This document shows, in pieces, positions 1-64,000 of a stretch of 64,000 nucleotides of DNA. The stretch is from positions 59,334,001-59,398,000 of the forward strand of contig NC_086379.1 in the NCBI RefSeq assembly GCF_036588685.1. The letters are read 5' to 3'. The translations under genes and the position numbers were made by a program. The DNA is from Mytilus trossulus. Lineage: Eukaryota. Each line of letters starts with the position of its first letter. Position 1 is the first letter of the stretch. Under the pieces are notes generated by a model, which made no database searches, was not told the DNA's origin, and saw only the letters and a program-made list of their open reading frames with translations.

Positions 1-1554
1 CATTGTATATTGTGTGATTATAAGAATCATTGTATATTGTGTGATTATAAGAATCATTGTATATTGTGTGATTATAATAATCATTGTATATTGTGTGATT
101 ATAATAATCATTGTATATTGTGTGATTATAATAATCATTGTACATTGTGTGATTATAATAACCATTGTGCATTGTGTGATTATAAGAATCATTGTATATT
201 GTGTGATTATAAGAATCATTGTATATTGTGTGATTATAATAACCATTGTATATTGTGTGATTATAATAACCATTGTATATTGTGTGATTATAATAACCAT
301 TGTACATTGTGTGATTATAAGAATCATTGTATATTGTGCGATTATAATAATCATTGTACATTGTGTGATTATAATAATCATTGTACATTGTGTGATTATA
401 ATAACCATTGTATATTGTGTGATTATAATAATCATTGTACATTGTGTGATTATAATAACCATTGTACATTGTGTGATTATAATAATCATTGTACATTGTG
501 CGATTATAATAACCATTGTATATTGTGTGATTATAATAATCATTGTATATTCTGTGATTATAATAATCATTGTACATTGTGTGATTATAAGAATCATTGT
601 ACATTGTGCGATTATAATAATCATTGTATATTGTGTGATTATAAGAATCATTGTATATTGTGTGATTATAAGAATCATTGTATATTGTGTGATTATAATA
701 ATCATTGTACATTGTGTGATTATAATAACCATTGTATATCGTGTGATTATAATAATCATTGTACATTGTGTGATTATAATAACCATTGTACATTGTGTGA
801 TTATAATAATCATTGTACATTGTGCGATTATAATAATCATTGTACATTGTGTGATTATAAGAATCATTGTATATTGTGTGATTATAATAATCATTGTACA
901 TTGTGTGATTATAATAATCATTGTACATTGTGTGATTATAATAGTCATTGTATATTGTGTGATTATAATAGTCATTGTATATTGTGTGATTATAAGAATC
1001 ATTGTATATTGTGTGATTATAATAACCATTGGATATTGTGTGATTATAATAACCATTGGATATTGTGTGATTATAATAACCATTGGATATTGTGTGATTA
1101 TAATAACCATTGTATATTGTGTGATTATAATAATCATTGTACATTGTGTGATTATAATAATCATTGTACATTGTGCGATTATAATAATCATTGTACATTG
1201 TGCGATTATAATAATCATTGTACATTGTGTGATTATAATAATCATTGTATATTGTGTGATTATAATAATCATTGTACATTGTGTGATTATAATAATCATT
1301 GTACATTGTGTGATTATAATAATCATTGTATATTGTGTGATTATAATAATCATTGTATATTGTGTGATTATAATAATCATTGTACATTGTGTGATTATAA
1401 TAATCATTGTATATTGTGTGATTATAATAATCATTGTACATTGTGTGATTATAATAATCATTGTATATTGTGTGATTATAAGAATCATTGTATATTGTGT
1501 GATTATAATAATCATTGTACATTGTGTGATTATAATAATCATTGTATATTGTGT
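1..1554. repeat. 27-bp minisatellite (about 57 copies, truncated by the window edge) in GID4 intron 3
   Basis: Unit CATTGTA(T/C)ATTGTGTGATTATAA(T/G)AA(T/C) repeated head-to-tail. It explains the 541-aa and 514-aa ORFs (9-aa periodicity). Confidence 0.97.
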
Positions 1555-1934
1555 CTGAATAATTGTAAATTCTTGAAATATATCAAAATTATAAATATTT
1601 TGATGAGTTGCACCATGACATACCATGTTATTTAGTGGTTGTCATTCTTTATTGTATATCATATTTGATTTTTTTTGTTTTTTTTTTTCATAAATCAGGC
1701 TATTGGTTTTCTCAGTTTGCAATTTGTTGTGTGAGGGTCTTCTACAGCCTGCAATGCAGTATTAGTTATGCTCATAGTTGAAACCAGTGGCCTATATTTG
1801 CTTAGATCCACTTCATTTATTCTCTGGTGGATAGTAGTCACTTTGGCAATCAAACCACTTCTCCTTATTTTATGTTAACTGCAAAGACGTTTATATTATA
1901 AACTCAACATAATGACTTAATGTAAGTAGCTTAC

Positions 1935-4900
1935 CTTCCATCTCATAAACACAAAATCTGTGTTGTTTAATTCTTCATAATCAAAAGAATCAGAGTTAAA
2001 ATTCTTGGCAAATGGATAAAAAGATAAAAACTTCCCCTGAAAGTATTAAGAAAATTACATGATTACGATATAAGAAGAAAAAATATGAAAAGACATAATT
2101 AGGTGCTGTAATTATATCAACACCTATTTCAAACAAGTACTGATCGAAAAGAAGTTTGAAAATGTTTTTAAACATTACGAAATTCGTAAAATTTAGATTT
2201 TTATAGCTATAAATATGTTACCATCATAAATTCTGAGTGTAACCCCAATTGTGTCATAGGTCAGATGGAAAATCCTGACTAAAAATAAACGTACTCTCAC
2301 TGGTCCGGACATATACCCCTGTTTGCCCATATTCTTCCATTCAATTTCCATCTGCGACATCGGTCACACGTGCACATCAAGTTTTACAGATTCAACAGAG
2401 AAGTGTTTAGTTTTTTGAATAGCTTAATTGCTTTTCATATATTGTGTATTTTATTGGAAATATATTCCCTTGTTTTATTTAAATTTCTAAACAAATTATT
2501 TGTGTTTTTTTGACTAAAGTAAATTTTATTATGGACTTTAATTTGAATAGTCCATACGTAAATATTCCTGGTTCGGACTATCTCTTAGAGGGGTCACTAC
2601 CTTTAGGTCCCCCCCAAACTACCAGTACATTGACCGGAGTTTCGACAACGGTGTCTGGTAATGCTACCTATCCGACCCTTTCACAAGGTTCGGCCATGCA
2701 TTTTGGGGGGTACCTACGTCAACTTCGGTGACTCATACTTTATCTAGGCCTGTTAATTCAGCGGGTACTATTAGTTCTGTCCCAGGTACAGCTATGGGCT
2801 TGAACTTGCCAGGTTCTAGACCCCCATTATCCTATTGTGGGTATATGCTTCCCAACACGGGCACACAACCTTTACCCTCATGGTCTCAGCCACCTTGGCC
2901 ACAGTCTTACCCTTATGGTGGGTTTATGCCAAACCAACCTGGTTTTTGGCCTTATAGGGACAATTTCTATGGTCCCCCTTCTGGGGTAGCTACTGCACCG
3001 CCTTTAGCTACTGCTCTACCCATAGCAGTATCTTTGACTCCTGCAGTAGCTCCTTCTACCACCGTACCTGACTCTCAAGCTCAATCTTCTAGTTCTTCTC
3101 ATGGTACTCAGGTTTCTGATCATGCATCACCTTTGGATGGTTTACAGAAGTTACTTTTGGACTTTGGTGAGTCTTTCAAGGCTGAATTTAGTACTCTATC
3201 CAGTCGTATGACTCTACTGGAGAATAGAGTTTCTTCTCATCAACCTTCTCCAGCTAAGTCTGTAGAATGTGATGAGAGGGAGGATGACGAGCTTTCTGTT
3301 TCCCCTGGGAGTCATGAAAGGGCTTTCCTCACTGATGAGGATGTTGAAAGTTCTTCTTCTCCCAAGGTATCGAAGACGGCCCCTGAGCCTTCTTCTAAGT
3401 CAGCTCAACAACCTCCCACCAAGGAGACTGAGGATCCTCCTTCCTTGAAGGATCTTAGGGATAAGGTGTATATCTTGATGAGGGATGAAGCACATATCCC
3501 TTTTGCCTCTCCTTCCAAGCCGAAGAAACCTTCTTCAACTTTTGAAGCTTACTGTGGTATTTCTCAGGATACTGTGACTTCTCACAATTCTTTTCCTGAA
3601 TCTGGCCATATGGCTTTTGCTTTACAATTTATTAATGAATGTATCGCTAATTCTGCTAGTGAAAAGGTTGCTAATAACAATATCTCTGGATTTGGAATGT
3701 CATCCTTTTCTGATCAGGTTAAGAACAAGGATTTTGATATCTTTGATTCTTCACTGGGTAGACTTGTTCCCAGTTGTGACAAATCTATGTCATCTTTATT
3801 GGGAAAAAAGCCAGTAGATGGTCTTCGTCTCACTCAACCTGTTTGGTCAAAGACTGAGAATCTCCTTCGTAGTGCTTCCTAAGTTCTTGGCACAGCCGAA
3901 CATTTTCTAGCTGCAACCGGACATTTGCTTAACAGCGAAGATTCGGTCGTTTCAGCAGAAGTACGATCTCCGGAAGGAGTGAAATCCATGCCTTCTCTAT
4001 TTCTGATGCTTGCCTTCGATTTAACAGGGATAAATCTTCTGTTACTCTTTTAATGGATCCTGCTTTTTTGGCAAAGAATCAGATTCCAGATAAGGGTGCA
4101 GAACCAGTTGTGATTCCTGCACTCCCTAGCGATTCTATTTCTGTACTTTTATGTCCAGTAAGAATCCTTTCTATTTATCTGGAAAGAACGTGTAGTTTAC
4201 GTTCTGTTTCTAACTCAAGACTCTTTATTCCTATTAAAAAAGGAATCTCAGATCTTTCTGTTAAAACTATTTCTACTTGGATATGCAAATGCATATCTTT
4301 AGCTTATGGTTCTTCTAAGGCAGAACTTTTAAATAGTTTTAATGTTAAAGCTCATGATGTTAGGGGTATCTCTACATCCTGGGCTCTGTTTAACAGTGCA
4401 TCTTTAGAAGAGGTACTGTCTGCAGGTTTCTGGAGAAATGAGAACTCTTTTATATCTCACTATCTCCAATCTATGGCTACTTTTGCCGAGAGTTTATACT
4501 CTCTTGGACCTATAGTTTCAGCACAAAGATTGAACTTTCCTCCTGTTTCTTCTGTTACAGGGGATTCAGCTTTACGTTAGATTCTGTTACTCAGAATTTA
4601 TGATGGTAACGTATTTATAGCTATAAAATATTCAAATTTTAAAGTAAATTTGGATTTTATTAGATAAATACTTACCATCATAAATTATAGGTCCCACCCA
4701 CCTCCCCTTCATCCCCTTTCCTTATGTTTCTGTCTTGAGGAAATTGAATGGAAGAATATGGGCAAACAGGGGTATATGTCCGGACCAGTGAGAGTACGTT
4801 TATTTTTAGTCGGGATTTTCCATCTGACCTATGACGCAATTGGGGTTACACTCAGAATTTATGATGGTAAGTATTTATCTAATAAAATCCAAATTTACTT

Positions 4901-7550
4901 TAAAATTTGAATATTTTCAATTCATTTTTAAAATGTTTGCATAAATGTGATTCAATTACAAGATAACAAAGCTAAATTTGTGAAAAGGCATAAGAATATT
5001 GCACATTGATGCATGCAAACCTTTTTGTTCGTTAAAATTCATTATAATTACAATAATTACCCAATGTTTTCTGTCGACTTCTTCATCAGCTTCCCATTTC
5101 CTGGTCAGAAATGGATGTTTCTTACTGATTATCTCCCCTTCAAAGAATGTTGTCAATGTTGGGTATTCCTCTGTTAGGCCGTTTATCTTCAAATAACCAC
5201 AAAGGTAAGAATTGTCCATATCAACATACTGAAAAGAAAAATAAGGTTAAATTTAAGGCTACATTAAATTCATGTAGTATTTTTGGTTGCTTAATCTAAA
5301 AGCTCTTAAAATGTTTTGTTTCGAAAAGTAGACTACAGGTTTTTCAGAATCTTTTGGCAAATATTGCTGTGTATGTACCTAAAAGTGTAAAGTACAGGCA
5401 GACCTGCAATGCTGTGGAAATATAGGCCATGGACTCACTATGGGTTAAAAAGAAAATAAAAAATTTGATTTTAATGTGAATTTTTGAAGTTCAGACTCCT
5501 ACCATGCCTACAAAAGATGCAATTAACTACAATAAATTGAGAATTTTTTTACAGATTTTGAAATTGATTCACATATAAAAGTAGCTGCGGTATCGTAGCT
5601 CTTTAGGTCCTTTTGTTATTTTTTGACTTTTTGCGGACTAATATAAAAGTTGAATTTGGGTAAATGAAAATTATATCCCTTTGGAAAATTTGTATGAAAT
5701 TTTATTTCTCACAAGTCATAATTTGGTAGTGAAATTCTATACTAATATGCAGACAAGGCAAATGAAATAACTTAATATTTTTGTGTAAACATTTTTCTGA
5801 TAAGTTTTCAATTCTAAATCAAAACTTTCAAAAGGAAAACATCTTTACAGCCTATTGCCCTTTAATATATTTAAGCTCAAACTTTGACAAACAATGTAGG
5901 TGTACAAAACCAAAGACTTGTCTATATACCCTATAATCGAGTCTTTATCAGGTTTGCAAATGAAAAATTCTAGTTAAAAATAAACAGAATGTGTTAAATA
6001 AGCTCAATCAGGCTTTAAAAGTCATCTCCCTAAAGAATTGCATTTCCAGACAACAGCTGTGAAGCACAAATTTAATTAAGAATATTACCATGGGAGACAA
6101 CTTTGCATTGTTTAAGTTTAAGTTGTATTATTGAGTTTATATGCCATAGTCAGATCAGGAAATATTAATAATGTTTCTCATATTAAAAGATTATTTTTTT
6201 TTTTAAATATTGATATTTGTTTTCTTTTAACTGGAATATTCACAATGGCCCGAATGGAATAATTAATACTGGTAATTATCGGCAATAAGAACATTTTCCC
6301 TTTGATCTTACTGGTATAACTGCCTAATATTTTCAATATCATGGACAGGACTTGATACTCGAAAAATATTAGGCAATGACGTCATGTATCAGTACAGTAA
6401 CGTCACATGTTCTTGTTCATTCGCTTCAATTTATCAATGAAATGCATGCAACTTCATTCATACAACCGAACAACGCACCCAACGTTTTGTACGCGTAAAA
6501 GTAGTTTTACTTATTATTTCAATTAACTTCATATTCTTTACAACAAAAACAGAGTTACGACAGATTGCCGATAAAAAGAATAATGGCATTTTATTTTTGA
6601 TACTGACTCCATCAGCTTGAATATCAGCTCTCCAGAGCAGGCTTGCTTGATATTCTGCTGATAAAGTCAGTATCAAAAACAAAAATGCCATTATTCTATA
6701 TGTATATATGAGGGGGGATAGGACCTTTATAGGGACTCCGGGATCAGGTGTTTTTATGCTCTGGATTTCAGGATTGACCCTTTCAGGATCCAGGAATTCT
6801 TTATTCAAGACCTCAGGATTCAGTGTGTTCAAACCTGGGATTGCGGGATCTGATGATATTAACCCCAGGATTTTGGGGTAAGGACCCCTCTTACCACTCC
6901 TCATATATGTATCTGAAACAAAATTGTCCTAACAATTATGACGTCTTGTCTTGACTTTAACTTTGAAGTGTTTAGTGTTTGTTTTTAACTATAATTTTTT
7001 TTTATTGTGATATCCAATGTCTATTCAAATTTCTTGCTAGATGTCTTCAAAGCTCCCTGTTGAAGGCCATACCTTGACCTTTAATCGTTAACATTTTACT
7101 TATACACCTTATCGCTATTCCTGCTTGACCTGAGAATCCGGCCTGCTTTTACTATTGACCTCATACAACAATCACTTTTCCATTGTGACGTCCGATATTT
7201 TGCATTATGTCTTTATCTGTTTATGACATCAATATTGTATGGGCACCTGTGCAACGTCCAGTAATGGCAGACAAATAGGGATGAAGTGTATTATGATTTG
7301 GAGTGAGAGTTGTTTCATTGGCACTCATACTGCAGCTTCTAAGTTCTTGCATGTCTATCTATAAACTTAAGAAAAGATTTACAGCAGAATTTACTATCAT
7401 TTTCGATACCTGTAAAATAACTTCTACATCATAGCAATTGCCTTTGCTTTTTTGGTGTCCCTGAAACCTTGATCCATTGTACAATAGACTGGTAGTTATT
7501 CCAGGGAGGTTGCTGTTCGCAGGAGGTGGTGGGTCAAGCTTTACCGGCAT
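1935..7550 (-). CDS. GID4: GID complex subunit 4 (Pro/N-degron recognin of the CTLH/GID E3 ligase); first three coding exons, 3' part off-window
   Basis: Exons 7550-7410 ([47 protein letters not shown]), 5228-5061 ([56 protein letters not shown]) and 2036-1935 ([34 protein letters not shown]). All have GT-AG phase-0 junctions. Very close to the human GID4 core as I recall it. Confidence 0.96.
2199..2349 (+). repeat. DIRS left inverted terminal repeat
   Basis: 2218-2349 is the reverse complement of 4739-4870 with 2 mismatches. The first ~40 nt are complementary to ICR 4589-4628. Confidence 0.95.
2531..3970 (+). pseudogene. DIRS ORF1 (gag-like), disrupted
   Basis: ATG at 2531; frameshift at the G-run 2705-2710; Pro/Ser-rich ORF 2728-3882; in-frame TAA at 3880-3882 followed by continued gag-like sequence ([16 protein letters not shown]) up to the deletion at about 3970. 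Confidence 0.75.
3969..4580 (+). pseudogene. DIRS tyrosine recombinase, C-terminal half
   Basis: Frame of ORF 4053-4580 extended upstream reads SGRSEIHAF...LCPVRIL...SRLFI...TISTWI...[12 protein letters not shown]...[13 protein letters not shown]. The HxxR and catalytic Tyr motifs are present. The N-terminal part and the first catalytic Arg (RxSE) appear lost at the deletion. Confidence 0.9.
4589..4686 (+). repeat. DIRS internal complementary region (ICR)
   Basis: 5' half is the reverse complement of the element's left end, 3' half is the reverse complement of the right end; the halves join through a shared AAAA at 4625-4628. Confidence 0.93.
4739..4917 (+). repeat. DIRS right ITR plus right extension
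   Basis: Inverted copy of the left ITR to 4870, then an extension 4871-4917 complementary to the ICR. Confidence 0.95.
6706..6906. mobile_element. Short MITE-like element with internal GGAT/CAGG repeats
   Basis: Termini ATATGAGGGGGGATAGG...CCACTCCTCATAT form imperfect inverted repeats in a TA-rich context. Explains ORF 6458-6904. Confidence 0.5.
7103..7291. mobile_element. MITE, TACACCTTATCGCTA family
   Basis: Same TIR and body (inverted) as copies at 26754-26919 and 27762-27900. Confidence 0.7.
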
Positions 7551-7671
7551 TGTTTTGGCATTCCTGTAAATTGTCCAAATGGACATTTCTTTTAATACCG
7601 GTGATTGGTCGGATTATTGTTTCCGGGTATCTCTAGCCAATCGCAGAAAGTTTTACATTTTCGTTTAAAAA
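7551..7671. promoter_or_regulatory. Compact bidirectional promoter GID4/ATPAF2
   Basis: Only 121 bp between the divergent ATGs; ATTGG 7604-7608 and CCAAT 7637-7641 in opposite orientations; ETS-like TTTCCGG near 7620; YY1-like AAAATGGC overlapping the ATPAF2 ATG. Confidence 0.75.
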
Positions 7672-10600
7672 ATGGCTGCGCCCATGAGAATTTATCATTC
7701 AGCTGTCAAAAGTTTCTTAAATGTATCAAATTCACATTGCACTTGTTCTGTGAGAAGATTCAACCCAAGAGGCATGTACATTTCAATGTCAAACAACACT
7801 GAATCCGGGTCCGTACGCCCTAATTCACGTTCGCCTTAGTACCTGTTCGCCCTGATACCTGTTCGCCCAGGGTCCATTCGCCCTGATTTTTATTTTTTAC
7901 TAATTGTTGTCTAGTCACTCTAGTGGCATAATTTTAAGTATTTGAATAAAATATGTTGAAGTTTGTTGAAAAAAATCACCGAATATTTATATTGCCGCAA
8001 TCAATTTCATCATTTTCCCTTTGATTGCAGTAGAATACTGGAATACAATGTATTTATCTTTGTTGATATTTGTTAACAAAATAATTGTATTCTGTCATTC
8101 ACTAATGTATGCAGTATCTGAGTGCAGTATAACTTAGACTAGTCTCAGAGTATTTTAATGAATGAACTTGTAAATCCGTTTAACAGTTCGTACATTTTTT
8201 TAAAATTAATTTCAAAAGCTGAATATATATTATCAAAACAAATTTGTTTTTTTATATTATAAATCCATCAAAAGACAGGTATCACAATAAGCAGTGATCC
8301 GAATTATTTTGTCATAAAACAATAAATTAATGATCCTTAACAAGCCATAAACTTTTAGATATTTCCATGTTTCCATAAATTTCAAGAATATATACCATCA
8401 TGACCATAGAATATATCTGATTAAGTTTATTCAACTTCAATGCCCTGAATATTAATATTTTTTAGTAGGGCCAACGGACTCTAAGGGCGAACGAATTCAG
8501 GGCAAAGGGACCCAGGGCGAACATGTTACTAGGGCGAACGGTCCCGATACCAACAACACTGACCATATGAAATCACAAGACACAATTAAAAAAAGAAAAT
8601 TAGCTACCCCCTTTTTAGAATATCAGTGTTTAAAACTGATAGTGTTATTAATATCTGTTTCTTTTTATTCATTATAATTACATTTGTTCTAACAAGCATC
8701 AGTTGTCTGAATTACGTTACCCTAGAGTACATTTTTATTTACAAACACTTAACCGTTAGCATTCCAATGGGAACCAAATGAGTTCCTTTTGTTGTTGATT
8801 TCATTGTTTCAAATAAATCGCTTGCCTATACCCAACCAGGTTGTATGGTCTCTTTCTATAAATACTATAGGGTGAAGTTTTAAGGAAAAAATTCCATGTA
8901 AATGTTTAACATGTTTAATTGAAGGTCATTGGAAATCTTAACATTTAATTTATTAATACTAAATTACTAAGAAGACATTTTAGGCCTCTGTGGCAGTCTT
9001 TCTGTTTCACAAGCTTGTTAATACTGTGAGTTTAATTCTAGAATATGACAGGTGAACTTGACTCCAATCTTAATTGACTAGGATTTTCTGCTTTCTTATC
9101 CAAGGTCATAGTTTTCACCAGACACTCTAACTTCCTCCAACAATAAAAACTGACCGCCATGACGTAAAACATTAGTGATGTAAGTGGTGTTAAAAACAAA
9201 ACAATCAATGAATCCATAATAGACAAATTTGGACAACATGGAATTTGCTGATTATCCTTGTTTTATAATAATCAATAATAGTACGTACTGTTTTTACAAA
9301 ACAAACAAAAATCAAGATCAATTGGTGGTCAGCTGTGGTTTGCTCTATGGTTGGGTTGTTGTCGCTTTGACACATTCCCCATTTCCTTTCTCAATGTTAT
9401 GTCATGAATGTGACAGGAAATTTTTTATTTAAAATACTTTCTTTCTTTTATTCAAATTTTGATAAAATATCATATAAAAAATAATGTATTTGGCCTTGAT
9501 CGGTTGATATGATATGTATATTGTATTTTTGGTCTAGCTATAAGATTCATTAATTTCTATGTACAGTATCTAGTTATATGTATTTTTTTTTTGGATTCAG
9601 AAGAAAATGTGCATTGATTGATAATTGATTTAAAGAATTTGCCAGAGTCTGTATTCGTATCACTAGAAAATTCACACTCCGTTTAAAACAAATTTAGATT
9701 AATGGTTTTCTTTTTACCTTTTACTACAACATCCACAAAAAATTTGTATTGTGCCATTGATTGATTGAAATTATATTGATACAGTATGTGTAGCATTAAC
9801 AACATTTTTCTTTTTTCTTTTTAGAGTTAAAGAAATTTTACAAGAATGCAACTATAAGTCAGACAAATGGTATTAATAATATTTGACAGTGGAAATAGCT
9901 TCATGTTATTGTACTGAAAACATTATAAAAAATATATGTTACTATTAACTAAACCAAATTGTCTTGTAATGTTAGAATAGAATTGTCAAAACTTTAAACT
10001 TAAAAGAATAAGCTTTAATTTTGTTTATTTTCAGAACAATACAATATGTTTAAAATAATAAGATGATGTGGTAATATTCAAATGAGACAAATCTCCACCA
10101 GAGACCAAATGACATAGAAGTTTACAACTATAGACTACTGGATAGCCTTAAGCATCAAGCAAAACCCATACTGCATATAGTCCACATTAAAAGGTCTTAC
10201 AATGTCAAATGTTAAACAATTCCAAAGAAAACTAACTACCTGATGTACAAAATAATGAACAAAAAACAAATATGATATACAGCAACAAAAGTGACCACTA
10301 AAATACTGGATCTTCTATTGGGACAGGTACATACAGAATGCATGTAAGAAAAACAACAAAGCTGGTTTTTTAGTTCAATGTGCTAGTGATTTCTTGTTAT
10401 TACTATCAGCATTTCATTTTAGAGTTTCAAATTATCGGTCCATTTTCTTGGACACTGCAGGCATTTTTGGTAATAGAAGACATTTTACAAAATATTTTGG
10501 ACATGAAGTTTTTTTATATTTACAATTACATGTACCAACTACTATCTCTTAAAAAATTTGGAAGTTTATCTGCTATAAAAAATATAATAAAATGTTCTGG

Positions 10601-13600
10601 AACATTTTTGTATCTCAGTAATCTTAAAGAGATCGTCTTTATATTCATTAAAAGTGCTTACATATTTACAAGACCAGATGTGACTGTTTTAATAGGTCAC
10701 ATTTCAATAAACTACATTGTACATGTATGTAAGTTCATACAATCAAAATCTACAAAATGTTATGACTTATGGTGTAAGTTTGCAAAGATAATTTTCCTTT
10801 GTCAATTGAAAGGTAACAGATTTGATGGCCTAGCAGTGTAAGGAATGCACTGTCTGGAAAAAATAAACGGCATAGTTGAACACTCATTATATTTGCCATC
10901 TTTATGTATTGCAGGGATAATTATTTGGCAGATCTTTGATACTAATCTATTAAAAAGCAACTCAGAAATATTTTGCAGATAGATGGCTGTAGAAAAAGTG
11001 ATGTTGGACTATTTAATGTATTTAAATGTTAATGCTGTACAACATTATTCATTTTTAATGTGACCACTTAGCAAGTGGGAAATATGAAGATTTTGTGATT
11101 TATTTTTAAAAAACTATTAGTCCTTACATAGTCATTCCACTGTACTAAATTATTAAGTTTTATCTTCATACTAATGATTATTTTTGGTTACTTGTTTTCT
11201 AGGCTGGTTTGAAATAAATTTAGACAAGAAAAAATTGAAGACGCCGAATGGAAAGGTTTTCCAAGTTCCAAATGAGGCACTGGCTTTAGCTGTAGCAACA
11301 GAATGGAATATGCAAGACAAAATAGTCAAGAGACATTACATGCATTTGGTAAGAGTACAGAAATAAGTATTGATGACATAGATAAATTTTTCACAATTAA
11401 AATGTAAGTACTGACTGGTGTTTAGATTGCTACATATCAATATTTTTCTCAAACCTTTATGGATTTTTATAAAAAATTTGCAAAAGGTGGTTTTTTTTAT
11501 GATTAAAAAATAATGTCCCAAGAAAAATTATAATAATATATTTTTACGAATTTTCAGTGTTGATCACTACTTTTTATGGATGTGATATACAGTGCTTTGT
11601 AACTCTAGATTATCTGATTTTTCATTTTTACATATGGTGCACTTCAGATTGGGCATTATTTTTCAAAACTGATCAAGAATTGAAACTTTGTTCTATATAT
11701 TTCAGACATCACTTTGTAATATGGCATTGGATAACCCTACATATAAATCAAGAGAAGACTTAGTTCGGAGTGCATTACATTATGCAGAGACAGACACACT
11801 GTGGCATGTTATAAACTTAATTATAAAGACCATTATGAAAATCTTTAGAATTGATGTCTATGTAATTCTATAAATACATGTACATTGTATATAAATTTTA
11901 AATTGTTTGTCTTGGATATGATATAAGTATGTGTACCTTCTGTCTGTACTGATTGAGTTGGTGCATACATTTTGGGTATTCTGTATGGATTTTTCAAATT
12001 GATAGTTTATCCTGTAATAAAATTGAGAATGGAAATGGGGAATTTGTCAAAGAGACAACAACCTGACCATAGAAAAACCAACAGCAGAAGGTCACAAACA
12101 GGTCTTCAATGTAGCGAGAAATTCCCACACCCGGAGAATATATTTATATGATAAATTTTCAGTTTGTTTTTTTTGGCACAAATTATCTCCCTTGACTAAA
12201 ATATGAACTTGAGGCACTTGTATTTCCAAGAAAATGATTTGGATTTAAAAAAAAATGAAACTAGCTTATCTTTTAAAACAAAATATAATCTTAAGTTAGT
12301 AATAAAGGTACAGATATATGCTCAGTTAACAGTGAATAACATAAAACTGACTATCTACTGAATGCAGATACTTCATTTTTTTTTAATTTTGTGAAAATTT
12401 TTTGTAGTTACAGATTGGATGAACCAGAAGATCTTGCAAAACTTGAGAAAGTCTGTTGGGATCCTATTCTTGAATGGGCAAGGAAAAGGTAGGCTGTATT
12501 ATAACCCAAAAAATATTCTACAAGAATACTAACAAAAGTCTCTGTTCTATGGTATTTCTTTTTTATACCTATTTAAATCAATATTTGTTGAAATATTTGC
12601 TCAAAAAGATATTACTCAAATTTTCATACCATCTCTAAAATATTGTTGTCATATAATGGCACTGCGATGTCATCATTTGGATTCCAGGCAATAACATGAG
12701 TATAAGTGTATGGTTATCTAACTGTATCACAAGGTTCCATACCTAGAAAGTTGTGGTGAATTTGGGGGGAGATGGCCTTCAACATTTAAGGATCAGGTGC
12801 CAAAAAAAAAGATTTATTTTCAGGTTTCCATACCTTGTACAAGTTCATACTGGTCCATAGAGTAATATTCAAGTTATTGCCTGGAAACCAGAAAATAAAT
12901 CTTTTTTTTGGCAACTGATCCCTAAATGTTTTAGGCCATATCCCCCAAAATTCACCACAACCTTCTAGGTAAAGGACGGTGAGAGTGACCCCAAATGTTT
13001 AAGAAGTTGGGCCCGAAAATGCCAAACACAATACTTTTCTATTCTTATACTTTGCTCATTTCTTTACCAATTTCATTGGGGTTTATTAAAAGTTTTGAAT
13101 TCTCTGAGTTCTTTAATATATTGAATGTAACTGTGTATTTAGATTTTGGATTTTTGGGCTCTGTTTTTAAATTGGTTCACTATATGTCCAAAATTAAACT
13201 AAGTTTGAAACTAGGATGAAGTGTTTTAATGATAGATGGTATGATGAAAGAATTATATATGTTTTTGTTAATAATTTGTAGATATGATATTGAAATAGAA
13301 TCCACCACTGGTTTATTACCACCCGAAGTGCCATCCAGTACATACAACAAATTAAGGAGACATTTATTATCTTATGGTGACTGGGCATTATTTGGTAAGT
13401 TATTTGTCTCAGTGGTCTGAAAACTATTGATTTTCACATATTGAAACTGAAAAAGTTATTAGTTATTATGAATATGCTAATTTATAAATCTATATTTCCG
13501 GCATCTTTTGTTTTAAGGTCGCCAATTAATTTTTTTTTAAAAACTCAAAATGGAAACTTAAAAGTGTAAAAGATTTTTTTACAATCATGCTAATTGTAAT

Positions 13601-15448
13601 AATATATGAATAAAAAGTGAAGTAGGTACAATGAGACAGCAACCCAACTAAAGTTAAACCATAAAAACATCTTGAAGTCACCATAGGGAATTGAACAAGA
13701 CAGTTGTCTATATAATGTCAAGTAACTTTGTCTGTATAATATCAAGTGACCTAGTCTATATAATATCAAGTGACTTTGTCTATATAATATCAAGTGACTT
13801 AGTCTATATAATATCAAGTGACTTAGTCTATATAATATCAAGTGACTTAGTCTATATAATATCAAGTGAATTATTCTATATAATATCAAGTGACTTAGTC
13901 TATATAATATCAAGTGACTTAGTCTATTTAATATCAAGTGACTTAGTCTATATAATATCAAGTGACTTAGTATATATAATATCAAGTGACTTAGTCTTTT
14001 TAATATCAAGTGACTTAGTCTATATAATATCAAGTGACTTAGTCTATATAAATTGTTAATTTACTTGGTTTTACTGTATGTTTTATCAGATTTCTGTGAG
14101 GCCATTAATTTATTCGCTAGATGGCACAAATTATTATTACTTTTATCAGTTTCATAAGAATGTACATCTCTTTAACACATACTGGATTCAAACTCAAAAT
14201 TTAAGCATTGACAAGCTAGTGATACAGTAGTTCAACTACTTAAATCACTCATTCCCTGAGGCCTCTGATACTGAATTAAAGACATATGTTTATATATATA
14301 TACAGGACACAAAGGACTGAAAGATTTTCTTTCTTGCAGGTTTTTTATATGGAACGGAAAACCTGAAATCATTAATTTTAATGTTAGCTGTGGTAGATAA
14401 ACACATAGATGTTAAAACAGCTGTAACTTTATCAAGGTTGGAACAAAATTATCAGGTTAGTATTACTGGAAGGCAAAGTATAGGCTGGGTTGGGTATTTA
14501 GATTTTCTTTTGTATTACTCTGCTTCTAACTGAACTGAAAACCTGATCTTGTCTACCTAATATTACCTTTTTCTACATTTGAAAATGTCTGTACCAAGTC
14601 AGGAATATGACAGTTCTTGTCAATTCGTTTTTGATGCGTTTTGCCATTTGATTCTGGACTTTCAGAATTGATTTTCCTCAAGTTCAGTATTTTTGTGATT
14701 TTACTTTTTACATGCAATCTTTGTGCTTATTTTTATTTGTTTATTTTGTTTATTATTGATTTACCTGTAGCATTTTCTTTCTCAACACTGAAAGAATGAT
14801 ATACATCAGAGAAAACAGTTTTTCTTCACTTGTTGAAAGCCCATCAAGTTTCAATTTCTAAAAAGAGAATGTTGTCTCTTTGATACATTCCCCATTTCAA
14901 TTCTCAATTTTATTTGATTGGAAACAAGAGCTTTATTCCTTTATCAAAAAAGGGTTGAATGTTAATAAATGGTTCTAGAACAATTAACAAGTTTTAAGAC
15001 AGGCTAGAATCACCCAAAACACAAAGAGAAAAGTTATTTTTTGGTGTTGACAAGAATCACAATAGTATGTAGTGTGTAGGAAATCTAGTAAACAAAATCA
15101 AGGAATTGACATTTTCTCTCATTTCTTGCTTGTATTACTGCATTATCAATATCCCTGAATGATATTTTTTTTTTTTAAAGTTATGCATCCTAAATTTTAG
15201 AATCTTTGTCTAGATGAATATTTTATAAAAGTATAAGCATCAAATCAATGTCATGTTACAAAATCTATAAACCTGATTGCCTTAATAAAATTTTCTTCTA
15301 TTTTCAGACAACAAAATGGGGTAATGTAGAGTGGTATCATGACCTTGACATTGAAGAGTTACACACCAGAGTAGCAGCAGCTGCATTGTTTATATATTGG
15401 TCTAGTGAATCATCATCAATTATACAGAAAACCGCTATTGAATTTTGA
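7672..15448 (+). CDS. ATPAF2: ATP synthase mitochondrial F1 complex assembly factor 2 (ATP12), about 279 aa
   Basis: Exons 7672-7771, 9825-9869, 11203-11348, 11706-11803, 12408-12488, 13282-13394, 14340-14455 and 15308-15448 splice in frame. Motifs KKFYKN, FEINLDKKKLKTP, ALAVATEW, TSLCNMALDNP, DTLCYR, SRLEQNYQTTKWGNVEWYHD. The N-terminus is basic and lacks acidic residues, like a mitochondrial presequence. Introns 1 and 4 need GC donors. Confidence 0.93.
7801..8551. mobile_element. Mutator-like non-autonomous DNA transposon, copy 1 (ATPAF2 intron 1)
   Basis: Imperfect TIRs with subterminal TTCGCCC/GGGCGAA repeats; 9-bp TSD AACAACACT at 7792-7800 and 8552-8560; homologous to 26925-27590. Confidence 0.8.
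13705..14050. repeat. 24-bp minisatellite (about 14 copies) in ATPAF2 intron 6
   Basis: Unit TCTATATAATATCAAGTGACTTAG; explains ORFs 13590-14033 and 13691-14059. Confidence 0.95.
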
Positions 15449-15531
15449 ATCAATAAAATCAAAATCAAAATGATAAAATAATCTTGTAATTGCAAAAGTT
15501 GTCAAAAAACTGTTTCAATCAATAGTTCTTA

Positions 15532-15810
15532 GGGAGCTACCATTTGATTTTTATGGGGAGGCTAGGATAAAATTTGAAAAAAATAGGCAGGACAGGAGTT
15601 TTGAGTAAAAAAAAGGCAGGATGAGACACTTGCAAAAAAAAGTCAGGACAACAATTTAGGTAAAAAAGAGTCAGGATAAACTAAAAAAAAAAAAAAGCAG
15701 GACCGAACAGAGTGAAAAATAAAAAGGCAGGACAGAGATTACAGCTAAAAAAAAATGCAGGACAAAAATTTTCATCCTAGCCCCCCCATAAAAATCAAAT
15801 GGTAGCTCCC
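15532..15810. mobile_element. PIF/Harbinger (Tourist-like) MITE just 3' of ATPAF2
   Basis: Near-perfect ~40-bp TIR GGGAGCTACCATTTGATTTTTATGGGG; TTA TSD at 15529-15531 and 15811-15813. Confidence 0.85.
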
Positions 15811-15989
15811 TTATAAAGTTGATTTAAATTAAGGTTTTTCAAATCTGAACAAGCTGTTGGTACTCTCAGAATTTACTTAGGTGTCTTTTTTTGTTGGATG
15901 TATGGCTAAACTGTAACTTAAGGTCTGTGTTTTTCGTTAGATGTTTTCTGCTTTAAATCAATCTGATGAGTTAAGCCCTTTTCAACAGA

Positions 15990-18196
15990 TTTTTGTGGAG
16001 CCTGCAACTTAAGTCGCAGATAGCTCGACATATATAGGGATAGTGATTCGTCAGTTGCTTTAGCTTTCTTCTTAAAAGCTTCACATTATATAATGAAGAA
16101 GGCCTGGATTTCTTTATACTTAGTATATATAGATGCCTTATGTTATGAAGTTCCCATCTTTTGTCTGTCACATGGCCATTATCCTTGACCTCATTTTCAT
16201 GTTTCAGTGACTACTTGAAAAAAAAGTTAAGATGTTTTGTAAAATTAATTTCCCTCTTATTATGAGTAATAGGATAACTATATTTGGTATGTACATACCT
16301 TGAAAGATCCTCATGCCCGTCAGATAGTTTTCACTTGACCTCAACCTCATTTCATTGATCAGTGAACAAGGTTAAGTTTAAGTTTTAAGTCCATATCTCA
16401 GATACTATAAGGAATAGGTCTAGTATATTTGGTGCATGAAAGGATTGCCAGGTGTACATGTCCAACTGGCAAGTTTCATCTGACCTTGATCCCTTTTCAT
16501 GGTTCAGTGGTTATAATAAAGTTTTTTGTGTTTTGGTCTGGGTTTTTGTCGAGCCTGCAACTTTTGTTGCAGAAAGCTCAACATAGGGATAGTGATCCGG
16601 CGGCAGCAGCTACAGCGGCAGCGGCGGCATTAGCTAACTTCTTAAAAGCTTTATATTTTAGAAGGTAGAAGACCTGGATGCTTCATACTTTGTATATAGA
16701 TGCCTCATGTTACAAAGTTTCCGTCAGTCACATGTTCAATGTCCTTGACCTCATTTTCATGGTTCAGTGACTACTTGAAAAAAAAGTTAAGATTTTTTGT
16801 AATGTTAAATTCTCTCTTATTATAAGTAATTGGATAACAATATTTAGTATGTGCGTACCTTGCAAGGTCTTCATGCCTGTCAGACAGTTTTCACTTGACC
16901 TGGACCTCATTTCATGGATCAGTGAACAAGGTTAAGTTTTGGTGGTCAAGTCCATATCTCAGATACTATAAGCAATAGGTCTAGTATATTCGGTGTATGG
17001 AAGGACTGTAAGGTGTACATGTCCAACTGGCAGGTGTCATCTGACCTTGACCTCATTTTCATGGTTCAGTGGTTATAGTTAAGTTTTTGTGTTTTGGGCT
17101 ATTTTTCTTATACTGTATGCAATAGGTCTACTATATTTGGTGTATGGAATGATTGTAAGGTGTTCATGTCTAGCTGACAGGTGTCATCTGACCTTGACCT
17201 CATTTTCATGGTTCAGTGGTCCAAGTTATTTTTTTGAGTTTTGGTCTATTTTTCTAATACTTTATGAATTACGTCAACTATATTTGGTGTATAGACATAT
17301 TTTATCATCTATATGTCTGTTGCGCAGGTTTATTTGACCTTGACCTCATTTTCACGGTCCATTGCTTAGTGTTAAGTGTTTGTGTATTGGTCTGTTTTTC
17401 TTAATTTGTAAGCAATAAATCAACTATATTTGTTGTATTGAAGAACTATTAGCTGTACATGTCTGCCTGACATGCTTAATCTGACCTTGACCTCATTTTC
17501 ATGGTTCATTGATCAATGTTTCGTTTTCTTGGTTCATGTTGAGTTTATGTGACAGTTGTAATAAAGCTTTATATCTAGGTCTATCTACATAATATCAATG
17601 ATTAGTAAAGAAGGCGAGACATTTCAGCGTGTGCACTCTTGTTTATACTGTATGTGATAGGTCTACTATATTTGGTGTATGGAATGATTGTAAGGTGTAC
17701 ATGTCTAACTGGCAGTTGTAATCTGACTTTGATCTCATTTTCATGGTTCAGTGGTCAAAGTTAGGTTTTGAGTTTTTGGTCTATGTTTTCTATTACTATA
17801 TGCAATAGGTCTACAATATTTGGTGTATGGAAATATTTAATGATGTACATGTCAGTCTTACAGGTTTTATTTGACCTTGACCTCATTTTCATAGTTTCTT
17901 GATGTGTTAAATTTTTCATGGTTCTACCCGTGACCATATTTTCTTGGTTTATGGTCAATTTTTCTTGGTTAAGTCTGATTCTTAAGAACTATAAGCAATA
18001 GGTCAAACATATTTAGTGTATTGCATGATTGAAGTGAACATGTATTTCTCGTTTGGTTTATATGACCTTGACCTCATTTTCTTGGATCATGTTTTGTTTA
18101 TGTGATAGATGTAGTAAAGCTTTATACTTTATAGGACCATCATAATATCAATGGTTAGTAAGGAATGCAAGACATTTCAGTTTGTGCACTCTTGTT
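15990..18196 (+). mobile_element. Older HINE/DINE-like element with internal tandem repeats, containing a nested younger copy
   Basis: 5' end TTTTTGTGGAGCCTGCAACTT; 3' end GACATTTCAGTTTGTGCACTCTTGTT; internal TGACCTTGACCTCATTTTCATGG-containing repeats. Confidence 0.7.
16543..17643 (+). mobile_element. Younger copy of the same HINE-like family nested in the older one
   Basis: Starts TTTTTGTCGAGCCTGCAAC, followed by a hairpin and a (GGC)n-like microsatellite; ends AAGGCGAGACATTTCAGCGTGTGCACTCTTGTT. Confidence 0.75.
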
Positions 18197-19369
18197 ATTT
18201 GTTCATATGTGTACTGTTAAACCAGTCCTTGGTTAGGGAGACAGTTTGGTGTCAGCAAACTAGTTTCTCCCGCCACATTATTTATGTGACTTTCCCAAGT
18301 CAGGTGCCTGTATTTAAGTGGTTGATTCATGTGTGTTATACTGAGGATTAGTTTATATTCATGGATACCAATTTTTTATGGATTAGGAAAAAATGTGTTT
18401 TCATGGATACTTGATTTTGTGGTTTATTCTAAGTCTGCTTTCAATCCTATAAAAAACATGTATTTAGTTTAACATTTAAATTCATGGTTCAACATAACCA
18501 ATGAAATCAATGAAAATTAGTATCCAACTAACAATAACAATTACACAATTTGTTTTTGATTTATATTGTATTCTCATTGTCTGTCCATCCTTCAAAAGCT
18601 CCTGAACAAAAGCATTTTACATTTTGTCAATAGTGATCTGTCAGACTCCATCTTGTATGCAGGCACTTTGAATTTTTCATTATAATGAATGGAATTTTTT
18701 TTGTCACACTTTCCTCAATTACTGATGAACAAAAATACTATTTTGTCAAGAGATTGACAATGATGAGTAATGTATGAGCGTTTTTCCAATATGTCCAACC
18801 ACTACTTCCTGGTTTCTTATACATTAAAAATATGGCTGGCAGTATGCTAAGCAAGACAAAGCATGCATTTCTGTTTGTGAAGTTGTGGTATTTATGTACA
18901 CAAAAAAAATGAATGAAAAACAAATATGATACACAGCAATAAAAGACAACCACTGAGTTACAGGCTCTTGACTTGGGACAGGCAACGGTGGACACACATC
19001 ATTTTGGCCTGAAGAACTTATAAAAATTAGCAAAAAGAATAGCCTTAAATAAATATTGTATTGTAATTTATTTACAGAAATTAAAAATATACAATTTACA
19101 AATAATAACTTTATCACAGTTAGCTCTTGATCTTGTTCTCTGTTCATATTGTGTGAACAAAATGTTCCAGTTTTCCAGTAAGCCTGTATAAAATTCATCA
19201 GTTTAAGTTTCCGCAGACAGGATGTACTAAGAAAACATTTTTGCTTTTAAGCAAAAACAATTATTTTAAAATGATAAATGATGAAATAACTTTCAATGAA
19301 AAGAGATGAAAAAGAGGATGTGTAGACCTCTTCAGAGAAATAGTTTCATAGCAGTTTTAAAAATTCCGT

Positions 19370-22300
19370 TTAGTATCCTCCAGCATTTCCCACTTCCAGA
19401 TTGTCTATTTCATCCCGTAAGTGGTCAATCAGATGATTTATTTCCACAACACGTAACCTATTTCTCTGAATTTCTTCTTCATCATGTATTTTTTCTAAGA
19501 GTCCTTTCATCCAATTGTTCAGTCTGGTCATCATATCTTCTTCTTTATTGTCTATTTTTAGTAAATGATAGTCATGTGACGTCGAAATAGCATTGATGAT
19601 TGTGTCTTTGTCAACAAACAACTGAAATGAGAAAAGAAACTGGTTAAGTTGGTATAAATAATAATCTATTTTCATATAAATTTTATTCAATAAAAGGCAG
19701 GTATGTTTACATCTGTCTTCTTTTAACCAGTTTTCTTGTATTAAAGCAAATTCCAATTTTAAAATTGTCAACTGCATTAAAATTTGTATCAGGTTGGATG
19801 CTCAAGTGAAAACTAGGTGATCGAAATCATCTGATTTAAACTTTCATCTGAGCAGTATAGACCTTGTTTTAATAGTAGTTGATAAAATTTAGACTTAACT
19901 GTGGCAAGAAAATGGATTATCCCTTGCATGGTTTCTGCTATAAAATACAAATGGGCAACAAAATATTTTGTGAAGAAACTGGATATAATAATCAAAACAA
20001 TTTTATACTGAGGCAGCAAATTTGACATTTTAAGACTGAGGAGAGTTTAATAAATAGGCTAGGATCAAAATAATTTCTCAGATTAAAAAAAAACATTGCT
20101 TGAGTTTTAGAAATAGGTGTTGGGTTGCTGTGTCATTAAAATGAACCTAACATCTCCTTTTATTCAAATATATTGCATGAAACAAGATTTGAATTCCAAC
20201 TTCTGTTCTTTTTTTTTAACTTCCATATTTAAAATCAAGAGCATTTAATTGGTGTACTTTTTAAACAAAGAGCAAATAACTTTTCAACAATTACATTACC
20301 AGTTCTTAAGATTTTTTTGGATAAAATAATTGTCAAGATTAACCAAAACACATGAAGTTTTTGACTAATTTTATTTTAAAGGCAGTTGTTATAATCTGGT
20401 TGACTGTTTGATATGAATTCTGTACATAGTCATCTAAAAATGAAGTATAAAACAAATATTACCATTCTGACATCCTCTGAGATTTCATCATCCATTTCAT
20501 TCTTAGCCAGTTTGTCTACAATAGGTAAGGCTATTTCACTAAGTTTTTCATGATGTGAGTTCTCCAGATCTCTGGCTGTTGACATGAAAGCCATTATACT
20601 CTCAATAAACATAGATACCATGTCCTGTAGGTTTCTCTCAAAATCTTTGACAACTTCCTGTAAAAGAATGTCATTCAATAAGTAAAATCACATTATTTTG
20701 AAAATGTTTGCATTTATTTTAAAATATGAACAAGGGTGATTTCCCCACATGTCATTTCTAGCAGAATCATGCTCCAAAGTTTTATTTTTGTAAGAAGCAC
20801 TATATTCTTGACCCTAAGCAGCATAGCAAGATTTCTGAGAAATTGCCAAAAATCTAATGAGCTGCTTTGTGAATGAGGAATACAATTGCATGTACAGTAT
20901 AGAGCTCTGTAACAGGAATATAAATCATTTATAATGTGTATTTCTAGCTTTTGCATTTATTGCTGTTATTCAATCAGCTAAACATGGTGTCACTGTGCTA
21001 CAATTCAAAAAGAAATAAAAGTAGTAGAATCAAAATGATGGTATAACGTGGTCAATTACTCAAAACACCAAGATCCTGGTGCGGGAATTTCTCGCTACAA
21101 TGAAGACCTATTGGTGACCATCAGCTGTTGTTTTTTCTATGGTCAGGTTGTTGTCTCTTTGATACATTCCCCATTTCCATTCTCAATTTTATTAGAGCTT
21201 TATGTAAAATGGTCTCTGACTGTTGTGATCATAAGCTGTGTTTGTGGCAGGATAGTAAAAAAATCAAAGTCCTTTCCTAATAATCTGCCCTTGTTTTAAT
21301 ATCATCTTACCTCTAACTGATCTACAAGTTGTAACTCGTATCCCATAAGTTTGTCCCATAGTTCTGCTATTACTTTGTTATAGTCTGATACTTGTTGTTC
21401 TAAAAGTCTTTGGTCACTTATCTGTGTAAGTTCTTGTAATACCTGTAAGTATATTAAATACCAAATTTACTCAAGATTAAAATAATTGTGACTGGTCATC
21501 ATCTATATGTTCATGCTATCACATTGCTTCAAAATATTCTACTGTAGTGGAATTTGAAGAAGAGATATTTTGAAAAATTATTATTCGCTAAAAGGAAATT
21601 TCATAATTTTCAAATGTTTTAATACGTTATAGAAATGCAAATATATCTCTTTTAGAACTGTTACTCATTCACCACTTATGGCTCCCTGTCAGAGCTTCAA
21701 TAATAGATTTTGACTAAGTTTTTTCCCTATGATCCCATGACTAAGTGTTGAAGACTATGTTTCCCCCTTTTGGATGATCACATGCCATATTTAAAATACA
21801 AAGATAAATGAGTTAATTTTATATCAAATATGCTTACTTTCTTCTTCATGACCATGAATTCATCAATTGCCTTCATTCCTAGAAGTTTGTTTTCATTCTT
21901 TGCCTCTTCAATACATTCCCAGAACTGGTTTACTTCTGCTTGACGTTTATCATGTTCTTTTATACCGTATTCAAAAATCTGGTAACAAACAGTCACAAAC
22001 TTTTCTCTGAAGGTGAACACGGTTAAGGAAAAATAGAATGAAAAAATCTCCTTCTTAAAGGTAGGTCCTATTTCTTTTAAGCATTATAAGAAATATATCC
22101 AGATTTATTCATAGCTTTGAATACTTAAAAAAAAAAAAAACAAAAAAAACATTTAAATTTCTTTAATTTTGATTTAACTTAAACAAATATTAACCAATTT
22201 GATAAATTTTAATATTCCATATGTTGTTTAAATTGTTATGCATGATTTTCAAACTAATCTATTCTGATTATTATACTTCAATTTTGTATTAAAATAATTG

Positions 22301-25300
22301 TCATCACAGCAAAAAAGATGAAACCAAATACTCAACTATTAATAATTCTACTCTTGGAAATAAAATTTTGATTAAAAAAGGATATCTTTCAATGAGTTCA
22401 GAAATAGCAGGAAATTCTGCCAATTTCTTCCCTTCTGCATCTTCTGTGTACAAACTCTCAAACAAGCTGTCACTATCCATGTTCTCAACATAAGCAATCT
22501 GAAATATACAAATATTATGCTTTACTTATGCCCCTGACTATATTAAGTAACTTAGTTAGTGATTGTAATCCCACAAATACCGGTACCTGTTAATCATTAT
22601 ACATGTAATATCATATAATTGTATGGGCATCTGAAAATCTATATTTTTTCATTTATCTGTATAAATAAATTATTATTATTTTAACATGAATTCAAGCATC
22701 TCATAAATCCATGAAATCTTCCATTGTAAATAAAATTCAAAACAGATAAAGTCTATTAAAAAATATTACAGAGCTTAGTTGTGCTAATGACTATAACATG
22801 AAACAAGCACCAACAAGAACTTCGTTGTGCCTGTTTTTCTGAAAAGTGATACATGTACAAAATTCTATATTTCTCAAAATGCTTAAATTGAAAGAAAAAT
22901 CAAGTCAATCGATAAACAAGAATGTGTCCATATTACTTAAATGCCCCACTCACACTATCACTTTCTATGTTCAGTGGTTTGGGCTGTGAAATTGGGGTCA
23001 AAACTCTTATTTGGCATTAAAATTAGAAAGATCATATCATAGGGAACATGTGAAAAGTTTCGAGTTCATTAAAAACTACCTTGACAGATGGACAATCAGA
23101 TGGACAGACTGAAAACATATTGCCTAGGTGGGGTATAAAAAGAAAAAAAAGAAAAAATATTATCTGAATAAAGGAGAAATATTTGTTTGTATGTTACCTT
23201 ATGTAATTCCACCTCTATCTTTCTCTTGTTATCTTCTTCTACTATAGCATTAGCCTGTTTCTCATTGTGTAACATTTCTTCTCTTGGAATCATATATTTC
23301 TCAATGGCAGCCTCTCTCTGAACATACAAAAAATAATAATAGTTAATATCATGCATTGAATACACTTTCTTTCACAATAGTAAATCTTGATTACAAAATT
23401 GAAAAAAACAGAAACTTAATTCAATAATCAAAATTATTAAATGAAAATAAACAATTAATCACTTAGTACATTTCATTTTTGTTCAAGTTTAATTGTTAAA
23501 CAGGTTCAAAGACTCAAATCGCAGTCTTGCACAGAATGAATGTAAAATTATGGAAAAAGGTCTATAATGAACAGTACAATTGAGAAAAAAAAACCAATTA
23601 AATCCATTAAATAAGACTAACAACTTCTATACATGTGTCATCTTTGTATAATTTTGTAAGGATCTGGATTGAGATCAGAAGGAGGAGTCGATTATACAGA
23701 GTAGATACCACTTTTCCCCAATCCACCACCACACTTTACCATTAAAAGTTGAAAATTCCCTTTTTACTTCAGTCTAAAAGTTGATTTTTTTTCATCAAAG
23801 GATTAAACTTACCGCTTGTTGATGAACCAATTTATAATCCAGAAATCCTATGTCTGAAAGAAATGCTATCACATATTGTTTATAAGTGTCCTCTTCACAA
23901 AATGGATTCCCTTTCAGTGTTAATGTTTTAAGTTTCTTAAATTTCCTTAAATATATAACCTGAAAATAAAATAAAACTTGTTCAAGAAAACATAAGATCA
24001 TTGAAAACCATGGAAATTTCATTGTCAGAAAGTCACATGTTAATGTATAAGCCAAGCTTTCAAAATATTAACTGATTGCCCCTACTATAGTCTTTAAAGT
24101 TTTAAAGATTATCCAATACTTATAGATTCTGGGTTTTGCATTTCCTTCAAGTTTGGAAAAAATGCAATTAATTGGCTTACAGTTACGATTTAGATTAGTT
24201 TTATTAAAGTAAAATTAAGAGTCAAAGCTACAAATTTTGACAGTGCTAGAATAATACATTGTATGATATGATATCATGCACTGTCAAAATTTGTTGATGT
24301 TTGTTTCATGTTACAGAAATTTGCACAACTAAGCTCTGTAATATTGTTTATTAGACTTAATCTGTTTTGAATTGATATCATATGTGCAGGTCCCTGCTCC
24401 ACAAAAAAAAAACCTAAATAAATTATAGTGTCAGTCAAAATTTATGTCATTATCAACACAGCAGTATTGACTAATAAATATCAAACTTGTAGTAAACTTA
24501 CAATATACAGAAAAATCACCAAGACAGAGTGGCAAAGCAAAATGCTGAGTTGCATTGCTATCAATTTTCCCACTTACTTCTGTTTAAACATAACAATTGA
24601 GGGCATGTGTAATATTAGGAAAAGTAATCAAGGGAAATAACTACATATGACATTTCATTTCTTTAATAGTTATTTGAAAAAAGGTTATTTGGCTGTCAAA
24701 CTTAGACACTGTAGACACTTTTCATCAATGTACTGAGGAATAAATGTTAATTTCATTTATACTTACAATTAGAGTCATATAATTATCCTCTCAAAATGGA
24801 AAGATTATTTAAAGGAAAATAACTTCATTATTTCTTAAACCAAATACAATGCTGATACTTACATTTTCTAAATCTTTCAGGATATTGTTTCCAATGGAGA
24901 ACACCTGTAAATTTACTAAATTATCCATATTTTCTATCTTTGATATTCTGTTACTGTATAAAGTAAGGTCTTCTAATTTAGTCAGATGACCCAATCCTTC
25001 TATTACTTCTATGTTGTTAAAAGACAAATCTGAAAAAAAAAAATTTGCTGTTAAAATTTAAAGTTAATAGTTATCTCCCCTTATACATAACAAGATTATA
25101 AATATATATGAACAATAGTTTAATTTCTATTGAATAAAAGTCATATTTCATTTTTAGAAGGGGGTCAATAATGATGCATGATAATGATTGACTTTTAAAT
25201 GTATCTTTTAAATCAAATAATTTAAGTAAGTTAGTTACTTTGTTCTTTAAAGAATTTGTGTTAATGAGCTGATCTCTGAAATACTGTATTCAGAAGTCAT

Positions 25301-26349
25301 CTAGACAATTTGTCATATGGTACAGAAACATGACAATTCAATTGTGCAACAGGCCATTATAATTTGTGGTTTATCAATGTTTCTGGTTGCAATCTCAGTT
25401 CTCTATACCCACATATGTTACTTCGTATTTTTCTAATCATGATAATTCTGTATTGAAAACACCTTCAGTGATTAACAAACTTAAATACTTACCCAACCAA
25501 ATAAGATTTACAAGTGAGTCCAGTCCTTCTATTTTTTCTATGATATTGTTGTCCAACTGTAATTTTGTTAAAGCTGTAAATTCCCATAAGTTGTCAATTG
25601 TTAGAACATCTGGAAACATAAAAAAAAAAGGGACATTAGATAACTATTTCTTGTCACATAATATGAAAGAACAAAAGCAAAACAACAGATTAGACATATA
25701 CAAAATGTATATATTAAATGACTGTACAAATAGTACAATGTACATGTATATGCAACAAAATAAAAGGGTAAATCTCTCAAAGATAATTTCTATTCTAAAT
25801 AACTATACAATTATTGAGAAAAGTCAAAGAATTCACTTTAACAAATGAATTTTGATCGATAAGTTCAGTTTTTGCCAGAAGTGTACAACTTAAAAAAAAC
25901 AATTTTTCTAAATGGAAAAAATACTCTATAAAATTCTTACCATAAAATACTAAAACAACCGAGAGATGACAACCCACAAGATACAATGTAGCAAAAGAAC
26001 ATTGGAATTTATTCATGTATATTTTTGTACAAATAAAAATATACATGTACTCGTATATGAAAATCTAATATTCTCCCACATTTTCATTTATATTCTCTTA
26101 TAATTCAGATAGGACTATTAACATACATGTATCATCTTGATCAAACACAGCTTAATTATCTGTTTACTTACTTTTGAAGTCTAATCTCAAGGATGTTACA
26201 TCACCAAAGTCTATTCCTTCAGCTTTGGCTATTTTACCAGCTTCTTCTTTGGGACCTTGTTCTTCAACAGCAGATCTGAGTAAATCTTCATCGATAACTG
26301 TTGGTTCTAAGTTATCGTACATACGAGACATAGAATTTACAGTACTCAT
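19370..26349 (-). CDS. DRC3: Dynein regulatory complex subunit 3 (LRRC48), about 531 aa
   Basis: Exons 26349-26172, 25609-25493, 25029-24863, 23959-23813, 23317-23198, 22498-22386, 22012-21838, 21442-21311, 20657-20463 and 19621-19370 splice in frame. N-terminus EPTVIDEDLL...EEAGKIAKAEGIDF..V.SLRLDF; SDS22-type LRRs (LQLDNNIIEKIEGL, LSFNNIEVIEGL); LRRcap GNPFC; coiled-coil C-terminus. Confidence 0.94.
22013..22385 (-). other. U12-type (minor spliceosome) AT-AC intron in DRC3
   Basis: Minus-strand donor ATATCCTTT (22385 downward), branch point TTCCTTAAC (22030-22022), acceptor AC at 22014-22013; splicing gives ELIE-S-FREKF in frame. Confidence 0.92.
22915..23140 (-). mobile_element. Short HINE-like element (same family as 49121-49335)
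   Basis: Reverse complement of the TTTTATGCCCCACCTA...CATTCTTGTT element at 49121-49335, with a GTCC-like microsatellite. Confidence 0.6.
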
Positions 26350-26753
26350 TTTTGCTGCTTTATTGATGGATCTGAAATTATAAAGACCACAATATTTTAA
26401 TACAAATGAAAAGAAACTAAAAGAAGATGATTGCCTTATTTTCAATTAATTATATTTGTGTTATTAAAAGTCTTAAAGCTATGAAAATTTAAAACAAATT
26501 ACATAGGTCAAGTTCTTGTTTTGTTATCAAAATGGTAATACTATATAAAAAAACTGATTCAAATATTAAGTTTTATGACAAACTAAATGTACATGTACAT
26601 TGATTATTAATCTGAAGGAACTCATGCATGCTGTTAAAAAATGAAAAAGGTCATGATATTATGCTAAATTCTATTGACTCTGAGCCACACTAACTTCAAA
26701 TTACAAAATATTACAAGTCTTGGCAGAATTTTGTATCCATTGACATTAACACA

Positions 26754-26919
26754 ATACACCTTATCGCTATTTGTCCGCCATTACTGGATATCACAAAGAT
26801 TCCCCTAAAATATTGACGTCATAAAACAAAATTTCGGATGACACAATGGAAAAGTAATGGTTGTATGTGTCAAAAGTTCAAGCAGCAGGGTCAGCCGGGA
26901 TAAGTGATATAAGGTGTAT
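26754..26919. mobile_element. MITE, TACACCTTATCGCTA family
   Basis: TIR TACACCTTATCGCTA...GATATAAGGTGTA; carries TGACGTCA at 26814-26821. Confidence 0.72.
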
Positions 26920-26924
26920 ACTGC

Positions 26925-27590
26925 AAATCCCGGTCCGTTCGCTCTGATTGATGTTTGCCCAGGGTCCTGATTTTTATTTATTTTTTCTAATTGTTGTCTA
27001 GTTACATTATTTTAAGTATTTGAACATAATATGTTAAAGTTTGTTGAAAAATTGACAGAATATTTATATTGCCGCAATCAATTTATTATTTTCTCTTTGA
27101 TTTGCAGAGTTGAATACTGGAATACAATGTCTTTATCTTTATTGACATTTGTTTACAAAATAATTGTATTCAGTCAATCACGAATGTATGCAGTATGACT
27201 AGGCTTAGAGTTTAAATAAATGAACTTGTAAATCCGTTTCAAAATTAACAGTTCGTACATCATTGTTTTAATTAATTTCAAGCTGAATATTTTATCAAAA
27301 CAAAATGTTTGTTTTTATTATTTATCCATCAAAAGACAAGTATCACAATAATCAGTCATCCAAATTATTTGTCATTTAACAATTAATGATCCTAAACAAG
27401 CAATATACTTTTTAATTTTTCAATGTTTCCATAAATTTAAAGAATATACATGATATATATACGATAGAAATATCTGAATAAGTTTATTCAACGTCAATGC
27501 TCGAATATTCATATTTTTAAAGCAGGGCGAACAGACTCTATTGGCCAACATCTCAGAGCGAACGGACCTAGGGCAAACGGTCCCAATACC
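26925..27590. mobile_element. Mutator-like non-autonomous DNA transposon, copy 2 (DRC3 5' intron)
   Basis: Homologous to 7801-8551; 9-bp TSD GTATACTGC at 26916-26924 and 27591-27599. Confidence 0.8.
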
Positions 27591-27761
27591 GTATACTGCG
27601 ACCCTATCTTGATCCATTTAATGTTAAAGGGCATTACAGAATACAGCATACAGCGTCAATTTTTCATAGAAAAAGGGTATGGTGACTGAAAAAGAGGCAT
27701 GGTGTCATGCCATAATTTATTGCTTAATATAAAACACTAGAAGCAATGAAGCAGTGCATAC

Positions 27762-27900
27762 ATACACCTTATCGCTATTTATCCGCCATTGCTGGACTTC
27801 ACACAGGTTCCCGTAAAATGTTTGACGCCACAATGGAAAAGTGATTGTTGTTGAAAAGTTCAAGCGGCTGGGTCAGCCGGGATTAGCGATAAGGTGTATA
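27762..27900. mobile_element. MITE, TACACCTTATCGCTA family (degenerate further copy follows to about 28050)
   Basis: TIR ATACACCTTATCGCTA...TAGCGATAAGGTGTAT. Confidence 0.75.
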
Positions 27901-28435
27901 GACGTATTTACACTTGTATGCAAATTTGTCCGCCATTACATAACATCACACATGTTCCCGTAAACTTTGACTTCATAATTCAAAACATATGACGTCACAA
28001 CTAAAAAGTGATTGTTGCTTGACGTCAAAAGGTTATTTGGAGGTGATGTAAGGTCATTTGGAGGCAAGATACAGCTAAATACCAAAAGTGTAAATACGTT
28101 TATTGTGTACAATGTACATCAAATAGCCAAATTTAGATATCATAACGAGCTTGTCTGGCCAAACAAAAAACACCCCTTGACATCAAAGTTATCTCTGACA
28201 AAAATAGATGGATAGATGATAAAAGATTTCTTCTCTCTATAGATTGTAAAACACAAAACTACAGTATAGTGCAAATTGTGGTTGTACGAGATAGAAATTA
28301 TAAATATATTGTCATTGATTATTTTGGTAGTGTTGAGTGCTTGTTTTTTTGTTTTAAATGTTAGTAAATGCGTGTGGCAATTGTTAATTATTAAAACCAA
28401 ATCATCCATTGTGTTTTATTGAAGATGACATTAAC

Positions 28436-28736
28436 CTTTTGAGTAGAAACGACTGTAAATTCAATGATTTATCACATTTGTCGATTTGAAAGCTTCAAAT
28501 TTTGTGGGAAATGGCGTCCTGTTTCTATGTCGACTGCTATTTCCGGTTTACAAAATACTTCCGTTCCATTAAAATTTGTATTTTTATATGATTTTTGAAT
28601 ATGAGGGAAAAACAAGCATTTTGTAATTTGAAAGATAAATTATTATTTTAAAGTATTGATCGAAATTTAATGCCAGTCACAAGACTATTCTATAAATAGA
28701 TCAAACAAATGACGTCACGCAATATTTACAAAAAAA
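28436..28736. promoter_or_regulatory. Putative bidirectional promoter DRC3/TOM1L2 with probable DRC3 non-coding first exon
   Basis: DRC3 ATG exon has a splice acceptor at 26372-26373; candidate minus-strand donor at 28435-28434; YY1-like AAATGGCG near 28509; X-box-like GTTTCTATGTCGAC 28521-28534; ETS-like TTCCGG and ACTTCCG; CRE TGACGTCA 28710-28717. Confidence 0.6.
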
Positions 28737-31700
28737 ATGGCTGCCCTCTTTGGACATGGGAATCCTCTGGCTACACCTGTAGGCCAGATGATTGGTAAGA
28801 GCTAATAGTGAGAAGAAAAACAGCTCATAATTAAAATGAGACATAATATACACTCCCTTTCATAACAACAAAACACAATGTCAATCAAATTTTAGAGAGA
28901 AAGGTAGAAAATAGAATGAAAAAGTCTGAATAAAAAAGAGACCATAAAATATATTTCAGACATTAATTAGTCAATACCCAAGTCCTTGAACACCTTTTTG
29001 CTCTAAACATTTTTTCTCAGATAAGTGAACATATTTGAAAATACTGTCATTAATGCACTTTCATTCCTGACTTCATTTCCAAACCTAACTTCCTTTCATG
29101 TTTGTAAAGATGGGGAGGGGTGACTGTTTGGCTTTCTCTATATATGTTTCACTATGTATGTATCTAAAGGTAAATCCCTCTGTTATCCGAAGAACCCCTC
29201 GAAAGCTGTGAGGGTACAGTGGCATCCATGTACACTCTTTATCGGGCTTAATGAATAACGTATTACAACTATTTTTTACAAGGACAATCAATCCCCACCA
29301 AACACAAGGGAGGGCTAGAACATAGGGAAGTCTGTTACTATTGTGAAGGTAGCCAAAATACCTTACCTGGAAGAAAAAGAAGAAACAGACAAACAAGAGA
29401 GATATACCAACCGAGGCCCCCAAAGTACCCATTCTAGTTAAACTCCAGTCTGGGTAACAGAGAAATATGTGGGAGGGTGAAAATCACCCTTGAGATGTAC
29501 AATGTACTAAAATTTTAAGGGCCCTTAGTCAAAATCGAACCCGGGATGTTAGCACTGTAGCCATTGGTCTTAACCACTAGACCATGAACCCACACTATTT
29601 CAAAATCAGCATAATATGATCCAATCTATCGAAATATTTTAAATTTTGATGTTAAGAAAAATCACTTGCATTGTGACGTCAGAAATTTTCTGGAATTAAA
29701 GTGTGTCTGTGCACATACACTAGACATTCAATAATCCCATTGTCATGATTGTCAATAGACTGACTAGTGCCTGTGGTCTGTGCTATCCAATAAAGATGTA
29801 CACGTATCTTTCATGTGATTAATGATTACAGATGTATTTATGTAACCACACAAATGCTTGTCTCTTCAATATTACCATTGAGCAAAAAATTAATTTCGTT
29901 TGAACATAATAATGTTGCATTGGTTATGTTTAAAGAGGTTTAAACTGTTGCAAGATACGCTAATAAATTTGATAATAACTTAATCAGCACTCAAGGTGAC
30001 TTCATTGAAGTTGCAAAATGTCAACAATAGAAAAGAACTTAAGTAAGATTGTCGTTATCTTGCAACAAACTCAACAATTTTCATGAATATAATTTAGTGC
30101 CAAGTAGTTGTAACTTTATCTTGTACATGAATATAAAGAAATTAAATGCATAACATGAATTTAACACCAGTACTTGTCTCTACAATTTCAATTTTTAACT
30201 TCATCCACATGATGATATACATGTAGACAATGCAAAAAAAAAGTCAGTTTCTTGAATTCTGGTGTTTCCCTTGATAAACTAAGGTCTGGATAGTTTTAGT
30301 AGTTTATCTTCAGTAATCACTAGCCTTTCAACACTGATTTGTTTGTAACTAAAAACTCTGCATTGTCTCCACTCTCCAGCTTTCTTCACCATTAACAAGT
30401 GACTGCCAAGCCAATAATGCTTTAAGATGTGTAAAACACCAATAATTAATCAAACCTTTTACAAATTACCATAGTAGACCAATTATTCAATCACCTATTG
30501 TATTCTTAAATGCATTTATTCCTGAGCAAACTTTTAGGAGAAAGGGGTAGATTTATTTTCTCCTCCTAATGAGAGAGTACAGAGTAGTACGTACACAGTG
30601 ATCTTTTTAATTTTAATTGACTTGTGGTACAAACAAATACAAATAAAAACAGTTCTACTCTGAGTCTAATTCATGTTTGGATTGGGTTGTCAGAGTTGTT
30701 TCCAGATTTGACTTCCTACATTATACTGAATCAATTTGTGAAATAATTTTACAAGTTACCAATCCTAGAACTTGCTCTTTTTCCTTGAAATTGTCCGTCA
30801 TTGCACCCTATGATCCTCTTTGCACAACAATTATGATGCAATGACATGGAATTTTAAACATGAGACTCAAAAGAACTTGATGAAATATTTAAAGGTAAAT
30901 AAAATGTATGTTTTGATGTTTGATTCTCTTTTTTTTCAGAAAAAAGCACTGATGGTTCACAAGCTTCAGAAAACTGGGGATTGTTTATGGAAATCTGTGA
31001 TGTAATTAATGATACAGATGAAGGGTAAGATACATGTTTCTCTAATTTTTGTGCTATTTTCAAATTTCCTGACCGGTGTGAGAAAAAAATATTTCTCCTC
31101 ACTAGTGAAAAATCTGTTCTCGGCAAATGATTAGTCAAAATTTGATCATATGACGTCAAAATGTTTTGTTTTCTTCTCAATTTTCCTATTGTGGTGTCAT
31201 GAAAAAAGGTGACCTTGCCTGATGATGTTGCATGTAAAGGGCATGATTTTCTGAAAATCTTTGAAAAACAAATGATAAAAAGCATTAGAGAAACAGATTC
31301 CAACACTATAACTCATATTACGATATTTCTCCACTCTCCACAGTTAAATTTTAACTCGCGCTTTTAATAATAAAATTTAACTGTCTCGAGTGGGAAATAT
31401 CGTAATATACTTGTTGCAGTGTAAGAATCTATATATATAGTCAACAAGACATTGATAAGTTTGTTTATGGCCTCTATTTTAATGTGAAGATACATGTATA
31501 TAGTCATAAAGTCATTGATAAGTTTGATTATGGCCTCTGTTTTAATGTGTTTTGATGTCAAAACAAGTCTGGAAATATAACAGGCTGTCGTGATAAGGAC
31601 GGTCAGCCAGTAGAATGAGTGAATGTCTAATATATCAGGTGCATGAAATTTTTTAATAGAAGTTGTCAGATGTTTTAACATTGGCTATAATAAAATATTT

Positions 31701-34700
31701 CACTATACTACATGACTACATATAGTGACAATGATATGTTCTGGTTGGAAAATTTACATATTGTAATGTATAAAAACATGTTTATTTTTTTTATTTTTCA
31801 AGTCTTTTTAACTGTACCATCCCTATCACAATAATGCTCTCACAGAAGTAATTCTCCAGTAAATATGAAAAAAGAAGATGTGGTATGATTGCATCTCTTC
31901 ACAAGAGACCAAATGACACAGAAATAAACATCTTGAGATTACACCTCAGCCTTCATTCATGAGCAAATCCAATACCATTTACTCAGCTATTAAAGGCCCT
32001 AAACATGACAAGTGTAAAACACCGACCGTGCAAGGGCTGTATAGCCAGTCAAGGTCGTTAAAAACTTCCATTTGTTGTAGTGTAAAACAATTCAAACGGA
32101 GAAAACTAATGGCCTAATTTATGTACAAAATAATGAATGAAAAACATATATGTAACACAGCATGCGCTACAAACCACAAACAATAAATTACTGGCTTTTG
32201 GCTTTGGACAGGCACATCCAGAATGCACGATTTAACAGGTAATGCTTAATATGATTTGAATAGTGTGATTGGTAAAGATTCCCGTTTTAATGCAACAGTC
32301 TGTAGGTCTTACTCTTGCCACTGAAGAACAACAATTCCTACTAGAGGTCATCCTAAATTTTATCTCATGTAACTTTGATGCTTATTTATGAAGAATTTAG
32401 ATTTATATAAATTATAAATGTTCTTTTGTATATTTTACAGACCAAAAGATGCTATTAAAGCAATTAAGAAAAGATTGTCACAAAATATGGGAAAGAATCA
32501 CACTGCAGTTATGTACACTTTGACAGTAAGTTTCTAGACTCCTGCTTTTTTAAAGTGTTGTACAATGTATGTTAAGAGTTCAAACATGTGACATAGAAAA
32601 ACTTGGCTTATTTGATCTTTATTTTACCTAGATGACATTTAAAGATGATTAAGATATAATTTAATTTGTATTGACATAAAATGTACATGCATTACAAAAA
32701 CAACATGAAATTTCCTATGAAAGTAAATAAACTTGGATATTCCTAAAAATATTCAAACTTCATTATGAAAATATATTCATAGAAAAAAACTAAGTATATC
32801 AGTGTAGGACACAGCCGGTCACCTGGTCGCCAAATGCGACCAAAACCTTGATTGGGCGATTAAAAACTGTAAAAAGATAGATAGTTACTGACCCAAAAAT
32901 AAATCATTGGGCGAGTGCATTATTATTCTCAAAATCGTAATTACTCCTATATAACACACCCCAACTTCGGAACAATCATTTTCGGAAATCCTCTGATCAA
33001 ATCGTTTAAACGTACTAGTTGAGGAGGTATTCCATAATTGGAAGGATATACATATAGAAGAAGAATAAGTGCAGTAGAATATTAACATGGCGAATGACAA
33101 ACACGTCGTGCGTGATATTGCTTATTTAGTGGGTCAAATAAGGCTTTACTGGCAATGGTGGTCGCTAAACAAATTGTGTTTAATAAAAGATAACGACAGT
33201 CATTGACAGTCAAATCTCGTCTGACGCACTATCCCAAACACGAACACAGGAATTATGAAAAAACTCCAAACACGGATACAACTGAGAAGCTGTCAAAACA
33301 CTGGTATATGGTGTATCCATCAGTGATACACACTCAGTACATGTATAGCATAAAACACTAAAAGCAAAGGGAAAGTGTGTAGTTGCTGTTTATGATCTCA
33401 GAGTTTGAAAATGAATATTTTCAAAAAATAAAACTTGATCATCAAGAAAAAAATTCTTTCTGATGAAGCCCAATTAAATTGATATTGCAACCAGTCAGAC
33501 CCAACAAATAATTTTTAAGACAGTAGTGACTTTGGTATATCATTGAAATGGTTATTTTATAAATCAAATGTTATCAAAACTTTAAATAGATTGTTGAGGA
33601 ATAGATATTTTAGCTAATTTTTTAAAAACCTTAAGGAATTTTGAGTCTTTAATACGCTTTAGATTTGTACTTTTTTGCACTTTTAAAAAAAAAGATGTAG
33701 TATTATTGCCAATGAGACAACTATCCACAAAAGACCAAAATGACACGAACATTAACAACTATAGGTCACTGTACAGCCTTCAACAATGACCAAAGCCCAT
33801 ACCGCATAGTCAGCTATAAAAGGCCCAGATAAGACAATGTAAAACAATTCTAACAAGAAAACTAACAGCCTTATTATTATGTAAATCTGTTTTAGTTGTA
33901 CCTAATGTTTATTATTTCTTTGTATATTTAGTGTTTGGAGACATGTGTGAAGAATTGTGGTAAAAAATTCCATCAGCAAGTAGCTACAAAAGATTTTATG
34001 GGTGACTTAGTCAAAATTATAGGTCCTAAGTATGACCCACCAACAGTTCTTCAAGAAAAAGTGTTAAGTTCTATACAGGTAAATATAGTCTTATATATAT
34101 ATTTTATTTTTATATATAATCTACAGTAAATCAATACATTCTACATACCTGCTGCTCACCATATAGTTTCTGGATAAGTTGGGATAATTATACCCCCGCT
34201 TTAAAAAAGGGGGGTATACTGTTTTACCTCTGTCTGTCTGTCAGTCCGTCCATCAGTCCGTCCGTCCATCAGTCAGTCCGTCCCATGAAACTTTCGTCAC
34301 ATTTTTCTCAGGAACTAAAATACAAGGATTTCTGAAATTTGGTTTCAGGGTTTATCTAAGTCAGCTATACCGTGTGATGCGTTTTCAGATTGATCACTTG
34401 ACAACTTCCTGTTTACCGAACACTTGTATGATTTTACACATGATAGCCAAGTTGAAAATTTTCATCACATTTTTCTCAGGAACTACAATACAAGGATTTT
34501 TGAAATTTGGTTTCAGGGTTTATCTAAGTCACCTATACCGTGTGATGCATTTTCAGTTTGATCACTTGACAACTTCCTGTTTACCGAACACTTGTATGAT
34601 TTTTCACATGATAGCCAAGTTGAAAATTTTCGTCACATTTTTCTCAGGAACTAAAATACAAGGATTTTTGAAATTTGGTTTCAGGATTTATATAAGTCAG

Positions 34701-37700
34701 CTATACCGGGTGATGCGTTTTCAGATTTATCACTCGACAAATTCCTGTTTACCGAACACTTGCATATTTTTACACTATTAATATTATCCACTTGCGGCGG
34801 GGGTATCATCAGTGAGCAGTAGCTCACAGTTTCACTTGTTGAGTCAACATCTATATGGGCAAATCATCCTTTCATTATGAGGTTAAGAGGATTTAGTCTA
34901 CCTAAAAGGGCTTCCGATGCAGGTTTGTTATCTGGACAAGCCTGACAAGTCATGATACCAAGGACTTATTGTTCCGAGCCTGAATCAGATATATATTTGC
35001 TATTTCACATAATTCAGAGTGAAAAAAATGAAGTTTATGCAATCTTTTTGACATGACCTTGCCTTAAACACTCATTTATACATTTTTCATGCCTAAAATG
35101 ACTATATGTGCAGATTTGAGGGTCTATTTATGTATCATCACTGACAAAAAGGGGTCTTATTTCAAAACAGGGTTTGACTCTTGAAAGGGGGTCTGTAAGT
35201 TGAAGTGTCAGTCAAATTCATGGTTTATTCTAAATTTCCCAATTTGATGAAAATAACGCATATTTTCCCAATAAAAAAGTGTAGAGGTAGTTTTGAAAAA
35301 AGTCAACAATATCACTGAAAGTGCTGCTTCCTTATAACAATTGTAAATTGTCTTGCCTCTCTTATGTTAAATGCTTGAGCGCTATGGTTTAGTTTTATGT
35401 ATAGGTGAGACTGGTCAATACATGTATCTTAGATGGCCTTTATTTCGTTTATGTACACTTTGATTTCATTTTACTGATATTAAATTTCATCTTACATTTC
35501 ACAGTAATATAAATGTATATTATTAGAATTCTTCATAAAAAGAATATTGGATAACAGTAAATAATTTTATTTTTATAGTCCTGGTCAGATGCTTTTAAAG
35601 GACAACCAGACCTGAAGGAAGTAGAAAAATGTTATAATGATTTGAAGGGAAAAGGAATAGAATTCCCAATGACAGATCTCGATCATATGGCACCAATTCA
35701 CACACCAAAAAGGGTATGTATAAGTATAGAGAACTTTTAAAATAAAATGAAAAAAACTATAATCAGTATTCCTTTGTAAAATATTTGCATTAGATAATAA
35801 ATAATTTTGTAACGTTGGTAATGAACTTACTGCCAACAAAGATAACTGCTCTCAGTACTAAAACACATTAATGGACTTCAAAGAATATTGACAAAAAGAG
35901 TTAACCTTATGAAGAAATTCAAGAAATCCAATATATTGAGAGAAAAAAGGAGATCATTCAAACCTTACCTCGAAAAAGAGTAGGCTAATGCCGCTACAAG
36001 GCAGCACTCGCACCCTCATAGTGGAAAGGGATTAATATAAGTTGCAAAACTTGTTTCCTAATCCACTATAAATAAATATGTTTAAACTAAACTAAACATT
36101 ACATGAATCCAGGGAGTATCTTTCTTTGACCTCCAAATACTTTCTTCATCTTTGAAGGGCAGTTTCATGAGATGAATTATTCTAGTGAATTATGTAGGAT
36201 AGTTGAGAAATATAAAACTCTGTACACATACAAAACAACAAGCAAAAATAAAAGACTAGAAAAACAATCTTGATCTACCTTGGCATTTTATCATATTTTT
36301 TAGAGTCAACCAGAACCTGAACCTGTTATCAGACAACAAAGACAACCAAGTTTACGAGCAGTGAGTTATCTCCCTTTGTTAAAAAGTTTCCCAACAAACT
36401 AGTGGTCATATCTACCATTTTAAAACTAATATCACATCGTTATTATGCATTCATATTTGTGCAGGGTAAAGGAATATTGACTTTGGATTTCTCAATCCAT
36501 TTTAGTTTTTGATCCATTCAAGATAAACTTTTTTTCAAATTTTTGCAAGAATATTATGGCTGATTTGAAACGTAGGCATGTTATAGGATAAGAAACTGTT
36601 ATTGAAATGAAGTTAACATTTACAGTAATTTACAGGACCTTTCATTTGAATTTGTAAAGATGAAATGAAAGTGAAAATCTTTGAATTATGGATTGTTTGA
36701 CACAGATTGAGGGGAGATAACTGCTAATACCAACCAAAAAAAATGTTCACACTCAAAATATTGATTTTCTTTACTATAATATGTGGAAATAATGGAATCT
36801 AATCTTGGGACTAAATATTTTGAAAATGAAACACACTTCAAACAATTTTCACAAGATTTTTTTTCTTTTCAAAATTACAATAAAGCAAATATTTCTTTTT
36901 TATACGACCGCAAATTTTGAAAAAATTTTCCTCGTATATTGCTATCACGTTGGCGTCGTCGTCGTCGTCGTCCGAATACTTTTAGTTTTCGCACTCTAAC
37001 TTTAGTAAAAGTGAATAGAAATCTATGAAATTTTAACACAAGGTTTATGACCATAAAAGGAAGACTGGTATTGATTTTGGGAGTTTTGGTCCCAACATTT
37101 TAGGAATTAGGGGCCAAAAAGGGCCCTAATAAGCATTTTCTTGGTTTTCGCACTATAACTTTAGTTTAAGTTAATAGAAATCAATGAAATTTTGACACAA
37201 GGTTTATGACCACAAAAGAAAGGTTGGGATTGATTTTGGGAGTTATGGTTTGAACAGTTTAGGAATTAGGGGCCAAAAAAGGGCCCAAATAAGCATTATT
37301 CTTGGTTTTCGCACAATAACTTTAGTTAAAGTAAATAGATATCAATGAAATTTAAACACAATGTTTATGACCACAAAAGGAAGGTTGGTATTGATTTTGG
37401 GAGTTTCAGTCCCAACAGTTTAGGAATTAGGGGCCAAAAAGGGACCCAAATAAGCATTTTTCTTGGTTTTCGCACCATAGCGTTAGTATAAGTAAATAGA
37501 AATCTATGAATTTTAAACACAAGGTTTATGACTATAAAAGGAAGGTTGGTATTGATTTTGGGAGTTTTGGTCCCAACAGTTAAGGAAAAAGGGGCCCAAA
37601 GGGTCCAAAATTAAACTTTGTTTGATTTCATCAAAATTGAATAATTGGGGTTCTTTAATATGCCGAATCTAACTGTGTATGTAGATTCTTAATTTTTGGT

Positions 37701-40700
37701 CCCGTTTTCAAATTGGTCTACATTAAGGTCCAAAGGGTCCAAAATTAAACTTAGTTTGATTTTAACAAAAATTGAAACCTTGGGGTTCTTTGATATGCTG
37801 AATCTAAATATGTACTTAGATTTTTGATTATTGGCCCAGTTTTCAAGTTGGCCCAAATCCAGGTCCAAAATTAAACATTGTTTGATTTCATCAAAAATTG
37901 AATACCTGGGGTTCTTTGATATGCCAAATCTAACTGTGTATGTCGATTCTTAATTTTTGGTCCAGTTTTAAAATTGGTCTAAATTAAAGTGCAAAGGGTC
38001 CAAAATTAAACTAAGTTTGATTTTAACAAAAATTAAATTCTTGGGCCTCTTTGATATGCTGAATCTAAACATGTACTTAGATTTTTGATTATGGGCCCAG
38101 TTTTCAAGTTGGTCCAAATCAGGATCTAAAATTATTATATTAAGTATTGTGCAATAGCAAGTCTTTTCACAGTATTGTGCAATGGCAAGAAATATCTAAT
38201 TTCACAATATTGTGAAATAGCAATTTTTTTTTTAATTAAGAGTTATCTTCCTTTGTCCAGTATAGTAAGTAAGAAATATCTGCAAGAATTTTTTTTAATT
38301 GGAGTTATCTTTCTTTGTCCAGAATCAACTTAAATCTTTGTTATATACAATATACAATGTATATTCACTTTTTACTACCAACTGATAAATTTAAATAATC
38401 TTTACCATTCAGTGATAACAAGCAGTTTTTTTACATCTTAATATTTTATGATGTATTTAAATGAGTAGTAAGTGTTGCAAACTCCATTAGAATATTTTAA
38501 TTGAAATTAGTTTTGGAATAAAGGAAAGGGGGATGTGATTAACAAATTGGGTTCAATTTTTCTCATTTGAAATTTCATAAATAAAAAGAAAATTTCTTCA
38601 AACATTTTTTTGAGAGGATTAATATTCAACAGCATAGTGAATTGCTCTAAGAGAAAACAAAAATTTTAAGTTCATTTGAATACATTCATTCTGTGTCAGA
38701 AACCTATGCTGTGTCAACTATTTAATCACAATCCAAATTTAGAGCGGAATCCAGCTTGAATGTTGTGTCCATACTTGCCCCAACTGTTCAGGGTTCAACC
38801 TCTGCGGTCGTATAAAGCTACGCCCTGCGGAGCATCTGGTTGTCATGTGTGTTGCAGTGCGTTTCAAATTTGACAGTAAACATTATTTAACTTTTCAAAA
38901 TGCTGTTAAAAGTTTAAATGTGCCCACATCTCCTTGTATTCATTTGATAGCATCTTAATGAGACATATATCGTTCAGCATACTGTTTGGTTCTTATAAAT
39001 GATAATTTTTCCATGCAGATGAAATATGTTGTAAGAGAAGAAATTCAGGTTTGGTTTGTTTGAATTGTTGTTGATGCATGTATCTTATTAGTAAAAATCT
39101 ATCAGCTCTTTTATCCCAAAACAACGATTGAAAGTAGTCCCTTTCCGTTTTCTATTCGTCTTGTTTGGTGTCGATCTCTACCATAGGTTCAATAAATAAT
39201 ATTGGAAAGTTTAAAAAAAAAAAAAGAATAATAAAATCTAGGATAGAAAACATTCAAGGTACTAGAAATTTTTGACTACTTGATCTTTTCTTTGACAATA
39301 AAGTTGTAAATTTTGGCTGAGTTTATATGTGCTACCATGAAGGAAAGTTTTAATGGTGGGTAACAATCTATCATTAGGGCTGTTCCAGAAAATACTATGT
39401 CCCCTCCAGGGACGGCACTTTTTTTTAACCCCCACCACCCACAGAAATAAAATTAAATTAGAACAGCACTCCCTTTGCATTTTGGTATTTCAAATACAAC
39501 CACCCACATAATATTTAAAAAAATTGCCTTCCCTGGGGGGGACATAGTATTTTCTGGAACAGCCCTTATGACATTCATTTATAGGATAGAAAACATACTG
39601 AGATTTGAAATTTGAAGCTGATGATCAATATGTAAATAATAGATATTTGTAGTAACAACTGAAAAAAAAATGTCCCCAAGCTTGCAAGATTTGTGATACA
39701 TCTTATTGAATATTGTTATTTGTTAGTGAAAGTTGCATGTTATGCTTCATACATTTCATGGTTTCATACAACAAATCTGTAGGAATGTTATTTGTGAGTG
39801 AAAAAAAGCATGTGCAGGTTAAAACTTTTTTTTTCATTTGAAATTTATAATTTTATTTGTATCAGGGGGGAGTTTACATTTGTAACTTTATACATTTAGG
39901 AGTCAATAATGTATTTTAAGCTTGTGAAGACAGACATAGAATGGGTTATTATTGAAGAAATTCAGGAATTCAAAATGGTTAATTGAATTGTATGCTCTGG
40001 TTGTACATTGTATGTTCTGGTTGTACATTGTATTGTGCTTAATCCACAAAGTCTACTTTAAGATGTTATATAAAGCTTCAAAGAATTTTATCAACTTGTA
40101 ATATTTTAATTTCAGAATACGTGTATATCATTTAAACTCAGTCGTCTAAATATGTTTTTCTTTCTTTCTATGAAATGTTTATGTCAAATCATACAAAATT
40201 ACAGGAGCAAATATATTTGAAGAAAAAACTAGTAAATAGACAAAAACACAATCGCTTTAAGAACTTTTAAAAGAAACTAAATTGTGTATGGGCATTTATA
40301 GCTGATTATATTTACATCATTCTTTGTAACTGTTTGTAGGACCAACCACCACAAATGGCGCAAATACCAGTAGTGCCAGCAGGTCCCATTAATCCAACTA
40401 CTGAACAAATGGCAAAGTTAAAAAGTGAACTAACTGTTGTCAACGCAAATATTAAAGTAATGGGAGACATGTTAACAGAACTTGATCCATCAAGTGTAGA
40501 TCCATCAGATTTAGAATTACTACAGGTAACTAATTATATGATGTGTAACTTCTGCATGTAATGCATAGACCTTGTAAAAAGACTTAATCCATTCAGTATA
40601 AATCAGTCAAATAAAGGGAGATTTTACTCTGTATTTGCTTTCAAAATGCAAGTGCATTCTATTGTCATGCGCTGTCAAAAGAAGAGACCAATAATGCTTT

Positions 40701-43700
40701 CTGGTTGTGCATCTAAAATAAGATTGAGAATGAAAATGGGTAATGTATCAAAGAGACAACAGCCCGACCATAGAAAAAAAAAACAGCAGAAGGTCACCAA
40801 CAGGTCTTCAATGTAACAAGAAATTCATGCACCCGGAGCCGTCCTTCAGCCAGCCCCTAAACAAATATATACTAGTTCAGTGATAATGAATGTCATACTA
40901 AATTCCAAATTGTACACAAGAAAGTAAAATTAAAATAATACAAGACTAACAAAGACCAGAGGCTCCTGACAGACGCAAAAATGCGGCGGGGTTAAACATG
41001 TTTATGAGATCTCAACCCATCCCCTATACCTACTACTATAAGAAACTAAAATTAAAATAATACAAGACTAACTATCTGTATATAAGTCTGTCCATCCATC
41101 CATCTTGATAAAAAAAAAGTTAAATTTTGGTGCAAGGTTGTTTATGATAAAGATTTTTAAAAGTAGACTTTGGTAAATATTTTGTTGTGAGAACAAATAT
41201 CGTGTTTAAAATCAGTAAAATAATTTTAACAAATGTTTACTACAGCTATATTTTATGATTTTGTAAACATCCAGTATTTATAAGAAGAAAACATTCACAA
41301 CCAAAGTTGTCACAAAATTATTTTTAACAATAAAGGTCAGCATATAGACATCTCAATCTGATTTGTGTGTCTGGATGATACCAGAACTGATTGAATGCTA
41401 TGCAATTGGAATTAAAGACTCCAATATTGAAGTCATAGTCAATTTTTTAATGGTAAATAATGCTAGTTTAGCTCATTTTGGACACCAGTAGTCCAGTACA
41501 CCCCTTATTAAATATGGACATACATGATATCCATATTATCAGTGGAATGACTAATTAAATACTAAATAGTATATTTTATTGTTTCCTTGCAGGAATTGAA
41601 TCGTACAAACAGACAAATGCAGCAAAGATTAGTAGATTTATTAGATAAAATAGCAAATGAAGAAGTTACTAGTAAGTTAAATACTGTTAACAAACTTAAT
41701 TTCCTGGATACAGTTTTTGCATTAACCTGACCTGTAATCTAAATCTAACCTTGGACTGTGATGTCACAGAAAATCATTCAAACAAATTAAAAATTAGTTC
41801 AAAAGGGAGGGGGACTCATCAGATCAGTACATAGCACAAACATAACTAACAAAAGGACAATAGACACAAAGCACACGTTTATGAGTACTCAAAGTTACCA
41901 AAAGCTAGTTCAAGTCCATTTTCTAAATAATAGATAAACCATGGTTTCCCCTAACTAAAATGTCAATCAATATCTAATGGATTTAATGTTAAGACAGACA
42001 GACTGAAAAAAAACATAGTTTAAGCACTAAGTTTTTGTCCTTTATATTTCAGATGAACTTCTGAGAGTGAATGATGATATAAATAATGTATTTTTACGGT
42101 ATGAAAGATTTGAACGTTATAGAACTGGCCAATCACAAACAGACCTGAAAAAATTAGATACACCAACTACAGAACCAGTTATGTCTCCACCTTCATATAA
42201 TCAGGTAAGATCTAATTAGTATTTGAACCTATTATACACTCTCTTGTTATGTGTGGGATATACTGAAATCACTCTGTCCATCTGTTGGTCCAACAAATAT
42301 AGTTTTTTTTGCAGTCGGAGAAACTATGATGTCATATTTAGTCAGCAGCAGGACAGTGATAAGTTGTATAATGTCAGATACCTACTTTTTGTTTTCCCAT
42401 TCTTTGAATTTTCAATATGTTGAATGATCAGTCTCTGATATTATTGAACAGAATGTCTTCAAATAAGGGCAGCAGTTTAACAGTGATAGGTTGAAAGGTG
42501 TTTCTTGTGAGGCCTGATTACCAATACTTTGAATATTTTTTTTCGTCAGGGTATACTAAAGCATTACAACCAGTCCTTTCCTGTTTTAAACATACTGTTA
42601 TTCTTAATATAGATAATTTTTCATTTGGATTTTTTTACCAGAATCTCATTTGGTAGGCAGGAAACACCTATATGTATAATATTTCTCAGAGGTGATTGAA
42701 TGATTACAGTGCATTCAGTTATAAAATATTATACAGTATGTATTAGGCATCTTTTAAATGACCAGAATTTTTATTTTTTAGGTAGAAGATGCATCAAATC
42801 CACCTATTGCTAATCTGATAGATCTGGGAGACGATGGAATGGTACAGGCACCTGGTCACTTACCACCTATAAATACACAGATGCAGAATATGAGTAAGTT
42901 TACTGCCTATAGATCATAAGTCATATGTTGTTTTTTTACTCACTGTAAGTCAAAATGATGGTATTTAGCGATGCTGATTCATTCAATGATGATTTAACTT
43001 CTAGTGGTTGAAATTATAAAAAAGAAGATGTGGTATCATTGCCAATGAGACAATTATCCACAAAAGACCAAAATGACACAAACATTAACAATTATAGGTC
43101 ACTGTACGGCTTTCAACAATGAGCAAAGCCCATACCGCATATAGTCAGCTATAAAAGGCCCTGATAAGACAATGTAAAACAATTCAAGCTAGAAAACTAA
43201 CAGCCTTATTTATTTTTAAAAAATGAACGAAAAACAAATATGTAACACATAAACAAACGACAACCACTGAATTACAGGCTCCTGACTTGGGACAGAGTTT
43301 AGTAGAATGTATGTTGTGTCTATTTGTTTTCTTTAATACTAAGCTGACTCTTAATCAAGTTTATTCATAAGTATGATTTGTTATACCCCCGCTTTAAAAA
43401 AGGGGGGGTATACTGTTTTACCTCTGTCTGTCCGTCCGTCAGTCCGTCCGTCAGTCAGTCCGTCCCATGAAACTTTCGTCACATTTTTCTCAGGAACTAC
43501 AATACAAGGATTTCTGAAATTTGGTTTCAGGGTTTATCTAAGTCAGCTATACTGTGTGATGCATTTTCAGATTGATCACTTGACAACTTCCTGTTTACCG
43601 AACACTTGTATGATTTTACACATGATAGCCAAGTTGAAAATTTTCGTTACATTTTTCTCAGGAACTACAATTCAAGGATTTCTGAAATTTGGTTTCAGGG

Positions 43701-46700
43701 TTTATCAAAGTCAGCTATACCGTGTGATGCGTTTTCAGATTGATCACTTGACAACTTTCTGTTTACCGAACACTTGTATGAATTTACACATGATAGCCAA
43801 GTTGAAAATTTTCGTCACATTTTTCTCAGGAACTACAATACAAGGATTTCTGAAATTTGGTTTCAGGATTTATATAAGTCAGCTATACCGTGTGATGCGT
43901 TTTCAGATTCATCACTCGACAACTTCCTGTTTACCGAACACTTGTATCATGTTACACATGATAGCCAAGTTGAAAATTTTCGTCACATTTTTCTCAGGAA
44001 CTACAATACAAGGATTTCTGAAATTTGGTTTCAGGATTTATATAAGTCAGCTATACCGTGTAATGCGTTTTCAGATTCATCACTTGACATCTTCCTGTTT
44101 ACCGAACACTTGCATATTTTTACACTATTAATATTATCCACTTGCGGCGGGGGTATCATCAGTGAGCAGTAGCTCGCAGTTTCACTTGTTATTATTATTT
44201 CAACAAAATAAAAATTTGATTGTCACATAATAAGATTAAGTGCTATCTGATATTCCTTTATAAATATATAGTGACATGGGTTAAAAAGGAAAATAGACTT
44301 TTATTTTGTTTTATTGAAACTTTTTGGAATATATGTTGTTTTGTGAATGACATAGATTGATTCTATGAGTGGTTATATTATTTTCAAACTGACTTTTCTT
44401 GGTACCTTGTATGAACTAAGGTTGTTGTCTCTTTGAAATATTCCCCATTTCCATTCTCAATTTTATTGATTATTTTGAATTAACCTATTACTTTACTTCA
44501 GACATTGGTTCCAATACTACACCCAAACAAAGTGATGATTTTGACATGTTTGCTCAATCACGACAATCTTTTGAACAGAATAAAGTCAAAACACAAGGGT
44601 AAGCTATTTCAATGGTATTCAGATATATTCTTGAAGTTATATTTAGAAAAATACAACAAATTGATTTTAAGAAATGAAATCTTTCATGTTAGTTACTCAT
44701 TAAAAACTACTTATAGTGTTCACAAACAAATTACATGAATTTAGTGATTGAAAATAGTCTTTCTTTGCCGAGTTGAGTTAACTTTCATTAAAAAAACATA
44801 TATGAAGCACCAAAAAGGTAATTGGTTAAGAGGTCTTCAATATCGTAAAGAACATCATATTTCACTGAAAACAGTTCATGCATCTAAATGTATTATGAAT
44901 GTTCTATGTATGTTACAGTGCATATGCTAACCAACAAGAGGACCAGTTTACTGGTGGTGGGTTAGGCCAGGCTGTCGCTGCCAAATCAGGGGTAATTATT
45001 TTATACATATTGTAAAAAGTTCATATTAATATTATTTTTAATTTTAAAGCTAATTGTTATATTTATCATATTATATCTAGCACAATCTCACAATCAGCAG
45101 ATTATCCTCAGATGAAAACAAATTTTGAAGGCTTCAATGAAAGTTCAAATAACCATTGATGACTATCCCTTAAGCATTATTGATTATTCAGGTAAATCAG
45201 ATTTTCCATGAGTAATCAATTAGAATATATAAAAGAAAAATATTCAGTGCCATACAGTTTTTCATTACTTTGTTAAAAACAAAATTCAAAAAAATTTCAT
45301 ATGAAAATTCAATATATACAACGTTCTAAAATATGTATTACAAATAGAACTCATCTAAGTTTTGGATACCAAACTAAGAATCTCTTTTTACTCATTCCTA
45401 ATTTTTATGACATTGAAACAAGCAACAACCAATCCAATATTTTTTTTTATAAAACTTAAAAATATTAGGTTTATATTTATATTTATGTTATAAAAAAAAA
45501 TGCTTCGCAAAGACAGCAATTCCCTGGCAAACTTCACTGTTCAATTAACATTCTGTGGATTCATTAATTCAGTGGAAACCAATTGACATGGATTTAGAAA
45601 AAAAATGTATTTTTGTTGATATTTGATTTCATGGAAGTAACAAAGTTAGAAATTTCTACTTTGTTATCTTTACCCTCAAAATCTACAAATAAAGGGATCC
45701 AAAGAATAATAATCAATCCACAGAAGTTGTATAAATATTAAACTTTAACTGATACAAGTCTATTGAACTGACAAACTTAAATGGTGGATGGTGCTATTTT
45801 AAGTGATCTCTAATCATATGATTATCATGTGATCTTGATTATAACAGGCCTCAGAGGAGGAGACATTACAGGTAACATTCAGAGTTCTCTCTCTTATCTG
45901 TCATTCACATAATCAGTTAGACTATCTTTAAGTTTGCATGTAGGGAGACAATCACAACTCTTAGATAATTTATTAAATTTAGATAAATGATGGCTGAATA
46001 TAATTATTGTTTCCACTACAACTTTTAGACCAGTAAATTAATTACATATACATGTATATAAAGAAAAATAAGGGGGCTGGAATAGCAGTTTCAAGCCATA
46101 TCTATGTCTTAACTAAGGATCTTTTAAACCAATGCTTTTCAAATTTTATTATATTGTTACTGATGAAAAAAAATGAGGTATGGTTCATTAGTGAAGATTT
46201 TCAGTTTTGTCTTTTATCAGAAATAAACTAGATATGGCTAATACATTTGAAAGAGCCATACTGTTACCAGCTTCTTAGTGGATTCAAACTGTGAAATAAA
46301 TTGATTTTTGTCACAAAATTTCACAAAAGTTTCATAGATATACCAAATTCAGTCATCTTAAAGTTATCTGAGATTGTTGTTATGGAATGGTTATAGAACC
46401 ACACTGCTTGTTACAATGCTTGTTGCTGATGGTTTATATATCAACAGGAGCTTAAAAGTTGCAAGTTAATAAGACAGTTTTTTTTCTAACCCAAATAAAT
46501 CAAAAACACCACTTTTTTTCTTTCAAAACTGCAAATAATTTTCTATATTTTCTGTTATTTCACTATTAAACTTTCTGACTTTTGTGTAACTCCATTATAA
46601 TTCTTTTAGATTTTTTTCACTCCACTGAAATACTTTTAGACTAACTGTAGTACTTTATATAACAAATGTATCTGCATTTTGTGACAAGTCACATGTACAC

Positions 46701-49700
46701 AGTATAATTAACTATCTATATATATTCTTAGCTATGACAGTTATATGTAATTGTGTATTAGTTTACTATTCACCGTTAAATGCAATTCAATTTCAATCTG
46801 CATTCAGTGTTCATCTTAAGCACATGACAAACTTCTGTTATAAAACTGTATGTATACTTACACTTATTTTAAGTTGTAAATGAGTGTGTTTTACATATTA
46901 GAAAGTAATGATAATACAATTGTAGCTTACTTAAGTTGAATATTTTTTTATAAAGCACAAGTTTCAAGTTTATTTTCTTCTTTTTTTTCCGCCACGTTTA
47001 TGCTGATTTTTACTGTATTAATGACAATGACTGAAACATACAGCTATCAATATTTTTCAGCAAGTTTTTACATGGCATGATACACAGATAATATATTTAG
47101 AAGATTAGATGCATGTGTTAATCTGTTTTCTTTTGTTATGTAGGAATTAAACAAAGAATTTGGTAATGTTAATAAGGTTAGTGTTGTAACATTAGACATT
47201 TTGAATGTTTGTATTCTTTCTTTGACTGTTTGATTTTCAGGATAGAATTATCAAAGTGTACTTATATTGTCTGTAGATAATCAGGTTTGAAACATTTTAG
47301 GTTACTTTTTACTCACATGTTATATTTCTTGGTATTTAATCATGTATTAAGAATCTATTGCTTTTTTGCAGGAATCTTTTGTCTGTCTTTCTGGTCCTAA
47401 TCAAACGTTGAAGAAATGACATATTTAGTGACAATGCTAAAAATACCTTTAATGCAAAGTAAAACTGCCAAGTTGGAAGCTGAAATTTTTGTTTCTGACA
47501 GGATGAAATTAAAAAGCCATCAAGTTTTGAAGCTATTGAAGCCTGTTATCAAAGAGCATTTCTCTTACAGACCTATTTTATGGGAGTTAACATTCAACTA
47601 TTATTTTTGTTCTAACAGTCTTTCAGCAGATATGAATTTGTTCTTAAATTTTCCTCATTATTAATGGGTAAATTGGTTTGTAAATCAATATCCTAGAGCT
47701 CTTCAGTCAGAAACCAATATGAGATCACACAGGCTTTTATTGCAATGCATGTATGCTAGCATGGGTAAAGAACACCATCATTGATAATCAGAGATTACAA
47801 TTACTTTTATGATCCTTTTCATTGATATATTTAATCGTATGTAAGTCATAAATACTAAGTTTTACTCTGTATTTTTCTGTCAATGCCTTCGATTTACCCA
47901 TATCAGGAGTTTTTCTTAAAATACAAAAAGTAGAATCAAGAGGAACGTAGATCATGCACACATCAACAGTTTTATATATGAAGTTGTAAAGCAGGTGTTT
48001 TAAATCATAACATGAGAAATCAAATTCTTAAAACATTTATTGCATTACTTAAACACTGATTTAAAGTTTATATCTTTTTTGAGGGAGAAGCAGACTTAAT
48101 GTTTTACTTGTATTTATATGCAAATTAAAGAAAATATTTGAAAAAAATGTAATTGGCTAGGTCTTTTATATCCTACTTTTATATTGATAATGTTACTATA
48201 GAACAAACGAAAAGCTTTGTAATCATATTGAAACCAAGGATGGTCACTTTGGAAACCATATGATTAAAGAGTAACAAAACCTAATTTATGTACAAAATAT
48301 AGATTCCTTTTCCAACAATTTATCTCAAATTGTCTGATAAACAATGGTATTCTAGTTTTGAGAACTTTTGATTGAGTAAGAATGACACGTAACACTAGTT
48401 TATGTTGCAGCTTTTCTATAAAAGCATGCAAGGAAAACCTTTGATTAACATGCTTGCTGATTGTTTGGATGTTTGCAAACAACAGGTAGACAGTCTGTTT
48501 CAGTCTGTTTACTATATACTGGAATTTGATTGGGCAATAAACATTAACTTCATTTTAAGGTTAAGTTCCACATTATATGTTATTTTGTTTTTGTCCAATC
48601 AAATCCCAGTATACATTATACAGACAGAAACTCTGCCTACCTATTGTTTGCAAACATCAAAACAAACAAAGCAAGCAAGTCCATAAAAGTTTTGTTTTGC
48701 ATGCTTTCATAGAAAAGCTGTAATTGTTCACAGAGTTTACAAGTATTATTTTCAAATCTTTTTACAGTTGCAGAGTAAAGATACAGATTATGATGAAATG
48801 GAACAGTGGCTAACATCTGATCAGAAAAAAGATGTATGTTTTTCAATTCACTGCTCTTAATTTTCAGTTTTACAAATAGAAGAAAAAACAAAATGAAAAC
48901 ATCTTTGACCACCAGTAGATTAGTGCTAGTGGACCATCTTTAATGAATACATCATATCCCTTCTATTTCTGTTCTGTGAAGAGAATAAAATTAATCACAA
49001 ACAAAAATAGACATTACAACAGACAACATAAATCAACATCACCTGAATCCTTCCAAAAAATATGTAATAACAACATAGAACAACACATGATTCAGATAGC
49101 TGGACTTGATATTGCCACTTATTTTTATGCCCCACCTACAATAGTAGAGGGGCATTATGTTTTCTGGTCTGTGGGTCCGTTCATCTGTCCATACTTCCGT
49201 CTGTTCGTTCATTCGTCTGTCCAGTTTCAGGTTAAAGTTTTTGGTCGAGGTAGTTTTTGATGAAGTTCCTGGCCCACTGAACATAGAAAATGATAGTGGG
49301 AGTGGGGCATCCATGTTCTGGGGATACATTCTTGTTATGGGCTTAAACCAACAGACTAATCTCCAGTATCTGATAAAATGACCTGTGAAAGTTCACATCT
49401 TTGTACTTTGGTCTCTTCTGAATAGTTTTCTCATTGGCTCTATAGCACATCTACATATTTTTACACTGATACACATATATTTGATAATGTCAGTTGGCCT
49501 GTGGTAATATTATGTTTGTTTGTATTAAATTAACTAGACACCTGAATTATGGTCAGTGAAGACAAAAATATTTGCAAAATCATCCTCTAATATAAGTTTT
49601 TAGTGGTAGATGATATGACATATCAAATTTGGCTATGACCTAATACAATTTAGTTTCTATGAATATGTTTTTAATTTATACATTTGTAGTTAATGTTAAC

Positions 49701-50503
49701 ATTCTATTTGCAGCTTGAAAAATACAAGAATCCACAAGACCAGCTGTCAAGTTCAGGTTGGTAAAGAATATAATGAAACATTTTGTGAAAAGCTTATCCA
49801 GTAGTGAAAAGCCATTTTGATAATGTATAAGTTATAAGTTTCAATATTAACAATCAGTCGACCCTCTTATTCTATTATGCAATACTTATTTAAAACTGTA
49901 ACAACTGGATAATATACTTTGTTTTTGAAGGGAAAGATAAGGATACAAACATTCATTTAATGTTGCCTTATATTTGTTAATTGTTAATTCAGAAATATTG
50001 TCAATGTTTTATTATTGGGAAAATTGTGACAGTAGAAGGTAAGAAAAAATGAAAACTCATTTTGTATTTTTATGGCATTATCAGTGATGCAGGATTTCCT
50101 AAAATTGCAGTAAAAAACTGATAATAAAGTCAAACAGACTAAATGTTCATGACAATTTAATAAGACCCCCTGTACTGGCATCAATATTTTAATAATATTG
50201 GGGCCAGTACAGGGTGTCCCAATTATCTGTTCTGAAAATTTAGTCTTTTTTACTTCAGAATTTGAATTTCACTGCAATTTGCTGATTGTAGCATATAGTA
50301 AGAATACTCTATAGATATACCTACTGTATAACCCTATAGTAAATGTTTTATTAAATATTTCAGAATTTGACCAGTTCTTGGCAGAAAGGTCAACAGGAGC
50401 TAATTCAGTACCAACCATTGCTGCAGCTGCAGGTCAAAGGTCGGGAAGTCGAAATCGTCAACTACAGAAAGACGAGGAAGAGAATCCATTATTTGCATTG
50501 TAA
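28737..50503 (+). CDS. TOM1L2: TOM1-family VHS-GAT endosomal adaptor (TOM1/TOM1L2 orthologue), about 520-535 aa
   Basis: Exons 28737-28794, 30940-31024, 32441-32525, 33932-34078, 35579-35713, 36304-36360, (39019-39048), 40340-40525, 41593-41671, 42053-42204, 42782-42893, 44502-44598, 44919-44991, (45848-45871), (47144-47176), 48768-48833, 49714-49756 and 50364-50503. VHS ([33 protein letters not shown]); GAT ([19 protein letters not shown]); clathrin box LIDLG; DDFDMFAQ; EMEQWL; [12 protein letters not shown]; C-terminal LFAL. Bracketed microexons are tentative. Confidence 0.92.
29085..29590 (-). mobile_element. Probable tRNA-derived SINE
   Basis: Minus-strand head GGGTTCATGGTCTAGTGGTTAAG...CCCGGGTTCGATT has Pol III A- and B-box-like motifs but no complete cloverleaf; the 3' boundary is approximate. 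Confidence 0.5.
34189..34840 (+). mobile_element. HINE/DINE-1-like element with 3 internal 168-bp units (TOM1L2 intron 4)
   Basis: 5' subTIR/hairpin TATACCCCCGCTTTAAAAAAGGGGGGTATA; (GTCC/GTCA)n microsatellite; 168-bp tandem units; 3' subTIR GCGGGGGTAT; hairpin GTGAGCAGTAGCTCAC; TT flanks. Confidence 0.85.
36897..38841 (+). mobile_element. HINE-like element with two internal tandem arrays
   Basis: subTIRs TTTATACGACCGCA / TGCGGTCGTATAAA; (GTC)n microsatellite; ~160-bp units x4 then ~130-bp units x4; short 3' terminal segment. Decayed relative at about 12660-13210. Confidence 0.8.
39377..39565. mobile_element. PIF/Harbinger-type MITE
   Basis: TIR GGGCTGTTCCAGAAAATACTATGTCCCC; TTA TSD at 39374-39376 and 39566-39568. 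Confidence 0.85.
40718..41070. repeat. Second abundant dispersed repeat (AATAAAATTGAGAATGGAAATGGGGAA...AAAGAGACAAC); other copies near 12015-12137 and, inverted, near 9320-9395, 14870-14912, 21060-21191 and 44420-44465
   Basis: Multiple recognisable copies on both strands; class not determined. Confidence 0.7.
43020..43293. repeat. Abundant dispersed repeat (AGAAGATGTGGTA...GCCAATGAGAC...); other copies near 10060-10340, 31870-32220 and 33690-33880
   Basis: Four recognisable diverged copies within the window; class not determined. Confidence 0.7.
43381..44190 (+). mobile_element. HINE/DINE-1-like element with 4 internal 168-bp units (later TOM1L2 intron)
   Basis: Same termini and units as 34189-34840; explains the 252-aa ORF with 56-aa repeats. 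Confidence 0.85.
48405..48723. repeat. Long imperfect inverted repeat (about 133-bp arms, about 53-nt loop)
   Basis: 48405-48537 is the approximate reverse complement of 48591-48723. Confidence 0.85.
49121..49335 (+). mobile_element. Short HINE-like element
   Basis: TTTTATGCCCCACCTAC...AGAGGGGCAT hairpin; GTCC/GTTC microsatellite; subTIR GTGGGGCAT; 3' end CATTCTTGTT. Confidence 0.65.
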
Positions 50504-52920
50504 CATCCAGTTTGTTTGTGTTAAAATGTGAGATATTGTATCCTTGTACATCCTGGTGTATGTATGTGTTAAACTGTGGCTTGACTGATTGTGACAGGAG
50601 GGGAGATGCAAGGGGCATGAAGGAACATTGTATATTTTATATAAGTAGGAAAGACAGTTTTGATAATTTGCATAATCAGTGTTGTGCCTTTATTGAGATC
50701 TTAAACTATGAACAGTATGGAAAGCAGGATTCTGTTTACTTGGTTTTTTTTTCAAAATAAGAACAGATTTTTTCCTTCACCCAAAACAATATTTGTGAAT
50801 ATATCTAATTTAATTAAAAACTACATCTTTAGAGTAAGACTTTTTTGTAATGTGTTTAATAGAGTAAGATAGTAACCTCCTGTTTCTCATGTGATGTGTA
50901 TATTTTCATATAATTGGTCAATCTTTATATCTAAATGATATATTAGCTTTGTATATTACATGGTACACATTTATACATTTACCACCTAATATTGTAACCG
51001 TTTGGTATTGGTGAATTATCTTTTGCTTCATTAAAGTTCTGCTAACAAATGACATGCTTAATTTTTCAATATTCAGGTTACACATGTATTTACGGGATGA
51101 TTATAGCGGTTAATTACAAAATATTTAGCTTATGTACCCTTATAATATAAAATAAAAATAACAAAAGAAATTTTCCAGAAAATATGGCAGACATGAAACA
51201 AAACTAGATTTTTAATTCTTCTTTTTTGATAGTTATGAAAATTTTATTATGCATGCCTAGCTTTTCTTATAGATGTAAAACAAGGTCATAAATTAACAAA
51301 TTGTGTTAATTTTATGTTGAATGTTTGTTTTGAAGATGTTGATACATGTATGACTATTTCTTTTGATATTGTATGTATTATATAACAAAATCAAAAAGAT
51401 ATGTTTCATTTAAGAGGATAGTGAAATTTATATTCTAGTGTGATAACATAATAATTGGCTGTTTGGTGCATGAATGAAAATTTATATGAGAGAGGAATTT
51501 TAATTATGTAAATGAGTGTTCTCAGTTTATGTATCTGACCTGTAACTTGATGTAGATTTCTACATACCTAATTAATATTTTTCTACAATGTTACAAGTTT
51601 ATCAAAAAATACTTTGATATGATAAACGTGTTGATATTTTAATGTGTTGTAAGTTTGTTCTTTAAATCTTCCATTAAACTTGGAAATAATTGTCTTACTT
51701 TATAGGAAATGACTTTTACAGATTCTTCTAATAACCACATATTTTACCTAATGATTTCAAATTCTGGAATGATTTATTCATTCAGTAATTTGTATTGAAG
51801 CTAAAATGGCACATATCTAAAATATCAGACAAGTCAAAACCAGAATGATTGCCTCCAATTATATCCATTTGTTATAGGCTGTGAGACGAATTGTGTATAT
51901 TTATGTTAAATAACTGGACTATATACAGATCATGTAAATCTACAATCCTACTATAACTCTATTTATAGCCCTTTATAAAGGATGGCATTTAGCTTTGTTA
52001 TATAACATTATGGTGTAGTTATACATTAATTCGTTAGTACATTTGTTATTTATATGTAAATAATAACTTAGATTGTTTGTAGACTACTGTTACACCAAAA
52101 TAATTTTCTGATTTTGAAAATTTTACACTTTATCAATGTAGTTTGACAAGAAACTCAAAAACCAGTTTGAAATATTTTGCTCTTAATTGAAATCAGCAAA
52201 TAAACATTTTTGTAGTTAGATTTGTTACAACTGTGTGAAGTTAACAAAGTATCTTCCTTCATTTGAAAGAAAACATTTAATAATTGAGATTGCAAATACT
52301 GCATCTAAAAACACATTTTAAAGCTAAAAATTATTCACAGCTTTAGGCTTAGGCTTTTATTTTTTTTTTATTTTCAATAAATTTTGCTTTTTGAATTTTA
52401 TAAAGTTGAGTATCATTTATTTAAATCTTTAGTAGTCAATAAGACCAATATCTTGAATAGTTGTTTCCTCATCTTAGTAAATATTTACAAAAGATTTCTA
52501 TTTATTCAGCTGTTTAGGTGAAAGATGAAAAGTGAAGAAAAAAAACCAATGCTTATTAATTAAGATTTAAATAATTGCATACTAACTATTATTTTCAGCA
52601 AATTTATTTTATATGTTCAGTAAAACTTGGATTATTTCATCTCAGTTTTTCATTTACATCTAAGAAGTGCTTGCAATTATATTAAATTGATTGCCTATAA
52701 TAAGTTTATAACGGAATATAGTAATGAATCATTCGAAAGTATTCCAATGTTAAATGAACAGTAGATAAACCACAACTCTTAGAAGGTTTTTTTGCCTGTA
52801 AAATTGTAATGACAGGAAAAATGATAATAAACAGTATTGTTGATTAACTATATGTCTTGTTTTATCTCATCTTGAAGGAATGAGACTGGGTATGCATTAG
52901 GGTTAGCATCAACAATATAT

Positions 52921-53132
52921 TACTGTGGAATCCTTATTATTGGTTGGATACCAATTTAAGTGGATTTCATGGTAATCCAGTAACCATGAATTCCAATGTA
53001 CAACAAATTACAAAATTTTCATAGGAATATCTGCAGATTCTGGCAAAACTATAAAATCAAATATCCACAAAAGTGACAGTTTTCCTCAATAGATGAATTT
53101 TGGTACCAAAGAAAATAAATGAATCCAAAGTA
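52921..53132. mobile_element. TA-flanked MITE (TACTGTGGATTCAT family); other copies 18339-18548, 45553-45723 and 55983-56174
   Basis: Shared TIR CTGTGGA(A)TTCATT...AATGAATCCACAG and a similar body in four places. Confidence 0.7.
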
Positions 53133-53721
53133 ATTTGTGATTCGGTCAGTTTATTGGGAACCACTAGTGGTAGGTCAATAATATTTGGTATGTAGTTGTA
53201 TTAGCATTGATACATCTTACTTCCATGGAGATTATTTGGCCCCATCCTGTCAGTCATTGTTTAAATGTGTTCCAAAATTTACATGTTACAGTTTGTGATT
53301 AGATTAGTTCAAAAGGAACGCCTCACAGTAATTCAATGATATTTGATATGTAGCTGTTTTAGTATTTGAAAGTCACTTTTTCATGGAGAATATTTGGTCA
53401 TAACTCTTCATCATTTTTCATTGACTTGACAATTTTGTTTACAAGTTAAAGTTTGTTTAAAGGGCAACTTTATTCAAATCTGAGTTAATTGATTTGTATG
53501 AAAACCTATGTTGGTGTATATAATCCATGTTTCTTGAACATGTTTACTAGAGAAAGATTAGTAAGTAAGTCAAGCAACATAGATATCACTTATTTTATCT
53601 TGTGCTGTCATTATAATAGCATTTTGCTCTTGCTTGAGACACAACCAGATTTCATCTTTCACCTTGTCGATACCACTGCTGGTGGACGTTTTGTCCACCA
53701 GGGTATCACTAGCCCAGTAGT

Positions 53722-56700
53722 CACTTACTTTAATTATCCTCTTCATCCCCAGTGGGACATAAGGCCACAACGAACTGCCTCCACTTCTTCCTGTTTTTAG
53801 CCATGTACTTGACTTGGCCCAAAGTGTAGCTAATTGCTTCTAGTTCTGCTGTAACAGTTTTTCGCAAGGTGATTCTAGGTCTCCCTGGATTCCTTTTTCC
53901 TGGTGGTATTCAATATAGAGCTGTTATTGGTGTGCGGTGTTGTGGCATTCTCAGTACATGGCCTAACCATCTAAATCATCGTTGTTTACCAAAAGGCTCT
54001 TGTTGCTGATCGTATCTGGTCAGAATATTCTATTGCTTAGGCAGCTAGTATGTAAAGCATCTACTTTTTGAAGGTCACCAACTAAAACACGCCAAGTTTG
54101 TAAACCATACAGTAGGACAGATTTTACATTGCTGTTGTAAATTCGCAGTTTGGTCCTTAAACTGTACTTGTTGGACTTCCAGATTGTATGAATGTCTTGT
54201 AAATGTTGCACATGTCTTAGATAGTCTTTGCCTTTATATCCTATCCTACCCCATTATCTTTACTTATGATGCTTCCGAGGTAGGTGAAATCTTCAACACT
54301 GTCCACTGGCAGATCATTGATTGTTATTGGTGTTGTATTTCTAGTGCTTCTTGACATTACCTTGGTTTTCTTGGCATTGACATTAAGACCAGTTCGCTTT
54401 GCATAGTTGTCAAGTATGTTGCTCTTCCCTTGGAGGTGTTCAATTGTTGTTGTTAATATGCCAATGTCATCAGCAAAATCAAGGTTTTCTAGCTGGTTAA
54501 ACATGGTTCACTGGATATCCCTTTTCTTGTCTGATGTTGTTCTTCTTTGTATCCAGTCAATGGCCAATCAAAATATGATTGGTGACATTATACACCACTG
54601 TCTTACACCAGATTTAACTTCAAATGAGTCTGGGATAGAGCTATCAAGGATGACACTGCATTCAAAGCTGTTGTATAAGGCTTTTATAAGCTTCAAAATT
54701 TTAGGTGGAATTCCGTATAATTAAACAATTTTCCAAAGAGTTTCTCTATGTATACTGTCAAAGGCCTTTTTGATTTCGATGAAACTAATGAAAAGCGGTG
54801 CGTTCCATTCAATGTTTCTCGGAGTGAAAATTTGCAATGCATCCTCTGCCTCTTCTAAAGCCTGCTTGTATATCTAAGCTTTTCATCCACAATTTTATCA
54901 ATTCTTTTTAGAAGTATTTTGCAAAATACCTTACTAAGGACAGAAAGTAGTGTAATTCCTCTCCAGTTGTCACAGTTGCGTAGATTACCTTTCTTTGGTA
55001 ATTTCACAATCGGGCCTTTACTCTAGTCTGGTCGAATGTCCCCTTCTTTCCAGATGACAAGGAAAAGGTTGTGGAGTACTTCGGATGATGTATCTAAGTC
55101 TGCCTTAAACATCTCTGCGTGGATGGAATCAATGCCTGATGCCTTCCCTTTCTTTAATTATTTAATGGCCTTTCTTACTTCTTCTATAGTTGGTGGTTCT
55201 GTGTTGATGTTTAAGTCATCGTCTGATGGTTCAGGAATAGCTAAGATATCAGGCTCAGGGCATTTTTTTATACCTCTTTGAAATGTTAGACCCACCTTTT
55301 TTCTTGTTACCTTTCTGTTTTCAATGCTTTGCCATTTTCGTCGTTTACATGTGCTGTCTGTGCATTAGATGTTCCACAGAGTTGTTCTCAACTCTCACAG
55401 AATGGATGCCGTTTCTGCGTGTTTTGCCAGGTCCTTCAGGTATTGTCTTTTATCTTTTATAGCACTTCTTTTAACCTCTTTGTCGTTTGCTCTGTATGTT
55501 AGTTGTAGTTGATCTTGTAACCTTTTGGATTTTTCATTTACTGAATTTTGTTTTATAGTCTTTCTTTCTTCATTTTTTTGCCAGGTTCCAGATGTTAACC
55601 AATCTTTGTTCTTTTTTTGTCTTGTGACCAACTGTCTTTTCTGCTGTTTTTACACTATCTTTGATGTTAGCCTTCTTCCCTTGTACACTATCTTCTCCAT
55701 CGTCAGAAGTTATCTAGCACATTAAACCGATTTTGCGATTCTAAACAAAAAGCTTTCTTGACCTTTTGTTACTTCAACCTTGCTGTGTCTAGTCTTTTTG
55801 TTCTGGTTTTCAGTAGGTGCCTTTCTTAATTTTAATTTGATGGTAGCTTTCAGTAGATAGTGATCACTGTTTACATCTGCACCCCTGAGTACTCGTACAT
55901 CTCTTAATGTTCTACGCCACTTATTGTTCACCAATATGTGGTCAATCTGGTTAACTATTCTTCAATCAGGTGTTTTCCATGTTACTGTGGATTCATTTAT
56001 TTTCGTGGGCACAAATTTTCGTTGATGAAGGAAAACTTGCATGTTCGTGTGTTTTTGAGTTCTTGGTTTTGCGGAATTCTTTATACAAGCAGTTAGAAAA
56101 TTTGCAATTCCGGTTCGCCTAGACACACGAAATCCACGAAAATTGGTTTCCAACGAATAATAATTAATTCACAGGAGTTTATGGATGTTTTTTTATGTGA
56201 AAAGATAGTCCCTCCTATCACCAGTTTATTGCAAAGGCAAAGATTTATAGCACGTTCAACATTCTCATTTTTCACCCCACAACCATGACTGCCCATGACA
56301 TTTTCAGCATCAGTTTTGTCAGATCCTACTTTTGCATTAATATCTCCCAATATTACCAGCCTGTCGTGAGGAGGTACGTTAGACATAAGTCACTGATTGA
56401 TTTCTATTTTAGTATTATTTTTGCCTCTTCTTTGCATATAATTATTGTTACACTTTTAATATATCTGTCATTGTTTCCAGAGTGTAGGATGATGTTTCCA
56501 TTATTTGTTATCATCTTTCCTGTGCCAGTTCAACGACATTCGACATTGTGCTTGGCCCTAGAAGACTCATTTCCATTTTCATTTTCCTACTTTCCACAAA
56601 AGGACCTTCACTAGGAGAAGTCATTCCGCTGTGGTTTGAGTCCCTATAAAAGAGGTTAATCTTATTTCATTTGTTTTGGTTTCTGTAACTGTAATAGTTT

Positions 56701-57106
56701 TACAGGATGGGGGGACTCTTGCCCAAAACTCCAACCAGGAGGGCCAGGGAATTTGTCGTCAAGGTATCCATCCTCTAGAAGGGCTGATGTGCTGAGCTAA
56801 TGAATCTATTCTATCCGGGTTTGTTTTCGAAGTTTACCAGCTTCTAGATGAATTGCCTTACTTGGCTACGACTCTCATCTAACCGCCTATTTACCCATAG
56901 CTGGGATTAGGTTGGTGAGTGCATGGGCATGTCCACACACCGGTGGGCCTACACACTGCACCTCTAAGGTCCTTGCTGCTCCGAGATCTCCTGCAGTTTA
57001 GCCTGAGGTACTAGTCCCCAGGTTACGTGTACTGTCGCGGGAGACACTGGCCTGCAGGAGTCTTTGTAGTGTAGAGACTATGTACTGACAGGAAAGACTT
57101 ACACAC
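53722..57106 (-). mobile_element. Decayed RTE-clade non-LTR retrotransposon (APE endonuclease + RT), near full length
   Basis: Minus-strand fragments: ILGDINAKVG, VIGGTIFSHK..TWKTPD, GADVNSDHYLL (APE); LDFADDI, VEDFTYLGS, TKLRIYNSNVKSVLLYG..TW (RT and C-terminus); short microsatellite-like tail near 53722; many stops and frameshifts. Confidence 0.88.
56988..57106 (-). ncRNA. Candidate decayed HDV-like self-cleaving ribozyme at the RTE 5' end
   Basis: P3 GUC/GAC around L3 UCCCGC; P4 CCUGGGG/CCUCAGG; J4/2 CUAA; P2 CUCCUG..CAGU/ACUGCAGGAG; partial P1 GUGUA/UACAC. Confidence 0.5.
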
Positions 57107-57234
57107 TTTGCTTTCTTTTCACACAGCAAGTTAGCATTGATTTGCAACCATAATTTACGCATATCATATATCACTACCCTGTGGCATAAACGTGCGTCTG
57201 GCGTATCAAATTAAAAGCCTGGTACCATTGATAA

Positions 57235-57770
57235 CTATCATCTTGGGATGCCTTATATAATCCAGCTTTCACTAGGAACACATTGGGATCACTTCTGTCA
57301 TCTTGTGTTGTCATTATAGTGTTGCCTAACAGAACACAGCTCTTGTTGGAAATACATAGATATCACTTGTGTCATCTAGTGTTGTCATCATTTTGTTGCC
57401 TATCAGCATCCAGCACTTGATTTTAAAACACCCTTCTGTAATCTTGTGTTGTGATAATGTGTTGCTTAATGGCTTTCAACTCTTTATTTTGGCGCATAGA
57501 TATCACTTATGTCATCTTGTGTTGTGATTATGTGTTGTCGTACGTCATCCAGCTCTTGCTTTGGACAAATATATATCACTAATGTTATCTTGTGTTGTCA
57601 TTATAGCGTTGCCTAATAGCAATTGGCTCGTGCTTGTGACACATACATATCACTTCTGTCATCTCTTGTTGTCCTCATTGTGTTGTCTAACAGCATCCGG
57701 CTCTTGCTTTGGACACATATATATCACTTATGTCATCTTATGTTGTCACCATTGTGTTGCCTAACATGAT
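57235..57770. repeat. Degenerate ~74-bp tandem repeat (about 7 copies; one more unit at about 53578-53645)
   Basis: ATATCACTT.TGTCATCTTGTGTTGTCATT...GCCTAACAGCATCC recurs about every 74 bp. Confidence 0.8.
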
Positions 57771-60700
57771 GTAACTGTTGCTGGCCTCTGCTTCATTTGC
57801 AAAGTTCATCAGTCATCGATTTGCTTTTTTGGTTATGTCTATTTCTTAGATAATACTTTTTAGTAGTATTTTACCATGTTTAAGTCAACTATATTTGGTT
57901 TATGGTATTATTGTGCGATGTAGATGACCGTCTGACAGGGTATGTCTGGCCTTTACCTTTTTCCATGAGTAACTTTGTCCTGATATTGACATTTCGGTTG
58001 CAATCATCTTCTTTACCAAACTTGTGTTAATGATCATAAGAAAGAGTTATAACTGTTGAATGACTATGCAAAAGATTAAAGTCACATCAGCTATCAATCT
58101 TCTCATACATGTATTTGTAATTCTTTGTTTATTTCAGAATAACGTCTTTATAACCACTATTCCTACGTTTAATTAAAAAAAAGTTGTTTCATAGTGTTCC
58201 AAGGTAGGAAGAACATATTTGTTTAAAGGTCATTAAAGCAAAGGTTAAGGTCATCCTGGTGATAGGATGAAACTTTTGTGTATTTTTTGTTTTTGATGAT
58301 ATATTTTATACCTTTTGTACATCTTTTACCAAACATTAATCCCATTGGTATGAACACTTGTTACAAGGTCAAAGTTAAAAGTCACCCCGTTGTTTGTAGT
58401 CCTAGACATTTGCAGAATGTTGCATTCCATGCAGATTATACCTTTATGACCATATACCTCACATTTGACAAAATCCCTTTGATATGAAAAAGAGGGAAAA
58501 GAGTTAAAAGAGATCACAGGGTCAAATTAATTATCACAGAAGATATTGATATTGCTGTACATGTGTATACTATTGGTTTCCAGATTATATTCATATACCA
58601 TATGTCACATATGTAAAAATAATCATTTGAAAAATAAAGAAGACCTCTGTTGATAGTTGGGGCATATGTCAAAAGTCAAAGTTCTAGATAATAGACTGTA
58701 ACTTTGTGAGAAGTTTTGGTACGAGCTGTTACAATTCCTGGTTTGATAATGCCCCGATAGTTGATAAAAAAAAAATATATATATATTTAAGTCACTGTGT
58801 CAAAGGTCAAGGACATGAAAGGAACTGATTAAAATTAGGGCTAAAATCAGGATTTTGTATGATATATTTTTTTTAGCGAAAATGATACAACTTTATTCGC
58901 ACCATGGCTTGATGGGTTAAAAATATCCTTAGTGATTTTGAGGCTATAAGGAGTTGGGTGCAACAACGTATTTGATTTGAACGAATGAAATCTCTGTATA
59001 AATGACACCAGGGTTTCAGATATTACAAACTAATCAAAGCATTTACTAAATTTTATCATATGTACAAGGACATCAATCGTAAATATAAAGCAACATGCAG
59101 ACTTATTCAGACGTTCAGGTATTTGACATTCAATACTTTATGGTGAAGCACAAAAAAGTCGGCATTCACCTCAAAAGCTAACCAAACCTTTAAAAAGACT
59201 TTAATTAAAAGGGAAATAGTTACAATACTGTTGTCAAGTCATTATTTTAGATGGCATATTGGAAATAAACACTTTTATTCGAAAACCATGCAGTTGTTGT
59301 CATGGTGCGGGTTATGTTCTTCTCATATATTTTATGATGTTATGATACTAAACCCCGAACGGCAAGGATTGTGTTAGATTTTCATATGATGAAGACATAA
59401 TCTTTCAATCAGATTAATTGAGGTCTGCAGATTTCAGTAACTGCTAGAAGTCCTTTGCTAATTTATGTATTATTGTTATTTTGTGACATTACCTATATAT
59501 TGTCACTCAACTTACTAATAACATCATTCCCATTTATTAATCAAGTGATAATCAAACACAAATTTAAAGTACAAGTACAGTCTTTATCGCAGGTGAACTT
59601 ATTTTAATGGTACCCTCACAATGGTCATGGAATCAAGTATAGAACAACCGTCTGTTAAGCTCACGACAATGCTTACACAAATAAATTTTTCTAATTCTAC
59701 AACTCAAAACAACGCTTATTAATGCCAATCAAAGGGAATGGCAAGCAGGTCCTTCCAAAGAAATATGAATAATGCAATAAGGAAAATAGGTTAAAATGTG
59801 ATCCTAATAAAAAATAGAAATAATCAAGATAACGATTATTGTTGGCTGTCTGATTAAGATGTCCATTCAGTATACTATAGTAGTTATATGTCAATAGACC
59901 AAAGAAACTTTCCGCATTTTCATTCAGTTGTTAGGAGCTACATTTTAAGTGTCGACGCAATTTGGGATACGATTTCAATTGAAATGTGTTGAAAAAGATC
60001 GTTTGATTCTCTTTTCTTTTTACTAGACTCAAAAACTAAATAACTCACGAAACCAGGGTTTGAAAACAAATATTATTTTATTAAAATCCACTGTAATTCC
60101 ATTGAAATAGTCCTGCAATTAAAATCCTATTGTTTCAAAAAGACAGAGATGTGTATTCGCCGTTGATATCACATATTCAATCGAGCGGAAATTTAAAAAG
60201 CTCTAGTGAAATCACAACTAGATTTTGTGTTCCGGAACATGCATTTGTATTTCTTGTTATAGATATACTTCGTCGCTAGCTTAATTGTTTTAGCCTGTTA
60301 GTGTCACGATTTTGGTTGATAAAATAAATGGACATTATCACATAGATCGACGAATGAAGTTGAAAGAAATAATTCTTCCTCATGTTGGTGTGTTTGTGCT
60401 TTAGACAGAAACCGGAGGAAATTGTAGTCAGAACAAAGGTAATTATTCCAATAAATATAGAGATAATACAAAATATAGAACGAACCATGTTGCTATGGAA
60501 GGACATAGCAATCAAATTAGTCAGTGCAACTGGCACTACAGTTATGCTTCTTTTTTCTTCAAAACAAACTTGTTTATTTCTTTATAACCGAAATCTTAAT
60601 TAATACATATGTTCCGTCAATAAAATATATCAGTATAAGGATGTTTGAAAACCGCGGCAATATGACGTTCAGTGACAACACTTACTAGTTTTATCTAACC

Positions 60701-61149
60701 TATTTCATGAATTCTTGCAACATTAGAAATAGTATTTCGCTTGTTTCTGAAATAATTTGATTAAACATTTATCCACAAAACTAGTGATTTTTGCTTTTTA
60801 AATCTTTTAAGATCTCATAATATTGATGCCAACACATTTTGTTAATAAAAAAAAGATTGTTTCGTGGTGAGGTAGGTCCGGTTCCACGTGCTTTGTCCAC
60901 GTCATTTTTATTCATATCTTATTTAATTAAATTATAATTGGCTACCACCAGTATATGAACACTTCACAAAACGACATCAAGCAACCACCATCACAACAAA
61001 ACCAACATGGCTTTGTCAAACTGAAAAGGCTTATTCAAAAACCTTCTTCGCTGTAAAAATAGCAAATAAACTTTAGTTAGCCGAAATAACAGAATAATCT
61101 ATATTCACAAAAAATGATATAAAAACAAAATACTATCCTATAATTTCAG

Positions 61150-64000
61150 ATGGGAAACGGACAGTCTGGCGGAGCAAAAGGCACGCCTACCTTATATATT
61201 CATGGGCTTAGTGCTCCAGCGAGGGCAGCATGGATGACCACAAAAGCAGCAGAAATACCGGTTCATTTGAAATACGTGGATCCATTTAAAGGCGAACATA
61301 AAACTCCTGAATTCGCAAAGGTAAGTTATAATAGTAAACTTATGTAAAAGACTAAAATTTCTGCACAAAATTAAATTCTACATGTCTATTGGGTTTTTTT
61401 TAAGAAGGGGGAAAGTTTCCAGAGCAAACGCAACAATAGACACACAAAAGGTCTTATAGGAAAGACTTTCCTCCCCGGTTTGGTGATTGAGTCTTTCAAA
61501 CAACGATTTTTAACCCAAATAGCAATGATTAGCAACCCAAAGAACGCGAATTGATGTCAAACAACCATGACTTGATGGTAAAGTCTTTGAAAGGAAGTGT
61601 TTTAAGACTATGCAGATAAAAGAGGCTTTACAAAAGGCAAACTGATGAATTGAACTGGAATAATAGATAACATTGTTGGTGTTTTGCTGCAAAGAACATT
61701 AGATGTTAGGTTCAGTTTTCCTATGCACAATTGTTTCAGATTCGTTTTTAGCGAATTTATTCTGACAAACTTTATAAAACTCGAAGATAACATCGATTGT
61801 ACCCACCAACATGTACTGACGATATTTTCAATTGCGATACCAGAGAAGTACTTGTCAATGCAAAATTGTAACCTGGAACATGATACTCATTTCACATATT
61901 TAAAAAGCGTCTGTTATAATATATATATATATATCTGAGCACCTAAATTCTAAATTCAAAATATGATAGTCCCAGGTGAAGTTGCTTCAAATATGCGTGA
62001 AAAATATGTAATCCTACTTGATGTTTGTTTTGTAGATAAATCCTGACATGACACTACCTACCTTAGTAGATGGAAACTTTTCTTTATGGGAGAGGTATGT
62101 ATCTGTCGGAAAGTATGTGTGAACAAGCACAATCTAAGCTTGCAACAGTCAATTCTTATTATTCAAAATAACATGTAGAAAAGTACTAGTACTACATACT
62201 GGATAGGATATGACATAACATGCAACATTGAGATAATAATTTTGGGATACGGTGAGAATCAGTGTTTTGTAAAGAGTACTCAGCAGGTTTTTAAGCAGAT
62301 AGCAAACATGTGCTGTTAAAATGTCATTATTATACGCTCTTAGACTTTGCAGCTAGACACAAATCAATAAATTCTGTTTTGTTTAATGTGAAATTTAATT
62401 TTGATTGCACTTTCATCCACATCGTTACTGGTATGTCCAAATCAAACAAAATCGAAATACTAGTTGAGTATTCTTTGAAATCTGATTAAAATTCATTGTG
62501 ATCCCTTTTCAGTCGGCCTGTCATGCAGTATCTAGTGAGCAAGTTTGGAGGCAGACATTCCTACCTATATCCTAAAGATCTACAAAAGAGAGCTATAGTG
62601 GACAGATTACTATACTATGATCTAGGATCAGTGTACAAAACAGTCACAGAATACATGGTAATTAATAGAAAATTTATGTTTCTAAATGCTCCATACAGAG
62701 TCTGTATTGCTGATCTGAATTTTTGCCTATTATGAACTCTTTTAACCCTTTAGAAATATTTAAAAAAAAAAAAAAAAGGATAAAAGCTTTATTTTGAGTC
62801 TAAATATTCAATAATATTCACTTATGTATCTATTCCATCTACTGAATTAAGAATTACTTCTGACTGTGATGGGAGTGCCTTGCTTTCTGTCGGACTATAA
62901 AAAAGTAGAATTGACCAGAATGTCAGGAACACAAATAGGGAGAAGCTTCAAAAACCATAATTCATTTAAAACAAACAATACCATGATCCTAAAGAATTAT
63001 GAAAACCATTTACCAATTGTCAATAAATTTTCTCCTTTATATCATTTTTTTTCTGGATACAGAGGCATCAATGTATCAAGCTGATTGGATGCATTAAACA
63101 AAGTTCAAAGACTACAGTAAAGTCAGATCTATCTAAAGTTTGTGATCTCTAGGTGCATCACATGATTTTCTAGGTTTTGTTGATCATTTTTTGGGGGGTA
63201 AAATTTTCTATCTTAAGAGATCTTTAGAGACAATGGTGAAAACGTTTGAGGTCAAAGGGGTCACCAGTAACAACTTTCAAATAAAATCAAAATAAGAATA
63301 ATTTTACTGAAGAGGGGAGTTGACAATTTTTTACCATGCTGGCCATATTTGATAGCAGCTCATCATACATTTATGTTAAAGAGGATCATAGATGCATTTT
63401 CAGATATACAATTTTGTAGATATTGACTCTCAGAAAATTTAATTTTGAAATTCTTTGTTAAAATTTCTGTTGTTGTTTTTTGGGGGGGTAAAAAAAGTTA
63501 AAACAATTGGAGGGAGTTTAGATGATACATATTCCTTTAATTAAAGAGTATAATCTGTGCAAGTATATACTTGGTTCAATATTTGAATTGTCAAGCATCA
63601 TGGGTACTAACAGACATGACAATGTTAGATAACTTATAAGATGTCTATAGTGTATAACTAAAATGAAATCTATTGCAATACAATTCTTATTTTTATAAAA
63701 AAAATCTATTCACAGTGAAATCTACAAAAATAGTAACTTTTATTTTGAACTTTTCAGTATCCTCAGCTCTTCCAAGGCAAACCCCCTGATGCAGAAAAAG
63801 AAATGGCAATGAGAGCAACATTTGACTACCTGAATCGTCTGTTTGATGGTGGTGGCCATTATATGACTGGAGATAATCTAACCATAGCAGATATTAGTAT
63901 GGCTTCAAACATTTCATTAACTGAAATTAAAGGTTATCGCTTAGATGCTTGGCCAGACCTTGCCACATGGTACCAAAGAATGAAAGCTCAGCCATGGTGG
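61150..64000 (+). CDS. Cytosolic glutathione S-transferase, theta/delta-epsilon-like (3' end off-window)
   Basis: Exons 61150-61320, 62036-62094, 62513-62657 and 63758->64000 splice in frame. Motifs LSAPAR (catalytic Ser), [60 protein letters not shown]. Confidence 0.92.

Follow-up and report, generated by a model that had tools for sequence, protein, structure and literature searches.

Gene content and organization of the locus

The window (the whole 64-kb stretch of mussel DNA that was analysed) contains GID4 on the minus strand, ATPAF2 on the plus strand, DRC3 on the minus strand and a TOM1-family gene on the plus strand, all with intact exon sets (Table 1). All four genes are present in the order and orientations that a preliminary description of this DNA had given them. 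The block spans 53 kb of a chromosome-scale contig, C7, and consists of two head-to-head pairs placed tail-to-tail, with intergenic targets of ~0.1 kb, ~3.5 kb and ~0.2 kb. The genes belong to four unrelated families, none paralogous to another, and a search of the 1.3-Gb assembly found a single copy of each.

GID4 was identified by a match to Pfam Vac_ImportDeg (E=4e-21), and the best solved structure for the mussel protein was that of human GID4 (1.7e-32). The preliminary description had placed the boundary of this gene at 1935, which is the limit of the last exon visible in the window, but the gene continues leftward with two more coding exons. A DIRS-like transposon remnant sits in GID4 intron 2, outside the conserved unit.

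DRC3 is 96% identical to the DRC3 of Mytilus californianus, and its last exon matches the DRC3 chains of axoneme structures (1.9e-25). The exon carrying the ATG reaches 26371, and a joint from 26371 to 28436 in RNA contigs (runs X1 and X8) supports a 5'-UTR intron that separates it from a non-coding first exon. Spliced RNA contigs from four studies, under two organism codes, cover this intron (26372-28435) as well as the DRC3 intron at 25610-26171 and the TOM1 intron at 28794-30938. One further DRC3 intron, at 22013-22385, has AT-AC ends.

The fourth gene had been named TOM1L2. Its assignment to the TOM1 family stands, but it is not specifically TOM1L2, being instead the one pro-orthologue that corresponds to TOM1, TOM1L1 and TOM1L2 of vertebrates; its end at 50503 is where it had been put. 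A whole-genome search with Pfam GAT returned no match, as this domain is divided among exons, and an exon-level search succeeded.

Table 1. Features of the four-gene block and positions of related families on the same contig (window coordinates unless stated otherwise)
Feature	Position	Strand	Basis or remark
GID4, part within window	1935..7586	-	Pfam and structure match
GID4 coding exon 1	7586-7410	-	ATG at 7586; second in-frame ATG at 7553
GID4 coding exon 2	about 5061-5227	-	
GID4 coding exon 3	1935-2037	-	
GID4 exons 4 and 5	window -2009..-2140 and about -2934..-2995	-	left of window
DIRS-like transposon remnant	2199..4917	.	terminal repeats; tyrosine-recombinase-like ORF 3933-4577
GID4/ATPAF2 bidirectional promoter core	7587..7671	.	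85 bp between two start codons
Opposed CCAAT boxes, GID4/ATPAF2 core	ATTGG 7605-7609; CCAAT 7634-7638		consensus match
ETS-type TTTCCGG, GID4/ATPAF2 core	7620		consensus match
YY1-like AAAATGGCTGC, GID4/ATPAF2 core	overlaps ATPAF2 ATG		consensus match
ATPAF2 (ATP12 family)	7672..15448	+	Pfam ATP12 E=6e-16
ATPAF2 exon 1	7672-7749	+	ATG 7672
ATPAF2 exon 2	about 9824-9869	+	
ATPAF2 internal exons	within ORFs 11178-11363, 11673-11870, 12340-12489, 13220-13417, 14321-14530	+	borders approximate
ATPAF2 last exon	within ORF 15218-15445	+	stop 15446-15448
ATPAF2 AATAAA	15452	+	
Convergent (3'-3') ATPAF2/DRC3 spacer	15449..19369	.	about 3.5 kb, repeats only
MITE-like inverted repeat, spacer	15526-15816		
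147-bp tandem repeat (satellite), spacer	about 16370-18100		~12 copies
DRC3 poly(A) signal	19067	-	
DRC3 coding region	19370..26371	-	ten coding exons, frame intact
DRC3 coding exons 1-5	26349-26172, 25609-25493, 25029-24863, 23959-23813, 23317-23117	-	
DRC3 coding exons 6-10	22483-22386, 22012-21838, 21442-21311, 20657-20463, 19621-19373	-	
DRC3 5'-UTR intron	26372..28435	-	2,064 nt, GT..AG on minus strand, filled with repeats
DRC3 non-coding first exon	28436..28532	-	RNA contigs; minimum extent, 5' end not defined
YY1-like AAATGGCG	28509	 	inside DRC3 non-coding exon; consensus match
DRC3/TOM1 bidirectional promoter	28533..28729	.	RNA contigs and motifs
TTTCCGG, DRC3/TOM1 promoter	28540		consensus match
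CTTCCG, DRC3/TOM1 promoter	about 28559		consensus match
TATAAATA, DRC3/TOM1 promoter	28692		consensus match
CRE palindrome TGACGTCA, DRC3/TOM1 promoter	28710		consensus match
TOM1-family gene	28730..50503	+	VHS and GAT exons best match TOM1
TOM1 exon 1	start at or before 28730, to 28793	+	ATG 28737
TOM1 exons 2 and 3	30939-31024; about 32437-32520	+	
TOM1 VHS exon	starts 33932	+	
TOM1 GAT exons	in ORFs 40340-40558, 41566-41727, 42031-42216	+	
TOM1 last exon		+	stop 50501-50503
MED9	C7, 44.6 Mb		
LLGL	C7, 62.3 Mb		
TOP3A	C7, 64.1 Mb		
SHMT1-type	C7, 72.35 Mb		
DRG2-type	C7, 76.4 Mb		

Compact divergent promoters at both head-to-head junctions

The preliminary description had proposed two shared bidirectional promoters, and two compact intervals of this kind are present, one delimited by the start codons of GID4 and ATPAF2 and the other by the RNA contigs of DRC3 and TOM1. 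The start codons of DRC3 and TOM1 are 2.4 kb apart; the non-coding first exon of DRC3 lies only ~200 bp from TOM1 exon 1 in the RNA contigs, which do not define the exact transcription starts. Judged from start codons in one pair and contig-derived exons in the other, the head-to-head spacing would be below 1 kb in both. Consensus matches to the motif classes of bidirectional promoters (ETS/GABP, NF-Y CCAAT and YY1) were also found, and TATA and CRE motifs lie directly upstream of TOM1 exon 1. Two of the three occurrences of TTTCCGG in the 64 kb fall at the two promoters, as do three of the five occurrences of AAATGGC[GT].

The DRC3 start has been kept beside the TOM1 promoter despite the entry of ~2 kb of repeats between it and the coding sequence, which argues for maintenance of the shared promoter itself. 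The two genes differ in role, DRC3 being a cilium gene and TOM1 one for trafficking with broad expression, which makes simple co-regulation a less than obvious reason for the pairing. The RFX X-box, a cilium motif, had no strict match in the vicinity of the DRC3 start; one loose match, at 29182, was unconvincing and falls within a repeat.

The convergent junction between ATPAF2 and DRC3

No gene, ORF, Rfam family or tRNA was found in the spacer between the 3' ends of ATPAF2 and DRC3, and Rfam and tRNA scans of the whole window returned no matches. The preliminary description had suggested that an additional constraint might act on this junction. None is needed and nothing points to one, since the spacer is short, holds just a MITE-like repeat and a satellite, and may survive simply as a small neutral target, an argument that is a back-of-envelope estimate.

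Comparison with vertebrates and the wider linkage group

In human, the strands of DRC3 and TOM1L2 are presumably equal to the mussel arrangement, and we take ATPAF2 and DRC3 to meet there at a tight 3'-3' junction. A list of human divergent pairs that was consulted does not contain TOM1L2/LRRC48. The order in the mammalian Smith-Magenis region is Tom1l2-Lrrc48-Atpaf2-Gid4-Drg2 (PMC2990707), which upholds the proposed match to human 17p11.2; the mussel genes are adjacent without an intervening gene, and the same adjacency is found in the mouse and human order (PMC2990707). The proposed orientation of GID4 and ATPAF2 agrees as well, human ATPAF2/C17orf39 being a divergent pair (PMC1487180) with a distance of 256 bp between transcription start sites (PMC3815023 Table S1). 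By our own estimate, the number of ordered and oriented quartets expected to match by chance genome-wide is ~1e-9. Parsimony applied to the two lineages compared here, mussel and vertebrates, would have the block inherited from the protostome-deuterostome common ancestor. Orthologues of DRC3 were identified in Nematostella, Branchiostoma, Saccoglossus, Antedon, Lingula, Owenia, Dimorphilus, Lineus, Styela, Lottia, a barnacle, an ant, Seison and flukes, and relatives carry the name DRC3 across phyla.

DRG2, whose presence just left of the window had been put forward as a check, is absent there, and the DRG2-type exon was located on C7 at a distance of ~17 Mb. Orthologues of five of the six other 17p11.2 families tested are on C7, 3-17 Mb from the block, and the sixth, PEMT, is on contig C5. 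C7 makes up 6.6% of the genome, giving P ~7e-6 for five of six families, a figure in which the DRG2 and SHMT1 paralogue assignments are weakly discriminated. The region is anciently linked, and it has been scrambled over ~30 Mb of C7 except for the 53-kb block.

Explanations for the persistence of the block

The reading that we consider probable is that this is an ancestral 53-kb microsyntenic block of two divergent pairs, each with a compact two-way promoter, placed tail-to-tail across a short gene-free spacer. Each shared promoter could presumably not be split without harm to two genes, and selection would remove breakpoints there. The convergent junction may survive mainly as a very small target, where breakage would put both 3' ends at risk as well, and slow rearrangement in both the mussel and vertebrate lineages probably contributed.

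An unlikely alternative is that no selection holds the block, and that it is a neutral survivor of tiny intergenic targets in slowly rearranging mussels and vertebrates. The sizes of the three targets are consistent with this, as are the generally short spacers of conserved pairs (PMC3514665) and the lack of any conserved or functional feature seen in the convergent spacer. However, both flanks are thoroughly scrambled, with DRG2, LLGL, TOP3A, SHMT1 and MED9 now megabases away, and the retention of the DRC3 start beside the TOM1 promoter suggests that a shared promoter is being maintained, and not simply that no break has occurred.

Constraint on the ATPAF2/DRC3 junction beyond that of the two promoters, whether from regulatory elements in neighbours' introns (a genomic regulatory block), a single chromatin domain or interplay of 3' ends, also appears improbable to us. 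Two very distant lineages have both retained all three junctions, chromatin contacts between TOM1L2 and ATPAF2 intronic regions have been recorded in human cells (PMC5527106), and one contig, from its 30-nt side, suggests antisense overlap between the DRC3 5' exon and TOM1 exon 1. Against this, the block holds no developmental regulator, whether transcription factor or signalling gene, such as a genomic regulatory block would have, with its conserved non-coding elements placed in bystander neighbours. The mussel spacer also consists of lineage-specific repeats, and a search around the DRC3 start found no X-box-type motif. Doubtful to a slightly greater degree is the stronger proposal that the block as a whole is a single constrained regulatory unit, in which one pair depends on elements or transcripts of the other and the convergent junction is selected across Bilateria; antisense-overlapping DRC3/TOM1 5' ends, or TOM1 and ATPAF2 intronic enhancers serving their neighbours, would be examples. 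Finally, nothing was found in favour of misassembly, vertebrate contamination or look-alike paralogues, which are effectively refuted by the AT-rich sequence with mussel-type introns and repeats, the near identity of DRC3 to a Mytilus protein, the single-copy state of all four genes and the splice junctions confirmed by independent RNA runs.

Relation to known conserved gene neighbourhoods

The main form that ancient microsynteny takes is that of conserved head-to-head pairs separated by short spacers (PMC3514665, Irimia et al. 2012). Conserved ancestral microsyntenic pairs (CAMPs; PMC3514665), such as HSPE1-HSPD1, are unrelated genes that have been adjacent since before the bilaterian radiation, mostly 5'-5', separated by short spacers and served by one bidirectional promoter, and two of the three mussel junctions are exactly of this kind. 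Unlike CAMPs, the mussel block joins two such pairs at a 3'-3' junction, giving a run of four genes. The vertebrate C17orf39(GID4)/ATPAF2 pair (PMC1487180; PMC3815023) consists of these two genes, likewise divergent and separated by a very short spacer as in the mussel. Published evidence for its conservation is limited to human, chicken and Fugu (PMC1487180, Li et al. 2006); the mussel adds a protostome to this range, and DRC3 and TOM1 to the genes involved.

In the part of supplementary file 4 of PMC8851819 (Robert et al. 2022) that was searched, Block 3064, classed as 'Bilateria novel' (GID4, DRG2, MYO15A, ALKBH5 and LLGL1), shares GID4 and the 17p11.2 region with the mussel block; ATPAF2, DRC3 and TOM1L2 were not found in that part. 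As listed there, Block 3064 runs from GID4 in the opposite direction, and that side is broken in the mussel, where LLGL is 2.9 Mb away and the DRG2-type gene 17 Mb away. In the vertebrate Smith-Magenis synteny group (PMC2990707, PMC3787675), mouse and human share these genes and their order, and the group has also been retained in amphibians and birds. It comprises dozens of genes over megabases, whereas the mussel keeps four contiguous and the others scattered on the same chromosome. A description of the four-gene block as conserved microsynteny was not found in a literature search.

The mussel block is a real but fairly ordinary case of deeply conserved gene neighbourhoods, a known class, and it opens no new question, the conservation of head-to-head pairs across animals having been established since 2012. 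It illustrates how an ancient neighbourhood can persist, with two promoter-locked pairs held within 53 kb while the remaining linkage group was shuffled over ~30 Mb. It also indicates which of the vertebrate paralogues TOM1, TOM1L1 and TOM1L2 has retained the ancestral position, namely TOM1L2.

Identity of the four genes

The assembly holding the window comprises 1.3 Gb in 541 contigs, and the window itself is AT-rich (about 31% G+C), with long introns and many repeats. Genes were called by reading stop-to-stop frames and then testing individual exons, with database searches run one exon at a time. These exon-level matches placed all four genes in the order and orientations claimed in the preliminary description, namely GID4 (-), ATPAF2 (+), DRC3 (-) and a TOM1-family gene (+), each with one copy in the assembly. 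GID4 exon 2 matched Pfam Vac_ImportDeg (E=4e-21) and residues 145-206 of human GID4 (1.7e-32), and an ATPAF2 exon matched ATP12 (Pfam, E=6e-16). DRC3 has ten coding exons (26349..19373, minus strand) with the frame open throughout; the exons were joined in a script and compared, for coordinates and identity, with the DRC3 protein of Mytilus californianus (P0224), to which they are 95-97% identical one by one, marking the organism as a mussel in or close to that genus. Its intron at 22013-22385 is of the AT-AC (minor-spliceosome) type, was selected by the splice model and fits the open frame. The last DRC3 exon matched DRC3 chains in axoneme structures (1.9e-25) and, as a query against 1.84 billion representatives, retrieved proteins source-named DRC3 in vertebrates, molluscs, flatworms, a barnacle, insects and Seison. 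For the TOM1-family gene, TOM1 was the top match of the VHS exon (9.5e-12), with GGA and TOM1L1 behind, and was also matched by the GAT exon (2.9e-11). Since the mussel gene is single-copy, it is the pro-orthologue of vertebrate TOM1, TOM1L1 and TOM1L2, and TOM1L2 is the vertebrate paralogue retaining this neighbourhood.

Several introns hold repeats. A satellite built of a 31-bp unit (cattgtayattgtgtgattataaKaatc...) occupies about 2.5 kb of a GID4 intron (window 1-1555, continuing leftward to L009:9039-10000 in the flanking sequence), and GID4 intron 2 contains a DIRS-like element remnant (2199-4917) that has terminal repeats and includes a tyrosine-recombinase-like ORF (3933-4577). Two different TOM1 introns (34188-34778 and 43355-44128) share a tandemly repeated element with a unit of about 190 bp and a long open frame.

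Features of the block and of linked 17p11.2 families on C7, the contig carrying the window
Feature	Position	Strand	Remark
GID4, two further coding exons	-2009..-2140 and about -2934..-2995	-	beyond left window edge
GID4 exon 3	2037-1935	-	
GID4 exon 1	7586-7410	-	
ATPAF2 start codon	ATG at 7672	+	
ATPAF2 exon	near 9830	+	encodes KKFYKN...
ATPAF2 stop	15446	+	AATAAA 4 nt downstream
ATPAF2 poly(A) signal	15452	+	
MITE-like inverted repeat	15526-15816		50-nt; ATPAF2/DRC3 spacer
147-bp tandem repeat	16370-18100		about 12 copies; ATPAF2/DRC3 spacer
DRC3 poly(A) signal	19067	-	
TOM1-family exon 1	ATG at 28737	+	
TOM1-family stop	50501-50503	+	
MED9	C7, 44.59 Mb		
LLGL	C7, 62.28 Mb		best match LLGL1/2
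TOP3A-type	C7, 64.08 Mb		91 vs 42 bits for TOP3B
SHMT1-type	C7, 72.35 Mb		222 vs 204 bits

Comparison with mammals

Across the mouse segment in conserved synteny with the Smith-Magenis interval, the published order includes the run Rai1, Srebf1, Tom1l2, Lrrc48 (=Drc3), Atpaf2, 4933439F18Rik (=Gid4), Drg2, Myo15, Alkbh5, Llgl1, Flii (PMC2990707), and human 17p11.2 is described as carrying these genes too (PMC5527106). The head-to-head pair C17orf39 (GID4)/ATPAF2 is kept in human, chicken and Fugu (PMC1487180), with a human TSS distance of 256 bp (PMC3815023, Table S1). By our own estimate, a given ordered and oriented quartet would arise in random gene order with a probability of about 2/N^3 x 1/8, and about 1e-9 chance-matching quartets are expected when summed across all human quartets; the mussel-mammal match can reasonably be read only as common descent. 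The proposed match to human 17p11.2 holds for the gene order published in mouse and for the published human GID4/ATPAF2 divergence; for the strands of human DRC3 and TOM1L2, as for the tight human 3'-3' junction, the match is presumed from the human annotation. That the block is a bilaterian-ancestral unit is favored by parsimony from two lineages, mussel and vertebrates, and its support extends as far as those two.

The mussel block falls in a known class, that of conserved gene pairs, of which nearly 600 have been described (PMC3514665), most of them 5'-5' and separated by short spacers. One of its two head-to-head pairs, GID4/ATPAF2, is already known from vertebrates, and what the mussel adds, modestly, is a chain of four genes that spans the protostome/deuterostome split, plus the detail of the DRC3 UTR intron. 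The initial observation is confirmed and its interpretation partly supported.

Promoters and the convergent junction

The GID4 and ATPAF2 start codons (7586, 7672) are 85 bp apart, or 118 bp if the second GID4 ATG is used, and the interval contains sequence matches to opposed CCAAT boxes, TTTCCGG and the YY1-like AAAATGGCTGC. Two of the three TTTCCGG occurrences in the 64 kb, and three of the five of AAATGGC[GT] in the window, lie at the two promoters. Both ATPAF2 (7669-7679) and TOM1 (28734-28744) start with AAAATGGCTGC (Met-Ala-Ala), the start codon lying within the YY1-like motif in each.

A distance of 2,387 bp separates the DRC3 and TOM1 start codons and, taken alone, would be no sign of a shared promoter. 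Contigs over 25400-31100, from four runs of four studies under two organism codes, represent RNA because spliced junctions are present. They define a DRC3 intron at 25610-26171, a DRC3 5'-UTR intron at 26372-28435 (minus-strand GT..AG; runs X1 and X8) and a non-coding DRC3 first exon at 28436-28532 or beyond, and they splice TOM1 exon 1 (...28730-28793) to 30939-31024 and then to the next coding exon. The position of the non-coding exon therefore leaves no more than about 200 bp between the DRC3 start and TOM1 exon 1, upstream of which are TATAAATA at 28692 and a perfect CRE at 28710. The 2 kb separating the DRC3 ATG from the first exon consist of repeats, and multi-copy depth is very high at 26737-28264; the repeat insertions are absorbed as a DRC3 UTR intron, and the DRC3 start is kept beside TOM1. 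In one contig 26371 is connected to 28730 across minus-strand GT..AG ends, and the sequence runs on into TOM1 exons; this tentatively suggests, from a 30-nt side in one run, that some DRC3 transcripts begin inside or beyond TOM1 exon 1, an antisense overlap.

A short interspersed repeat family (motif ...GGTCCGTTCGCCCTGAT...) occurs near both bidirectional promoters and elsewhere (7806-7880, 26925-26990, 8456-8674, 27468-27686), and the depth of RNA contigs within the DRC3 UTR intron implies that this family is transcribed or lies within many transcripts.

In the ATPAF2/DRC3 spacer, a conserved ORF, an Rfam family and a tRNA were looked for and none was found; nothing suggests a functional element in this lineage-specific filler. 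As a rough illustration with assumed numbers, under random breakage at a hazard leaving about 3% of 20-kb spacers, a 3.5-kb spacer has roughly even odds of survival and a sub-kilobase spacer survives nearly always. Given a spacer of repeats that is small under such breakage, the extra constraint proposed for this junction is possible, but not required.

Flanks and wider linkage

DRG2 had been suspected just left of the window, but the 37 kb left of GID4 contain no GTPase gene. The DRG-specific Pfam domain matched at 78.03 Mb on contig C8, where the best match is yeast Rbg1 (DRG1 type), and at 76.43 Mb on C7, where it is, marginally, Rbg2 (DRG2 type), thus placing DRG2 about 17 Mb off on the same chromosome. 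The DRG1-type exons at C8:78035134-78038051 recur unchanged on the small contig C65 (198464-199670), which is probably an uncollapsed haplotig. Also left of GID4 are a 391-aa Ser-rich open frame (L012:6533-7705) and, in tandem, two small frames resembling membrane proteins (MNGNETDSSVQYFRR...; L011:236-607 and 2077-2367).

Right of TOM1, a degenerate LINE-type reverse-transcriptase and endonuclease remnant (53500-56400, minus strand) is followed by near-identical GST genes in a ~9.1-kb tandem duplication (61150-64000 and L013:6287-9182) and then by a minus-strand STAMBP/AMSH-like gene (L014:5139-9387), none of them a 17p11.2 gene.

Five of the six other 17p11.2 families tested, DRG2 among the five, lie on C7, which makes up 6.6% of the assembly (P about 7e-6); PEMT is on C5. 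The region therefore belongs to an ancient linkage group in which gene order has been reshuffled across about 30 Mb, the four genes remaining together in 53 kb. MYO15 may be represented by a gene at C7:64.72-64.75 Mb that has two MyTH4 domains. An entry in supplementary file 4 of a published catalogue gives a 'Bilateria novel' block GID4-DRG2-MYO15A-ALKBH5-LLGL1 (PMC8851819); this side of the neighbourhood is broken in the mussel. An intron-less, full-length, bacterial-looking SHMT frame was also found on a small contig (C340:17136-18267), possibly derived from a contaminant or symbiont.
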